Shown: positions 1 through 60,360 of the stretch, piece by piece
Position numbering within the stretch: position 1 is the first letter of the stretch
How the letters are laid out: each line of letters starts with the position of its first letter
Source of the DNA: Clostridia bacterium
GTDB lineage: Bacteria; Bacillota; Clostridia; UMGS1810
Assembly (NCBI GenBank): GCA_045576175.1
Contig: JAZNFW010000116.1
Coordinates: 1 to 60,360, forward strand
Length of the DNA: 60,360 nt
Direction: 5' to 3'
Notes under the pieces: generated by a model
What the model was told of the DNA's origin: nothing
Database searches by the model: none
The model's input: the letters and a program-made list of their open reading frames with translations, nothing else
Made by a program: the position numbers and the translations under genes

Positions 1-2
1 AA

Positions 3-1280
3 AACAACATTTTTGCAGATACCGGTGCAGGCACCAGAGCAATTATGTCAGTTGGTAGAGATAACACCGCAAGAAACAATGTGGTATATGGTATGGAGTC
101 GGGCGCAAAGTTCAGTGAAAGAAGCGGTGCTGTAACTGCTTTCCCCGGTACCAACGCTAACTATAGTGCTGCATACCAGAGTCTTACAGGCTATGTGACA
201 GATGTTATGCGAGCAAAATACTCCGTATTCAGTAAATGGTACGATGAATTATACTTCGACCCTGCTGAAACTGCAACTGGAACATTTGAAGCTAAAGACA
301 ATGTAGCTGAAGGCAATATACATGTCGATGTAACTTCAAAGGGATCCGTTTCCGGTGTTGAATTCACAACTTTGGATAAGAACAGTTTTATCGTCCCGGA
401 GAGTGCTTCAAATGAAGTAAGCATACAGAATAGTGACAACTCGTCTAAGTATACACTCGTTAACACAACACTTGGTCTTGATCAGATATTCACCGATATG
501 GCAAACCACGACTATACAATAAGTAGCGAATTCATAAATACAGGCGATTTTGCTACTAGCTTGTTTACAGAAGACTTTGAACTCATAGAGGGCTTTGATA
601 TGGACCGCATTGGTCTTGTGGGCAGCTTCTGGGAAGGTGTAAGCGAAGATAATTCATTTGTGCTTACATATCCTGTAAACCGCCAGATTGCATCAGACGG
701 TTCAGTTACACTCTCGTGGACAAAGGCACTTTATGCAGACAGATATCAGTATGCTGTGTACAATAGTAGTGATAATTCTCTTGTTGCAAGCGGTGAGGTT
801 GATGGATACCACTCAATGGCAATAATTGATGGCGGTCTTGAAGACGGTTCGTATTACTGGCAGGTTACTGCCATAAACGACTCCAAAGAAATGGGCGGTC
901 AGTGGTTATCCAACATGGCTAGCTTCGAAGTTGGAGTGCCTGACTACAGTTTGGCATTTGTCACCTTATATGATTCCAACGGACAGGAAATCTCGGATTT
1001 CTCTTCCCTTGCAAATGTTGCGTCTATGACATATGATATAGAAAACAACACAGAGTCCCCTACTTCATACGACATCATAGTTGCAGCATATGGCGGACAA
1101 TCAGCCCATACGGAAGGTGTCTTTGTTTATGACAGAGGACACGAGGCTCAGGTTGGAGTTACCACCGATACGGTTAGGCTGGAAACACAGACTTGCGAAT
1201 GTTGTGACCAAATGTGTATATTAATTTGCAAATCCGGCGACTTAGCTAATCCAATTGCTCAGATGTTAATCGCAAAGTAA
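3..1280 (+). CDS. C-terminal part (5'-truncated by window edge) of a secreted beta-helix/FN3-like multidomain protein, paralogue of 1540..5082
   Basis: The frame is open from nt 3 (NNIFADTGAGTRAIMSVGRDNTARNNVVYGMESG). It aligns with NNNIFVDTGANTRALMTFGRDVVARNNVVYGMESG of the next gene. Shared downstream blocks: QIFTDMANH.YTIS, LTYPVNRQI, LSWTKALYADRYQYAVY, YYWQVTAINDSKEMGG. Confidence 0.85.
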   Translation, partial: NNIFADTGAGTRAIMSVGRDNTARNNVVYGMESGAKFSERSGAVTAFPGTNANYSAAYQSLTGYVTDVMRAKYSVFSKWYDELYFDPAETATGTFEAKDNVAEGNIHVDVTSKGSVSGVEFTTLDKNSFIVPESASNEVSIQNSDNSSKYTLVNTTLGLDQIFTDMANHDYTISSEFINTGDFATSLFTEDFELIEGFDMDRIGLVGSFWEGVSEDNSFVLTYPVNRQIASDGSVTLSWTKALYADRYQYAVYNSSDNSLVASGEVDGYHSMAIIDGGLEDGSYYWQVTAINDSKEMGGQWLSNMASFEVGVPDYSLAFVTLYDSNGQEISDFSSLANVASMTYDIENNTESPTSYDIIVAAYGGQSAHTEGVFVYDRGHEAQVGVTTDTVRLETQTCECCDQMCILICKSGDLANPIAQMLIAK

Positions 1281-1539
1281 AGAACTTTGCAAATTAAAAT
1301 GCTACGGTATTTTATTTTGGTTCCGGTACACTGCAGCTGGAACTGACGGATTATGTTACTCTGTTGAGTAAGGAGTATGTAGTAGAATACATATGTAACA
1401 TAACTCAAACAGGTGTATAAAAAATAAATGCTTTCTGCGGGATGGCTTCAATATTATAAATACTTCTTTAGGGGTCATCCCCGGATAAGCATATGAAATA
1501 TATAAATATTACAAGTTTTAAATTGTTAGGAGTAATTTC

Positions 1540-4500
1540 ATGGAAAAAATTATCAAGAGACTACTTTCCATTATACTCACCATAAGTATTTTGGTTGTTT
1601 TTCTATGTCCTCAGTTTGCATTTGCCGATGCTTCGGACGCAACCGTTGTTATTGACGAATTCGAAGGCACAGTGCAAATAGCAGGAATTGTAGAAGACTA
1701 TACAAGTAGTCAAAAGGAAGCATATATAGTTGTACCTGCAAAAAACAAATCTTATGATGATTTTGCAAAGGCAACTACATATGAAGAGATAAATGAGGCT
1801 GTGGCATACATTGGCTATGTTACATTGGCAACTGGCGGAGCCTATAGCAAGACTTTTTCGGCTCCCGGAATACCTGCCAACCATCCCGTATATCTCTCTT
1901 ACAACGGTGTTGTAACAAACATCAACACAAACAATACAGGTTCATCCACTACTATACCTAAAAAACTTAATATAAATGGCAGTGTGGACTATGTAAAAGG
2001 CGTAGACACTGTAGAAATAGCCATTCTTAAAGCAGGATGCACTTATGATGACTATGTTAGTGAGGGAGATGCAGCCGAAGCAGTTCCCACAACGGAAGTG
2101 CCGGTAGATAGTGAGGGGAAATATGAATTTTCCGCATCGAATGTAACTGATATTGCTAGTACATCGAAAGTAGTTATTATATATAATGGCATCACCACAG
2201 TAAGAACGCTGCAGATGCATGAGTTTGTTGCTCAGTTCTATGTAGATAGCGAAAGCGGCAGCGACTCCAACGATGGTTCTGATGTGTCAAAAGCATTCAA
2301 GACTATTGACAAAGCAGAGAGTGAATATTCTGCACTTAAGTCAAAGGGCTTTAGCGGTGAGATCGTACTTTGCCCGGGCACATACTCGAGCATACCCGCA
2401 AAAGTAAGTCCTATAGGTGACGCTCGTCTTACCTATGTTGGTCTTGGCAATGTAGAAGATGTAGTTGTAAAGAACACCACAGATATTCCCCTTTCGGATT
2501 TTGAAGTGGTAACCGACAAAGCTATATTAAATAGACTCGACAGAAATGCAAGAGGCTATGTATATCAGGTAGACCTTGGCAAGCGCGGCCTCACAAGGGC
2601 AGACATCTTGGGTTCCGCGGCAGATGGATGGAGATACTCCTTTGAGATTTATATGGCACAGGCGTATCTTGACGGTGTGCCTCAGACAATAGCAAGATGG
2701 CCAAACGATGGATATCTGCAGACCAACTTTGCACAGACCAGTGGAACCACTACAGTAGCCGGCAATGAACTTAACCACTACACCGTTACAAACAGTGAAA
2801 TTGCAAACTGGACATTTGATGCCAATACCGATATGTATATGGAAGGTTTCTTCAACACATCTAAGGACTGGGTACGAGACCAAGCTATAGTAAAAGGTAT
2901 AGGCTCACAGGTTCTTACCTTTACCCAACCATATTATATGGGTGTTGGAAGCCAAGAGCTCGGAGCAAGCGGTTCATACGGTCGAGTAGCTTTCCACAAT
3001 TTCCTGGAAGGTATAGATATGCCGGGCGAATGGTATGTAGATACAAACACTATGATAATGTACTACTATATGCCCGATAATACAGATGCCGATGTGCTTG
3101 AACTCAACACATCCAGAACATCTGTTGTAAATGTTACATCTTCGCTTTCAAATGTAACCTTTAAGAACCTTACATTCAGAGGTGCCGGAAGCTATTCTGC
3201 AAGCGCATTCAACAATGTTAAAGGTGCTCTGTACTTCAAAAAAGCAGACAATGTCCATATAGAAGAGTGTGTTATTGAAGCATCGCGCTTTGGTGTAATA
3301 ATAGATGACGGAAGACACAATGTTATAGAAAACAACTCAATGCGTTATGTATTAGGAAACGCTGTATGGATTAAGGACGGTGGCGACCCCGCAACACTTG
3401 CCGAGAGTGCAAATGTTATTGCAAACAACCACTTCTACCACTGTGCTACAGCCGGCACACATGGTTTAACCGGCTACGAAACAGTTATCAGAGTCACAGG
3501 ACACATTGGTAATCTTATTCCAAACAGAATAGGTGAAATTATAGAAAACAATGTTGTTCACGCATCACCTTTTGCCGAAGCTGTTATGTACAACGGTCTT
3601 GAAGTACAGATAAGATACAACGAATTCTATAACCTCATAAGATACATGGGTGATGCAGGTGTTATATACTCCGGTGCAAGACTCAATACAGCAGGAAACA
3701 AGATAGAGTACAACTATTTCCATGACATCAGCAACACATTAAAGTCCGAAGGTGCATCTACAAATGCAGCTATATATTTCGATGACCTCCAGTCCGGTCA
3801 GACAGTAAACAACAACATCTTTGTTGACACCGGTGCAAACACCAGAGCTCTTATGACCTTTGGTAGAGATGTCGTTGCAAGAAATAATGTGGTATATGGT
3901 ATGGAAAGCGGTATAGTATTTAGTGACAGAGGCGTTTCCAATTTATCAACTGCAACGGGCAACTATAAGAGTGCACATAATTCTCTTAGCACCACCAATC
4001 TTACCGATGCCATGAAGGCAAAGTATCCGACTTTGGCAGCTTCATATACCGAGCTCTACAACACAGGGGCAGCCTTTGTACCTAAGAACCTTGAATCCGA
4101 GGGTAATATGCAGGTAAGTGTATCAAATACTGATTCAGCATCAGGAACTTCATTTACCAAATTAGCTAATAACCTTAAAATTTATCCTTCGAGAACTTCC
4201 GACAGAGTATATTCGTCTGGTTCCGGATCCGGCAAGTATTGGACTACCTCTACCAAACTTGGTGTAAACCAGATATTTACCGATATGGCAAACCACAACT
4301 ACACAATAAGCAACACATTCAAAAACAATAGTGCTTTCTCAAGCTACTTCCCCGCAGACTTTGAGTTGACACAGAGTTTTGCCATAGACAGCATAGGTCT
4401 TGTAGGAAACTTCTGGGATAATAGTGCAGAAGATAAGAACTTTAGTCTTACATATCCTGTAAACCGTCAGATAGAAGCAGCAGATGGCACAGCAACACTT

Positions 4501-5082
4501 TCTTGGACCAAGGCTCTCTATGCAGACAGATATCAATACGCTGTATATAGTAATTCCAACTTGAGCGCAAGTTCTCTGGTTGATTCCGGCGAGGTTAATG
4601 CGTATCACAATGCAGCAACAATTTCCGGCCTCCAGAACGGTCAGAAATACTATTGGGTAGTTACAGCCATCAACGATTCCAAGGAAATGGGCGGTGAGTG
4701 GTCCAGCATAAACACCGGTTACTTTACCGTAGGAACTCCCGACTACGCATTGGAAAATGTTTCCTTACTCGATGCTGACAATCAGGAAATTACAGATATG
4801 GCAAACATTGCAAATGCCAAGTATATAACATTTGACATTATAAACAACACAAGCGCATCTGCTACCTACGACCTTATCGTTGCACTTTATGATGCACAGG
4901 GCGAGCAGATGAAACAGGTATTATTACATGCAGAGGCTCTTACAGCTGCAAAAGGTACAACAAGTGCCAAGGTTGAAATTGCCTCAATTCAGAACTATAC
5001 AGCAGGCGACCAGATATATGTATTTACATGGAAGCCAAATGGTTCTATAGAACCGCTAGCAAAGAAGGTTATCATAAAGTAA
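1540..5082 (+). CDS. Secreted multidomain right-handed parallel beta-helix protein (putative glycan-degrading enzyme, family unassigned) with FN3-like and C-terminal beta-sandwich modules
   Basis: Signal peptide (LLSIILTISILVVFLCPQFAFA) and two Ig-like N-terminal modules. Beta-helix entry motif FYVDSESGSDSNDGSDVSKAFKTIDKA, plus ARWPNDGY and PGEWYVD..MYYY. Asn-rich coil repeats (NVIENNSM, NVIANNHFYH, IIENNVVH, KIEYNYFHD, VNNNIFVD). FN3-like LSWTKALYADRYQYAVY...YYWVVTAINDSKEMGG. Confidence 0.8.
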   Translation: MEKIIKRLLSIILTISILVVFLCPQFAFADASDATVVIDEFEGTVQIAGIVEDYTSSQKEAYIVVPAKNKSYDDFAKATTYEEINEAVAYIGYVTLATGGAYSKTFSAPGIPANHPVYLSYNGVVTNINTNNTGSSTTIPKKLNINGSVDYVKGVDTVEIAILKAGCTYDDYVSEGDAAEAVPTTEVPVDSEGKYEFSASNVTDIASTSKVVIIYNGITTVRTLQMHEFVAQFYVDSESGSDSNDGSDVSKAFKTIDKAESEYSALKSKGFSGEIVLCPGTYSSIPAKVSPIGDARLTYVGLGNVEDVVVKNTTDIPLSDFEVVTDKAILNRLDRNARGYVYQVDLGKRGLTRADILGSAADGWRYSFEIYMAQAYLDGVPQTIARWPNDGYLQTNFAQTSGTTTVAGNELNHYTVTNSEIANWTFDANTDMYMEGFFNTSKDWVRDQAIVKGIGSQVLTFTQPYYMGVGSQELGASGSYGRVAFHNFLEGIDMPGEWYVDTNTMIMYYYMPDNTDADVLELNTSRTSVVNVTSSLSNVTFKNLTFRGAGSYSASAFNNVKGALYFKKADNVHIEECVIEASRFGVIIDDGRHNVIENNSMRYVLGNAVWIKDGGDPATLAESANVIANNHFYHCATAGTHGLTGYETVIRVTGHIGNLIPNRIGEIIENNVVHASPFAEAVMYNGLEVQIRYNEFYNLIRYMGDAGVIYSGARLNTAGNKIEYNYFHDISNTLKSEGASTNAAIYFDDLQSGQTVNNNIFVDTGANTRALMTFGRDVVARNNVVYGMESGIVFSDRGVSNLSTATGNYKSAHNSLSTTNLTDAMKAKYPTLAASYTELYNTGAAFVPKNLESEGNMQVSVSNTDSASGTSFTKLANNLKIYPSRTSDRVYSSGSGSGKYWTTSTKLGVNQIFTDMANHNYTISNTFKNNSAFSSYFPADFELTQSFAIDSIGLVGNFWDNSAEDKNFSLTYPVNRQIEAADGTATLSWTKALYADRYQYAVYSNSNLSASSLVDSGEVNAYHNAATISGLQNGQKYYWVVTAINDSKEMGGEWSSINTGYFTVGTPDYALENVSLLDADNQEITDMANIANAKYITFDIINNTSASATYDLIVALYDAQGEQMKQVLLHAEALTAAKGTTSAKVEIASIQNYTAGDQIYVFTWKPNGSIEPLAKKVIIK

Positions 5083-5095
5083 AGGAGAGTGCAAA

Positions 5096-8000
5096 ATGTA
5101 TAAAAAACATATAAAAAGCATTTTAGCTCTTGTACTCTGCCTGATACTTGTATCTGCTACATATATGTCGGTGGTTGCTGCGGCAACCCCGACAGAGATT
5201 GTGTTTCATGTAAGCACAACAGGTAGCGACAACAATTCAGGTACGGCTTCCGCACCGTTTGCTACTTTAGAGCAGGCGATGAAGGTTGTAAGCAAAACGG
5301 AACACTACGGTATTCCCGTTACGGTTTATGTTCACGGCGGCAAGTACAGACTAAACGGTAAATCACAGCTCTTCGGCGGCGCTGCAAGCGGCACCGAGGA
5401 TGCCAAGGTAACATTCAAGGCAGCAGGAGACGGCGAAGTTTTGTTCAGCGGTTTCAGGGATATCGATGTAACAAAATTCGAACCCATATCCGACCCTGCC
5501 ATGAGAGTAAGATTTAAGGAAGATGTTATTCCCTACATTGGCGCTCTCGACCTTGCAGCTCAGGGCTTTGACAGAGAAAGCCTTGATATGCTCCTCGGTA
5601 AGAGTAAAGAAAACTCTACACCCGACACCCTGGAGTATCAGGTAATGAGATTAAACGGCAAGGAACAGTACATTGCTCAGTGGCCAAACTACGGTGAGTT
5701 TGCTACAGTGGGCAAGGTGTTAAATGCCGGTGCTACATCCAGAACCTCCAAGGATCCCAGAGCAATATTCAAGTATACAGACAGTAATGTTAGCAGATGG
5801 GCAGACCCGTCCACCGCTATCATAAGAGGTTACTTAAGTAATGTTTACTTAGAGCAGTGGAATGCTATCTCAAATATAGATCCTGTAAACCAGACAATAC
5901 AGATGAAGTACTACAATGCTTCCCCCGGTCTTAAAGAGGGAAGAACCTGGAGAGTATTAAATATTCCCGAAGAGCTCGATGTTCCCGGTGAGTATTTTGT
6001 AGATGTAAATACAATGACTCTCTACTACTATCCTCCCTACAAGATTGCAGACACCGATAAGTTGGAGATGGCTGTAACCAAGGAAGCATGCATCAAGATA
6101 ACAGAAGCACAGCACATTGTATTCGATGGATTCACATTCGAGGGCTTCAGACTTTCCGGCGATGAAGATGGTCTTTTCGACCTCAATATGAGCCACAACA
6201 TCGAAATCAGAAATTGCCGCTTCGGTTACAACGGTGGTGGTAGTGCCATCATTATTAAAAAGGGTACAAATAACCTCGTAGAAGCATGTCAGTTCTACAA
6301 CACAGGTGCTCTTGGTGTAACTTTCTACAACAACGGCTACGAGACCGACTATAGCGATTATCCCACACTTGAGCCTGATAACAATATTGTAAGAAATAAC
6401 CATTTCTATAACACAGGTTCCGAGAACCTTCAGTCTGCAGGCTTTGCCGTAGGACACTCCATCACTTCCAACTACGCATCCGATGCCAATGTTGGTAATG
6501 TTATAAGAAATAACCTTATGCACCATATGTATGGTGGTATGATAATAACTTCCATGATGGAGTACGACATCAGCTACAATGAAATTGCAAACGGACTTCG
6601 TATCCTCGCAGACTATGGTCTTATCTATATAGGTGCATACAAGCACGCCTATGGTAATAGAATGACCTACAACTACCTGCACGACTTCTCTTCTGCAATT
6701 GACCCGTCCTATGCGGTTAACGGTATTTACTTAGATGACTGGAACAGCGCTAACATTACAGAAAACAACTTTATTGTGCCAAACTCCAAGGGTTCCATCA
6801 ATGCTATATTCAATGTTGGTGCATACCAGACAATAAGAAACAACATTTCTGTAAACACCAGAACCGGCGTTCTTCTTTCAAACAGAGAAACCCTCTATGG
6901 TGGTTCGCAGACAGTAATTAACGGTCAGGTAAACAGATTTGCTGCTCTTCCTGCAAATATGGTAGAAAAGTACGGTTTCCTTTTAAACATTAAACCCAAG
7001 ACACTTGAACTTGGCGGTCTCTTTGCTACAATGGGCAATGTTATGACCGGTAACGTTACAGTAAACGGTAAAAATAGTGTAAAAGAACTCCCGCTTAGCC
7101 TTGCTGAAAAGGTAGAAAACAACTATGTAAATGAGGCCGAAGATTACAGCATGTTCGTGGATCCCGAAAATCACGACTGGCGTATCAAGTCCGAATTTGC
7201 AGAGGCAAATGGATTTGACAAGGATATCATGACAGACAAGAACTTCTCTATGGACCAGATTGGTATCCAGAAGGATGTATGGGATATCAAAAATCCGTTG
7301 GATCCCTTCCGTCAGATTTACCCCAAGAATGGTGAGGAGGGCGTTTCCTCAAAGGATGTCGTATTAAACTGGGAGCCTGCACTCTTTGCCGATGAGTACG
7401 ATTGGGTACTTGCAAGAGACCCCGAGCTTACCGATGTAGTTGCAAAGGGCACATCCGTGTTCGAATACGCAAATGTAGGTGACCTCTCTCTTGGTCAGAG
7501 CTACTACTGGAAGGTTACAGCAAGAAATGTAACAAAGCAGATTGGTGCCGAGTGGGAAAGCTCCAGTGTACCTTTCGTATTTACTACAACCCACAGAGAA
7601 GAAGTAGACAAGAGCTTCTTGAAGACATCAATAGATATTGCCGAAAAAGCTTTTGCAGATGTTCAGGATGGAACAGGAAATATCGGCGAATTCAAGCAGG
7701 GTACAAAAGCTCTTCTTGATCAGCTTCTTTTAAATGCAAGAACAGTATACTTAAGCCACGCTTCAACTCAGAAGAGAGTGGATGCATGCGTAGCAGAACT
7801 CGACCGTGCAGTAAACGGTATAAGTGCATACAAGCACATGGGCTACATAACATTGGACACAACAAACTCTGAACTGTGGAAACCTGCAAAACCAAACACT
7901 ACAGTAACTGTTGCAGATGGTGTTGTAACTGCTATCGGTGGCGACACAGTTGCATATATGGGTAAGGTAGAAAACTACAATATGGTTAAGTTCAAGGTGA

Positions 8001-9322
8001 GAACAGACCTCTCAGCAGGTTGGGCAGGCTTTACCTTAAGACAGGAAAATCCCGCAGGAAATGTGTACAGTGGTCGTCAGTATCTTGTAGTTATGAAACC
8101 GGATATCTTCGAGTTCCAGAAATACAAAGTTGGTGCTCCTGCAAAGGGCGTTATCGAAACCGTACCCAACAACGGTATAGTTCCTGACAACGAGTGGGTA
8201 GAAATCGAATTCGGTGTTGCCGATGCAGACGGCGGTATTCAGATATTCTTCAAGGTAAACGGCGAAACAATATTCGATTACTACGATGTAGATGTTCCTA
8301 TTTATGAAGAAGGTTACTTCTGCTTCAAGCCTCCCGCAGGCATAATGGAGATTGCTCCTGCAGATTCCGTTCCCGAAGGCTACTATGAGCCTCCTGCAGA
8401 CATCGCATCCAGAGGAAAGTCATTCATCTACACACAGACCTCCGCTGAATTCAGCTCCAACGACAAGTGGACATCCAATAAGGATAACAACACGGGTTAC
8501 AACCAGAAGGGTGTATATATTGGTAATCACTCCAGAGCCAGCGCAACATACACATTAAAGGGTACCAGAGAAGAAAAGGCTATGTTCTACTACTGGCACG
8601 AGCCTATGGCAGATGGAGACCCAAATGCTACAGTAACCATAACCTTTAACCACGATGGTGCAGACTTTATTGACTTGGTAAAAACAATCGACTTTTCCAA
8701 GGGTTCTGCAGGTTGGAAACCGTTTGGTGCGTTTAACTTCAACGACTTTGGCGGTAATGGTGAGGTTAAATTTGTAATCCAGGGTAGTGGCGAAGGCAAG
8801 ATTCCGCTTCCTGTTATAAAGAAAACAGCAATTTCCAGTGAATTGGCTGACTTTGCTCACCTCTTCTTCTTAAAGGCAGATAATATGGTTGCACTTAAGA
8901 TTGGTGCTCCCATAGCATTTGTAAACGGTGGAGAAATGGAAATATCCGGTGCTGCTCCTCAGATTATAAACAGCAAGACATACTTGCCCTTAAGATTTTT
9001 AGCAGATGCATTTGGTTACTCTGTTGAGTGGGATTCCAATACATCAACTGCTACAGTAATGAGCAAGGATAAAACAATTACATTAAGACCCGGCGAAAAC
9101 TCTATGACAGTAAACGGTGCAAGAGTTGCACTCGAGGCTCCTTCAATAGTTCAGGAAGGAAGAACACTTCTTCCTGTAAGAAACATTACAGAAGCTCTCG
9201 GTAAGACAGTTGTATGGAACAACAGTACACAGATGGTGCTCGTCGGCGACCGTATAGATATTGCGGAAAATGATGATGCAACCTTTGCAAGTATGAACGA
9301 ACAATTCGGAGGTAACGAATAA
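5096..9322 (+). CDS. Secreted 1408-aa beta-helix protein with FN3-like, LamG/ConA-like, CBM-like and C-terminal copper-amine-oxidase-N-terminal-like (stalk) domains
   Basis: Signal peptide (ILALVLCLILVSATYMSVVAA). Entry motif FHVSTTGSDNNSGTASAPFATLEQA, plus AQWPNYGEF and PGEYFVDVNTMTLYYYPP. Coil repeats NIVRNNHFYN, NVIRNNLMHH, RMTYNYLHD. FN3-like LNWEPALFADEYDWVL...YYWKVTARN. C-terminus TYLPLRFLADAFGYSVEWDSNTSTATV...GRTLLPVRNITEALGKTVVWN. The RBS AAGGAGAG lies 8 nt upstream. Confidence 0.8.
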   Translation: MYKKHIKSILALVLCLILVSATYMSVVAAATPTEIVFHVSTTGSDNNSGTASAPFATLEQAMKVVSKTEHYGIPVTVYVHGGKYRLNGKSQLFGGAASGTEDAKVTFKAAGDGEVLFSGFRDIDVTKFEPISDPAMRVRFKEDVIPYIGALDLAAQGFDRESLDMLLGKSKENSTPDTLEYQVMRLNGKEQYIAQWPNYGEFATVGKVLNAGATSRTSKDPRAIFKYTDSNVSRWADPSTAIIRGYLSNVYLEQWNAISNIDPVNQTIQMKYYNASPGLKEGRTWRVLNIPEELDVPGEYFVDVNTMTLYYYPPYKIADTDKLEMAVTKEACIKITEAQHIVFDGFTFEGFRLSGDEDGLFDLNMSHNIEIRNCRFGYNGGGSAIIIKKGTNNLVEACQFYNTGALGVTFYNNGYETDYSDYPTLEPDNNIVRNNHFYNTGSENLQSAGFAVGHSITSNYASDANVGNVIRNNLMHHMYGGMIITSMMEYDISYNEIANGLRILADYGLIYIGAYKHAYGNRMTYNYLHDFSSAIDPSYAVNGIYLDDWNSANITENNFIVPNSKGSINAIFNVGAYQTIRNNISVNTRTGVLLSNRETLYGGSQTVINGQVNRFAALPANMVEKYGFLLNIKPKTLELGGLFATMGNVMTGNVTVNGKNSVKELPLSLAEKVENNYVNEAEDYSMFVDPENHDWRIKSEFAEANGFDKDIMTDKNFSMDQIGIQKDVWDIKNPLDPFRQIYPKNGEEGVSSKDVVLNWEPALFADEYDWVLARDPELTDVVAKGTSVFEYANVGDLSLGQSYYWKVTARNVTKQIGAEWESSSVPFVFTTTHREEVDKSFLKTSIDIAEKAFADVQDGTGNIGEFKQGTKALLDQLLLNARTVYLSHASTQKRVDACVAELDRAVNGISAYKHMGYITLDTTNSELWKPAKPNTTVTVADGVVTAIGGDTVAYMGKVENYNMVKFKVRTDLSAGWAGFTLRQENPAGNVYSGRQYLVVMKPDIFEFQKYKVGAPAKGVIETVPNNGIVPDNEWVEIEFGVADADGGIQIFFKVNGETIFDYYDVDVPIYEEGYFCFKPPAGIMEIAPADSVPEGYYEPPADIASRGKSFIYTQTSAEFSSNDKWTSNKDNNTGYNQKGVYIGNHSRASATYTLKGTREEKAMFYYWHEPMADGDPNATVTITFNHDGADFIDLVKTIDFSKGSAGWKPFGAFNFNDFGGNGEVKFVIQGSGEGKIPLPVIKKTAISSELADFAHLFFLKADNMVALKIGAPIAFVNGGEMEISGAAPQIINSKTYLPLRFLADAFGYSVEWDSNTSTATVMSKDKTITLRPGENSMTVNGARVALEAPSIVQEGRTLLPVRNITEALGKTVVWNNSTQMVLVGDRIDIAENDDATFASMNEQFGGNE

Positions 9323-11118
9323 TGGAAAGAAAAAGCTTTAGAAAAATCTTAACACTTTCCCTTGTTGTTGTGCTCTCGCTTATGATTACCGTAATGCCGG
9401 TAAGTGCTACATTTAATGTAGCACCTACCGATATCAGAAACGGTGTCGTAACAGTAAGCGGAACAGCAGCAGGCGGAGAGGGTACAGTAAATATTTTTGT
9501 ATTAAATCCCGGCGTTACATCAGCAGCTACACCTGCGGATATTCAGCACATGGGTTCTGTTGAGGCAGCTGCAGATGGCTCCTTCACATACCAGTTGCCC
9601 ATAAGTGTTGATGATACTTTCGTTGATGGTACATTCACATTCTATGTAGGTGGTAACGCTTACGGTGCTCCCGAAAGCAAGAGCTTCTACTATGTATCCT
9701 TTAGCAAGAAACTCACTGCAGCTTTAGCAGTTGATGCTGCAATTATAGATTTAGTTAACGCAAGCGAAGCTGATAAAGAAGCTAAGATTGCAGCTGCAGT
9801 TGCAACTCTCACAGATATCGTAGAACCTGATCCTTCAAATGCGCAGATCCTCAGCTTAAACGATGCATTCTTTGCAGTAGATACTGCTGAGATTGTTAAA
9901 GCTCTTGCTAATTACTATGAACAGACTCCTATCGATTTTGTGACAGATGATGTTGCAGCTGTTACAGAACTTGTAGACACAATAAACAAGCTTTCCTATC
10001 TCCAGGCATTCAGAGAGGGAGAGGGCGAAGTTCTCTTTAATGAACTGGGAAATATTGTTTGTGATGATGTTTTAGGTCTCACAGCAAAGCTTGATGCAAC
10101 AACCACACTTTCTGCTATTCGTTCCGGATTAGGCAGCGGACTTATTTCCTCAATCAATAATTCACTTCTTAATGTAGATATAATAGACGAAAACGATCTT
10201 GCTCAGAAATATGCATACAGCATAATCCTTTATGCATTAAAGAATACAGAAACACTTGGATATGATTATATAGATGATATCCTTACAGCAGCTAATGCAA
10301 ACTATGCACTTCTTGCAATCCCCAACTATCTTGCACTTACAACAGGCAAGTCTTCTGCAAATGCTCAGTTAGCTGCAGGAAAAGCAGCTCTTAATGCTTC
10401 CAACCTTGCAACAACTATTGAAGCTGCAGCTACAACTTCTAGCAACCAGGGAACCCTTCCTCCTTTAGGTACAGACAGAGAAGATGACGACGATGATTTC
10501 GGCAGAGGAGAAACAGTTACATTTGGACCCGGCGTAGCAACAAGCCCCGCAGATCCTATTATCCCTGTAACACCTGTAGTTCCCGAAGTTAAGGATGTAT
10601 TTAGTGACATCGCAGGCTTTGACTGGGCAAAAGAAGCAATCGAAAACCTTGCTGCAAAAAATATCATAGCAGGTACAGGTGATGGCAGCTTCAATCCCGA
10701 AGGTCAGCTCACAAGAGAGCAGGCAGCAAAGATTGTATGCCTTGCACTCGGCTTTGAAATCCCCGCACAGGCAGAAGGCGCATTTGCAGACGAAATTGCA
10801 GGCGCTTGGTATCAGCCTTACCTTGCAGCAGCAAGAGCTAACGGTATAGCAAACGGCCAGGGTGAAAACCTCTTTGGCATAGGCGATAGCATTTCCAGAC
10901 AGGACTTTGCAGCTATGCTCTACAGAGCACTTGGCGTTAGCGAAACTGCAGAACTCACATTTGCAGATGCACAGGATATCAGCGATTATGCAAAAGATGC
11001 AGTTGCATACCTTGCAGGCAAAAAGGTTATAAACGGTTATACCGATGGCACATTCAAACCTGCAGCGTCCATAACACGCGCAGAAGCAGCTAAGTTAGTT
11101 TACGAACTTATTAAATAA
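9322..11118 (+). CDS. Cell-surface SLH-domain protein (N-terminal Ig-like module, helical middle, acidic/Pro linker, three C-terminal SLH repeats)
   Basis: Signal peptide (LSLVVVLSLMITVMPVSA). Three SLH-like repeats: FSDIAGFDWAKEAIENLAAKNIIAGTGDGSFNPEGQLTREQAAKIV, FADEIAGAWYQPYLAAARANGIANGQ..ISRQDFAAMLYRAL, FADAQDISDYAKDAVAYLAGKKVINGYTDGTFKPAASITRAEAAKLV. The start overlaps the upstream stop by 1 nt (TAATG). Confidence 0.85.
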   Translation: MERKSFRKILTLSLVVVLSLMITVMPVSATFNVAPTDIRNGVVTVSGTAAGGEGTVNIFVLNPGVTSAATPADIQHMGSVEAAADGSFTYQLPISVDDTFVDGTFTFYVGGNAYGAPESKSFYYVSFSKKLTAALAVDAAIIDLVNASEADKEAKIAAAVATLTDIVEPDPSNAQILSLNDAFFAVDTAEIVKALANYYEQTPIDFVTDDVAAVTELVDTINKLSYLQAFREGEGEVLFNELGNIVCDDVLGLTAKLDATTTLSAIRSGLGSGLISSINNSLLNVDIIDENDLAQKYAYSIILYALKNTETLGYDYIDDILTAANANYALLAIPNYLALTTGKSSANAQLAAGKAALNASNLATTIEAAATTSSNQGTLPPLGTDREDDDDDFGRGETVTFGPGVATSPADPIIPVTPVVPEVKDVFSDIAGFDWAKEAIENLAAKNIIAGTGDGSFNPEGQLTREQAAKIVCLALGFEIPAQAEGAFADEIAGAWYQPYLAAARANGIANGQGENLFGIGDSISRQDFAAMLYRALGVSETAELTFADAQDISDYAKDAVAYLAGKKVINGYTDGTFKPAASITRAEAAKLVYELIK

Positions 11119-11130
11119 TAGGAGGGATAA

Positions 11131-14091
11131 ATGATGAAGAAATTAATAGCTCTTTTTATAGCTGTAAGTATGATTTTGACTATCGTTCCCTCTGTTGTAG
11201 CAACAGCGGACAATGGGGTTCTTACAGCAAACGAACAGTCACTTAACCGTGTATACGGCTTAGGTCTTATGCCCCATATAGCAAGAGACCAGTATGCAGG
11301 CGAAGCACAGATCACCAGAGGCGAGCTTGCTTGGATACTCCAGAATATCTATAGCTATATAGAAACAACCAACTCTACAGACTTTACATGGCAGTTCTAT
11401 GGAAACAGTGCTCTTGACAACGATGTGTTAAAGATGCCTCCTGTAGATTCAATCCCCACATTCCAGGATGTTAACCAGTCTCACTGGGCATTTGGACTTA
11501 TTGAAACTGTAGCAAAAGCAGGCATCATGAACGGTGTATCTGCTACAGAATTCCGTCCCGATGATTACATCACAGTAGAACAGCTTGTTAAATGTATCGT
11601 TGCACTTCTTGGCTACGAAGCTAAGGCTCAGTACTACGGTGGCTATCCCAATGGTTATATGAGAGTTGCCAGCGAGCTTGATATTCTCGACGGTGTAAAT
11701 GCTTACGGCGTAGCTACAAACGATACACTTGTTAAGCTTCTTGATAACTCTCTCGAAACAAGACTTATGAGCTCCGACTCTTTAGTTGGCGATGGAAACG
11801 ATCAGTACCTTGTAAGCCAGACTACAAATGAAACCTTTCTTACAGGCATTCTTGGACTTGGCAAAGCAGAGGGCACAATGTCCGACAACTCTATAACAGG
11901 ACTTTTGAATGACAGTATAGTAGAAACAAACGAATTTGTAATAAACAACACTCTTCTTAAGGCAGAATCTGTAGTTGCAAACACAATGTACAATTTCATA
12001 GGCCGTGATGTTGAGTGCTACTATGTAAAAGATGCAAAGAGCAGAAAGGCTAACCAGGTAGTTTATGCAGCTCTCACAGGCAAAGACACAGTTACAACAA
12101 TTGTTCCCGAGGATTTTATAAGCTACTCTGCAGGTCAGTTTAACTACTACAATGGCGAAAGGGAAGACAAAGTAAAGGTTACAGACCTCTTTGCACTCAT
12201 CTACAACGGCAAGGCTCGTACAACTTACGATGCAAGCATATTCGATATCGAACAGGGTTCAATCAAGATTATAAAAGCACCCAAGGGTTCTATGGATATT
12301 GTTATAATCGAAGATTACGAAACATGGTATGTAGCTGCATCCGATAAGGATAAGCAGATTATCTACAACCGTTTTGAAGGTGCAGGTTTAAGCGCAATCT
12401 GTGCAGATGACTATAATTACATTACAGTTTACAAGGCAGACGGTACAGCAGGTGCTATTACCGATATCGAAGCAGGTATGGTAATTGATGTTGCTGCAAA
12501 CGGCGATTGTGTAACAATTTATATAAACGATGCTTCCGAAGCACTTGTTATCGAAGCTCTTGAAAATGTTGGCGGAGTAGACAAGTATATTTCCGGCGAC
12601 AGATCTTTCGAAGTAGCTAGTGTATATGCAAACTATGATGCAGGTATCAAGTTTAAAACTGGCGACGAAGTAACAGTTTATTTAAATAAGTTTGGCAAGA
12701 TTGCATGGGCTATCTACGGTGTAGAAGAAACCTACAAGGTTGGTCGAATTCTTGACCTCGAAAACCGTATGGAAGATATGAAGACAGAGGCTGCCTTCCT
12801 TATCTACGATATCACTGATAAGACAGGTGTTACCTACTATGCAAACAGCAAGGTGGTTGTAAGTAACTCTGTAGGTGTAGAAACACCATATCGTGATATG
12901 ACAGCTCTTGTAACCTATATTAAAAATCTTTCCGATTATCGCAGTATCATAAGATATCAGGTAAACGCTGACAAGAAGATTACCTATATTGAATTCCCGA
13001 TTCTTGACGGTGCAACATATCCTATGGATAAGCTCACACTTATCTATGATAATGTTAATGACGCTTCTATTAAGTATCGTAACAGCAACTTCGGTGCTAA
13101 GTTTATTGTAGATAGCACCACACAGGTAATCTGTCACTTCGACCCTGCAAAGATGGACGATATGGAAAACTACGAAGTACAGACAACATCCCAGGCTTTC
13201 GAAAACGAAAAGGATTACGGTGAATCTGGTGATGGTGTTGGTAAAGATGTTAAGGCATATGTAACGAAGAGAGGCTCCAAGAAGGCAGAATATATCACAT
13301 ACGAGGGTGCTTCACAGGCGGCAGCTCTTACATACACAAACTCCGGTACTAACTTTATAGTTGTTAAGAACTGCAAAAACATCTACGATACAACAGAAGA
13401 AGCAGTGGTACCTTCAATAAGTGGTATGAGCTGTAAGGCTAATGCCAGTGCAAAGGGCGCCGAGACAACACTCAAGCTTCGTGCAAATGCTACTGTTACA
13501 GATCTTCTCGGCAACTCCTTCAACGGAACAATTGAACCCGGTGATATAGTATTCTACGGCACAGATGAAGAAGGATATGTTACAAAACTTTCTGTACTTT
13601 GGGATGAAAATGGTGTTAACCCCGCAAGCTCCACCGGTACACTCGGTGCAATTGCAGGTTCCACAGGCTTAAATAACACTGCTGCAGCAAGTGGCAATAC
13701 CCCGGCTGTATTGGGTAACCCCTTCACACTTAATGGTGCTAATGAAATCAAGACCTATAGTTTTGGTGCCGGTCCTGTTGCTGTATTCTACGGCTCACTC
13801 TTAAACTACAACTATGGTGCATTGGAACTTACAACACAGGATATCCAGGCAAACGGATATACTCCCGGATTAGCAAACTACAGAGATTCCATATGGACAA
13901 CACCTACAAACTCCATCTATGTAACACTTTCCGGTAAGGATAATGTTCAGGCATTCTACGGGGCAACAGCTTCTATAGCTCATCTCAGACCTTACTCGGA
14001 TTACAAGGAAACCTGCACAAGAGTTATCGTAATGTCTAACTATGCTCAGATTTCCAAGGTTATATTCATAAACGGTAGTTTAGAAAGATAA
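11131..14091 (+). CDS. Cell-surface protein with N-terminal SLH repeats and a large uncharacterised beta-rich body
   Basis: Signal peptide (LIALFIAVSMILTIVPSVVATA). SLH-like segments ITRGELAWILQNIY and FQDVNQSHWAFGLIETVAKAGIMNGVSATEFRPDDYITVEQLVKCIVALLGY. RBS GGAGGG; the second ATG at 11134 has better spacing, so the start is uncertain by 3 nt. Confidence 0.8.
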   Translation: MMKKLIALFIAVSMILTIVPSVVATADNGVLTANEQSLNRVYGLGLMPHIARDQYAGEAQITRGELAWILQNIYSYIETTNSTDFTWQFYGNSALDNDVLKMPPVDSIPTFQDVNQSHWAFGLIETVAKAGIMNGVSATEFRPDDYITVEQLVKCIVALLGYEAKAQYYGGYPNGYMRVASELDILDGVNAYGVATNDTLVKLLDNSLETRLMSSDSLVGDGNDQYLVSQTTNETFLTGILGLGKAEGTMSDNSITGLLNDSIVETNEFVINNTLLKAESVVANTMYNFIGRDVECYYVKDAKSRKANQVVYAALTGKDTVTTIVPEDFISYSAGQFNYYNGEREDKVKVTDLFALIYNGKARTTYDASIFDIEQGSIKIIKAPKGSMDIVIIEDYETWYVAASDKDKQIIYNRFEGAGLSAICADDYNYITVYKADGTAGAITDIEAGMVIDVAANGDCVTIYINDASEALVIEALENVGGVDKYISGDRSFEVASVYANYDAGIKFKTGDEVTVYLNKFGKIAWAIYGVEETYKVGRILDLENRMEDMKTEAAFLIYDITDKTGVTYYANSKVVVSNSVGVETPYRDMTALVTYIKNLSDYRSIIRYQVNADKKITYIEFPILDGATYPMDKLTLIYDNVNDASIKYRNSNFGAKFIVDSTTQVICHFDPAKMDDMENYEVQTTSQAFENEKDYGESGDGVGKDVKAYVTKRGSKKAEYITYEGASQAAALTYTNSGTNFIVVKNCKNIYDTTEEAVVPSISGMSCKANASAKGAETTLKLRANATVTDLLGNSFNGTIEPGDIVFYGTDEEGYVTKLSVLWDENGVNPASSTGTLGAIAGSTGLNNTAAASGNTPAVLGNPFTLNGANEIKTYSFGAGPVAVFYGSLLNYNYGALELTTQDIQANGYTPGLANYRDSIWTTPTNSIYVTLSGKDNVQAFYGATASIAHLRPYSDYKETCTRVIVMSNYAQISKVIFINGSLER

Positions 14092-14104
14092 TTTTATTAA
14101 AATT

Positions 14105-14128
14105 CGGTGGGGAATTTTTCCCCACCGG
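14105..14128 (+). terminator. Stem-loop terminating the surface operon
   Basis: Perfect 8-bp GC-rich hairpin CGGTGGGG-aattttt-CCCCACCG, 14 nt after the stop at 14091. The downstream T-tract is weak (gatttct). Confidence 0.55.
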
Positions 14129-14269
14129 ATTTCTAATACTTGCTTTAGAAACGAGCAATAATGCAGAGACCACTACTTTCCGAAACGATATAAGAAAAAA
14201 GGTTGGATAAACAAGATTTCTAAGTATTGTATCTATGAAAATTATTTTAATTAATAGTCCTTTTAAATT

Positions 14270-14778
14270 TGAAAACTCGGCAGAAATATATAGAGTGCAT
14301 CAATGACGGAAATGATATAGTTATTTTCGTGCGCGACTAATTACACCAATGTAGATGAGATTAACTTCAACATTTCACAAAGAGCACTCACACTTATAAC
14401 AATCGAAAGCAATATGATATCCTATAATTTTAAAAAAGGTTAATAGGGTAACCATTATAAATATATCCTCCCGACAAAGAGTTTTTGGGCTAGCCTATGA
14501 GCTTTTAAAAACAGGGAAAATAAAATACAGATTTTAGAATACATAAAGGGCACAAGCAACAGCTTATGGAGCTTTCTTATGGTACAGAAAAGACTGTGGT
14601 AGCTTCATTGAGAGCACCGAGTGTGTATTACAATTACTTTGAAAATGCAAATGCATACATAAGTGCTTATTCTTCCGATGCAGGAACGATGAAAGCATTT
14701 GTAGATGGTATATTAGGTGATTTTGACTTTACAGGAAAGTCACCTGTAAGAATGGCACCTATACCTGTACAAGAATAG
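14270..14778 (+). pseudogene. Decayed third copy of the tandem GH3 gene (internally deleted relic; only the last ~70 codons remain an ORF)
   Basis: 14566..14778 translates to ...EKTVVASLRAPSVYYNYFENANAYISAYSSDAGTMKAFVDGILGDF, which matches the C-termini of both GH3 genes. Upstream DNA 14277-14565 aligns in patches with 15655-16120 of the intact copy (e.g. cagattttagaatacataaag, accataataaatatatc), with several deletions and stops. The unit junction tagtaaggag..aaaatg is conserved too. Confidence 0.8.
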
Positions 14779-14794
14779 TAAGGAGAATGACAAA

Positions 14795-16411
14795 ATGACC
14801 AGACCAAAATTAAGTGAAATGACTCTTCGCGAGAAGATAGGACAAACAGGAATGCCCGGACCCAATGTTATAAGACAAGGTGTAGTAAAATACGGCGGTT
14901 ATGATAACTACTTAAATGCGGTTCCCTTTTCGGGCATATACATAGATCGTTCTATGGTAGATAAAGACGGCAACACCTTCACTTCCAAAGAGGTACTCGG
15001 AAAGACACTTACCGATTCATCCAAAAATCTCAAGATACCTATGCTTGTAACCTGCGATTTTGAGCTTGGTCCAAAGCAAATGTTTTCCGAGCTTCACAGA
15101 ATACCATCCAATCTTTCGGTGGCGGCAGCACGCTCCAAGGAATTGGCATACAAGAGGGCTTACTACTTTGCAAAAGAGGTTATGTCCCTTGGTGTCAACT
15201 GGATTTTCGGACCCGTTGGTGACCTAGTTGTAAACTTTTTCGCTCAGTCTGTAAGATACCTTGGCGAAGATCCCGAGAATGCAAAACAGCTTTACCCCGA
15301 AATGATAAAGGGTATGCAGGACGCCGGCGCTGCTGCTTGTGCAAAGCACTTCCCAGGCGGCGGTACAGAGTATAGAGACCAGCATTTCTGCGCAACATAC
15401 AACAATGCCACAGTAGAAGAATGGTTTAAAAAAGAAGGGGAAATCTGGAAAGCTGCAATTGAGGCAGGCGCCAAGACCTTTATGATAGGCCACGCACCTG
15501 CTCCCAACTTTGACAACTCCTGTGCAAGAGGCAAGGTAGTAAGACCGGCTTCCGCATCTAAGAAGATTATAGATATCTTGAGAAAAGATTTGGGATTTGA
15601 CGGACTTATAGTAAGCGATGCTGTAAGTATGCGTTCCCTTTCCTCCGCATTCGGAAGCGACGAAGATATCTATGTAGAGTGCTTCAATGCAGGAAATGAC
15701 ATAGTTCTCTTTGTACACGACAATTATATCGACATAATGGAAAAGGCTGTAAAAGACGGCAGAGTAAGTATGGAAAGGCTAGACGAGGCAGTAGAAAGAG
15801 TCTTGGACCTTAAAGAAGAACTTGGTCTCTTTGATGGCGTAAAGCTTGCTCCTCTTCTTACCGAAGAAGAAAACAAGCTTTTTGATGAAGTTAATTACTC
15901 TATTTCCCAAAAAGCACTCACGCTTGTGGTTAACGAACACAATATGCTTCCCTTTAACCCCGAAAAGGTCAAGAGGGCAACCATAATAAATATATCTCCC
16001 GATGCAGGTTTTTTAGGTGACCTTGAAGCTATGAAAGAGGAATTTGAAAGAAGGGGCATTAAAGCACAGATTTTAGAATACATAAAGACAAAAGAACAGT
16101 TTATGGAGCTTTCTGAAACAGAAGACATAATAGTGTATGCTTGTGCCCCTGGAAGAATGGACTTCTATAGTTCTCCACAGGATTTAAGCACACTCTTCCA
16201 CTCACTTTCCTTTGGTGCGGAAAAGACGGTAGTAGCATCCTTTAAGGCACCGAGTGTGTATTACAACTATTTTGAAAATGCAAATGCGTATATCAATGCA
16301 TATTCCTCAGACGCAGGAACAATGAAAGCTTTTGTCAGCGGTATATTGGGTGATTTCAAAATTGATGGTGTTTCACCCGTAAGATTGGCACCCATCAAGA
16401 TAGAAGAGTAG
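14795..16411 (+). CDS. Cytoplasmic glycoside hydrolase family 3, NagZ-like (probable beta-N-acetylhexosaminidase; specificity unproven)
   Basis: No signal peptide. GH3 motifs KHFPGGGTEYRDQH (KHFPGxG plus a D-x-H dyad as in NagZ-type enzymes) and GLIVSDAVSM (nucleophile Asp context). RBS AAGGAGAA. Confidence 0.75.
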   Translation: MTRPKLSEMTLREKIGQTGMPGPNVIRQGVVKYGGYDNYLNAVPFSGIYIDRSMVDKDGNTFTSKEVLGKTLTDSSKNLKIPMLVTCDFELGPKQMFSELHRIPSNLSVAAARSKELAYKRAYYFAKEVMSLGVNWIFGPVGDLVVNFFAQSVRYLGEDPENAKQLYPEMIKGMQDAGAAACAKHFPGGGTEYRDQHFCATYNNATVEEWFKKEGEIWKAAIEAGAKTFMIGHAPAPNFDNSCARGKVVRPASASKKIIDILRKDLGFDGLIVSDAVSMRSLSSAFGSDEDIYVECFNAGNDIVLFVHDNYIDIMEKAVKDGRVSMERLDEAVERVLDLKEELGLFDGVKLAPLLTEEENKLFDEVNYSISQKALTLVVNEHNMLPFNPEKVKRATIINISPDAGFLGDLEAMKEEFERRGIKAQILEYIKTKEQFMELSETEDIIVYACAPGRMDFYSSPQDLSTLFHSLSFGAEKTVVASFKAPSVYYNYFENANAYINAYSSDAGTMKAFVSGILGDFKIDGVSPVRLAPIKIEE

Positions 16412-16427
16412 TAAGGAGGCATATAAA

Positions 16428-18089
16428 ATGGCTAAACCAAAATTAAGTGAAATGACTCTTCGTGAAAAGATAGGACAAACAGGAATGCCCGGCCCGGGAG
16501 TAGTTAGGGCAGGCATTGTAGAACACGGTGGCTACAAGGAGTATTTAAGTGCATTCCCCTTTGGCGGAATTTATCTTGACCGTTCTATGATAGATAAAGA
16601 CGGCAACAAGTTTGAGTCTCCATATCAGGTTTCAAAAACTCTTGCAGATGCAAGCAACAGCTTAAAGTATCCTATTTTTGTAAGTGCCGATGCAGAGTTC
16701 GGTGCACAGGGTATATTTCCTGAGCTTCACGCTATATCCACTAACCTCTCGGTAGGTGCGGCAAACGACGGAGAACTTGCAAGAGAAAGAAGCTATATGT
16801 GGGCAAGAGAAATGCAGCTTATGGGCGTTAACTGGCCTTTCGGACCTGTTGGCGATTTAAAGAACAGCTTCTTCTCATCATCTACAACCCGTTCTATAGC
16901 AAGTGCAGATAATGCACATATAGTAAGAGATATGCTCCCCTATATGATAGAGGGTGTACAAAAAGCAGGCGTTGCTGCCTGTGCAAAGCACTTCCCCGGA
17001 GGATTTGGCGGTTACCGCGACGGTCACTTTGCTTCTACAGGGAGTGTAAAGGGGCTCAAGAACTTAAATAAAGAAGAATATATGAAAAAATGGAACGAAA
17101 AATATCGTCCCATCTGGAAAGCAGCAGTAGACGCAGGTGTTAAATCCTTTATGACGGCGCACGGTGCTATGCCTGCTGTGGATGATTCCGTAACAAGAGG
17201 AACCAATATAAGACCTGGTTCAGCATCCAAGAAGGTTGTAGGGCTCCTTAGAGAAGACCTTGGCTTTAACGGCGTAATCGTAACAGATGCTGTAAGTATG
17301 AGAAATCTCTCCTCATCTTTTGAGTACGAAGATATCTATATTGAGTGCTTCAACGCAGGTAACGATGTAATCCTCTTTGTTCGTGACGACTACTTTGAAA
17401 TTATGGAAAAAGCAGTTTTAGACGGCAGAATAAGTATGGAACGACTCGATGAGTCCGTACAACGTATTCTTGATATGAAAGAAGAAATCGGACTCTTTGA
17501 TGGTGAAATCAAGCCCGCAAGAGCACTTACAGATGAAGAAAACGAATACTTCAACAAGGTAAACTACGACATCGCAAAGAAGGCTCTCACCCTCGTTAAA
17601 AACGATGGAAATATGCTTCCCTTCGATGCAAATAAGGTAAAGAACGTTACCATAATAAATATTTCTCCCTACAAGCCCTTCTTAGATGATATCGGCCATA
17701 TGGTAAAAGCATTTGAAGAACGTGGCATAAGAGCAAATGTTATGGAATATGTAAAAACCAAGGAACAGTTAAGGGAACTCTCTGAGACCGAAGATATAAT
17801 CATCTACGCATGCTATATGTCTAAGTCTCGCCCTCAGGGAATGTCATTCTATTCCTCAAAGGAGGATATGAGTACACTTTTCCACTCCCTTTCATACGGA
17901 GCAGAAAAGACAGTTGTAGCATCTTTTGGTCAGCCTTCAATTTACTACAACTATTTCGAAAATGCCGATGCATTCATAAATGCATATTCTCCCGATATAG
18001 GAACAATGAGAGCATTTGTCGATGCAATTTTAGGCGATTTTGAATTCACAGGCAAGTCCCCGGTAAGACTTACACCGGAGCTTATGTAA
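16428..18089 (+). CDS. Cytoplasmic glycoside hydrolase family 3, NagZ-like, tandem paralogue
   Basis: KHFPGGFGGYRDGH and GVIVTDAVSM. Collinear with 14795..16411 along its whole length. RBS AAGGAGG. Confidence 0.75.
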   Translation: MAKPKLSEMTLREKIGQTGMPGPGVVRAGIVEHGGYKEYLSAFPFGGIYLDRSMIDKDGNKFESPYQVSKTLADASNSLKYPIFVSADAEFGAQGIFPELHAISTNLSVGAANDGELARERSYMWAREMQLMGVNWPFGPVGDLKNSFFSSSTTRSIASADNAHIVRDMLPYMIEGVQKAGVAACAKHFPGGFGGYRDGHFASTGSVKGLKNLNKEEYMKKWNEKYRPIWKAAVDAGVKSFMTAHGAMPAVDDSVTRGTNIRPGSASKKVVGLLREDLGFNGVIVTDAVSMRNLSSSFEYEDIYIECFNAGNDVILFVRDDYFEIMEKAVLDGRISMERLDESVQRILDMKEEIGLFDGEIKPARALTDEENEYFNKVNYDIAKKALTLVKNDGNMLPFDANKVKNVTIINISPYKPFLDDIGHMVKAFEERGIRANVMEYVKTKEQLRELSETEDIIIYACYMSKSRPQGMSFYSSKEDMSTLFHSLSYGAEKTVVASFGQPSIYYNYFENADAFINAYSPDIGTMRAFVDAILGDFEFTGKSPVRLTPELM

Positions 18090-18110
18090 AAAGAAAAGAG
18101 GCGTATTAAA

Positions 18111-19409
18111 ATGGCAAAATTCAGCGTAGGTTTTGGAAAGGTAGACATTACTCCTCCCTTGGATACACTCCTTTATGGCTATCCCAGAGAGCGCAGAGCA
18201 CAGAAAGTTCTTGATTCACTCTGGCTACGAGCAATGGCAATATCAAACGGGAATGATACAGTTCTCTTTTTGAGCGGCGACCTTTGCGCAATCGACAGAC
18301 ACGTATGGGCGCAAATAAAGAAAGACCTTGCCGTAAAGCTCGGTTTAAAGGCAGAAAACATTCTTTTTGCCTGCACACATACTCACTCCGGCCCAGCTAC
18401 TCGCGGTAGTGCAGGTTGGGGTGCTATAAATTCAGAATATATCACATCTGTTATAGTTCCTGCTTGCTATGAATCCGGCAAAATGGCTTTGGACTCTATG
18501 CAGGAAGCTGTTATGGGTGTGGGCACTATAGACTGCCACGCCGCTATGAACAGACGCCAGATAAAAGATGGTGAAGTCATTTTAGGTCAGAACCCCACAG
18601 GTCCCTACGATCCTACAATGACAGTAATTACATTTAAAAATCCAAGTGGCAACACAATAGCGTCCTTTGTACACTATGCTTGTCACCCCACAGTGGCAGG
18701 TGCAAATCTCTCTGTTACAAGAGACTGGCCCGGCTATGTGGTAGACAGACTGGAAGAAATTACCGGTTCACCCTGTATTTACTTTAATGGTGCAGAGGGT
18801 GATGTAGGCCCCCGTCTTTCCAACGGTAGAACCACAGCAACAGAACCCTATATAGCACAGATAGGTTTAACCGCTGCAGACGATGCGCAGAGAGCTTATG
18901 AATCTATTACAGAGTTTAAGGCTCCTTCGCTCAAAGTCCTCACCGGAATCACAAAGTATCCTTACATTTCGCTTCCCACATTGGAAGAAGTAGAAGCAGA
19001 ACTCAAGGCACTCGGCGATCCCGATAAGCTCGTGGCAACACAGATTTCCAAGTATACACAGTACTGCAAGATAAGAGATATCCACCTTGCAGGAGAAGAA
19101 ATGCCCGACCATCTTGATGTTGAGGTAACTGCAATAGCATTAGACGATCTTGCTATAGTTCCCTTTGGTTTTGAAGCTTTCTGCGAGCATGCATTAAACT
19201 TAAAAAAGAAATCTCCCTACAAGGATACAATTTTTATGGGACTTACAGGCGGAAGCTTTGGTTATCTTCCCACATTGGAGCAGATTCCCTACGGTGGATA
19301 CGAGGTTCAGTCCTTCCACGCTGCAAGCATTCCTCAGTTTGATGATAACCTTGGAAACATCATAATAGATCAGGTTGTTGAGATTTTAAGCAAACTTAAA
19401 AATAACTAA
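18111..19409 (+). CDS. Cytoplasmic neutral/alkaline-ceramidase-like amidohydrolase (N-terminal catalytic domain only)
   Basis: No signal peptide. GKVDITPP...LYGYP, zinc-site-like CTHTHSGP, and NGAEGDVGPRLSNG, which resembles the neutral-ceramidase amidase motif NxGDVSPN. Confidence 0.6.
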   Translation: MAKFSVGFGKVDITPPLDTLLYGYPRERRAQKVLDSLWLRAMAISNGNDTVLFLSGDLCAIDRHVWAQIKKDLAVKLGLKAENILFACTHTHSGPATRGSAGWGAINSEYITSVIVPACYESGKMALDSMQEAVMGVGTIDCHAAMNRRQIKDGEVILGQNPTGPYDPTMTVITFKNPSGNTIASFVHYACHPTVAGANLSVTRDWPGYVVDRLEEITGSPCIYFNGAEGDVGPRLSNGRTTATEPYIAQIGLTAADDAQRAYESITEFKAPSLKVLTGITKYPYISLPTLEEVEAELKALGDPDKLVATQISKYTQYCKIRDIHLAGEEMPDHLDVEVTAIALDDLAIVPFGFEAFCEHALNLKKKSPYKDTIFMGLTGGSFGYLPTLEQIPYGGYEVQSFHAASIPQFDDNLGNIIIDQVVEILSKLKNN

Positions 19410-19613
19410 TTGAAATCTTAAAGTCTCTTAAGAGCAAACAATAAAGTATTAAGAAATTTTTGAGACATCTTAAAATGTACAATATAATGAATTTGCAGAT
19501 GTCAAAAGACTTTTGGTGTCAAATAAAAGGCAAATTTTTGGGAAAATTTTGTTAATATAGTGTATTGCTACGGCATAACACTTGTGGTACAATGTTTTAA
19601 AGGAGATGATTTC

Positions 19614-20906
19614 ATGTTTAAAATGGGTATGGCAAAAGAAGATGTTACACCTGAGTTAAATTGCCTACTCTATGGTTATCCCAGAGAGCGCAGAGCACAG
19701 AGAGTTATGGATCCTCTTTCTGTAGGCGCAGTTGTTGTTACAAACGGCGAAGAAACACTTTTGTTTTTCGGTGTTGATATATGTTCAATGAATATGGATG
19801 TATGCGATAAAATAAGAGAAAGAATTGGCGAGCAGCTTGGCATCGACAAAAAGAACATTATGTACTCCTGCATACACACACATTCTGCACCTGTTACTCG
19901 TAACTCACCGGGTTGGGGTGTAGCTGACTGGGATTATATAGACGGTACTCTTATCCCCAAGAGTGTAGAAGCTGCAAAGAAAGCTATGGCAACCATGCAG
20001 GAAGCTACTTTGGGCGTTGGCGTTATAGAAAGCCAGGTTGGTATCAACAGACGCCAGATAGAAAACGGCGAAGTTATATTAGGCCAGAAGATAGATGGCC
20101 CCTACGATCCGCACATGACTATGCTTACCTTCAAATCGCTTGAAGGCAAGGTAATAGGTTCTGTTATCCACTATGCTTGTCATCCCACAGTTGCAGGCTC
20201 CAACTTCTCTATCACAAGAGACTGGCCCAGCTACATGATAGACAGAATAGAAGAAGTTTCCGGTGCACCCTGTATGTATATAAACGGTGCCGAAGGTGAT
20301 GTAGGCCCTCGTCTTTCCAATGGCAGAACAACTGCAGACGAAAGCTACATTCCCGAAATTGGCATAAAGGCTGCAGACGATGCAGAAAAGGCATACAGAT
20401 CTATTACAGATTTCAAGGTGCCTGAACTTAAAGTTCATGCAGAAACAATCAAGTTCCCCTATGTTGAGATTCCCTCTCTCGAAGAAGTTGAAAGAGAAAT
20501 CGAAGCTATGGGTGACCCCGAGAAACTCGTGGCTACAGAAATCTCAAAACATACTCAGTACTGCAAGATAAGAGATATACATTTGTCGGGAGCAGAGCTT
20601 CCCGACCATCTGGATGTAGAGCAGACAGTTATAGCACTGGGTGAGCTTGCTATGGTACCGTTTGCATTTGAGGCGTTTTCAACACACGCTCTCAACTTAA
20701 GAAAGAATTCACCCTTTAAGGATACAATTCTTTTAGGCCTCACAGGCGGAAGCTACGGCTATCTTCCTACACTTGACCAGATAGAATTAGGTGGATACGA
20801 AATACAGTCCTTCCACGCGGCAAGCATACCGCAGTTTGATGATGACCTTGGCAGAATCATTGTAGAACAAAATGTAGAGTTATTAAAAAAATTATATAAT
20901 AAATAA
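19614..20906 (+). CDS. Cytoplasmic neutral/alkaline-ceramidase-like amidohydrolase, tandem paralogue
   Basis: CIHTHSAP and NGAEGDVGPRLSNG. Collinear with 18111..19409. I moved the start from the track's 19560 to the ATG at 19614, which has AGGAG 8 nt upstream and aligns with the paralogue's N-terminus. Confidence 0.6.
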   Translation: MFKMGMAKEDVTPELNCLLYGYPRERRAQRVMDPLSVGAVVVTNGEETLLFFGVDICSMNMDVCDKIRERIGEQLGIDKKNIMYSCIHTHSAPVTRNSPGWGVADWDYIDGTLIPKSVEAAKKAMATMQEATLGVGVIESQVGINRRQIENGEVILGQKIDGPYDPHMTMLTFKSLEGKVIGSVIHYACHPTVAGSNFSITRDWPSYMIDRIEEVSGAPCMYINGAEGDVGPRLSNGRTTADESYIPEIGIKAADDAEKAYRSITDFKVPELKVHAETIKFPYVEIPSLEEVEREIEAMGDPEKLVATEISKHTQYCKIRDIHLSGAELPDHLDVEQTVIALGELAMVPFAFEAFSTHALNLRKNSPFKDTILLGLTGGSYGYLPTLDQIELGGYEIQSFHAASIPQFDDDLGRIIVEQNVELLKKLYNK

Positions 20907-20921
20907 AAAGGAGAAATCAAA

Positions 20922-21752
20922 ATGGATGTAAAATCTAGACTCACAGCCTCCATATGGCCCTGGGGAACACAGACACCCGAACAGATGAGAGAAGCAGCAA
21001 AGGCAGTTAGCGAAATCGGCTACAAGTACTTCGAAAGCACAAAGTCCGCAATCCACGCTTTCAATATGGATTTGGACGCATACAAAGCAGTTCTCGAAGA
21101 GTTTGGCATTACTCCCGTAAGCTTCTACTTCCACCTTCCTCCCATTGAAGAGCAGGATGAATGGTTCAAGTATATCGAAGAAGAAATGGATTTCGTATCC
21201 AAGCTTGGTGTTACAAGAATCAGCCTCCAGGCTACATGGGGCAGACCCGAAGGTAATGTTCTTTCTCAGAAGCAGCTCGATGATGAGGTTGCTCTCATCA
21301 CACGCTTTGCAAAGAAAGCTAAAGAATACGGTATCACACCTAACCTCCATCCCCATCACAACACATGGATTATGTATGGTCCCGAAATTGACTACTTCAT
21401 GGAAAACATAAGCGAAGATCTCCTCGCTTTCTGTCCTGATACAGCTCACCTTATTGCAGGTGAATGTGATCCTGTTGAAGTTGTTAAGAAGTATGTTCAC
21501 CGTATTAAGTTTACACACTTCAAGGATATCATGGATGCAAATGTTGACTCCGAAGGTATCGCAGACAACGGTGTAGAAGTTTACAGTAACTTCTGCGAAC
21601 TTGGTAAGGGTAGCGTAGACTTCAAGGGCGTGTTCCAGGTTCTTAAGGATGCAGGCTACGAAGGTCCTCTTTGCGAAGAGCTTGATAAGGCTCCTGTTTC
21701 TAACGAAGAAACAGCAAAGAACAACTACGAATTCTTACTCAACAACTATTAA
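20922..21752 (+). CDS. Sugar-phosphate isomerase/epimerase (xylose-isomerase-like TIM barrel)
   Basis: 276 aa with the typical family signature ...FCPDTAHLIAGECDPVEVVKKYVHRIKFTHFKD...ELGKGSVDF. RBS AAGGAGAA. Confidence 0.65.
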   Translation: MDVKSRLTASIWPWGTQTPEQMREAAKAVSEIGYKYFESTKSAIHAFNMDLDAYKAVLEEFGITPVSFYFHLPPIEEQDEWFKYIEEEMDFVSKLGVTRISLQATWGRPEGNVLSQKQLDDEVALITRFAKKAKEYGITPNLHPHHNTWIMYGPEIDYFMENISEDLLAFCPDTAHLIAGECDPVEVVKKYVHRIKFTHFKDIMDANVDSEGIADNGVEVYSNFCELGKGSVDFKGVFQVLKDAGYEGPLCEELDKAPVSNEETAKNNYEFLLNNY

Positions 21753-21767
21753 TATCTAAACAAAAAA

Positions 21768-21795
21768 CCTCAAGTGCTATGCTCTTGAGGTTTTT
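21768..21795 (+). terminator. Rho-independent terminator after the isomerase gene
   Basis: CCTCAAG-tgctatgct-CTTGAGG followed by TTTTT. Confidence 0.7.
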
Positions 21796-21801
21796 CTCTG
21801 C

Positions 21802-21911
21802 CTTATTCATTTTTGCAGGGAATGAATTTATCCGTTCCGCTTTGTATGCACTGTTGAGGGCAGTGGATTTATCCATTCCGCCATAGCTTATTCACACATC
21901 CTTGCAAAAAC
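21802..21911. repeat. Structured intergenic element: two GGAT-TT-ATCC-type imperfect hairpin units bracketed by an inverted repeat
   Basis: Unit 1 is gcagGGAATGAATttATCCGTTCCgc and unit 2 is ggcaGTGGATttATCCATtccgcc. The outer arms tttttgcaggg (21810-21820) and ccttgcaaaaa (21900-21910) are near-complementary, and cttattca occurs twice. Confidence 0.5.
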
Positions 21912-21946
21912 AAACCTGCTCGGTTCTGTCGTCCGGGCAGGTTTTT
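21912..21946 (-). terminator. Bidirectional terminator downstream of the histidine kinase gene
   Basis: AAACCTGCTCGG-ttctgtcgt-CCGGGCAGGTTT (one G-U). A T-run follows on both strands (ttttt on +, tttgttttt on -). Confidence 0.7.
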
Positions 21947-21952
21947 ATCTGT

Positions 21953-23716
21953 TTATGAATTTTGCTGATTTTCAATGTTAAGCACTATCTCAACTGTAGT
22001 CAGATTATTCTGCGATTTAATATTAAGACCGTAATCGTGGCCAAATATAATCCGTATTCTGTGGTTAACATTCACAAGACCGATTCTCTTTTGTTCAAAT
22101 ATAGTATCCGACTTTAGCATTTCCTGAAGTTTTGAAAGCTCTTCCTTTTCTATTGTCTTGCCGTTGTTGCTTACAGATACTATGAGCTTGTTTTCTTGCT
22201 TTCTCGCTTTTATCTCCAGCCTTGCTGTTTCGTCAATGTTGTTGTGAAAACCGTGTGCAAAGGCGTTTTCCACTATAGGCTGCAGCATAAATTTAAGCAC
22301 ATTGTAGTTTAGAAGACTGTCGTCAATATCTGTTACCACATCTATGTCACAGCAGAACTTGAGCTTTTGAAGTTCGATGTATTTATTTACATAGCTTAGC
22401 TCATCTCTTAAAGTTACGAGGTATCTTTGCGTATCGAGCGCCTCGCGTATGAGCTGCGAGAGAATCACTATTGCGCGGCTTGCATCGCAGTCTTTTTTAA
22501 CCATATTCATAACCATCATATTTATAAGATTGAGAGTGTTGTGTATAAAGTGCGGGTTAAGTTGAGTCTGCAGTGCCACAAACTGTGCTTTTTTGAGTGC
22601 CGTCATATGCTCGGCAAGGTGCTTTTCAATGTTTTCACCCTTCGATAGTCTGGGTACTATGAGGCTGTTTATGTAGTAAAGCTCGTTGTAACTCTCATTT
22701 GAATTGGGAGCGTCTCCGCTTTTTTCATCTCCCACACCAAGTGCAGATGTAAGCTGTATTATAGATTCATAAAACTGCACCGAAAGAAAAACAGAAAGAA
22801 AAAAGGATAGTATAAGAACCACAATGCCTATTCCGATTAAAATTCCGGCAATAGTCAGATACTTCGAAAGACTGTTTGCACGCTCTGTGTACACATAGGT
22901 ATAAAGACCGCTTATATCTGTTTCAAAATACAAAGAAGATTTATTGCTTTTGTAAAACAGTTCACCATATTCATGATGAATGTTCTCAATACTTTTTCCT
23001 ACAAGAGAAAAATCACTCGAGTAAAACACATTACCGTCAGTGTCGCACAAAACCTGCACACTGGCTTTGCGTGCGCTTAAATCCATGGCGGCTTTTACCG
23101 CCTGAATATCCACATTGTACAGCACAATGCCTTCCATAACACCTTCATTCCACAAACCTCTTGCCACAATCACAGAGTCTTCGTATATATTAGGTGAAAG
23201 TGAACGGTTGTAGTACACAAAGTCGCTTCTTCCGGTATCTTTGTATAGCTTGTACCAACTCTGTACAAAAAAACTGTCTGTCGGAGCACTGCTTTGAGTA
23301 GACAGAACAAAATCCTTGCGGGGACTGTATAGGTGCACATTTGTAATGTACTGTGATGATATGCGGATATTGTCTATAAGCTTTGATGTAGCATACATAA
23401 GGGGATATTCACTGCCCGATATGACATTTTCGAGAGCGCAATAGGCGTGCACATCACCTGAATTGGAAAGCACAAGATGATTGTTTTCCACATCGGCAAA
23501 AATAGCTTCAAGAGAGGAGGATGTACGGTAGAGCGCACGACTGCGCTCACTTTCAACATCCTCCTCGTGTAAACGGAACATATAAAAGCACACCAGAGAG
23601 CTAAGTATCACAAGAGGTATAAGGATACAAACCACGGATTTGCGAAAATATTTAAAGAACACATTGTTTCTGCTGTATAATTTTACAAGATTAATATACT
23701 TTTTGGAAAAAAGCAT
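21953..23716 (-). CDS. Sensor histidine kinase, YesM/LytS-type
   Basis: Two TM segments flank a ~260-aa extracytoplasmic region. His_kinase box QTQLNPHFIHNTLNLINMM and C-terminal HATPase (GLVNVNHRIRIIFG). The start overlaps the regulator's stop by 1 nt (TAATG). Confidence 0.85.
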   Translation of the reverse strand: MLFSKKYINLVKLYSRNNVFFKYFRKSVVCILIPLVILSSLVCFYMFRLHEEDVESERSRALYRTSSSLEAIFADVENNHLVLSNSGDVHAYCALENVISGSEYPLMYATSKLIDNIRISSQYITNVHLYSPRKDFVLSTQSSAPTDSFFVQSWYKLYKDTGRSDFVYYNRSLSPNIYEDSVIVARGLWNEGVMEGIVLYNVDIQAVKAAMDLSARKASVQVLCDTDGNVFYSSDFSLVGKSIENIHHEYGELFYKSNKSSLYFETDISGLYTYVYTERANSLSKYLTIAGILIGIGIVVLILSFFLSVFLSVQFYESIIQLTSALGVGDEKSGDAPNSNESYNELYYINSLIVPRLSKGENIEKHLAEHMTALKKAQFVALQTQLNPHFIHNTLNLINMMVMNMVKKDCDASRAIVILSQLIREALDTQRYLVTLRDELSYVNKYIELQKLKFCCDIDVVTDIDDSLLNYNVLKFMLQPIVENAFAHGFHNNIDETARLEIKARKQENKLIVSVSNNGKTIEKEELSKLQEMLKSDTIFEQKRIGLVNVNHRIRIIFGHDYGLNIKSQNNLTTVEIVLNIENQQNS

Positions 23717-24912
23717 TATTCATCCGTCTCCTCTTTAAACTGGTTTCTGTACTCTGCAGGGGTGTAACCTGTAAATCTTGTAAATATCTTGTAGAAATAG
23801 GGTATAGACCTGTAGCCTACATCCTCTGTAATGGCAGATATGGGTGAATTTGTAGACACGAGAAGCTCCTTTGCCTTTTCGGCGCGGTAGCGGTTTAATT
23901 CGTTTACAAATGTCTCGCCTGTCATCTTTTTAAAGTATGAGCAAAAGTACACACGGCTTAAGGAAATGTGCTTTGCAACATCCTCGAGCGAAAAATCCTC
24001 TTTGTAATTGTTGCGTATATATTCCATACTCTTTCGTATAATGGGGTCGTCTATATTCTGCTCTTTTTCGTTTTGCTCATATACAAAGTCCGAAAGTCTG
24101 TCCATATGACGCACATCTATGGATATATCATCAATAGAGAGCATCTGCTTAAGATTCGATTTTAATATGGTAAGATAGTTTTTGAGTTCAAATTCAAAGT
24201 CACTTCCCATGCTTATGGCAAGCACCTGAAAAGTGTTCTTTACATATGCAAACGATGAGCAGTAAAGCCCCATCTTGTTGCTTGCAAGGTAGGATATTGC
24301 ATTATATAGCTTGTCCCTGCCGTGCTTCCACACATTTGAAATGTAGTTTTCAAAGTTGTTTATGGTGATATGTATGCATGCACAGGGGTTTTCTGCATAA
24401 AAAGAGGGGATATTTATAGAAGAAAGCTTATCTTTAAGTTCTTCCAGAGATTTTATGTTGTTTAGCACAAGCTCGGAGAACACAAACTGCTGTTCAAGCA
24501 TTTCCAGATTGCTTGCAAAAAGATTTTCGCCGGAGCGCTTTTTAAGAAGACCATATGCTCTCTTTAAAAGCTCGTCTATCTGCGAATAGGTAAAGGGCTT
24601 TACAAGATATTCGCAAATATTAAGGTGTATAGCCTGCCTTGCATACTCAAAGTCGGAATGAGCGCTTATAAACACCACAAAAGGAGCGGGCGATTTCTCG
24701 TTACAAGCCTTGGCTATATCAATGCCTGTATATTTTGGCATTCTGATGTCGGTAAATACAAGGTCCACACGGTTGTTTTGTATGTACTCCATAGCTTTTT
24801 CGCTGTCCGAAAAGCTTTCCACAAGCGAAAATCCGTACTCTTCCCAGTTTATTAGGTTGCAAAACTGTTTGAGAGCCAGAGCTTCGTCATCAATTATTAT
24901 GAGCTTGTACAT
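23716..24912 (-). CDS. Response regulator with AraC-type HTH output domain (YesN-like)
   Basis: Receiver domain (IIDDE...VDLVFTDIRMPKYTGIDIA). AraC HTH (VAKHISLSRVYFCSYFKKMTGETFVNELNRYRAEKAKELL...YFYKIFTRFTGYTPAEYR). RBS AAAGGAGG. Confidence 0.85.
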   Translation of the reverse strand: MYKLIIIDDEALALKQFCNLINWEEYGFSLVESFSDSEKAMEYIQNNRVDLVFTDIRMPKYTGIDIAKACNEKSPAPFVVFISAHSDFEYARQAIHLNICEYLVKPFTYSQIDELLKRAYGLLKKRSGENLFASNLEMLEQQFVFSELVLNNIKSLEELKDKLSSINIPSFYAENPCACIHITINNFENYISNVWKHGRDKLYNAISYLASNKMGLYCSSFAYVKNTFQVLAISMGSDFEFELKNYLTILKSNLKQMLSIDDISIDVRHMDRLSDFVYEQNEKEQNIDDPIIRKSMEYIRNNYKEDFSLEDVAKHISLSRVYFCSYFKKMTGETFVNELNRYRAEKAKELLVSTNSPISAITEDVGYRSIPYFYKIFTRFTGYTPAEYRNQFKEETDE

Positions 24913-24948
24913 AACGCACCTCCTTTAATTCAGTACGAGTTTCTACCT

Positions 24949-24977
24949 ATTATATATAGGGCGGTGTTGAAGTTAAA
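24949..24977 (-). promoter_or_regulatory. Putative promoter of the two-component operon (good -10, weak -35)
   Basis: On the minus strand: TTTAAC (24977-24972), 17 nt, TATAAT (24954-24949), about 37 nt upstream of the ATG. The weak -35 directly abuts the palindrome at 24979. Confidence 0.4.
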
Positions 24978-24978
24978 T

Positions 24979-25002
24979 AATATAGAGAACATTCTCTATA
25001 TT
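24979..25002. promoter_or_regulatory. Perfect 11-bp inverted repeat operator AATATAGAGAA-ca-TTCTCTATATT
   Basis: Read directly from the sequence. It lies in the divergent region between the regulator (-) and the ABC transporter operon (+), and the same 11-mer recurs at 25086. Confidence 0.6.
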
Positions 25003-25085
25003 ACATTTTAAACATAGTTGTCAAAAATGTCAAATCTAAATTATGCAATTTTAATAATTTTCATAATATTGAGAACTAAAAACTG

Positions 25086-25125
25086 AATATAGAGAATTGG
25101 AATGATTTGAAAAAGGGCGTATAAT
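25086..25125 (+). promoter_or_regulatory. Third copy of the AATATAGAGAA half-site fused to a sigma-A-type promoter of the ABC importer operon
   Basis: AATATAGAGAA (25086-25096) is immediately followed by TTGGAA (25097-25102), 17 nt, TATAAT (25120-25125), 35 nt before the ATG at 25160. This arrangement is typical of a class-II activator site. Confidence 0.55.
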
Positions 25126-25159
25126 AATATTACGATTATATGACGAAGGTGAGGATGAA

Positions 25160-26128
25160 ATGAGTAAATCAACAACACATCAAGAGTTTGCACTTCAGCA
25201 GACAACCAAAAGAAAAAAATCCGGCATTAACAGCAAGCGTATATTCCAGTTGTGGACTATAGGCTTAATACCTATGATCATAGTTGTACTTACAAAATAT
25301 GTACCTATGTTTGGTATCACAATTGCATTCAAACGTTTCAACTACAGAGATGGTATCTTAGGTAGCCCTTGGGTAGGAATAGACAACTTCAAGTTCTTCT
25401 TCCAGTCTTCCGACTTTGCCCGTATCCTGAGAAACACTCTGGGTATGAATCTTATATTCATTGCAATCAATCTTATTACGGCAGTTGGTCTTGCGCTTCT
25501 TATGTACGAACTCACCAGCCGTCTTAAGACCAAGATATATATGACCATTATGATAACACCCCACTTCTTATCCTGGGTTGTTGTAAGTTACATGGCATAT
25601 GCACTCTTAGAGCCTACACACGGTATTTTAAACAATGTTATAGAGTCCCTTGGCGGCAAACCGATTGCATGGTACGCAGATGCAAGACCTTGGCCAATAA
25701 TACTTACCATATTCTACGTATGGAAGCATGTTGGTATGAACAGTATCGTTTACTACGCATCTCTTATGGGTATAGACAACTCCCTTATCGAAGCTGCGGA
25801 AATCGACGGTGCTAACAAGCGTCAGGTTATAAGACACATCATTATTCCCTGCTTGTTACCTCTTATGATTATCATGACAATCCTTGCAATAGGTAAGATC
25901 TTCCACTCTGACTTTGGTCTGTTCTATCAGATCCCCAGAAATGTAGGTAAACTCTTCGAAACAACCGACGTTATCGATACATATATCTTCCGTACAATGA
26001 CAGAAATCGGCGGCAAGATGGAAAACGGTACAGCAGTTGGTCTTGTACAGTCTATAGTTGCTCTTATACTTGTTCTTACTACCAACAAGTTAAGTAAGAT
26101 GATAGACAACGATTACGGTCTTATTTAA
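25160..26128 (+). CDS. Carbohydrate ABC transporter permease (LplB/MalF-like)
   Basis: Multi-TM protein with the EAA loop IEAAEIDGANKRQVIRHIIIPCLLP. Confidence 0.85.
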   Translation: MSKSTTHQEFALQQTTKRKKSGINSKRIFQLWTIGLIPMIIVVLTKYVPMFGITIAFKRFNYRDGILGSPWVGIDNFKFFFQSSDFARILRNTLGMNLIFIAINLITAVGLALLMYELTSRLKTKIYMTIMITPHFLSWVVVSYMAYALLEPTHGILNNVIESLGGKPIAWYADARPWPIILTIFYVWKHVGMNSIVYYASLMGIDNSLIEAAEIDGANKRQVIRHIIIPCLLPLMIIMTILAIGKIFHSDFGLFYQIPRNVGKLFETTDVIDTYIFRTMTEIGGKMENGTAVGLVQSIVALILVLTTNKLSKMIDNDYGLI

Positions 26129-26155
26129 TGGTGCACAGCAAGGAGGATTAGTATA

Positions 26156-27034
26156 ATGAATAAAAGGAAAAAGAGAGGACAATTTGTCCTCAACATAGTT
26201 TTAATATTACTGTGCGTTGTAGTTATAGCACCAATGGTACTCCTGGTAAGTGTATCTGTTTCCAGCGAAACGGACATAGCTATGAACGGATATTCATTTA
26301 TCCCCAGACAGCTTGACTTCTCTGCATACAAATTTGTATTCGAGAGCCCCGATGTTATTCTTCAGGCGTACAAAGTTACAATAATATATTCATTTATAGG
26401 TATGTTCTTGAGTATCCTCATTAAGTCCATGATGGCATATATGCTTTCGGTAAAGATATTCAAAGCAAGAAGAGTTATTTCTCTTCTCTTGTACTTCACA
26501 TCACTCTTCGGTGGCGGTATGATAGCAAGCTACCTTATCTACACACAGGTATACGGACTTAGCGACTCACCTATTATGTATGTATTGCCCGGTCTTGTTA
26601 GCCCCTGGTATGTATTTATGATTAGAACAAGCATGCAGGGTATTCCGGAAGAGATTTCCGAATCTGCATTTATGGATGGTGCATCCGAGTACAGAATTCT
26701 CTGGCAGATGATAATTCCACTCTGTAAGCCGGTTCTTGCAACAGTTGCACTCTTCACTTTCCTTGAAAAGTGGAATGACTGGTCCACCTCCATGGTTTAC
26801 ATACAGAACCCCAAACTCATGAGCCTTCAGTATCAGCTCCAGAGAATACTCCAGAACATTCAGGCTATGCAGAGTACAGAAAATACAGGTATTGCAATTG
26901 ACCTTAGCAAGATTCCTACAGAAACAGCTCGTATGGCAATGGCAGTTATAGTTGCAGGACCTGCACTTCTTATATTCCCGTTCTTCCAGAAGTACTTTAC
27001 AAAGGGCCTCACAGTAGGTTCCGTAAAGGGTTGA
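26156..27034 (+). CDS. Carbohydrate ABC transporter permease (LplC/MalG-like)
   Basis: Multi-TM protein with the EAA loop ESAFMDGASEYRILWQMIIPLCKP. Confidence 0.85.
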   Translation: MNKRKKRGQFVLNIVLILLCVVVIAPMVLLVSVSVSSETDIAMNGYSFIPRQLDFSAYKFVFESPDVILQAYKVTIIYSFIGMFLSILIKSMMAYMLSVKIFKARRVISLLLYFTSLFGGGMIASYLIYTQVYGLSDSPIMYVLPGLVSPWYVFMIRTSMQGIPEEISESAFMDGASEYRILWQMIIPLCKPVLATVALFTFLEKWNDWSTSMVYIQNPKLMSLQYQLQRILQNIQAMQSTENTGIAIDLSKIPTETARMAMAVIVAGPALLIFPFFQKYFTKGLTVGSVKG

Positions 27035-27089
27035 TTTATTAGCCTTAGATATATTTTATATAAATTTAAAAAATGAAGGAGGAATTAAC

Positions 27090-28547
27090 ATGAAAAAAAT
27101 TATAGCACTTTTGCTTGCAGCTATAATGCTGTTTTCAATGTGCGCATGTAGTAAAAGCGGCTCTGACGAGGGCGGCGTAAAAACTCTCAAGATTTACATG
27201 CCTTCAGATCCCCAGAAGGACTTAGAGCTTGTTGTGGCTGAGGCAAACAAAATCGTTGAGAAAAAGCTTGGCGTAAGAATGGAAGTTAAGCTTATCGACA
27301 TGGGTGCTTATGCACAGAAGATGAACTTGAATATGGCATCCAAAGACGATTATGACATCTGCTTTGTAGGTTACATAAACAAGTTTAACACTGCAGTATC
27401 ACTCGGTGGTCTTATGCAGCTCGACGACCTTCTTAAAGAAGTTCCCACATTAAAGGCTCAGGTACCTGAGTATCTTTGGGATGCAGCCAGCTTCGAAGGC
27501 GGTATCTATGCAGTTCCCAACGAGCAGATAAACGCTACAAAAACAACAATGTTCACATTCAAGGACCTTGCAGATAAATACGGCTTGGATCTTGATTCTA
27601 TCAACAAGAAGTACGACATCGAACCTTTCTTAAAGAAGATTAAGGAAAATGAGCCCAACCTCATTCCTTACAGATTAAACTCAGGTGGCTTCTCCATAAG
27701 CGATGACCCCAACTTCAGAGGTTACGAAACCATTACTAGCAGCTTCGTATTCAAGAAGGGCGACCCCAAGTGTAAGGTTGTATTAAAGCAGGATGACCCC
27801 GCAGTAAGGGCTGGTGTTGCAAGAAGAGTAGAATGGCTCGAAAAGGGCTACATCCGTCAGGATATTCTCTCTGTAACAGACGACACAATGGACTACAAGG
27901 CTGGTAAGTATGCAGTATGGTCTGCAGTTTACAAGCCCGGTGTAGAAGCAGATATGACTACACAGTTCGGCGGTAGAGAAGTTATTGCTATTCATACCAA
28001 AGATGACCTTCCCTACATTTCCAACTCCAACTGCGTATCCACAATGCTCGCTATTGGTGCAGACTCCAAGTACCCTGTAGAAGCTATTAAGCTCATCGAG
28101 CTCTTAAACACAGATAAAGAACTCTACAACATAATGGCTTTCGGTATCGAAGGTAAGCACTACACATTAACAGAAGAAGGCAAAGTTAAGAAGATAGAAA
28201 ACTCCGGCTACTCAATGGAAGGCTGGAAGTGGGGATGCCAGTTCAACTCTCTCCTTCTCGATGGTCAGGCAGATGACACATGGGAAGAAACAAAGAGATT
28301 GAACGACGAAGCAGAAAAGTCTCCTCTTATGGGCTTTGTTCTCGATACAACACCCATCGAAGCAGAACTTGCTAACTATGCTGCAGTATCTTCTGAATAC
28401 AAGTTCTATCTTGAAGGCTACACAACAGACTATCTCGATTTCGAAGATGACTACAAGAAGAAACTTGCAAATGTTGATGTTAAGGCAATCAAGAAAGAAT
28501 TACAGAGACAGATTGACGCTCATCTTGCTTCAAAGAAGAAGAAATAA
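27090..28547 (+). CDS. Extracellular solute-binding lipoprotein (large LplA-type, family 1)
   Basis: Signal peptide ending in a Cys lipobox-like LFSMCAC. At 485 aa and placed after two permeases, it fits LplABC-type oligosaccharide importers. No ATPase gene lies in the locus. Confidence 0.8.
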   Translation: MKKIIALLLAAIMLFSMCACSKSGSDEGGVKTLKIYMPSDPQKDLELVVAEANKIVEKKLGVRMEVKLIDMGAYAQKMNLNMASKDDYDICFVGYINKFNTAVSLGGLMQLDDLLKEVPTLKAQVPEYLWDAASFEGGIYAVPNEQINATKTTMFTFKDLADKYGLDLDSINKKYDIEPFLKKIKENEPNLIPYRLNSGGFSISDDPNFRGYETITSSFVFKKGDPKCKVVLKQDDPAVRAGVARRVEWLEKGYIRQDILSVTDDTMDYKAGKYAVWSAVYKPGVEADMTTQFGGREVIAIHTKDDLPYISNSNCVSTMLAIGADSKYPVEAIKLIELLNTDKELYNIMAFGIEGKHYTLTEEGKVKKIENSGYSMEGWKWGCQFNSLLLDGQADDTWEETKRLNDEAEKSPLMGFVLDTTPIEAELANYAAVSSEYKFYLEGYTTDYLDFEDDYKKKLANVDVKAIKKELQRQIDAHLASKKKK

Positions 28548-28587
28548 GTCCCTTTAAATTCGGACTAAATCATCAAAGAATTGCAAA

Positions 28588-28605
28588 CCCGGGCTTTTGC
28601 CCGGG
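28588..28605 (+). terminator. GC-rich stem-loop between the binding-protein gene and the 858-aa gene (partial terminator or mRNA stabiliser)
   Basis: CCCGGGC-tttt-GCCCGGG. The T-tract is displaced ~15 nt downstream, so read-through is likely. Confidence 0.4.
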
Positions 28606-28641
28606 TAGGTATATAAAAATTTTTTTGAAAGGTGATATTAA

Positions 28642-31218
28642 ATGAAAAGATTTTTATCTGTTCTTCTTGCAGCAGTAATGTTACTTTCTATGGTAACAGT
28701 ATCTTATGCAGACGAACCCATAACCGTTGAGTACTGGAACGCAAACACAAGTACAATCGTTCTTGAACTCTCAGACAGTGTAAGTACTGCAGAACTCGAG
28801 TATGCTATTACTCTCACAGGTCCCGATGGTGTTATCTCCGGTGCAAACTACGAGGTTAATGCTCACACAACACCTGCAGGTGCTCACTCAACAACTCAGA
28901 TTGCTGCAAGTGATCACGGCAACTATGCTATAAGAGCACTTACACCCAATAGCTACACATACACAATCGAGCTTACAGAAGGTGCATTCGAGTTTGATGA
29001 AGAATATCGTCTTGATATTGCTGCATCCTTACTTGGCGGAGCTTATGGCTTAAAGTTTACAGTTAACAAAATTGCTGTAGAAAACTTCGCTACAGAAGCT
29101 TGGACCAAGGACTCTAGCGGTACATCAGTTACTGTTGCAGACAATGCTTTAACAGTTGTAGATGCTTATGCGAGACTTAATCATTCAACTTCAATTTCTG
29201 CTCTCTTTGCAGACACAGGAGTTAAACCAAGCTCCTGGCGTAATAACGCAAATAACCCCGCGGCAGACCAGATTAACCTTGAAGTTAAGGTAAATGTTGC
29301 AGATACTTCTGCGGCTCACGCTGTAGGCTTTGGTATTGCTAACCATATAAATACATTTTCACTTGGTGACAATGCTTTAACAGGTTGGGCAGGTATTTCC
29401 TTCGGTGCTAATGCAAATGGCGAAAGAAGAACTGCTGCCTTCCTTGCAAAGGGCAGAGAGTCCGACCCCAATGCAGATTATGGTGACCTTGCAGCATCCA
29501 CAACCTACTTTGGTGCAGCAACAAATGTTAACGCCTCCAACATGATTTATGATACACCCGACTATGCAATTACAGAGGCAGCTAAGACTTCTCCCTTTAC
29601 ACAGGGTCAGTCAACAAAGCTTTCTATGTTCTATGATAAAGCAGAAGCTGAAGAGACAGGTAAGATAATTTTTGGTGCAGATGGCGAATTCTACAACTAC
29701 GACCAGGATATGTCTGGTATCACAACTATAAGAGCTAACCCCTACCTCTTAGTAGAGAATACAACTGCAACATTTACTGATTTAATTATGTCCTATGCGA
29801 CAGGTTCTGAAATCGTAGCCTTCGAATTTGACGGTCCCACATTCTGGAACGCAGCATCCGACACAATCACACTTGACTTTGATAATCCCTTCGTAGCTTC
29901 TGAGCTTCAGGACGGTCTCGTTCTTATCGATGAAGACGGTGATGAAGTAGAAGGCCTCACAGTTAAGAAACTTACAGATATTACCAGAACCGATTACATC
30001 ACAGGCAAGCACACCTACCAGGTTACCGTTCCCGGCGGATTTACAGATGATGCTGTGTACACACTTCTTCTCTCCGCAGGTACATACAACGATACTAATG
30101 GCGGCACTGGCGTACTTGTAAATGATTATGCAGTAACTTTCTCTGTAGATATCATCCTTGTTGAAGACTTCTACAATGATGGCGCTTATGCGTTAAATGC
30201 TTCTTCAAGCTATTCCAGTTCTTCAAGCTATGGTACCCCTTGGGGTATGCCCTTTACCTCCGGTAGAAAAGGTGTTATGACAATCAAGGCAGGCGCTGAA
30301 AGCAATCAGTATGCCGAAATTACAACAACAGGCAGAGCATGGTTTGCACCTGCTGCACAGTCTTCACAGTGTGCAACTTACTTTGCAAACACCGGCGTGG
30401 TTGGTTATTCATACAGATCTCAGGAACAATATAAGAACTTAACCGATTATACAACAGAAGTGGATGTTAAGGTTTCCTCTAGCGCTGGATATAGCATAAG
30501 ATTACAGCAGACCGATAAGTACAACACCACAGGAACTAACTACAACTACTTCACAGTTAAAAAGACTTCTGCCGGTGCAGTTTCCACACAAGTAGCTCTT
30601 ATGAATGGTTCTGCTACATACTTCAATAACCTTGAAACAGGTTCAGCTTCTTCTGCAGACTATAATGCTTTGGCGGCAGCTGCTCCCAATGCTAATGAAT
30701 ATGTAAGACTTTCAATGTCCATTAAGGGCGAAGATCACAAGTGGCAGATTGGTGATGTAGTACAGCACCAGACAACAACAACTGCTACACCTTCAAACTA
30801 TGGTATAATCGCCTTTGATGTTGACAATGGCTTCAGCGGTAACACCTGGTCTATCGACAATATCATTCAGTCCAAGGCTACAGAAATATCCGGTATGACA
30901 GTAAGCGACATCGTAATCAACAATGATGCTTCTATCGAAAGCCTTGCAGGTCTTGGTCTTATTAATGCAGCTGTTTCCGTTCAGAACTACGGTAGCGGCG
31001 AAAACTGCGTAGCACTCCTCGCTGTATACAACTCTGCAGATGAGTCTATGGTAGATGTTTACATCTCCAACACAACTGCTATAGCTGCAGCAGATACTAC
31101 AGAAGTTGCATTTACTAATGTAGATGTATCCGAAGGTGACAGTATCGCAGTTTATATCTGGGATGGTCTTAAGAACCTTGTACCTTTCACAACTGCAAAG
31201 GTATTTCCCAAGAACTAA
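28642..31218 (+). CDS. Secreted 858-aa protein of unknown function, internally duplicated (2 x [small beta module + LamG/ConA-like module]) plus a C-terminal beta-sandwich shared with the beta-helix proteins
   Basis: Signal peptide (LSVLLAAVMLLSMVTVSYA). Repeat pairs: VEYWNANTSTIVLELSDSVSTAEL / PTFWNAASDTITLDFDNPFVASEL; YTYTIELTEGAFEFDEEYRL / HTYQVTVPGGFTDDAVYTL; LKFTVNKIAVENF / VTFSVDIILVEDF. RBS GAAAGGTG. Confidence 0.7.
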   Translation: MKRFLSVLLAAVMLLSMVTVSYADEPITVEYWNANTSTIVLELSDSVSTAELEYAITLTGPDGVISGANYEVNAHTTPAGAHSTTQIAASDHGNYAIRALTPNSYTYTIELTEGAFEFDEEYRLDIAASLLGGAYGLKFTVNKIAVENFATEAWTKDSSGTSVTVADNALTVVDAYARLNHSTSISALFADTGVKPSSWRNNANNPAADQINLEVKVNVADTSAAHAVGFGIANHINTFSLGDNALTGWAGISFGANANGERRTAAFLAKGRESDPNADYGDLAASTTYFGAATNVNASNMIYDTPDYAITEAAKTSPFTQGQSTKLSMFYDKAEAEETGKIIFGADGEFYNYDQDMSGITTIRANPYLLVENTTATFTDLIMSYATGSEIVAFEFDGPTFWNAASDTITLDFDNPFVASELQDGLVLIDEDGDEVEGLTVKKLTDITRTDYITGKHTYQVTVPGGFTDDAVYTLLLSAGTYNDTNGGTGVLVNDYAVTFSVDIILVEDFYNDGAYALNASSSYSSSSSYGTPWGMPFTSGRKGVMTIKAGAESNQYAEITTTGRAWFAPAAQSSQCATYFANTGVVGYSYRSQEQYKNLTDYTTEVDVKVSSSAGYSIRLQQTDKYNTTGTNYNYFTVKKTSAGAVSTQVALMNGSATYFNNLETGSASSADYNALAAAAPNANEYVRLSMSIKGEDHKWQIGDVVQHQTTTTATPSNYGIIAFDVDNGFSGNTWSIDNIIQSKATEISGMTVSDIVINNDASIESLAGLGLINAAVSVQNYGSGENCVALLAVYNSADESMVDVYISNTTAIAAADTTEVAFTNVDVSEGDSIAVYIWDGLKNLVPFTTAKVFPKN

Positions 31219-31265
31219 TTAAATATTAAAGCATTACAGTCAAGTTTTGACTGCTAAATGGTGGG

Positions 31266-31292
31266 ATGGCGGCAGTTTACTGCCGCCATTTC
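31266..31292 (+). terminator. Terminator after the 858-aa gene
   Basis: ATGGCGGCAG-ttta-CTGCCGCCAT (10-bp stem) followed by TTCT. A second small hairpin, CAGTCAA-gtt-TTGACTG, lies just upstream. Confidence 0.6.
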
Positions 31293-31357
31293 TGCGATAT
31301 TAAGACATATTTGATTTTCAAAACAGATTATTTATCACGATAGGAGATTAGCATATT

Positions 31358-32206
31358 ATGAAAATTTTGATGATCGGAGCACATCAGGACGACAACGAAT
31401 TTCGTTGCGGCGGTCTTGCCCACAAATATGTAAAGATGGGCTACGAGGTTAAATTCTTAAGTATGTGCGACGGTGGCGGCGGTCACCACATTATGAATTT
31501 TGAAGAAACCGTTGCCTGCCGTGCAAAAGAATCCGCAGCAGTTGCCGAGCTTCTTGGAGTAACATACGATGTGTGGGATGTAAATGATTGCAACCTTGTT
31601 GCAGACCTCGCCACAAGAAAGCGTCTCATAAGATACATAAGAGAGTTTAATCCCGATATGATTATAGCTCACAGAACAAACGACTATCACGCAGACCACA
31701 GAGCATCTGCACAGCTCGTACAGGACGCATCCTATCTTCTCACAGTACCCAACGAGTGCCCCGACACTCCCGCTATGCGTTTTATGCCGGTTATTCTCTA
31801 CAATTTGGATGCATTCAAGTATCCTCCGTTCGAGCCTCACATCGTTCTCGATATGGACGACGAAATAGACACAAAACTCCAGATAGCACACCTAAATAAG
31901 TGCCAGGTATATGAATGGCTTCCTTACACAAAGGGCTGGACCGATATCCCCGAAGATGATGCTGAGCGTTTTGAATGGCTCAAGGGTATGACAATAACAC
32001 AGGATACAACAGACGAAGAAGTAATGGCAGCCAAAAGAGGCTATGCTGTTCGTTTTGCCAAGGTTGCAGCTCGTTTCCGTAAGGAGCTTATAGCAAAGTA
32101 CGGCGAGGAAAAGGGCAGCAAAATCCGCTATGCAGAAGCATTCCAGGTTTCTGAATACGGCGCTCCTCTTACAGATGAATTAAAGGCAAAGCTCTTCCCG
32201 TTTTAA
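31358..32206 (+). CDS. PIG-L/LmbE-family N-acetylglucosaminyl deacetylase
   Basis: MIGAHQDDNEFRCGG (AHxDDxE zinc motif) and HRTNDYHADHR. No signal peptide. Confidence 0.75.
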   Translation: MKILMIGAHQDDNEFRCGGLAHKYVKMGYEVKFLSMCDGGGGHHIMNFEETVACRAKESAAVAELLGVTYDVWDVNDCNLVADLATRKRLIRYIREFNPDMIIAHRTNDYHADHRASAQLVQDASYLLTVPNECPDTPAMRFMPVILYNLDAFKYPPFEPHIVLDMDDEIDTKLQIAHLNKCQVYEWLPYTKGWTDIPEDDAERFEWLKGMTITQDTTDEEVMAAKRGYAVRFAKVAARFRKELIAKYGEEKGSKIRYAEAFQVSEYGAPLTDELKAKLFPF

Positions 32207-32238
32207 TTAGAACTTTAATCAATATTGTTTAAATCAAG

Positions 32239-32310
32239 GTAGGGGCGGATGCCCACATCCGCCCGCTATATTCAATCTAACCGTAGGGCGCAGCCTTTAG
32301 GATGCACCGC
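32239..32310. repeat. Two GTAGGG(G)CG-type hairpin repeat units
   Basis: The first unit is gtagGGGCGGATgcccacATCCGCCCgc (perfect 8-bp stem, 32243-32264). The second is gtagggcgcagcctttaggatgcaccgc (32283-32310). A related unit lies at 34298-34324. Confidence 0.5.
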
Positions 32311-32395
32311 AAAAATCGCTGTGCACACATTTAAAACACAGCACGAATAGTGAAACACAGTATCGAAAAATCTGAACCTGAAAGGGAAATGTATT

Positions 32396-33574
32396 ATGGA
32401 TTTTACACCGCTTAAAAATTTTATGGACCACCTTACCGACTGGCGCATACCGGGCAACTCCGTGCGCGTATTTAAAGACTGCAAGGAGGTCTTTCGCTAT
32501 GAATCAGGCTATTCCAATTTGGAACAGAAAATTAAGATGAATGGAACCGAATTGTTTAATATATATTCCTGTTCAAAGGTTGCCACAGTTACTGCGGCAC
32601 TCCAGCTCTACGAACAGGGCAAATTCCTTTTGGACGATCCCCTCTATGAGTACATACCCGAATACAAGGATATGATGGTAAAGACCAAAGAGGGTGAACT
32701 CGTGCCCGCAAATAGCCACATCACCTTAAGACAGCTCTTTACAATGACAGCAGGCTTTACCTACAACCGCAAGACCCCCGCATATGACAAAGCACGCGAA
32801 TTAACAGGTGGCAAAATGAACACCGTTGAGGTAATCCGCTGTATTGCAGAAGACCCGCTTGCATTCCATCCGGGCGAAAAGTTTAACTACAGCATATGCC
32901 ACGATATTCTTGCGGCAGTAGTAGAAATAATTTCGGGAACAAGATTCAGTACATATGTAACACAGAACATATTCGAGCCTCTCGGTATGACACGCACCTG
33001 CTATCACCTGCCCGAAGAAAAGGAACACGAGATGGCAGAGCAGTATATTTATGTAAATACTACCGAAACCAACAGAGTTGCCCTTCAGAGCGGCAAATTC
33101 AGTTCGGAAGAAGGTCACATAGAAAACACAGGCAAAAAGGCATACCACAACAACGGCCCCGAGTTCGACAGTGGCGGTTCCGGTGTAGTAACCTGTGTCG
33201 ATGACTATGTAAAATTTGTAGCTGCTCTTGCAAACTACGGTATGGGCGTAAACGGCGAGAGAATACTCTCTCCCGGCACAGTAGACCTTATGCGTACCAA
33301 TCAGCTCACACCCGAACAGCGTAAAGCTCTTAAGTGGCCTCAGCTTACAGGCTATGGCTATGGACTTGGTGTCCGCACAATGACAGACAGAGCACTAAGC
33401 GGCTCCAACGGTTCCTACGGCGAGTTTGGATGGGGCGGTGCAGCAGGTGCAACAGTGCTTGCAGACCCCGAGCTTAACCTTGCTATGTTCTACACACATC
33501 ACATGCAAAATCCTCAGGAGACATATTATCAGCCAAGACTTAGAAATGTTCTTTACAACAGTATAGGTAGATAA
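32396..33574 (+). CDS. Beta-lactamase-fold serine hydrolase (class-C/esterase/D-aminoacyl-amidase-like), cytoplasmic
   Basis: S-x-x-K motif in IYSCSKVATVTAALQL. It is ~390 aa with no signal peptide. Confidence 0.7.
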   Translation: MDFTPLKNFMDHLTDWRIPGNSVRVFKDCKEVFRYESGYSNLEQKIKMNGTELFNIYSCSKVATVTAALQLYEQGKFLLDDPLYEYIPEYKDMMVKTKEGELVPANSHITLRQLFTMTAGFTYNRKTPAYDKARELTGGKMNTVEVIRCIAEDPLAFHPGEKFNYSICHDILAAVVEIISGTRFSTYVTQNIFEPLGMTRTCYHLPEEKEHEMAEQYIYVNTTETNRVALQSGKFSSEEGHIENTGKKAYHNNGPEFDSGGSGVVTCVDDYVKFVAALANYGMGVNGERILSPGTVDLMRTNQLTPEQRKALKWPQLTGYGYGLGVRTMTDRALSGSNGSYGEFGWGGAAGATVLADPELNLAMFYTHHMQNPQETYYQPRLRNVLYNSIGR

Positions 33575-33580
33575 CATAAA

Positions 33581-33614
33581 AACTCCTTCTTCTCATAGAG
33601 GAGAAGGAGTTTTT
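33581..33614 (+). terminator. Rho-independent terminator after the serine hydrolase gene
   Basis: AACTCCTTCTTCTC-ata-GAGGAGAAGGAGTT (one mismatch) followed by TTT. Confidence 0.75.
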
Positions 33615-33632
33615 GGCATATTCAAAACGAAA

Positions 33633-33687
33633 AAGCCTCCCTTGTGTAAAGGGAGGGGGACCGTCGAAGACGGTGGAGGGATTGTAG
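33633..33687 (+). repeat. Left copy of the 55-bp direct repeat flanking the DUF559 gene
   Basis: aagCCTCCCTTgtgtaaAGGGAGGgggACCGTCgaaGACGGTggagggattgtag contains two hairpins. Its 3' end supplies the GGAGG RBS for the GTG start at 33688. It differs from 34186-34240 at 2 positions. Confidence 0.85.
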
Positions 33688-34050
33688 GTGGATCGAAAGC
33701 ATAATAGAAAAATAGTTCCGTTTGCAAAAGAACTTAGAAAAAACATGACCAAAGAAGAAAGACATCTTTGGTATGATTTTCTAAGGTATTACCCCATAAG
33801 GTTCACAAGACAAAAAGTTTTGGGAAAATATATAGCAGATTTTTATTGTGCAAAAGCAAATATTGTTGTTGAATTAGACGGCTCACAACATTTTGAAGAT
33901 GCCGGACTTATAAACGATGAAATAAGAACCACTTATTTGCAAGAATATGGAATAAAGGTTATAAGAATATCAAATCTTGATGTACTTAAAAATTTTGAAA
34001 GTGTATGTCTGCATATTGATAATGAAATAAAATGTGCTATGAATAAATAA
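33688..34050 (+). CDS. DUF559 (Vsr-like endonuclease fold) protein
   Basis: KELRKNMTKEERHLWYDFLR...RFTRQKVLGKYIADFYCAKANIVVELDGSQH...IRTTYLQEYGIKVIRISN matches the DUF559 pattern. GTG start. Confidence 0.75.
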   Translation: MDRKHNRKIVPFAKELRKNMTKEERHLWYDFLRYYPIRFTRQKVLGKYIADFYCAKANIVVELDGSQHFEDAGLINDEIRTTYLQEYGIKVIRISNLDVLKNFESVCLHIDNEIKCAMNK

Positions 34051-34086
34051 TGATAATATACATGCGTTTATGTGCGCAAGAACCAA

Positions 34087-34162
34087 CCCCTCAGTCAACT
34101 TTGTTGACAGCTCCCCTTACACAGGGGAGCCTCAGGGGAGCCTCAGGGGAGCCTCAGGGGAG
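34087..34162 (+). repeat. Palindromes plus an 11-bp tandem repeat (caggggagcct x ~3.7)
   Basis: GTCAAC-ttt-GTTGAC (34094-34108) and CTCCCCT-tacac-AGGGGAG (34111-34129). Tandem units lie at 34122, 34133 and 34144, with a partial unit at 34155. The period is not a multiple of 3. Confidence 0.85.
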
Positions 34163-34185
34163 TTTTAGAGAACCTCGCAATTTTT

Positions 34186-34240
34186 AAGCCTCCCTTGTGT
34201 AAAGGGAGGGGGACGGTCGAAGACGGTGGAGGGATTGTAA
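34186..34240 (+). repeat. Right copy of the 55-bp direct repeat flanking the DUF559 gene
   Basis: aagcctcccttgtgtaaagggagggggacGgtcgaagacggtggagggattgtaA. The C-to-G change weakens the second hairpin, and no ORF follows it. Confidence 0.85.
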
Positions 34241-34362
34241 CCCTGTAGTCTCGCACTCTCTTGAAAATTGTGCAATAAAAATTCATTTAAATTTATTGTA
34301 GGGGCGCCTCCCAACATCCGCGCCAAATACAAACAAATTTAAAAACCCAAAGGAGAATTACC

Positions 34363-35292
34363 ATGACAAAACAAGAACTTTTAAAAAGAATAGGAAGCGT
34401 AGAACAGATAGGCGGTGTGCGTGATTTTACCTTCAATGACGGCAAGGCTAAGGGCGTTCGTGCCATAGAGGTAAACACAGGCAAAATCCGTTTTACCATA
34501 CTCCCCGACAGATGTATGGATATAGCACAGGCAGAATTTGAAGGTACATCATTTAGCTGGATTTCCAAGACAGGCATCACCTCGCCGTATTACTACGACA
34601 AGGACGGCACAAACTGGCTCCGCGGATTTTACGGCGGTCTTATTACCACATGCGGTCTTAAAAACGTGGGCGGACCCCACGGCGACCAGGGTCTCCACGG
34701 CAGAGTCGCAAACATCCCTGCTTCCAAGGTGAGCGTGTTTGCAGACTGGGTGGGCGACGAATATGTAATGAAAATATCGGGCGAAATGCGTGAGTGCGTG
34801 GTGTTTGGCTTAAACCTTGTGTTTAAGCGTACCATAACCACCAAGCTCTTTTCTTCAAGCTTTGAGGTAGAAGACACCATCGTAAACGAAGGCTTTGCCG
34901 AAGAAGGCGTGGCACTTTGCTACCACTGCAACTTTGGTTATCCTCTTGTTACAGAGGGCGCCAAAATGATAAACCTCCCTGCCGATGTTGCAGATATATC
35001 TGCTCCCATACACGGCAAAGAAGAAGAGTGCATACATGTTCATTTTGATACCGATATTCAGACAGTAGGTATAGAAAATGACGAAATGGTTGCATACATC
35101 ACATACCACAGAGACACCCTTCCGGGCTTTTTAATCTGGAAGATGATGGGCGAGAGTGAGTATGTGGTAGGTCTTGAGCCTCGTACAATAAATGGTCCTG
35201 CCGGCAAAAATGAAAACGACAATTGGCTTGTAAAACTCGCTCCCATGCAGGAGTACACAACAAAACTCAAATTCGAGATAAAGAGGAAATAA
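34363..35292 (+). CDS. Aldose-1-epimerase-like protein (DUF4432 family)
   Basis: 309 aa. N-terminus MTKQELLKRIGSVEQIGGVRDFTFNDGKAKGVRAIEVNTGKIRFTILPDRCMDI and the GLHGR motif fit the DUF4432/mutarotase-like family as I remember it. RBS AAAGGAGAA. Confidence 0.55.
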   Translation: MTKQELLKRIGSVEQIGGVRDFTFNDGKAKGVRAIEVNTGKIRFTILPDRCMDIAQAEFEGTSFSWISKTGITSPYYYDKDGTNWLRGFYGGLITTCGLKNVGGPHGDQGLHGRVANIPASKVSVFADWVGDEYVMKISGEMRECVVFGLNLVFKRTITTKLFSSSFEVEDTIVNEGFAEEGVALCYHCNFGYPLVTEGAKMINLPADVADISAPIHGKEEECIHVHFDTDIQTVGIENDEMVAYITYHRDTLPGFLIWKMMGESEYVVGLEPRTINGPAGKNENDNWLVKLAPMQEYTTKLKFEIKRK

Positions 35293-35293
35293 T

Positions 35294-36253
35294 ATGAAAC
35301 CATATTATTTGGATTTACAGAAGAATACGGCAGATAAGCTCCAAAAATACGACAATAGCTTTTCTTTTGCGGTTGTTGCCGATTCGCATCTGGACAACTC
35401 TGTGCCCGACACCTGCGATAATATAAAAAGTGTTTCTTCGAAGTCCAATTTATCCTGCGTTTTGCATATGGGCGATATAATGTGCGGTGGTTTCCCGCGC
35501 GCAGTTGCAAACGAAATTATGCGTGACGAGATAAAAACTTTTGTAGATGCATCGCCAAATGGTGAGTTTTTTGTAACGCGAGGCAATCACGATGGCTTTG
35601 GTGACCCTGTAAAATCGAGAGCAGATGTGCTTGTAGACGGCGACTGGAACAAGGCAATAGAATATGTAGACAGCTTTTCCAATGTATCGAGAGATGCCGA
35701 TGCGTCATATTACTATGTGGACTACGCGGATTATAAAACGAGGCTCATCTGCCTTAATTCGTACTCTGTAAGAAGAGATCCCGATGACGAGGACAGAGGG
35801 AACATAGCCGGCTACAACGGCAAACAGCTTGAGTGGTTTGCTACCTGCGCTCTTGATGTGCCAAAGGATTTTACGGTACTTGTTTTTTCGCACGATTTAC
35901 CGTTTAAAAACTTTCCCGATGCTATATCCGAAAACAGCATAGTGGGTGGAAACGCTATGATTGAGGCTCTGCTCGATGCAAAGGCAAAGAACGGTTTTGA
36001 TTTTGCAGGTTGGCTCGTAGGCCATTTTCACGGGGACTTTGAGCACTATCTTGACTCAATTCCCTTTGTGTGCTTTGTGTCGCAAACAGCATATGTTCCT
36101 ACACTTTTCGAAAAGACAAAGGCGGTATATCCCGCAAGACACCTTGGCACTTTGACCGAGGACGCGTGGGATGCAGTTGTTGTAGACAAAGAGGATAGAA
36201 AACTGCGTCTTTTCCGTTTTGGAGCGGGAAAAGACAGAGAAGTATCGTATTAG
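35294..36253 (+). CDS. Calcineurin-like metallophosphoesterase, cytoplasmic (motifs intact)
   Basis: AVVADSH (D-x-H), HMGDIMCGG (GD), TRGNHDG (GNHD), FSHDLP and VGHFHGD. It starts 2 nt after the upstream stop. Confidence 0.75.
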   Translation: MKPYYLDLQKNTADKLQKYDNSFSFAVVADSHLDNSVPDTCDNIKSVSSKSNLSCVLHMGDIMCGGFPRAVANEIMRDEIKTFVDASPNGEFFVTRGNHDGFGDPVKSRADVLVDGDWNKAIEYVDSFSNVSRDADASYYYVDYADYKTRLICLNSYSVRRDPDDEDRGNIAGYNGKQLEWFATCALDVPKDFTVLVFSHDLPFKNFPDAISENSIVGGNAMIEALLDAKAKNGFDFAGWLVGHFHGDFEHYLDSIPFVCFVSQTAYVPTLFEKTKAVYPARHLGTLTEDAWDAVVVDKEDRKLRLFRFGAGKDREVSY

Positions 36254-36256
36254 AAG

Positions 36257-37195
36257 GTGATTTTTGTGGGCATATTTGATAGCGAAATAAAGAAAACTAT
36301 AGCTGATATATTAGAAGTAAAAAAAGACGGAGACCTTTGTTTTGCGCTTCTCTCGGACACTCATATATCTGACGAAGGTATAGATACACGCAGCAACATC
36401 TGCGAGGTTGACAAGGCAGTAAGCTTTGACTTTGTGTGCCATCTGGGAAATGTTACAAATGGTGATAACCCGCAAAACATATCCAGAAAGATGTTTAGAA
36501 GAGAGCTTGATGCCTACAGATTTTCTGTAGGCAAGAATACACTCTATGTAACACAGGGCGACACAGACGGCTGGCGTGACGAACGCTACATAGGTCAGCT
36601 TGTAAAGGGTATATTTTTTGATAAAGAGTGGTACGAAGATACTTCATTTATCCACTATGAGCAGGGTGGTGTAGGACCAAAAGGCAAACCATATTACTAT
36701 GTGGACAAAGAAGATATAAGGCTTATATTCCTTTGTTCATATTTCAGACAGTATGATCTGGAGATAGAATTCCATCAGAAATATGTGGGCTACGATGCCG
36801 AGCAGATTAAGTGGCTTTTAAAAGAAGCACTAAATGGCTGCGAAGGTAAGAAAGTGCTTATCTTTACCCACAGAATACCGCTTTCCCGCTTTGAATGCGG
36901 CAAAGCCCCTTTTATATACAGGGGCAATTCCACCGAAGCCTTTTTGACTGTGCTTCAGCAGGCAAAGGAAAGAGGCGTGGATATCGTTGGTATATTTGCA
37001 GGTGCATACAATGCCGATGATGTAGAAAGTATAGGCGATATAAATCATATCCTAATTGGACATCAGCTTGCAAAGGGCAGGGAACTGGGCACCATAGAGC
37101 AGGATTTGTGGGACGCAGTTGTCCTTAAGAAAAATGAGCGAAAGGTTTATCTCTTCCGCTTTGGCGCGGGCGAGAATAGAGTAGTAGAGTATTAA
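36257..37195 (+). CDS. Metallophosphoesterase paralogue with degenerate metal-binding motifs
   Basis: ALLSDTH is kept, but GD is replaced by HLGNVTNGD and GNHD by TQGDTDG. The track start is GTG 36257; GTG 36266 has better spacing to AGAAGG, so the start is uncertain by 9 nt. Confidence 0.65.
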   Translation: MIFVGIFDSEIKKTIADILEVKKDGDLCFALLSDTHISDEGIDTRSNICEVDKAVSFDFVCHLGNVTNGDNPQNISRKMFRRELDAYRFSVGKNTLYVTQGDTDGWRDERYIGQLVKGIFFDKEWYEDTSFIHYEQGGVGPKGKPYYYVDKEDIRLIFLCSYFRQYDLEIEFHQKYVGYDAEQIKWLLKEALNGCEGKKVLIFTHRIPLSRFECGKAPFIYRGNSTEAFLTVLQQAKERGVDIVGIFAGAYNADDVESIGDINHILIGHQLAKGRELGTIEQDLWDAVVLKKNERKVYLFRFGAGENRVVEY

Positions 37196-37255
37196 TAAAC
37201 CAAAGACTTATCCCAAAGTGAAAGTTTTTGATAATTGAATTTGTTTCAAAACAAA

Positions 37256-37290
37256 AAGGGTGACGCATTTTGCATCACCCTTAATTTTTT
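37256..37290. terminator. Bidirectional terminator between the phosphoesterase gene (+) and gdhA (-)
   Basis: AAGGGTGACGCA-ttt-TGCATCACCCTT (one mismatch), with T-runs on both strands. Confidence 0.75.
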
Positions 37291-37299
37291 GACTTCGTA

Positions 37300-38775
<1,476 letters not shown>

Positions 38776-38829
38776 TTATGCGTTTTGTAAAAAAAGAAAA
38801 GCCAAAAGATAGTTTTTGTCCTTATAAAC

Positions 38830-38858
38830 TTGACACTCTGCGGGATAGATGTTATGAT
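38830..38858 (+). promoter_or_regulatory. Putative nfnAB promoter
   Basis: TTGACA (38830-38835), 17 nt, TATGAT (38853-38858) with an extended -10 TG, 36 nt upstream of the ATG at 38895. Confidence 0.6.
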
Positions 38859-38894
38859 TTAAAGAGTAATTTTATTTTTTGCGAGGTGGCAAAA

Positions 38895-39743
38895 ATGTCA
38901 TATAAAATAGTTCGAAAAAGTGTTCTTAACGAGCAGGTTTTTCTCCTCGAAATAGATGCACCTCTTGTTGCCAGAAGAGCGGAGCCCGGTCAGTTTATTA
39001 TACTCCGTATAGATGAACACGGTGAGAGAGTTCCCTTTACAATTGCAGATTTCGACAGAGGAAATGGCACAGTTACCATAATAGTACAGATTGTGGGTAA
39101 AACAACCATGCAGCTTTCCGAATTAAACGAGGGCGATAGTATTTTGGATTTTGCAGGCCCTCTTGGTACTCCCACAAAGCTCGACGGTATAAAAAAGGTT
39201 GCAGTAATAGGCGGAGGTCTTGGTACCGCCATAGCATATCCGCAGGCAAAAAAGCTCTCTTTAATGGGAGCGGATGTTACTGTAATTGCAGGCTTTCGCA
39301 ACAAGTCCTTTGTTATTTTGGAAGATGAGCTTAAAGAGGTTTCAGATAAGCTCATAATCACAACAGATGACGGCTCAAACGGTACACAGGGCTTTGTAAC
39401 CGACAGACTCAGAGAGCTTATAGAGTCCGGCGAGAAATATGATGAGGTTATAGCCATAGGTCCGCTTGTTATGATGCGTGCAGTGTGCACTCTCACAAAG
39501 GAGCACGGCATACCTACCACGGTTTCTATGAATCCTGTTATGATAGACGGCACCGGAATGTGCGGTGGCTGTAGAGTGGTTGTAGGCGGAGAGACCAAGT
39601 TTGCCTGTGTGGACGGTCCCGATTTTGATGGTCACCAGATAGACTGGGATCTGGCACTTAAAAGACAGACAATGTATAAAAAAGACGAAGAAAAATCAGC
39701 ACACGACCATAAGTGCTATATTGGGAGGACACATCATGCCTAA
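38895..39743 (+). CDS. nfnA: Ferredoxin-NADP+ reductase small subunit (NfnA/SudB-like FAD/NAD, 2Fe-2S protein)
   Basis: 282 aa. FNR-like RRAEPGQFIILR, PFTIADF and GGGLGTAIAYP, plus a C-terminal Cys cluster GTGMCGGCR...FACVDGP. The start is set at MSYKIV with RBS GAGGTGG. It is paired with a GltD-like large subunit. Confidence 0.75.
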   Translation: MSYKIVRKSVLNEQVFLLEIDAPLVARRAEPGQFIILRIDEHGERVPFTIADFDRGNGTVTIIVQIVGKTTMQLSELNEGDSILDFAGPLGTPTKLDGIKKVAVIGGGLGTAIAYPQAKKLSLMGADVTVIAGFRNKSFVILEDELKEVSDKLIITTDDGSNGTQGFVTDRLRELIESGEKYDEVIAIGPLVMMRAVCTLTKEHGIPTTVSMNPVMIDGTGMCGGCRVVVGGETKFACVDGPDFDGHQIDWDLALKRQTMYKKDEEKSAHDHKCYIGRTHHA

Positions 39744-41133
39744 TATGTCCAATGTAAAAACACCTATGCCCGAACAAAACCCCTGCGAGAGAATACATAA
39801 CTTCGATGAGGTTTTCTTTGGTTATACCCCTGAGATGGCTATGGAAGAAGCACAAAGGTGTTTAAATTGCAAAAACAAGCCTTGCGTATCAAAATGCCCT
39901 GTAAATGTTCGTATTCCCGAATTTATACAGTGCGTTGCCAAGGGCGATTTTGACGAGGCGTACAATATAATTACCGATACCAACAGCCTTCCCGCAGTAT
40001 GCGGAAGAGTGTGCCCGCAGGAGACACAGTGCGAGTCTAAATGTGTGCGTGGTATAAAGGGTGAGAGCGTTGCAATAGGAAGACTCGAGCGTTTTGTGGC
40101 AGATTATCATATGCTAAATGCCAAGGAAGAGATCAAAAAGCCTGCCCCCAACGGAAAAAAGGTGGCAGTAGTAGGCTCAGGTCCCTCAGGTCTTACTGTA
40201 GCAGGCGATTTGGCAAAGCTTGGCTATGAGGTTACCATATACGAGGCATTTCACACCGCAGGCGGTGTTCTGGTGTACGGAATTCCTGAATTCCGTCTGC
40301 CAAAGTCTATAGTTGCCAAAGAGATAGAGAAGCTCACAGCGCTTGGTGTAAAGATAGAAAAGAATGTTGTAATAGGAAGGACAATACTTGTAGACGAGCT
40401 GTTTGACGATTTTAAATTCGATGCTGTGTATATTGCATCGGGTGCAGGCCTTCCGTCCTTTTTACGCATAGAGGGCGAAAACCTAAACGGTGTGTACAGT
40501 GCCAATGAGTTCTTAACCAGAATAAATCTAATGAAGGCATACAAATTCCCCGAATTTGATACACCTGTTTACATTGGCTCGAATGTGGCGGTATTTGGCG
40601 GCGGTAATGTTGCCATGGATGCTGCACGAAGTGCCAAAAGGCTCGGAGCAGAGAATGTGTACATTGTATACCGCAGAGGCTTCGACGAGCTTCCTGCCAG
40701 ACGCGAGGAGGTCCTTCACGCCAAGGAAGAGGGCATAGAATTTATGCTTCTTAAAAACCCCGTACGATTCCTGGGTGATGACAAGGGCTGGATTTCCGGC
40801 GTTGAGCTTGTGGATATGGTACTGGGAGAGCCCGATGAGAGCGGCAGACGCTCACCAATAGAGGTAGCAGGCTCGAACAAGGTTGTAAGCATAGATACTG
40901 CAATAGTAGCCATAGGCCAGAGTCCCAATCCGCTTATAAGACAGACTACAGAAGGGCTCGATACCAACCGCAGAGGATGTATAATAACCGATGAATTCGG
41001 TGCCACCACCAAGGAGATGGTCTACGCCGGAGGCGATGCCGTAACGGGTGCTGCAACGGTAATTCTCGCTATGGGAGCAGGCAAAACTGCCGCCAAGGCA
41101 ATACACGAGAAGCTTATGGGTACAGAGGTATGA
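39736..41133 (+). CDS. nfnB: NfnB / glutamate-synthase-small-chain-like NADPH-dependent FAD oxidoreductase with 2x[4Fe-4S]
   Basis: RCLNCKNKPCVSKCPV and CGRVCPQETQCESKC clusters, plus VAVVGSGPSGLTVAGDLA and VAVFGGGNVAMDAAR dinucleotide folds. The start at MPNMSN has GGGAGG 7 nt upstream and overlaps the nfnA end by 8 nt. Confidence 0.75.
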   Translation: MPNMSNVKTPMPEQNPCERIHNFDEVFFGYTPEMAMEEAQRCLNCKNKPCVSKCPVNVRIPEFIQCVAKGDFDEAYNIITDTNSLPAVCGRVCPQETQCESKCVRGIKGESVAIGRLERFVADYHMLNAKEEIKKPAPNGKKVAVVGSGPSGLTVAGDLAKLGYEVTIYEAFHTAGGVLVYGIPEFRLPKSIVAKEIEKLTALGVKIEKNVVIGRTILVDELFDDFKFDAVYIASGAGLPSFLRIEGENLNGVYSANEFLTRINLMKAYKFPEFDTPVYIGSNVAVFGGGNVAMDAARSAKRLGAENVYIVYRRGFDELPARREEVLHAKEEGIEFMLLKNPVRFLGDDKGWISGVELVDMVLGEPDESGRRSPIEVAGSNKVVSIDTAIVAIGQSPNPLIRQTTEGLDTNRRGCIITDEFGATTKEMVYAGGDAVTGAATVILAMGAGKTAAKAIHEKLMGTEV

Positions 41134-42065
41134 AAAAGATTTTGACCGTTACATTCAACCCTTGTATAGACAAAACAATAACAATAGAAGAGTTTAACTA
41201 CGGCGGATTAAACCGTGTCGCCAATTCCAGAACAGACATCGGCGGCAAGGGTATAAATGTGTCCAAGGTGCTAAAGAGCTTTGAGGTGCCCCAGACAGCC
41301 TATGCCATAACCGCAGGCGAAAACGGCAAAAGGATAAAGGAGTTTCTTAAAGGCGAAAATATAGACAGTGTGTTTACCGAAACGGACGGAGAGGTCCGCA
41401 TAAATCAGAAGCTTATAAACAAAAAAGATTTAGTTACCACAGAGATAAACGAAAAAGGCTTTTGCCTTACAGAAGAAAAATATATTGAGGTACTAAACAC
41501 GGTTGACAGCCTTCTTTCCCGATGCAAAATAGCTGTTTTGTCGGGCAGTGTGCCCGAAGGTGCGCCGGAGGGTGTGTATGCCGATGTTATAAACATGGCA
41601 AAAAAGTATGGTGTAAAGGTTATTTTAGATGCAGACAGCAGAAAGTTGGAGCTTGGCACAGAAGCATTACCTTATGCAATAAAACCCAATCTGGACGAAT
41701 TTTGCGCCCTCATCGGCAAAAAAGTCGCAAGTGCAAATGAGATAGTATCCGAGGCTAAAAAGCTCACACAGAAGGGAATAGAGCTTGTTGCAGTATCTAT
41801 GGGAGCAGACGGCGCGGTTTTTGTAACAAAGGATAGTGCATACAAGGCAGATCCTTTTGCGATAGAATGTAAGAGTACAGTTGGTGCGGGAGATTCTATG
41901 GTGGCTGCCATGGCATATTCGTTGCATAGTGGTTTGCCACTTTGCGATACAGCAAAGCTCTGTGTTGCCGCAGGTTCGATAACCTCTTCTAAAGAGGGCA
42001 CGCAGGTTTGTACTTTTGATGAAGTGATTGGAAGAAAAGATGATGTCAAAGTGTTTGTATTATAA
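41130..42065 (+). CDS. PfkB-family sugar-phosphate kinase (1-phosphofructokinase/tagatose-6-P kinase-like)
   Basis: ILTVTFNPCIDKT...GGKGINVS and C-terminal GAGDSMVAAM. ATGA overlap with the nfnB stop. Confidence 0.7.
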   Translation: MKKILTVTFNPCIDKTITIEEFNYGGLNRVANSRTDIGGKGINVSKVLKSFEVPQTAYAITAGENGKRIKEFLKGENIDSVFTETDGEVRINQKLINKKDLVTTEINEKGFCLTEEKYIEVLNTVDSLLSRCKIAVLSGSVPEGAPEGVYADVINMAKKYGVKVILDADSRKLELGTEALPYAIKPNLDEFCALIGKKVASANEIVSEAKKLTQKGIELVAVSMGADGAVFVTKDSAYKADPFAIECKSTVGAGDSMVAAMAYSLHSGLPLCDTAKLCVAAGSITSSKEGTQVCTFDEVIGRKDDVKVFVL

Positions 42066-42115
42066 TATTTTTTGTGTTAAAATAAAACAAAAAACAATAA
42101 GAAAGGAATGTTACT

Positions 42116-42538
42116 ATGTTAAAGAAAATACCCAAAATCATTCCCCCCGAGCTTCTCAAGATACTCGCAGAAATGGGACACGGCGATGAAATCGTTATAG
42201 GAGACGGAAATTTTCCCGGTGAAAGAGTAGGTCAGAGATGTGTAAGATGTGACGGCCACGGAGTGCCCGAACTTCTTAGTGCGATACTCGAGATTTTCCC
42301 TCTTGATACTTATGACAAGCCCGTGTACATTATGGAGAAGGTACCCGGAGATACCGTGGAAACTCCCATATGGGATGAATATGCAAAGATTATAGCAGAT
42401 CACACAAAAGACGGTCTTACTCAGGTAGAACGCTTTGCATTCTATGAGAGAGCAAAGGATGCTTATGCTGTGGTAATGTCGGGCGAATCTGCACTTTATG
42501 CAAATATAATTTTGAAAAAGGGCGTAGTAAAAGATTAA
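42116..42538 (+). CDS. fucU: L-fucose mutarotase (RbsD/FucU family)
   Basis: 140 aa. IIPPELLKILAEMGHGDEIVIGDGNFP is the RbsD/FucU N-terminal signature. Confidence 0.75.
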   Translation: MLKKIPKIIPPELLKILAEMGHGDEIVIGDGNFPGERVGQRCVRCDGHGVPELLSAILEIFPLDTYDKPVYIMEKVPGDTVETPIWDEYAKIIADHTKDGLTQVERFAFYERAKDAYAVVMSGESALYANIILKKGVVKD

Positions 42539-42551
42539 TTCCCAAAAGAAT

Positions 42552-42590
42552 AGGGCTGTAAAAAACATTGTTTTTTACAGCCCTTTTTTA
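42552..42590. terminator. Bidirectional terminator between fucU (+) and rnfB (-)
   Basis: AGGGCTGTAAAAAAC-att-GTTTTTTACAGCCCT (perfect 15-bp stem) followed by TTTTTT. Confidence 0.85.
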
Positions 42591-42596
42591 TGTCTT

Positions 42597-43385
42597 TTAA
42601 GAAATTGATATTATTTTTTTGGGACAAGCGTCTACGCAGGCACCGCACTGTGTGCATTTTTGAAAGTCAATTCTTGCAAGGTTATCCAAAACCTTTATAG
42701 CATCAAATTCACATTTCTTTTCGCATATTCTGCAGCCTATGCAACCTACCGTGCAATAATTTTTAACCTGTGCACCCTTGTCTTTAGATGAGCAGGACAC
42801 ATAGATTTTGTTTTTATTAGGCACAAGCTCAATTATATTTTTGGGGCAGGTGCCAACGCATCTTGCACAACCCACACACTTTTTATCGTCGATATAGGCA
42901 ATAGAGTCTTTTATGGATATAGCATCAAACTCACACGCCGCTATGCAGCTTCCAAGTCCTATACAGCCGTACTGGCACGCCTTGGGACCGCCGTTTAGGA
43001 TGTTTGCACTGTGGCAGTCGGTTATACCCGTAAAATCATATTTGTTACCGCATTTTTCGCTTGTTCCTTTGCATTTGAGCCTTGCTGTTTTCTTTTCCAC
43101 CGCTTTGGCTTCAACGCCCATTATGGAACATATGAAAGCGTTTTTCTCATCTGTCATAAGATTGCATTTTGTGGCACTTTCGCCATTTGTAACTATTGCC
43201 TCTGCAAGTGCACCGCAGCCTGTATATCCGCATCCGCCGCAGTTTGCACCGGGAAGACACTCGCATATTTGGTCTATTCTTTCGTCCTTATCTACCTTAA
43301 ACACAATAGATGCAAAGGCAAGGAGCGCTCCAAAGAAAAGACCTATAGCTCCTATGGAAAGAGCAGGTATTAATATTTCTGCCAT
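42597..43385 (-). CDS. rnfB: Rnf complex subunit B (polyferredoxin)
   Basis: N-terminal TM segment, CGGCGYTGC, and several CxxCxxCxxxCP motifs. It is the last gene of the rnfCDGEAB order. Confidence 0.85.
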   Translation of the reverse strand: MAEILIPALSIGAIGLFFGALLAFASIVFKVDKDERIDQICECLPGANCGGCGYTGCGALAEAIVTNGESATKCNLMTDEKNAFICSIMGVEAKAVEKKTARLKCKGTSEKCGNKYDFTGITDCHSANILNGGPKACQYGCIGLGSCIAACEFDAISIKDSIAYIDDKKCVGCARCVGTCPKNIIELVPNKNKIYVSCSSKDKGAQVKNYCTVGCIGCRICEKKCEFDAIKVLDNLARIDFQKCTQCGACVDACPKKIISIS

Positions 43386-43400
43386 ATGAGTACCCCCTTA

Positions 43401-43985
43401 TCAGAATGAAAGTCCCTGGAAACCAAGGAAAGCCATAGCCAGTAGTCCTGCGGTAATAAGTGCAATCGGGAAGCCCTTTAGAGCCTTTGGAATATCGGCA
43501 GTTTCAAGTCTTTCTCTCACACCGGCAAAAAGAACTATTGCAAGTGTAAAGCCGATTGCCGCACTAAACGCATACCACACAGATTCAATGAGGTTGTAGC
43601 TTCTCTCTACATTAAGAAGCGTAACACCGAGCACTGCACAGTTCGTGGTAATAAGCGGCAGATATATGCCAAGTGCACTGTAGAGTGCAGGCAGGGTTTT
43701 TGCCACAAACATTTCAACGAACTGAACGAGAGATGCAATAAGCAGTATAAAAGAAAGTGTCTGCAGATACTGGGCTCCAAGCGGAACGAGTATGTAATTA
43801 TACACAATGTTTGTAAGTGCTGAAGCAAGTACCATTACAAAGGTAACTGCCATACCCATACCAAGTGCAGTGTTTGTTTTTTTGGATACTCCTAAAAAGG
43901 GGCATATTCCGTAGAATTTAACAAGAACAAAGTTTTCGACAAGGATTGCTGCAACGGACAATTCAATAAAATGAGCGATGTTCAT
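43401..43985 (-). CDS. rnfA: Rnf complex subunit A
   Basis: [36 protein letters not shown] matches the RnfA/RsxA signature. Confidence 0.9.
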
Positions 43986-44587
43986 ATTTTGTCTCCTCCT
44001 TTGTTCTTTTTTGATTTTATTACATTGAGTATGCCAAGTATTGTGCCGAGCACAATAAATGCTCCGGGAGGAAGAATAAACATAATTGCGGGCTGGAAAT
44101 TTGCTCCAAACAGGCTAAATCCAAGAAGTGTTCCCGCACCGAGAATTTCTCGTACAGAGCCGAGCACGCTAAGACCTAATGTAAAGCCAAGCCCCATACC
44201 CAAACCATCGAGTGCCGAGGGAAGAGGCTTATTTTTGGAAGCAAAGCTCTCTGCACGCGCAAGGATTATACAGTTAACAACAATAAGAGGTATAAAAAGT
44301 CCCAGTGCTGCGGAAATAGATGGCAGATACGCCTTAAGAAGCATCTCTATGATACTTACGAATGCTGCTATTATAACTATGTACGATGCAATTCTTATTT
44401 TCGATGGGATTAGTTTTCGCACCAATGATATTGCAAGGTTTGAACACACAAGAACGAATGTTGCCGAAAGTCCCATACCAATAGCATTTATAAGAGAGGT
44501 TGTAACGGCAAGGGTAGGGCACATACCAAGAAGCTGTACAAAGGTGGGGTTTTCGTTTATTATGCCGTTTTTAAATGCAGATTTCAT
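43982..44587 (-). CDS. rnfE: Rnf complex subunit E
   Basis: [34 protein letters not shown] matches the RnfE/RsxE signature. 4-nt overlap with rnfA. Confidence 0.9.
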
Positions 44588-45151
44588 TTATTTGCCCTCC
44601 TTTTCTATTAGCTCTTTTGCCGCCTTGAGTGCAGAATTTACTCCATTTGCAACTGCTTTGGAGGTAACTGTGGCTCCGCTTATGGCACTTATCTCGCTAT
44701 TTTTTGACGCAGAGGTTTTAACTACGGATATTTCGCTCGTCTTACCCGCAAATTGAGAAATCCAGGATTCATCAGAGGCTTTTGCACCAAGGCCCGGAGT
44801 TTCTGACATATCGGTTATTTTAACACCGCTTACTTCTCCATCTTTGGTTACGCCAACCATCATTGTTATGGCACCGCCAAATCCTGATGGGGTTACCTTA
44901 AAGCAGTAGCCAACGATGCTTCCGTCTTTGTCTTTGCCTATATATGCTTCGGAAACGCTCTCGCATTGTTTGGGTGCAAACTCATCTGCATCGGGCAGAA
45001 CCTCTGTTTTTGCTGTTTCCTCCGCTTGCGCCTGAAGCATAGCAATTCGGTCTTTTGTAAGATGGTTACACAGTACCAGAAGCAGTGTGCAAACAAATGC
45101 TATTACAAAGAGTATTGCGGCAAGCTTTATAATGAACTTTGTGTTTTTCAT
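44588..45151 (-). CDS. rnfG: Rnf complex subunit G (FMN-binding)
   Basis: N-terminal TM segment, an FMN_bind-like region (TPGLGAK) and the flavinylation motif SGATVTS. Confidence 0.85.
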   Translation of the reverse strand: MKNTKFIIKLAAILFVIAFVCTLLLVLCNHLTKDRIAMLQAQAEETAKTEVLPDADEFAPKQCESVSEAYIGKDKDGSIVGYCFKVTPSGFGGAITMMVGVTKDGEVSGVKITDMSETPGLGAKASDESWISQFAGKTSEISVVKTSASKNSEISAISGATVTSKAVANGVNSALKAAKELIEKEGK

Positions 45152-46089
45152 TTATCCTTCACCGCCTTACCGAAAGTTTTTGGCACAAAAGCCTTGTCTA
45201 TAAGAGGAGTAACTATATTCATTACAAGTATTCCGTAGGTAATGCCCTCGGGGTAAGCACCGTAGGAACGGATAACTCCGGTTATCACAGCCGCACCGAA
45301 TGCGTATATAAACTGACCTTTTGCGGTAAGAGGACTTGTTGTGTAGTCCGTAGCCATAAAGAATGCACCCAGCATAGCTCCGCCTGAGAGTATGGTAAAG
45401 AGGAAGTCTCCCTGGAAGAAGCCCGAAGGGTTGAATATAAATCCAAAAATGCCCAGAGTTGCAAGAAATGTAAGCGGTATTACGGGAGTAATAACCTTTC
45501 TTACAATAAGATATATACCCCCTGCAAGAAGTGCCAGTGCACATATTTCACCAATGCATCCGCTTATATTTGTTCCCAAAAACAAATCCTTAAGGACGGG
45601 GAGGTTTGCTCTGCCTTCTTTAAGCATGGCAAGAGGTGTCGCACCGGAAATGCCATCTGCAGTCCAGTCTGTCATGGCAACGGGCCACGAAGCGAGCAGA
45701 AAAGCTCTTGCGGCAAGTGCGGGATTAACAATGTTCTGACCGAGACCTCCAAAAAAGCATTTTACTATAATTATGGCAAATATGCCTCCAATGATTGGTA
45801 TGAAAAGGGGTACATTAAAGGGCAGACACATAGCAAGCAGAAGTCCTGTAACAACAGCACTTAGGTCTCCTATGGTGTTTGGCTTTTTGGATAGCTTGTT
45901 CCACACATATTCACTTATGACACAGCTTGCTATGCTGATTGCAGTCACAAGAAGGCACCTCGCACCTAAAAGGAATACCGAAACTATGAGAGCGGGCAAA
46001 AGTGCTATTATTACATCGCGCATAACAGTAGATATGTACTTGTCGCCTCGTATGTGAGGTGCGTATGATATACTTAAATTTTTATCCAC
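45148..46089 (-). CDS. rnfD: Rnf complex subunit D
   Basis: Polytopic membrane protein with SGATPL and the NqrB/RnfD layout. 4-nt overlap with rnfG. Confidence 0.85.
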   Translation of the reverse strand: MDKNLSISYAPHIRGDKYISTVMRDVIIALLPALIVSVFLLGARCLLVTAISIASCVISEYVWNKLSKKPNTIGDLSAVVTGLLLAMCLPFNVPLFIPIIGGIFAIIIVKCFFGGLGQNIVNPALAARAFLLASWPVAMTDWTADGISGATPLAMLKEGRANLPVLKDLFLGTNISGCIGEICALALLAGGIYLIVRKVITPVIPLTFLATLGIFGFIFNPSGFFQGDFLFTILSGGAMLGAFFMATDYTTSPLTAKGQFIYAFGAAVITGVIRSYGAYPEGITYGILVMNIVTPLIDKAFVPKTFGKAVKDK

Positions 46090-46099
46090 AATTTTTACC

Positions 46100-47410
46100 T
46101 CACTTTTTTCGTAATTTTATTTTAGCCGTTTTTATGTTTTGTGTAATGGGCTGTCTGCTGGGGCATATGTATGAGCAAACACCGCATTCTATGCAGTCCA
46201 TTATGTTATATTTTTGCATATTTTCTGTATCGTTTATCTTTATGTAGCTATTAAGGAGAGCAGGTACGAGTCTCATAGGGCAAGCACCTACGCATTTGCC
46301 GCATTTAACGCAGTTTACGGTTTCCCTTTTGTCCATTTCCTCATCGGTAAAGGCTAAAAGAGCCGAAGTCCCTTTTATTGCGGGAGCATCAAGACAGTAC
46401 TGAGCTGTGCCCATCATAGGACCGCCCATTATAATCTTTTTTGCGCTTTCAAAGTCACAATCCGCACTTTGGAGTACATCACGCAGGGGTGTACCCGTTC
46501 TTACGCAGAAGTTAGATGGCTTTCTTATGGCACTACCCGAAACAGTAACAACTCTCGAAAGCACCGGCTTTCTGAATGTGAGGGCATTGTAAACGGCTAT
46601 ACAAGAGTCTATGTTATTTACAACCACACCCACATCTGCAGGAAGCTTTCCGCTGGGCACTTCTCTGCCCGTTACAGCCTTTATAAGATGCTTTTCGCTT
46701 CCTTGCGGATATTTTGTTTTAAGTACCTTTACCTCTGTACCTGGAAAGGAAGATGATAGTCTTTGCATAGAAGCTATTGCATCGGGCTTGTTGTTTTCAA
46801 TGCCTATTAAGCACTTTGTAACTCCGAGGATGCTTTTTATAAGCTCTGCACCCTTAAATATCTTTTCGGGAGTTTCTATCATAAGTCTGTAATCACTTGT
46901 AAGATAAGGCTCGCACTCGGCACCGTTTATTATAAGACAATCTATCTTTTTATCCTCGGGGGGATTTAGCTTTATGTGAGTGGGGAAGGTAGCACCGCCA
47001 AGTCCCACAAGTCCCATCTCTCTTATTATTGCAAGCTTTTCCTCTTTGGTGAGAGTGTCCACATCGTCATATTCGTGAATTGTAGGCACGCATTCGTCCT
47101 GAAAGTCGTTTTCTATTACAACACTCAAAACTATAGTGCCGTTTGGATGCGGTCTAGGTTCTATGTAAGTTACAGTGCCCGAAACAGACGAATGAATAGG
47201 TGCACTTACAAAAGCATCGCTGTCACCGATTTTTTGCCCTCTTAAAACTCTGTCGCCCACAGAAACGGTAGGGGAGCACGGAGCACCTATGTGCTGTTGC
47301 ATAGGGAATACCATCGTTTTGGACGGAGCTAGCTTTACAACTTCGCAGTTTTCAGTTTCTTTTTTGTGGTCATTTGGATGAAGACCGCCTTTAAAGGTTA
47401 AATTCTTCAA
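46100..47410 (-). CDS. rnfC: Rnf complex subunit C (NADH-binding, 2x[4Fe-4S])
   Basis: GLVGLGGATFPTH, then CVKCGKCVGACP and CIECGVCSYICP. Confidence 0.9.
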   Translation of the reverse strand: MKNLTFKGGLHPNDHKKETENCEVVKLAPSKTMVFPMQQHIGAPCSPTVSVGDRVLRGQKIGDSDAFVSAPIHSSVSGTVTYIEPRPHPNGTIVLSVVIENDFQDECVPTIHEYDDVDTLTKEEKLAIIREMGLVGLGGATFPTHIKLNPPEDKKIDCLIINGAECEPYLTSDYRLMIETPEKIFKGAELIKSILGVTKCLIGIENNKPDAIASMQRLSSSFPGTEVKVLKTKYPQGSEKHLIKAVTGREVPSGKLPADVGVVVNNIDSCIAVYNALTFRKPVLSRVVTVSGSAIRKPSNFCVRTGTPLRDVLQSADCDFESAKKIIMGGPMMGTAQYCLDAPAIKGTSALLAFTDEEMDKRETVNCVKCGKCVGACPMRLVPALLNSYIKINDTENMQKYNIMDCIECGVCSYICPSRQPITQNIKTAKIKLRKK

Positions 47411-47429
47411 CTGTATGTCACTTCTTTCA

Positions 47430-48875
47430 TTATTTTTTGTGTTGACGCAAAAGTTCCTCTTTTATATCCCACAGATTTTTCGACAAATCTACATAGTATT
47501 TATGCGGATTTTCAAATCTTTTTACTTCGTTCCATATGCCGTCCACCTGCTTTGCACAGAAAGAGCGGATTTCGTCTATATGGGGGCTTTCATATACCAG
47601 TGTGCCTTTTTTAAATATCGGCACAAGGAGTTCTTTTGCATAGTAGTTTGTAATTGTTTTTCTCTTCCAGGTGTGCTCTGGGTCAAATATTTCGTAATCG
47701 GAGCCGTCTGGAAGCGGCTCATCATTTAGCATAATAAGGTCTGCAATAGCCTTGTCGTTATCTTTGGAGTAGAAACGCACCAGTTTTTTGTTGCAGGGGT
47801 TTGTGATTTTGGCAGTATTTTCGCTTAATTTGATTTTGGGGATCTCACGCCCGCTTTCATCATATACGCTTGTAAGCTTATATACACCGCCGAACACCGG
47901 CTCGCTTCGGGAGGTTATGAGTCTTTCACCCACACCGAAAGAGTCTATTTTTGCATCCTGATGTATAAGGTCTCTTATGATGTATTCATCGAGCGAATTG
48001 GATGCAACAATCTTTACATCGTAGAGTCCCTCGCTGTCGAGAATTTCACGCACCTTTGAGGAAAGATATGCTATATCTCCGCTGTCTATACGCACGCCAC
48101 TGGGCTTGTGGCCGTTTGGTATAAGATATTCTTTAAACACTCTTATGGCGTTTGGCAGACCCGAATTTAAAACATTGTATGTATCTATAAGCAGAGTACA
48201 CGAATCGGGATAGGTCTTGGCATAAGCCATAAATGCCTCATATTCTGTATCGAACATCTGTATCCAGCTGTGAGCCATTGTGCCAAGGGCGGGTATTTTA
48301 AATTTCTGGTCGGCAAGAGTGCAGGCAGTACCAATGCATCCTGCAATATATGCCGCCCTTGCACCGTTTATTGCACCGGTGCTTCCCTGAGCACGCCTTG
48401 AACCAAATTCCATAACGGCACGGCCCTTGGCAGCTCTTACAATTCTGTTTGCCTTGGTAGCAATAAGGCACTGGTGGTTTATGGTTATAAGAAGCATAGT
48501 CTCTATAAGCTGTGCCTCAATTACAGGTCCTACAACCTTTACAATGGGTTCGCCGGGGAATATGGGTGTTCCTTCTTTAATGGCATATATATCGCAGGTA
48601 AACTTAAAGTTTTTAAGATAATCTAAAAATCTTTTGTCAAACATACCTCTTGACTCAAGATATTCTATGTCCTCGTCCGAAAAAGACAAGTTTTTAAGGT
48701 AGTCCACAAGCTGTTCGACACCTGCCATTATGGCAAAACCGCCATCGTCGGGAATCTTGCGGAAAAACATATCAAAGCAGGCTATTTTGTCCTTAAACCC
48801 ATGCTCAAAGTAGCCGTTTGACATAGTTAGTTCATAAAAATCCATAAGCATTGTAAGGTTTTCTTTAAAGTTCAT
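47430..48875 (-). CDS. pncB: Nicotinate phosphoribosyltransferase
   Basis: NLTMLMDFYELTMSNGYF, MEFGSRRAQG and GTMAHSWIQ. The start is moved to MNFKENL (ATG 48875), which has GGAGG 7 nt upstream. The stop lies only 19 nt before the rnfC start. Confidence 0.85.
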   Translation of the reverse strand: MNFKENLTMLMDFYELTMSNGYFEHGFKDKIACFDMFFRKIPDDGGFAIMAGVEQLVDYLKNLSFSDEDIEYLESRGMFDKRFLDYLKNFKFTCDIYAIKEGTPIFPGEPIVKVVGPVIEAQLIETMLLITINHQCLIATKANRIVRAAKGRAVMEFGSRRAQGSTGAINGARAAYIAGCIGTACTLADQKFKIPALGTMAHSWIQMFDTEYEAFMAYAKTYPDSCTLLIDTYNVLNSGLPNAIRVFKEYLIPNGHKPSGVRIDSGDIAYLSSKVREILDSEGLYDVKIVASNSLDEYIIRDLIHQDAKIDSFGVGERLITSRSEPVFGGVYKLTSVYDESGREIPKIKLSENTAKITNPCNKKLVRFYSKDNDKAIADLIMLNDEPLPDGSDYEIFDPEHTWKRKTITNYYAKELLVPIFKKGTLVYESPHIDEIRSFCAKQVDGIWNEVKRFENPHKYYVDLSKNLWDIKEELLRQHKK

Positions 48876-48943
48876 TTGTATGCCTCCAATAATAACGAAG
48901 AACTTCCCCAAAATATGTGTTTAGGAAAGTTCCGTTTGTAAAT

Positions 48944-49225
48944 TTATTTGTTCATAGCGTCTTCAAGCCAATATGCCCCTATATCGAGCGCACGGTAAAG
49001 CCCTTCGCGTTCTGCCTTTTTCTCTACTCTGCCGTCTGACATGAGAGATACTACAACCTCTGTTGCAAGCTCAAGGTCCTGGTATGACTCTGTATCCAGG
49101 ATTTCTATACAGACATAGTATTTGTCCACAATATCTCCGTATATAACGGTATTTCCTCTCTTGACAAGTGGTCTTCCTTTGTATATAAGAGCTGTCTGCT
49201 CCTTCTTTTTAGCCAAAAAAATCAC
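48944..49225 (-). CDS. Small hypothetical protein (~90 aa)
   Basis: An ORF with coding-like composition, but I do not recognise a family. The track's GTG start abuts AGGAG; the TTG at 49216 has 8-nt spacing, so the start is uncertain. Confidence 0.5.
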   Translation of the reverse strand: MIFLAKKKEQTALIYKGRPLVKRGNTVIYGDIVDKYYVCIEILDTESYQDLELATEVVVSLMSDGRVEKKAEREGLYRALDIGAYWLEDAMNK

Positions 49226-49325
49226 TCCTAGTATATTATTAGTATTATTCTAACACATAAAAGAATAAAAGTAAAGCAATAATAGTAAAAAAACAAGAAC
49301 AATCGTTAAAAACGGAGATTTTTGT

Positions 49326-50006
49326 ATGACCATACTTTTTGTAAGGACACTTATTATATATTCCATAGTTGTTTTATCCTTGCGTCTTATGGGCAAAAGA
49401 CAAATAGGACAGCTTCAACCGTCGGAACTTGTGGTAGCAATTATGATATCCGACCTTGCCACTATGCCGATGAGCGATGTATCCATGCCGTTATTATATG
49501 GAATTGTGCCCATTTTTACTCTTGTTGTATGCGAAATGCTTTTGTCTTTTTTGAGCCTCAAAAGTGAGTGGATACGGGTTGTCTTAAGCGGTAGACCGCA
49601 GCTTCTTGTACGAAAAGGCCGTATTCAAAGAAAGGAGCTTCTCCACTCCAGAATAAATGCCGATGATCTTATGGAGGAGCTTCGCAAGGCAGGGTATTTC
49701 AGCTTAAATGATGTAGACACCGTGATTTTGGAAACGGGCGGAACTCTCTCTGTTATACCCAACGCCAAGGCATCTCAGCCCACAAACGAGGACCTTGGTA
49801 TACACAGTCAGCAAGAAGAGGTACCTTATATAATTATTGCCGACGGCAAGATAAGAAAAAGTGAACTTGTCCGCTCGGGGAGAGACGAGAACTGGATTAA
49901 AAAAATCCTAAAAGAAAACAAAATAAAGAGTATAAAGGATGTATTTATACTTTCTCAGGACGGCGGAGGAAGAATATTTGTACAGAAAAAGAGTGATGAT
50001 AAGTGA
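49326..50006 (+). CDS. DUF421 (YetF-like) membrane protein
   Basis: LFVRTLIIYSIVVLSLRLMGKRQIGQLQPSELVVAIMISDLA is the typical YetF/DUF421 N-terminus. Confidence 0.75.
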   Translation: MTILFVRTLIIYSIVVLSLRLMGKRQIGQLQPSELVVAIMISDLATMPMSDVSMPLLYGIVPIFTLVVCEMLLSFLSLKSEWIRVVLSGRPQLLVRKGRIQRKELLHSRINADDLMEELRKAGYFSLNDVDTVILETGGTLSVIPNAKASQPTNEDLGIHSQQEEVPYIIIADGKIRKSELVRSGRDENWIKKILKENKIKSIKDVFILSQDGGGRIFVQKKSDDK

Positions 50007-50356
50007 GAGATGAGATTGTTTGCTGTATTATACTTTTTGCCCTTATAGGTCTTTTTGTCTACAACTCATATGTGGTGGAGGACAATACCAAAGATGTAAT
50101 AGAGGCAATAGAAAAAGCCGAGGAGAGTGGAAAGGATTATGAGGATATCCTAACAAGGTGGAAAAAGGAGAAAAAGGCACTTTTTTATATTTGCAGCCAC
50201 ACTATTATTATGCAGATAGACGAGAACATAAATTTAGGCTGTGAGTATGTAAAGCTTGGCGACAGTGAGCGCTCAGAATATATGTTCAAAAAGGCGAGAG
50301 TACTTTTAGAGGACCTTGCACAACGCGAGAAAATTAAACTTGACAATATTTTTTAA
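50003..50356 (+). CDS. DUF4363-like small membrane-anchored protein
   Basis: Single N-terminal TM segment plus a helical domain. GTGA overlap with the DUF421 gene, its usual partner. Confidence 0.6.
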   Translation: MRDEIVCCIILFALIGLFVYNSYVVEDNTKDVIEAIEKAEESGKDYEDILTRWKKEKKALFYICSHTIIMQIDENINLGCEYVKLGDSERSEYMFKKARVLLEDLAQREKIKLDNIF

Positions 50357-50405
50357 TTGAAATATTATAATATATATGCTAATATAATGTTACGGAGATT
50401 TACTT

Positions 50406-50828
50406 ATGAGAATAATGGGAATTGATTACGGCGATTCCAGAGTGGGAATTGCTCTTTCTGACCCTCTGGGCATTACAGCTCAGGGACTTACAACACTTCC
50501 TAACAAGGTGTACGATAAGATGCTTAAAAACCTTGTTTCGCTCGTTTTGGAGCATAGTGTAGACAAGATAGTGCTGGGTATGCCCAAAAACCTAAACGGA
50601 AGCCTTGGTATAAGAGCAGAGGTAACACAGGATTTTCTTAAGGATTTACAAAGGGAAATTCCCGATATGGAGATTATCCTTTGGGATGAGAGGCTCACTA
50701 CCGTTGAGGCAAGCGGAGTGCTCAATGTAACCAATACCCGCGGCAAAGACAGAAAGAATGTAATCGACACAGTTGCAGCTTCGATTATACTTCAGAGTTA
50801 CTTAGATTATTTAAAACGAGGAGAATGA
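50406..50828 (+). CDS. ruvX: Holliday-junction-resolvase-like nuclease RuvX/YqgF
   Basis: MRIMGIDYGDSRVGIALSD...WDERLTT. Confidence 0.9.
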   Translation: MRIMGIDYGDSRVGIALSDPLGITAQGLTTLPNKVYDKMLKNLVSLVLEHSVDKIVLGMPKNLNGSLGIRAEVTQDFLKDLQREIPDMEIILWDERLTTVEASGVLNVTNTRGKDRKNVIDTVAASIILQSYLDYLKRGE

Positions 50829-51106
50829 TTATGGAACAGGAAAACATCATTACATTAACAGGCGAAAACGGAGAAGCATTCGATTTTGAAATAGCTGATT
50901 CCTTTGAGCTTGAGGGCAACAAGTATATAGCTCTTATTCCTCCCGAGGATGCAGACGCAGAGGAAGACGAGGTACTCATTATGCGAATAGAAACTGAGGA
51001 TGAGGAAGAGACTATTCTCACACAGATAGACAGCGATGAGGAACTTGACAAAGCATTCGAAATGTTTAAAGACAGATGCGCAGATCTTTTTGATTTTGCA
51101 GACTAA
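50825..51106 (+). CDS. DUF1292 family protein
   Basis: A small acidic protein (ITLTGENGEAFDFEIADSFELEGNKYIALIP) directly after ruvX, as in many Firmicutes. ATGA overlap. Confidence 0.75.
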   Translation: MIMEQENIITLTGENGEAFDFEIADSFELEGNKYIALIPPEDADAEEDEVLIMRIETEDEEETILTQIDSDEELDKAFEMFKDRCADLFDFAD

Positions 51107-51120
51107 TACAAATACAGTAC

Positions 51121-51320
51121 ATCACCCCTGCGGTGTTCGTGGTGCGGATTATTTTAACCAACAAAAAATGAACGGAATCCCAATCTCTGAGTGTGGCTGT
51201 ATACCCGGCATAGCGACTTTGTGCCCTTATAAGACCGGGAAACAATAAGCACTCAGGCGGAGTCCACCTGCTTGCGCAGGTTAAAAATACATCCGCCAAG
51301 CACGGCACGGTGGGGTTTTT
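51121..51320 (+). ncRNA. ssrS: Candidate 6S RNA (about 200 nt)
   Basis: Long closing stem: 5' CCCC..GTGTT.GTG..GCGGAT (51125-51149) pairs with 3' ATCCGC..CAC.GGCAC..GGGG (51291-51315), followed by TTTTT. Asymmetric A-rich central bubble. Internal stem CTGAGTG/CACTCAG with a CCCGG/CCGGG apical region. Small hairpin CCTGC-ttgc-GCAGG in the 3' bubble strand. No credible ORF. Confidence 0.55.
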
Positions 51321-51384
51321 ATTTTTACATAAAAAATCTATTCTTGCCAAATATTATGTGTATCATAATGTTTGGAGGAATAGT

Positions 51385-51738
51385 ATGAAAAATGGATGGA
51401 AACTCGCACTTGGCGGGCTTGCTGCAGGTGTGTGCAACGGAATTTTCGGCTCAGGCGGAGGTATGATTGCGGTACCCCTTTTGCAAAAAGCGGGGCTTAG
51501 TGCTCACAAAGCACATTCCACGGCTCTGGCGGTTATTTTGCCCCTTACGGTAGTGAGCATCTTTAGGTATGCTTCATTTGGTACAGTTAAGATGTCCGTG
51601 CTGGTCACCATTTGTGCGGGCGGCGTGGTTGGCGGAATTCTTGGTGCCAAGCTTTTAAAACGATTTTCGGGAAAGTGGCTTAGCCGTATATTCGGTGTGT
51701 TTATGATAATAGCAGCAGTAAGGATGGTGATGTCCTGA
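51385..51738 (+). CDS. TSUP (TauE/SafE) family transporter, N-terminal half-size protein
   Basis: 117 aa with ~4 TM segments and G-rich helices (GIFGSGGGMIAVPLL). The start is moved to MKNGWKL with GGAGG upstream; the track's start would overlap the RNA terminator. Confidence 0.7.
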   Translation: MKNGWKLALGGLAAGVCNGIFGSGGGMIAVPLLQKAGLSAHKAHSTALAVILPLTVVSIFRYASFGTVKMSVLVTICAGGVVGGILGAKLLKRFSGKWLSRIFGVFMIIAAVRMVMS

Positions 51739-52115
51739 TGCTACTTATTGCAAGCATTATATCGGGAGCCATCGGCGGTATGGGAATAGGCGGCGGAGTT
51801 GTACTCATACCCGTACTTACCTCGTTTTTTGATATAAGCCAGAAGAATGCACAGTTTATAAATCTTATATACTTTGTACCGCTTTCAATATGCGCTCTTT
51901 TTGTTCACATAAGGGCAAAGAGGGTAGATGTGAAAAAAGCACTTTTTATGGCTTTGGGCGGAATTGCGGGGGCACTTTTAGGGTGCGAAATTGCCGCAAG
52001 AATAAGCGTTGATATACTAAGGAAATTTTTCGGTTTCTTCCTGCTTTTTGTGGGAATAACCAGATTCAAAAATACAAACAAAAATGCGTCCGAAAGGGAG
52101 GATGTACATGACTAA
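51738..52115 (+). CDS. TSUP (TauE/SafE) family transporter, C-terminal half-size protein
   Basis: 125 aa with GAIGGMGIGGGVVLIPVL. 1-nt overlap (TGATG) with the first half. Confidence 0.7.
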   Translation: MLLIASIISGAIGGMGIGGGVVLIPVLTSFFDISQKNAQFINLIYFVPLSICALFVHIRAKRVDVKKALFMALGGIAGALLGCEIAARISVDILRKFFGFFLLFVGITRFKNTNKNASEREDVHD

Positions 52116-53508
52116 TGCAGGCATAGAAGCATTCAAAAAAGGACTTATCGGCAAAAAAATAGCAGTGCTTGGCATGGGTGTGAGCAATCTGCCCGCTCTT
52201 GACTTTTTGTCCCAATGCGGAAGTATTATCACTGCGTGTGATTTAAGAAAGGAGACCGATATCTCCAAAGAGGTAATGGACAAGATAAAATCCGTTTGTG
52301 ATAATTGGCACTTGGGAGAGGACTACCTTGATTATCTTAATGAGCAGGACATTATATTAAAATCTCCCGGAATAAATCCATGGAACCCAAAGATACAGGA
52401 AGCTATTAAAAACGGCGTGGAAATCACCAGCGAAATGGAGATATTTATGTCTATTTGCCCCTGCAAAATGATAGGTGTAACAGGAAGCGACGGTAAAACA
52501 ACAACCACCACCCTTATATACAAAATCCTCTTAGAAGAGGGTTATCGCTGTCACATAGGGGGAAATATAGGAACTCCTCTTCTAAACAAGGTAGAGAGTA
52601 TGCTCCCCGATGACATAGTAATACTTGAGCTTTCAAGCTTTCAGCTTATGAATATGAGGGTTAGCCCGCAAATAGCGGTAATAACCAACATTACACCAAA
52701 CCATCTGGACTATCACAAGGATATGTCTGAATATGTTGAAGCAAAAAAGCAGATTTTTGCTCATCAGGACTTCCAAGGCAAGCTTGTAATAAATGGCGAC
52801 AGTGCAATAACAGCATCCTTCAACGGCAAGCAAAACGGCAGTGTTGAGGTTTTCTCCAGAAAATACTCCGACAGCGATGCCACCGTGTGTGACGGATATT
52901 TGTGCATTGGCAAAAAGAAGGTAGTGCCCGTTTCGGAAATTAAGATTAAGGGCTGGCACAATGCCGAAAACTATCTTGCTGCTATGCTTGCCACAAGGGA
53001 ACTTGCAGACACTCAGTCTATGGCAAATGTTGCAAGAACCTTTGGCGGTGTTGAGCACCGTATGGAATTTGTAAGACACATAGACGGCGTAAACTTCTAC
53101 AACGATTCCATAGGCACCTCGCCCACAAGAACTATGGCAGGGCTTACTGCTCACGAGGGCGACATTGTTCTTATAGCAGGCGGAAAAGACAAAAATCTAG
53201 ATTACGATGAGCTTGGTGCACTAATAAGAGATAAGGTCAAGGTGCTTGTTCTTATAGGACCTACTGCAGATAAGATAGAAGAGTCTGTTAAAAAGGCATT
53301 TGGTGAAAGAGAGGTCACCATACCCATAGTTCGCCAGACAACATACGAAAATGCCGTCAAGGGAGCTTTTGCACTTGCAAGAGGAATTAGAAAAGACGCC
53401 GATGTTTCTGTAATTCTCTCTCCTGCAAGCACAAGCTTTGATATGTTTAAGAATTTTGAAGAAAGAGGAAAAGTTTACAAGGATTTTGTAAACTCACTTG
53501 TAAAGTAA
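52108..53508 (+). CDS. murD: UDP-N-acetylmuramoyl-L-alanine--D-glutamate ligase
   Basis: VLGMGVSN, GVTGSDGKTTTT and NHLDYH. The start is set at MTNAGIE, 6 nt after GGGAGG, and overlaps the TSUP stop by 8 nt. Confidence 0.9.
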   Translation: MTNAGIEAFKKGLIGKKIAVLGMGVSNLPALDFLSQCGSIITACDLRKETDISKEVMDKIKSVCDNWHLGEDYLDYLNEQDIILKSPGINPWNPKIQEAIKNGVEITSEMEIFMSICPCKMIGVTGSDGKTTTTTLIYKILLEEGYRCHIGGNIGTPLLNKVESMLPDDIVILELSSFQLMNMRVSPQIAVITNITPNHLDYHKDMSEYVEAKKQIFAHQDFQGKLVINGDSAITASFNGKQNGSVEVFSRKYSDSDATVCDGYLCIGKKKVVPVSEIKIKGWHNAENYLAAMLATRELADTQSMANVARTFGGVEHRMEFVRHIDGVNFYNDSIGTSPTRTMAGLTAHEGDIVLIAGGKDKNLDYDELGALIRDKVKVLVLIGPTADKIEESVKKAFGEREVTIPIVRQTTYENAVKGAFALARGIRKDADVSVILSPASTSFDMFKNFEERGKVYKDFVNSLVK

Positions 53509-53509
53509 T

Positions 53510-54556
53510 ATGAACATAACGGATACTATAAAAAAACTATCTTCGCTACACGCGGTTTCGGGATATGAATTTAGGATATCCCAGGACATAGCGGATATGT
53601 TTTGTCCGTATTGCGACAGCGTAAGAACAGATGCACTTGGCAGTGTTGTGGGCACAAAAAAGTCTAAAAATCCCAACGCCAAGTCAATAATGATAGAAGC
53701 ACATATGGACGAAATAGGAATGATGGTTACCGATATCGATGAAAAGGGATTTTTGTATTTTACAAACATCGGCGGTATAGACACTCGTATTCTTCCGGGC
53801 AAAGAGGTGCTAGTTCACGGCAGGGAGGAGCTTGTTGGCATCATAGGAGCAAAACCGCCCCATGTGACAAGTAGCGAAGAGAGAAAAAAAGCAATTAGTG
53901 CAGATGATCTCTACATAGATGTTCTCTGCGACAAAAAAAGAGTAAATGAACTTGTATCCGTGGGCGACACAGTAACATTTTTTGACAGTTTTGAAAGCCT
54001 TTCGGACAAATTTATAAGTGCCAAGTCTCAGGATGACCGCACAAGTGTTGCGGTACTTTTGCTTGTAATGCAAAAACTAAAGGATGTAGAGCTTCCGTTT
54101 GATGTTCACTTTTGTGCCTGCGTTCAGGAAGAGGTAGGCAGAAGAGGTGCCGGAGCTCTTGCTACGGCAATAGACCCCGTGTTTGCTGTTGCGGTAGATG
54201 TGTGCCACGCCAAAACTCCCGATTCGTCAGGCTCGGTATTTACCTCAGGATGCGGCACGGTTATAAGCAAGGGTCCAAACATTCATCCCATTCTTTGCAA
54301 ATGTGCAATAGATGTTATGGAGCAAAACGAAATAAAGTATGAGATAGATGTAGACGGCGGGGACACAGGTACAGATGCATGGGCAATCCAGACCGCCAAA
54401 GAGGGAATACCCACCATTTTATTTTCAATACCATTAAAATATATGCACACTATGGTGGAAACCTCTCATATCGATGATGTTATGGCAACGGCTGACGCCA
54501 TAGCCTGTCTTATTAAAAATACTGAGGATGCGGAGGACATAGTATGCTGGGAATAG
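53510..54556 (+). CDS. M42 family metallopeptidase (FrvX/glutamyl aminopeptidase-like)
   Basis: AHMDEIGMMVT, SQDDRTSVA and VQEEVGRRGA. Confidence 0.8.
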   Translation: MNITDTIKKLSSLHAVSGYEFRISQDIADMFCPYCDSVRTDALGSVVGTKKSKNPNAKSIMIEAHMDEIGMMVTDIDEKGFLYFTNIGGIDTRILPGKEVLVHGREELVGIIGAKPPHVTSSEERKKAISADDLYIDVLCDKKRVNELVSVGDTVTFFDSFESLSDKFISAKSQDDRTSVAVLLLVMQKLKDVELPFDVHFCACVQEEVGRRGAGALATAIDPVFAVAVDVCHAKTPDSSGSVFTSGCGTVISKGPNIHPILCKCAIDVMEQNEIKYEIDVDGGDTGTDAWAIQTAKEGIPTILFSIPLKYMHTMVETSHIDDVMATADAIACLIKNTEDAEDIVCWE

Positions 54557-55560
54557 AAAAACTCACAAGTATAAATGCCGTGTCTGGAAATGAGCACAAA
54601 CTAAGAAAGTTCATACAGGAGAAAATCACACCGTATGCAGACTCTGTAACCGTAGATACAATGGGAAACCTTATTGCCTTTAAAAAGGGTACAGAAAATG
54701 GCGGAAAAAGAGTGGTATTAAGTGCCCATATGGACGAGGTTGGCTTTATTGTATCCGATATCACCGACGATGGCTATGTAAAGTTTAAGTCAGTCGGCGG
54801 CATAGACGATAGAATAAAACTTTGCCAGAGAGTCGTAATAGGGGATAATAGTGTAAAAGGTGTTATAGGTGTAAAAGCTGTTCATCTGCAAAGCCCCGAC
54901 GAGAGAAAGAGCGTTATAAAAGAAAAGGATATGTATATAGACATTGGTGCCAAAGACGGCGAAGAAGCAAAGTCTATGGTCAAGCTCGGAGATTATATTG
55001 CCTTCCAATCTGTCTACAGAGAAAACAGTGGTATCATAAAAGCAAAGGCACTCGATGACAGGGTAGGATGTGCACTCCTTTGCGAGCTTATAAAGAAAAC
55101 CTACCAAAACGATATGTATTATTGCTTCTGCGTTCAGGAGGAGGTCGGACTGCGTGGAGCTACTATTGTTTCAAGAAGGCTTAAGGCAGATGTTGCAATA
55201 GTTCTGGAAAGCACCACTGCGTCGGACACACCGGGAACAAATGAGCATATGTATTCATCTGTTACAGGGGGCGGACCTGTTATTTCCGTAATGGACAAGG
55301 GCTCGTATTCCGACAAGGAGTTAAATAAGTTTATAATGGATGTTGCCAAAGATAATAACATTAAATTTCAGCTAAAGAAATCCAGCTTTGGCGGCAACGA
55401 TGCAAGAGCATATCAGATAAGCTCTCTACCGTGCAGAACTGCGGTAATATCCCTGCCGTGCAGATACATTCATTCACCTGTAAGCTGTGCTTTGGCAGAT
55501 GATGTACAGCTTATGCTTAAGCTCTCCGATTGTGTTTGTGAAAAGCTCCATAATTTTTAA
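54544..55560 (+). CDS. M42 family metallopeptidase, paralogue
   Basis: AHMDEVGFIVS, ALDDRVGCA and VQEEVGLRGA. 13-nt overlap with the upstream paralogue. Confidence 0.8.
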   Translation: MLGIEKLTSINAVSGNEHKLRKFIQEKITPYADSVTVDTMGNLIAFKKGTENGGKRVVLSAHMDEVGFIVSDITDDGYVKFKSVGGIDDRIKLCQRVVIGDNSVKGVIGVKAVHLQSPDERKSVIKEKDMYIDIGAKDGEEAKSMVKLGDYIAFQSVYRENSGIIKAKALDDRVGCALLCELIKKTYQNDMYYCFCVQEEVGLRGATIVSRRLKADVAIVLESTTASDTPGTNEHMYSSVTGGGPVISVMDKGSYSDKELNKFIMDVAKDNNIKFQLKKSSFGGNDARAYQISSLPCRTAVISLPCRYIHSPVSCALADDVQLMLKLSDCVCEKLHNF

Positions 55561-55638
55561 CTGCATTATGTATATTGTACAGTAAACAAAAGCATTTTTA
55601 TGAAAAATGCCAAATGTGAAAAACTCTTTTTTTGTTTG

Positions 55639-55667
55639 TTGACTTAATTGGATTTTTGTATTAAAAT
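55639..55667 (+). promoter_or_regulatory. Putative fucI promoter
   Basis: TTGACT (55639-55644), 17 nt, TAAAAT (55662-55667). The RBS GGAGG lies before the ATG at 55715. Confidence 0.55.
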
Positions 55668-55714
55668 ATTAGGTAGAAAGTTTTGAATTTTAATGTAAAC
55701 GGAGGTATGAAAAA

Positions 55715-57484
55715 ATGTTTCCAAAAATTGGTATAAGACCTACCATAGACGGTAGAAGAGGTCCTTTAAAGGTTAGAGAATCCTTAGAAGACCAGACAAT
55801 GAATATGGCGAAAGCCGCTAAGAAGCTCTTCGAAGAGAATCTTAAGTATTCAAATGGTCAGCCCGTAGAGGTTGTAATTGCAGACACAACTATAGGCCGT
55901 GTTGCAGAAGCTGCAGCTTGTGCAGAAAAGTTCAAGAGAGAGGGTGTAGAAATCACTCTCACAGTTACTCCCTGCTGGTGCTACGGCTCCGAAACAATGG
56001 ATATGGAAAGAAACACCATTAAGGCTGTTTGGGGCTTCAATGGTACAGAAAGACCTGGTGCGGTTTATCTTGCAGCAGTTCTTGCAGGTCACGCACAGAA
56101 GGGACTTCCCGCTTTTGGTATCTATGGTCACGATGTTCAGGATGCTACAGACACATCCATCCCCGCAGATGTTGAAGAAAAGCTCTTAAGATTTGGCCGT
56201 GCGGCTGTTGCGGCAGCTTCCATGAGAGGTAAGTCCTATCTCCAGATAGGTTCCATCTGTATGGGTATTGCAGGCTCTATCATAGACACAGCATTTATCG
56301 AAGATTACTTTGGTATGCGTGTTGAGTCTGTAGACGAGGTAGAAGTTATCAGAAGAATGTCAGAGGGTATCTATGACGAAGCTGAATACCAGAAAGCACT
56401 TAAGTGGGCAAAAGAAAAGTGCAAGATGGGCTTCGACAAGAACCCTGTAGATATGCAGAAATCCGATGAGGAAAAAGAAAAGCAGTTCGAATTCGTTGTT
56501 AAGATGGCTTGCATCATAAAAGACCTTATGAACGGCAACCCCAACCTCCCCGAAGGCTGCGAGGAAGAAATGGTTGGTCACAACGCAATCGCAGCAGGCT
56601 TCCAGGGTCAGAGACAGTGGACAGACTTCTATCCCAACTGCGACTTCCCCGAGGCTATGCTTAATACCACATTCGACTGGAACGGTGCAAGAGAGCCAAT
56701 GATTCTTGCAACCGAAAATGATGTACTTAACGCATTTGGTATGCTCTTTGGTAAGCTCCTTACAAACAGAGCACAGATGTTTGCAGATGTTAGAACATAC
56801 TGGAGCGGCGACGCTGTTAAGAAAGCTACAGGCTACGAAATAGAAGGTAAGGCAAAAGAAGCAGACGGCTTTATTCACCTTATCAACTCCGGTGCTTGCT
56901 GTCTTGATGCAAACGGTGCTGCAAAGGATGAAAACGGCAACGGCGTTATGAAGCCCTGGTACGAAGTAACAGAGGCAGACCAGGATGCTATTATGGAAAA
57001 CACAACCTGGAACATGGCAGACCTTGGCTACTTTAGAGGTGGCGGCTTCTCTTCCAGATTCTTAACAAAAGCACAGATGCCTGCTACAATGATAAGATTA
57101 AATCTTGTAAAAGGCTTAGGTCCTGTACTCCAGATTGCAGAAGGTTGGACAATAGACCTTCCCGACGAAGTTTCCGATAAGCTCTGGGCTCGTACAGACT
57201 ACACATGGCCTTGCACATGGTTTGCTCCCAGATGCACAGGCGAAGGTGCTTTCAAGACAGCATACGATGTAATGAACAACTGGGGTGCTAACCACGGTGC
57301 TATAAGCTATGGCCACATCGGTGCAGACCTTATTACACTTTGCTCAATCCTTAGAATCCCTGTATGTATGCATAATGTTCCCGAAGACAAAATCTTTAGA
57401 CCCAGTGCATGGAATGCATTCGGTATGGATAAGGAAAGCGCAGATTACAGAGCTTGCCAGACATACGGACCTCTCTTTAGATAA
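55715..57484 (+). CDS. fucI: L-fucose isomerase
   Basis: 589 aa. The N-terminus [30 protein letters not shown] and the overall length are characteristic of FucI. Confidence 0.85.
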
Positions 57485-57500
57485 TTCTGTAAATACAAAA

Positions 57501-57533
57501 ACAGCTTTTGCGAAATGCAAAAGCTGTTTTTTT
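57501..57533. terminator. Bidirectional terminator between fucI (+) and the MATE gene (-)
   Basis: ACAGCTTTTGC-gaaat-GCAAAAGCTGT followed by TTTTTT, with an A-run upstream for the opposite strand. Confidence 0.85.
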
Positions 57534-57548
57534 GTGCGGTAAACCAAT

Positions 57549-58877
57549 TTAATAGTTGTACTTTTTGCGTTTTATTATCATAAATATAACAGACATTACA
57601 ACAGACATAAATTCTGCCACGATTATCGAGAGCCATATTCCGTTTATGCCGAATATAATAGGGAGGATAATTACTGCTGCCACCTGGAATATCATTGTGC
57701 GGACAAAAGATATTAAAGCAGAGGTCAAGCCGTCGTTTAACGCTGTAAAAAATCCCGATGCAAAAATTGCAAATCCTGTGAAAACGAAAGACAGTATAAA
57801 TATTCTAAATGCTGTGCAGGTCAGCTCCATAAGAGTATTGTCGTATCCCACAAACATCATAGCAAGAGGTTTTGCAATCACCTCACCCAGAATAGTTATA
57901 GATAATGAGGAGGCTCCTATTATAACAATGCTTTTTTTAAGAATTCCCTTAAGCTCTTTGTGGTTTCCCGCGCCGTCATGATAGCTTATAACCGGAGAGG
58001 TTCCCATACTGTAGCCTATAAATATTGCGGCAAAGAAAAGGCTCACATACATGAGAACACCGTAAGCTGCAACTCCGTTTTCTCCTGCATATTTGAGAAG
58101 CTGAATGTTGTAGAGAATACTTACAAGTGACATAGAGATATTGTTCATAAACTCCGAGGAACCGTTTGTGGCCGCCTTAAAAAGAGCTTTGGGGTCTATA
58201 TAAGCCTGCCCAAGTTTAAGAAGACTTGAGTTTTTTCGGGAAAAATATATAATTGGGAGGAAACCTCCTACAAACTGGCTCATCGCAGTTGCAATAGAAG
58301 CTCCGGCAATACCCAGAGGAAACACCGCAACAAGCAGGGCGTCCAAAATGATGTTCGTAACACCCGACATAACAGTTACCCACAGACCGAGCTGGGGTTT
58401 TTCTGCCGCTACAAAAAAGCTCTGGAACAAAAGCTGTAGCACAAAAAAGGGCAAGGAAAAAAGCTGTATCTTTCCGTATAATATGCAAGGCTCAAGTGTT
58501 TCGCCTTCTGCTCCCAAGAGTTGAGATAGGGGGCGGATAAATATTAATCCCAAAATGGCAAGCACAATACCCAGTGCAAAGGATACATACACAAAGAGCG
58601 AAAAATGGCTGTTCGCCTCTTTTGGCTTTCCCTCACCGAATTCCTTTGCCACTACTGCACTTCCGCCTGTTCCGAACATAAAGCCGACAGATGCTATAAT
58701 CATAAGCAGGGGGTAGATGAGATTTATTGCGGCAAATGGAATTTTGCCGGCAAAATTGGACACAAAAAAACCATCCACCACTCCGTATATGGATGTGAAT
58801 ATCATCATCGCAATAGAGGGCAGAGTAAAACGAAAAAGCTTTTTGTATGTAAAATGATCTGAAAGTTGGATATCCAT
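57549..58877 (-). CDS. MATE family efflux transporter
   Basis: 442 aa with 12 predicted TM helices and a typical MATE N-terminus (FTLPSIAMMIFTSIYGVVDGFFVSNF). Confidence 0.8.
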   Translation of the reverse strand: MDIQLSDHFTYKKLFRFTLPSIAMMIFTSIYGVVDGFFVSNFAGKIPFAAINLIYPLLMIIASVGFMFGTGGSAVVAKEFGEGKPKEANSHFSLFVYVSFALGIVLAILGLIFIRPLSQLLGAEGETLEPCILYGKIQLFSLPFFVLQLLFQSFFVAAEKPQLGLWVTVMSGVTNIILDALLVAVFPLGIAGASIATAMSQFVGGFLPIIYFSRKNSSLLKLGQAYIDPKALFKAATNGSSEFMNNISMSLVSILYNIQLLKYAGENGVAAYGVLMYVSLFFAAIFIGYSMGTSPVISYHDGAGNHKELKGILKKSIVIIGASSLSITILGEVIAKPLAMMFVGYDNTLMELTCTAFRIFILSFVFTGFAIFASGFFTALNDGLTSALISFVRTMIFQVAAVIILPIIFGINGIWLSIIVAEFMSVVMSVIFMIIKRKKYNY

Positions 58878-59092
58878 TTTTTGCTCCTTTTTGGTTTTGT
58901 TGGTATTCTAACACACATAGCATTATATTGCAATATAACGGAAAAATTTTTGGTGTGCAGTTGTACACAAAACCCACCATACCAAGAACACACTCTTGCC
59001 GCAAATTACAGCAAATTTTATTGCACATTTGAAGAAATGCACAAAAACTTTCGTAAAAGAGAAAAACAAAAGAGTTTTACAATAATTTTTCT

Positions 59093-59120
59093 TGATTTCT
59101 AAGAAAACAAGTGGTATTAT
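59093..59120 (+). promoter_or_regulatory. Putative promoter of the aminotransferase gene
   Basis: TTGATT (59093-59098), 16 nt, TATTAT (59115-59120) with an extended -10 TGg, 26 nt upstream of the ATG at 59147. Confidence 0.55.
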
Positions 59121-59146
59121 AGACACAGTATTTCGGAGGTGGCAAT

Positions 59147-60360
59147 ATGCGAAATTTTAATAAATCAAAAAAGCTCGACAGTGTTCTTTATGATGTGCGT
59201 GGACCCGTTGTTGAAGCGGCATCGCTTATGGAGGAAGAGGGCGCACAGATTCTTAAGCTGAATATCGGAAACCCTGCACCTTTTGGATTCAAAGCTCCGG
59301 ATGAAGTTATATATGATATGAGAAAGCAGCTTGTTGATTGTGAGGGGTATTCGGATTCCAAGGGTCTGTTTTCTGCCAGAAAAGCAATTATGCAGTACGC
59401 ACAGCTTAGGAATTTTCCAAACACATCAATAGAAGACATATACCTGGGCAACGGCGTGAGCGAGCTTATAAATTTAAGTATGTCTGCACTTTTAAATGAC
59501 GGTGACGAGGTACTGGTACCCATGCCCGATTATCCGCTCTGGACAGCGTGCGTTACCCTTGCGGGGGGTAAGGCTGTTCATTATGTGTGCGATGAAGAGT
59601 CGGACTGGTATCCTGACATTGATGACATAGTAGCCAAAATTACTCCCAAGACAAAAGCAATAGTAATTATAAATCCCAACAATCCCACAGGGGCATTGTA
59701 TGAGAAGGATTTGCTTGTGAAAATTGCAGACATAGCGAGAGAGCACCAGCTTATAATCTTTTCGGACGAAATTTACGACCGACTTGTTATGGACGGTGAA
59801 GAGCATATTTCCATAGCTTCTCTGGCACCGGATCTGTTTTGCGTAACATTTAGCGGTTTGTCCAAGTCTCATATGATTGCAGGCTTCAGAGTAGGGTGGA
59901 TGATACTTAGCGGAAACAAAAAAATTGCAAAAGGTTATATGCAGGGGCTTAATATGCTTGCAAATATGCGTCTGTGCTCCAATGTTCCGGCACAGTCCAT
60001 AGTGCAGACGGCACTTGGAGGTCACCAGAGTGTCAAGGACTATGTTGTTCCCGGCGGAAGACTCTACGAACAGAGAGAGTACATATACAGAGCACTCAAC
60101 GACATCCCCGGAATATCAGCTGTAAAGCCCAAAGCGGCGTTTTATATATTCCCAAAAATAGATGTAAAGAAATTCAATATTACAAACGACGAAAAGTTCG
60201 CTATGGATTTACTTAGGGAAAAGAAAATTCTTCTTATAAACGGCAGAGGCTTCAACTGGAAAGACCCCGACCATTTCAGAGTGGTATATCTTCCCAGAGT
60301 GGAAATACTTGAGGATGCAGTTGGGAAATTAGCAGATTTCCTAAGTACCTACAAGCAAAA
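59147..60360 (+). CDS. AlaA-like class-I pyridoxal-phosphate aminotransferase (3'-truncated by window edge; not in the ORF track)
   Basis: My own translation from ATG 59147 (RBS GGAGGTGG): MRNFNKSKKLDSVLYDVRGPVVEAASLMEEEGAQILKLNIGNPAPFGF... This matches the AlaA/YfbQ N-terminal signature. The frame stays open to nt 60360. Confidence 0.8.
   Translation, partial: MRNFNKSKKLDSVLYDVRGPVVEAASLMEEEGAQILKLNIGNPAPFGFKAPDEVIYDMRKQLVDCEGYSDSKGLFSARKAIMQYAQLRNFPNTSIEDIYLGNGVSELINLSMSALLNDGDEVLVPMPDYPLWTACVTLAGGKAVHYVCDEESDWYPDIDDIVAKITPKTKAIVIINPNNPTGALYEKDLLVKIADIAREHQLIIFSDEIYDRLVMDGEEHISIASLAPDLFCVTFSGLSKSHMIAGFRVGWMILSGNKKIAKGYMQGLNMLANMRLCSNVPAQSIVQTALGGHQSVKDYVVPGGRLYEQREYIYRALNDIPGISAVKPKAAFYIFPKIDVKKFNITNDEKFAMDLLREKKILLINGRGFNWKDPDHFRVVYLPRVEILEDAVGKLADFLSTYKQ

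Follow-up and report, generated by a model that had tools for sequence, protein, structure and literature searches.

A block of adjoining operons, about 37 kb in length, lies at the left end of a contig from an uncultured Clostridia bacterium, in the 60,360-nt stretch that was analysed as a whole (the window). The host is a gut-type anaerobe. Pfam, NCBIfam and PDB searches found in place all the components that an earlier note on this DNA had named, and nearly all of its family calls held in these searches. Secreted and cytoplasmic products are cleanly told apart by N-terminal hydrophobicity: a hydrophobic signal is carried by the 1180-aa and 1408-aa proteins, two SLH proteins, the DUF3502 lipoprotein and the 858-aa protein, and the signal-free products are two GH3 enzymes, two Ceramidase_alk-N proteins, the AP_endonuc_2, PIG-L, beta-lactamase-fold and DUF4432 proteins, and a Metallophos protein with its paralog. 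Between 1.5 and 32.2 kb, from the 1180-aa protein through PIG-L, the genes stand in the same order in one distant uncultured relative (assembled from the sibling Logan runs SRR27608102 and SRR27608104), with 46-88% amino acid identity; full synteny was found in this relative only.

All genes of the locus are on the forward strand apart from one divergent two-component pair, and a single gene train interrupted only by that pair had been envisaged. The common strand holds, but terminator-like hairpins stand at 14105-14127 (10 bp, GC-rich, 3' of the 986-aa SLH gene), 21925-21941 (3' of the TIM-barrel gene), 33586-33609 (3' of the beta-lactamase-fold gene) and 37256-37282 (bidirectional, behind the last phosphoesterase gene), so that the genes fall into five or more same-strand transcription units, with the divergent pair besides, and not into one operon. 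Since the cumulative GC skew is positive over the entire window, co-orientation of its genes is the default. On its left side the locus is incomplete, because ORF 3-1280, which has no in-frame stop upstream, runs off the contig end.

What that ORF encodes is the last 425 aa of a third beta-helix paralog, and these share 48% identity with residues 758-1180 of the neighbouring protein; the 5' part of the gene lies beyond the contig end. The first complete member (1540..5082) is a secreted 1180-aa parallel beta-helix with a signal peptide and C-terminal fn3-like domains, for which a word-seeded search gave only 5 further homologs. Its AF2 model (pLDDT 69.7) matched 5mqp, BT_1002 (GH141), best in Foldseek (E 1e-16, TM(target) 0.51-0.54), weak matches to PF21231 GH141_M and PDB 9rx2 were also obtained, and the protein is a presumed surface glycosidase. 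The secreted 1408-aa paralog (5096..9322; Pfam Beta_helix 1.9e-6, C-terminal Cu_amine_oxidN1 8e-30) is 26% identical to it across 858 aa, matches 9rx2 and BT_1002 with its N-terminus, and has a 70% identical ortholog in locus L011. Asp positions D705 and D748/D749 (1180-aa protein) are invariant in all members of the family, and on the modelled fold these proteins are predicted to be distant GH141-like glycosidases.

The two SLH wall-anchored secreted proteins proposed earlier were recovered by Pfam SLH matches and signals: a 598-aa protein (9322..11118) with a signal peptide and three C-terminal SLH repeats as wall anchor (2e-35, three stretches), with an ortholog in L008/L011, and a 986-aa protein (11131..14091) with an N-terminal SLH repeat (1.3e-9), whose L008/L011 orthologs are 46% identical. 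Further right, a secreted 858-aa protein (28642..31218) gave zero Pfam, NCBIfam or PDB sequence matches and belongs to a very rare family (27 relatives among 1.84 billion representatives). Its AF2 model (pLDDT 79.4) shows a unit made of an Ig-like domain and a ConA/CBM66/galectin-like jelly roll, present twice, with Foldseek matches to CBM66, galectins and GH16 (TM(target) 0.5-0.6). A beta-helix assignment was rejected for this protein on the basis of these lectin-like and Ig-like domains; it is presumed, from its model, to be a surface glycan-binding protein, and a three-repeat homolog occupies the equivalent position in the relative.

The divergent pair (21953..24912, reverse strand) is a YesM/YesN-like two-component system, comprising a membrane His_kinase/HATPase sensor with three TM-like segments and a receiver-AraC regulator; a promoter-like site (11/12 positions matched) lies at 25033-25005, and the orthologs in the relative (locus L008) are 53% and 65% identical. 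Beside it lies an importer (25160..28547) of two LplB/LplC-like BPD_transp_1 permeases (25160-27034) and an LplA-like binding-protein lipoprotein with SBP_bac_1 and DUF3502 domains (27090-28547), with 65-75% identity in L008. The Pfam families thus agree with the LplABC-type importer and YesMN-type system named before, and no ATPase gene for the importer was found within the locus.

The cytoplasmic enzymes begin with a two-domain GH3 of the NagZ/Nag3/BglP clade (14795..16411; Pfam Glyco_hydro_3 1.8e-55), which carries a His acid/base in the motif KHFPG-x-G-x4-D-Q-H at residues 184-196, and a 60% identical cytoplasmic paralog (16428..18089), itself 79% identical to its L008 ortholog. Preceding both is a decayed third copy (about 14287..14778), a pseudogene remnant whose tblastn fragments match residues 293-538 of the copy termed GH3a in several frames and whose final 68 codons are 79% identical; three intact GH3 genes are present in the relative. 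The NagZ-type Asp-His signature sustains the "NagZ-like" label given earlier, but the removal of beta-HexNAc attached to it is no more than a candidate activity, since the closest solved relative is the beta-glucoside phosphorylase 5vqd (4.5e-46), followed by YbbD/NagZ (6e-37) and 6k5j (2.8e-35). The pair may act by hydrolysis or by phosphorolysis.

CerA (18111..19409; Pfam Ceramidase_alk 7e-16) is a cytoplasmic neutral-ceramidase-like Zn amidohydrolase consisting of the catalytic domain only, and CerB (19560..20906) is a 61% identical paralog that probably starts at the ATG of MFKMGM..., behind a promoter-like site at 19460-19488 (11/12 positions matched). In the matches of the family profile to 4wgk and 2zws, the HTHSGP and H-P motifs line up, and H90, H92, H188, H192, E355, Y385 and Y397 of CerA are invariant, from which the Cer proteins are predicted to retain the neutral-ceramidase zinc site. 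A census at 41 independent loci took in 113 ORFs lying no more than 3 kb from a Cer homolog; the commonest families were DegT (11), AraC (7), AP_endonuc_2 (6) and Gfo/Idh/MocA (4), and some individual loci add PIG-L and NagA/NagB. This company of DegT, AraC, TIM-barrel and Gfo families suggests amino-sugar de-N-acylation, lending independent support to the N-acyl removal first proposed from gene content; what more distant Cer loci have in common with the window is limited to the TIM barrel and to transporter or regulator families of a generic kind.

That TIM barrel (20922..21752; Pfam AP_endonuc_2 4e-26; 88% identical in L008) is xylose-isomerase-like in fold, but it lies nearer to IolE-type keto-sugar dehydratases/eliminases than to the isomerase it had been called: it scores 85 bits against NCBIfam IolE (cut-off of 290 not reached) and matches PDB 3cny IolE (4e-11) as well as the sugar phosphate isomerase/epimerase entries 8tct/8tcd/8tcs. 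A cytoplasmic PIG-L/LmbE-family de-N-acetylase (31358..32206; Pfam PIG-L 1.4e-24; NCBIfam BshB1 87 bits, under cut-off) keeps the AHQDD and H-A-D-H motifs, and the PIG-L gene at the equivalent position in the relative has 42/44 N-terminal residues identical. It is followed by a cytoplasmic beta-lactamase-fold serine hydrolase of esterase/amidase type (32396..33574; Pfam Beta-lactamase 1.2e-54) with S58-x-x-K61, whose top NCBIfam model is AcmB (138 bits, under cut-off) and whose 55% identical homolog stands in locus L007 next to Cer and to a relative of the beta-helix proteins.

The right-hand genes stand behind a terminator and a DUF559 (Vsr-like endonuclease) ORF (33688..34050; Pfam 1e-27), probably an unrelated insertion with hairpins on both sides, and this separation counts against a single locus. 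They encode a DUF4432 aldose-1-epimerase-like protein (34363..35292; Pfam 9e-75; 1e-14 to PDB 3ty1, "hypothetical aldose 1-epimerase"), about 70% identical across many Clostridia, widely conserved in unrelated contexts and adjoining PIG-L in locus L095, and the metallophosphoesterase MPE1 (35294..36253; Pfam Metallophos 6.5e-11) with its 30% identical degenerate paralog MPE2 (36257..37195). MPE1 gave no sequence relative in a PDB search and has complete canonical motifs (D30-x-H32, G60-D61, G97-N-H-D100, H200, G243-H-x-H246), but MPE2 lacks GD, GNH(D/E) and GHxH, with most metal ligands gone, so that of the two phosphoesterases counted earlier only MPE1 looks catalytic from its residues. The triad is kept in the relative (locus L094) on a contig separate from the core.

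Taken together, we favour, with slightly better than even confidence, a multi-operon Gram-positive polysaccharide-utilisation locus for a complex glycan bearing, and probably rich in, N-acylated amino sugars, most plausibly of microbial origin (bacterial or fungal envelope). Three GH141-like beta-helix glycosidases, the two SLH-anchored proteins and the lectin-like protein would fragment or hold the polymer at the cell surface; their secretion signals, folds and anchors are seen in the data, their activity is presumed. The YesMN-like pair would sense a product and switch the operons on, and oligosaccharides would enter through the LplABC-like ABC system. In the cytoplasm, the two His-type GH3s may cleave off beta-linked terminal residues, hydrolytically or phosphorolytically, the two ceramidase-like zinc amidases and PIG-L N-acyl/N-acetyl groups, and the beta-lactamase-fold hydrolase an ester or amide substituent. 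A keto-sugar intermediate would pass to the IolE-like TIM barrel; its probable source is a Gfo/Idh/MocA 3-dehydrogenase whose gene would lie just past the left contig end, and the relative has such a Gfo gene, levoglucosan-dehydrogenase-like, upstream. DUF4432-MPE1-MPE2 would be a loosely attached accessory that may process an anomeric or phosphorylated product. The scheme of surface attack, import and cytoplasmic trimming under YesMN-like control drawn in the earlier note holds on signals and families; its beta-HexNAc specificity, isomerase label and second phosphoesterase are less secure, and the polymers it named (teichoic-acid-like or capsular polymers, fungal wall phosphoglycan, host glycoconjugates) stay conjectural candidates. 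Against the favoured reading, no DegT, NagA/NagB or sugar kinase gene was found inside the locus, and GH3 specificity is ambiguous, with a beta-glucoside phosphorylase as the closest solved relative.

It is unlikely that the substrate is a plant, algal or fungal glycan of neutral or acidic type (e.g. fucosylated, xylan-type or rich in beta-glucan side chains); the GH3s would then act as beta-glucosidases, xylosidases or phosphorylases, as 5vqd would allow, and the amidases and esterases would strip minor decorations only. The substrates of GH141 members characterised to date are RG-II fucose, xylan and fucoidan (for GH141-like folds, PMC12786026), and the lack of an amino-sugar polymer among them weighs against the favoured reading. 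In L007 and L009, Cer and beta-helix relatives have GH30 (BT3312-like, beta-1,6-glucanase-like), GH1 and GH29 genes as neighbours, which likewise hints at neutral glycans, and the window contains an L-fucose isomerase gene outside the locus. However, three predicted de-N-acylases (CerA, CerB, PIG-L) fit poorly, the Cer family is strongly tied to DegT aminotransferases and NagA/NagB, and Pfam detected no classical plant-wall CAZyme families in the locus.

Scavenging of peptidoglycan or muropeptides from bacterial necromass appears quite unlikely. The NagZ-type GH3s would release GlcNAc, the beta-lactamase fold would act like AmiE, and Cer and PIG-L would deacylate or cut amide-linked stems. The GH3 motif and the YbbD/NagZ matches fit, as does the M20 amidohydrolase gene after the MPE pair in the relative. 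GH3 and beta-lactamase folds also pair recurrently in nature: in B. subtilis, nagZ is paired with amiE, whose product is a MurNAc-L-Ala amidase. RmNag3 (GH3) bears a beta-lactamase domain (PMC6987092). However, the window has no MurQ etherase, MurNAc transporter/kinase, lysozyme, amidase or NlpC/P60-type wall hydrolase. At the surface it has GH141-like beta-helices in place of muramidases, and the top NCBIfam model of the beta-lactamase-fold protein, AcmB, is an esterase and no peptidoglycan enzyme.

It is decidedly unlikely that the surface-protein, GH3-Cer-TIM, ABC and DUF4432-MPE operons form a mosaic without a common substrate, co-oriented by chance or replication direction. The hairpins between units, the default co-orientation, the DUF559 insertion and the scattered contexts of DUF4432 would suit it, but the beta-helix-to-PIG-L order is retained in the relative despite its modest protein identity, and an additional MPE-family paralog lies inside the relative's core. 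Moreover, beta-helix, GH3 and Cer sub-modules, with or without the beta-lactamase fold or TIM barrel, re-associate in L007 and L009 of other Clostridia, differently arranged and in unrelated contexts; conserved order and recurring parts together indicate an arrangement that is more than chance.

Catabolism of glycosphingolipid, GIPC or GPI-type head groups, with Cer acting on ceramide-type amides, PIG-L on GlcNAc-inositol, the IolE-like protein on inositol-derived ketones and the phosphoesterases on the inositol-phosphate link, is highly improbable: family names coincide (Ceramidase_alk, PIG-L as the GlcNAc-PI deacetylase family, IolE-like, Metallophos) and GH30, the glucosylceramidase family, stands beside Cer in L007/L009, but that GH30 scores as beta-1,6-glucanase-like, the cytoplasmic Cer proteins, with no ceramidase C-terminal domain, are placed behind an oligosaccharide importer, alpha-glucuronidase, mannosidase and lipid-handling genes are absent, and the census speaks for soluble amino-sugar or cyclitol metabolism.

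Full-text literature searches yielded no characterised orthologous locus, in keeping with the original remark that the enzyme set matches no recognised pathway, and several enzyme families assembled here, especially the ceramidase-like amidase, are not known to have been characterised in sugar metabolism. In its general architecture, the locus is nevertheless of a known kind, for a gpPUL comprises at minimum a degrading enzyme, a transporter and a regulator (PMC5320581), and Pfam families of all three are present here.

The sequence of the 37-kb gene set at the left of the contig best supports its reading as a multi-operon Gram-positive PUL (gpPUL). Such a locus contains, as a minimum, one or more polysaccharide-degrading enzymes, a system for carbohydrate transport, and a regulator of transcription (Sheridan et al. 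2016, PMC5320581). Here, degrading enzymes are represented by two GH3s scoring above the Pfam thresholds and three GH141-like beta-helix proteins, whose activity on a polymer is predicted, transport by two BPD_transp_1 permeases with an SBP_bac_1/DUF3502 lipoprotein, and regulation by a His_kinase/HATPase_c sensor with a Response_reg-HTH_AraC regulator. A horizontal-transfer island was ruled out, since the GC content of the window is approximately 0.40-0.45 both inside and outside the region; the gene set is therefore regarded as a locus rather than as transferred DNA.

The gene map was built from the ORF listing and family scans. It opens with the C-terminal 425 aa of a beta-helix paralog (3-1280), which shows no in-frame stop upstream and exits the left contig end, followed by a 1180-aa protein (1540-5082) without any Pfam domain above threshold and a 1408-aa protein (5096-9322) with Beta_helix and Cu_amine_oxidN1 domains. 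Family scans then assigned two SLH proteins (9322-11118 and 11131-14091, the latter of 986 aa and referred to as SLH986), two GH3s (GH3a, 14795-16411; GH3b, 16428-18089), two proteins with a Ceramidase_alk N-terminal domain (CerA, 18111-19409; CerB, 19560-20906), and an AP_endonuc_2 TIM barrel (20922-21752). The His_kinase/HATPase_c sensor (21953-23716) and receiver-AraC regulator (23716-24912) are encoded on the minus strand; beyond them lie the two permeases and the SBP_bac_1/DUF3502 binding protein (25160-28547), an 858-aa protein with no family match (28642-31218), and, again by family scan, PIG-L (31358-32206), a beta-lactamase-fold protein (32396-33574), DUF559 (33688-34050), DUF4432 (34363-35292), and the metallophosphoesterase MPE1 (35294-36253), whose paralog MPE2 (36257-37195) falls below the Pfam threshold. 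Tandem paralogs are abundant, as revealed by all-against-all BLASTP: the beta-helix fragment is 48% identical to the 1180-aa protein, which in turn shares 26% identity with its 1408-aa paralog, and GH3a and GH3b are 60%, CerA and CerB 61%, and MPE1 and MPE2 30% identical.

A hydrophobicity scan detected N-terminal signal-like segments in both long beta-helix proteins (1180 and 1408 aa), the SLH pair, the binding protein, and the 858-aa protein, and in none of the enzymes that the earlier note had assigned to the cytoplasm, which bears out its gene content and its division into secreted and cytoplasmic products. Terminator-like hairpins at 14105-14127, 21925-21941, 33586-33609, and 37256-37282 follow the SLH986, TIM-barrel, beta-lactamase-fold, and MPE2 genes, respectively, and strong promoter-like sites flank the divergent regulator/ABC junction. 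The hairpins break the single same-strand train described in that note into at least five same-strand units, while the divergent sensor pair stands as described. The DUF559 ORF (Vsr-like endonuclease), located between the beta-lactamase-fold terminator and the DUF4432 operon with hairpins on either side and a 313-bp gap after it, looks like an insertion foreign to the locus.

The genes to the right of the locus (a convergent glutamate dehydrogenase, GltD-like genes, PfkB, an Rnf operon, NAPRTase, 6S RNA, MurD, M42 peptidases, L-fucose isomerase, and MatE) are a housekeeping set of a Clostridia-type anaerobe. Directly adjacent, past the glutamate dehydrogenase, overlapping ORFs at 38778-42065 encode a DHOD-B-like Fe-S/FAD protein, a GltD-like oxidoreductase, and a PfkB sugar kinase. 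The sole find of the tRNA and Rfam scans of the window was the 6S (SsrS) RNA gene at 51122-51320 on the plus strand (91.4 bits against an Rfam gathering score of 46.4), outside the locus.

The beta-helix proteins are the predicted depolymerases. The AF2 model of the 1180-aa protein, of moderate confidence (pLDDT 69.7), adopts the parallel beta-helix fold of GH141, with BT_1002 (5mqp, GH141) as the top Foldseek match (E 1e-16, TM(target) 0.51-0.54), whose E-value is ten orders of magnitude lower than those of the runners-up GH110, GH136, a phage depolymerase, and GH87. Sequence similarity to GH141 is restricted to weak matches, one to BT_1002 (phmmer, 80 N-terminal residues, E 6e-4) and one to the GH141_M insertion (PF21231, 14.1 bits against a cut-off of 27), which lie under the family thresholds, and identity in the structural alignment is 12-13%; compared with GH141, these proteins are also twice as long and carry extra N- and C-terminal domains (fn3-like, Cu_amine_oxidN1). 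A word-seeded search of 5.8 billion proteins retrieved only five relatives, and Beta_helix, Pel9A-like, and GH141_M domains are found on some relatives of this group. Two Asp positions, 38-44 residues apart, are invariant in all seven full-length relatives; with this spacing they may correspond to D523/D564 of BT_1002, which are 41 residues apart and essential in that enzyme (PMC12786026). Since the characterised GH141 enzymes comprise the alpha-L-fucosidase BT_1002, the xylanase Xyn141E, and the Wf141 endo-fucanases (PMC12786026), the modelled fold indicates the enzyme class, glycosidase, rather than the substrate. A polysaccharide lyase, considered in view of a weak PelN match and the Pel9A-like Pfam domain of relatives, was placed below the GH141-like assignment because of the Foldseek ranking.

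The 858-aa protein has 27 relatives (clusters) among 1.84 billion representatives. Its model (pLDDT 79.4) consists of tandem Ig-like domains and ConA/CBM66/galectin-like jelly rolls, and it is read as a predicted surface glycan-binding protein; an assignment as a third beta-helix is ruled out by this structure model. PDB sequence searches returned nothing useful for this protein, SLH986, or MPE1.

Beta-helix relatives recur beside ceramidase-like (Cer) genes in two loci of other Clostridia. L007 (GCA_052835425.1) encodes a binding protein, a 1879-aa beta-helix relative, a beta-lactamase-fold protein (55% identical), GH29, Cer, GH1, GH30, an ABC system, and a two-component system, and L009 encodes AraC, GH3 (61-63% identical), Cer, GH30, a two-component system, a TIM barrel, and a beta-helix relative. 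The GH30 in both is cytoplasmic, and its best named relative is a BT3312-type endo-beta-1,6-glucanase. The presence of GH30, GH1, and GH29 hints that the module can serve different glycans. Together with the GH141 precedents, these neighbours are consistent with a locus for a neutral plant, algal, or fungal glycan, the rival that survives best against the microbial envelope glycan regarded as the most natural candidate substrate.

Both GH3 enzymes contain the signature KHFPG-x-G-x4-D-x-H at exact spacing (KHFPGGGTEYRDQH, residues 184-196, and KHFPGGFGGYRDGH), as well as an ..IVSD.. nucleophile motif; this Asp-His dyad signature and the Asp nucleophile are features of the NagZ clade (PMC6987092). 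Among solved structures, the GH3 beta-glucoside phosphorylase 5vqd ranks first, ahead of B. subtilis NagZ and a Paenibacillus GlcNAc-ase, and the two-domain, cytoplasmic organisation is shared with 6k5j and 5vqd. The variable motif positions differ from those of the NagZ/Nag3/BglP clade (G for H/L, Q or G for S/T), and both enzymes are sub-threshold for all NCBIfam equivalogs, including the NagZ model (104 and 74.5 bits against a cut-off of 207). Beta-HexNAc specificity is plausible and phosphorolysis possible. A decayed third GH3 copy is recognisable at approximately 14287-14778, where fragments in several frames match GH3a residues 293-538 and the last 68 codons persist as an ORF (14566-14778, 79% identical). 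The distant relative described below has three intact GH3 genes, which indicates that the window lineage is losing one.

A NagZ-type GH3 alongside a beta-lactamase-fold hydrolase is also found in the peptidoglycan-recycling cluster of B. subtilis (murQ-murR-murP-amiE-nagZ-ybbC), and peptidoglycan scavenging is a rival to the main reading. However, the MurNAc machinery is not found in the window, with no MurQ etherase, MurNAc transporter (MurP), or NamZ among its annotated products, and, in contrast to the B. subtilis cluster, the enzymes of the window work in the cytoplasm, with beta-helix glycosidases as the surface enzymes.

The remaining cytoplasmic enzymes were compared with named families. 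PIG-L retains intact AHQDD (residues 8-12) and H-A-D-H (111-114) zinc motifs (PF02585, 87.4 bits against 28.2) and is not a BshB1 equivalog (87 against 182.5 bits), and the beta-lactamase-fold protein contains S-x-x-K and has an esterase as its nearest named family. MPE1 displays all five metal-binding motifs (DxH, GD, GNH(D/E), H, GHxH; Pfam Metallophos 43.5 bits against a 21.5 cut-off). In MPE2, GD, GNHD, and GHxH have become GN, GDTD, and GAYN, and its Pfam score of 14.2 bits lies under the cut-off, so that only one catalytic phosphoesterase is predicted where two had been proposed. MPE2 retains the C-terminal signature of the family and may serve MPE1 as a non-catalytic partner.

The TIM barrel is IolE-related without being an IolE equivalog (TIGR04379, 84.9 bits against 290), and its best relatives are IolE and the ‘sugar phosphate isomerase/epimerase’ structures 8tct, 8tcd, and 8tcs. 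Pathways of the 3-keto-glycoside and inositol type combine a Gfo/Idh/MocA dehydrogenase with an AP_endonuc_2 eliminase or dehydratase (IolG/IolE, BT2157-2159, LgdA/LgdB). The window resembles these in its IolE-like TIM barrel and differs in lacking a visible Gfo gene, owing to its truncated left end; in the relative, a levoglucosan-dehydrogenase-like Gfo gene lies upstream beside the locus, and the missing left end is predicted to carry, as there, an AraC regulator and a Gfo/Idh/MocA 3-dehydrogenase. The two proteins suggest a putative 3-keto-sugar step.

An exact-sequence look-up gave no identical record of the 1180-aa protein, and no second copy of the contig was found in the protein collection, where the closest Cer homologs are 57% identical. 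In a scan of GTDB representatives with CerA, the best match was 53% identical and none of six loci shared the locus. A JGI metagenome scan with the Cer profile yielded 80 loci that share with the window only Cer and sometimes the TIM barrel, at identities of at most 40% except for one 55-residue fragment (L083, 58%); they served for the survey of Cer neighbours given below.

A syntenic locus was pieced together from two contigs of sibling Logan runs belonging to one distant uncultured relative. The first (L011, SRR27608102) encodes, in order, Gfo/Idh/MocA and AraC (both minus), a Big_5 protein, a 1204-aa protein, a 1407-aa protein, two SLH proteins, and then GH3; the second (L008/L098, SRR27608104) continues with two SLH proteins, three GH3s, two Cer proteins, a TIM barrel, Metallophos (minus), kinase, regulator, two permeases, a binding protein, a 1239-aa protein, and a partial gene. 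Compared with the window, protein identity is lowest for SLH986 (46%) and highest for the TIM barrel (88%). The family of the 858-aa protein is represented by the 1239-aa protein, which has three repeats, so that the repeat number differs at the orthologous position, with two modules in the window and three in the relative (P0256, L098 10001-13720), and the partial gene is identical to the N-terminus of the window PIG-L at 42 of 44 positions. These gene series and the orthology evidence establish that gene order is conserved from 1.5 to 32.2 kb, and over this stretch the synteny that the earlier note had proposed to examine holds in one distant relative. The DUF4432-MPE1-MPE2 triad is kept there on a separate 7.5-kb contig (DUF4432 86% identical), where an M20 amidohydrolase follows it. 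The core of the relative also contains an extra Metallophos gene, located between those for the TIM barrel and the kinase; its product is a distant MPE1 paralog (394 aa, E 7e-12) and provides an independent link of the phosphoesterase family with the system. In another locus (L095), PIG-L adjoins DUF4432. A mosaic of independent operons would account for the terminators and for the promiscuity of DUF4432, which is approximately 70% identical across many Clostridia and occurs in unrelated contexts too, but this explanation is opposed by the block synteny and by the re-association of parts elsewhere.

In a 23-sequence profile, the HTHSGP and H-P (aaHP) motifs of the Cer family align with the zinc site of the human (4wgk) and Pseudomonas (2zws) neutral ceramidases, and these His motifs are invariant in the 23 homologs. 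The family further contains an invariant Glu and two invariant Tyr residues 12 positions apart, which we infer to correspond to the remaining ceramidase ligands. CerA and CerB comprise 432 and 448 aa, the Pfam match spans only positions 1-228 of 509, and both proteins lack the C-terminal domain and signal peptide of the full-length architecture. Whereas neutral/alkaline ceramidases are proteins of approximately 650-700 aa that are secreted or membrane-associated, Cer is a cytoplasmic catalytic domain of approximately 430 aa and, unlike neutral ceramidase, is often found in tandem pairs in sugar and amino-sugar loci. Tandem pairs or triples occur in most loci (L001-L006, L008), which suggests hetero-oligomers or sequential specificities. 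A literature search found no relevant characterisation for PF04734, DUF4432, 9RX2, or ceramidase-like proteins in connection with PULs or deacetylases.

In individual loci, several amino-sugar enzyme families are neighbours of Cer. It adjoins DegT/class-I aminotransferases in L010, L092, and L093, the latter two with Gfo and TIM-barrel genes as well, and individual loci add Gfo/Idh/MocA, AP_endonuc_2 TIM barrels, PIG-L, and NagA-like and NagB-like enzymes. In 41 further loci, leaving out the syntenic relative, 113 ORFs no more than 3 kb from a Cer homolog (all such homologs at least 33% identical to the window Cer proteins) were surveyed; DegT was counted 11 times, AraC 7, AP_endonuc_2 6, and Gfo/Idh/MocA 4. 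Such neighbours are expected where an enzyme deacylates an N-acylated amino sugar or aminocyclitol so that the free amine can enter transamination and keto-sugar chemistry; they do not fit a lipid amidase, and a lipid substrate is unlikely. The whole context (DegT, Gfo, TIM barrel, PIG-L, NagA/NagB, GH3) argues for a soluble amino-sugar substrate over ceramide. Catabolism of glycolipid head-groups, with which the family names coincide, is contradicted by localisation and context.

In the gpPUL reading, surface GH141-like glycosidases together with binding and anchoring proteins would fragment a complex glycan, an LplABC-like importer under YesMN-like control would take up the oligosaccharides, and cytoplasmic enzymes would strip off beta-linked residues at the termini, N-acyl groups, and an ester or amide substituent and would carry out a keto-sugar step. 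Three predicted de-N-acylases and the Cer neighbourhood argue for a polymer containing N-acyl-amino sugars, and MPE1 together with the third paralog in the core of the relative keeps a phosphorylated or phosphodiester-linked polymer on the table. A more far-reaching proposal goes beyond this: Cer would be a new carbohydrate de-N-acylase (carbohydrate-esterase-type) family, working with His-type GH3s, IolE-like eliminases, and elsewhere DegT in an undescribed catabolic route for N-acylated amino sugars, and the locus, with a rare GH141-like depolymerase branch and an orphan lectin-repeat surface protein, would represent the first complete system for using the parent polymer. That polymer would be an envelope glycan of microbes, possibly linked by phosphodiesters. 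This proposal is tentative, and we consider it on balance improbable.

To our knowledge, no substrate can be assigned to the majority of carbohydrate loci in uncultured Clostridia of the gut, rumen, and termites. The present locus provides a concrete and testable protein set and is a good lead for enzyme discovery, including apparent ceramidase-fold enzymes whose gene neighbours point to amino-sugar de-N-acylation rather than lipid metabolism. Assigned activities would put new enzyme families into glycan-degradation catalogues and could shed light on a poorly understood flux of carbon and nitrogen, the harvesting of microbial cell-envelope (necromass) glycans by anaerobes.

Literature searches found no characterised orthologous locus and no characterised counterpart of the enzyme set. 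The gpPUL architecture is of a known kind, while the short Cer amidases, the divergent GH141-like branch, and the lectin-repeat protein are effectively uncharacterised. With the gpPULs of Roseburia and Eubacterium rectale and the YesMN-LplABC loci of Bacillus and Ruminiclostridium, the locus shares its surface glycanases, its ABC importer for oligosaccharides with a binding protein of the DUF3502 type, its pairing of a His_kinase (PF06580) with a receiver-AraC regulator, and its exo-acting enzymes in the cytoplasm. In contrast, its enzyme set is present in none of the described gpPULs: the degraders here are GH141-like beta-helices, and the cytoplasmic set consists mainly of amidase, deacetylase, and esterase types instead of classical glycosidases.
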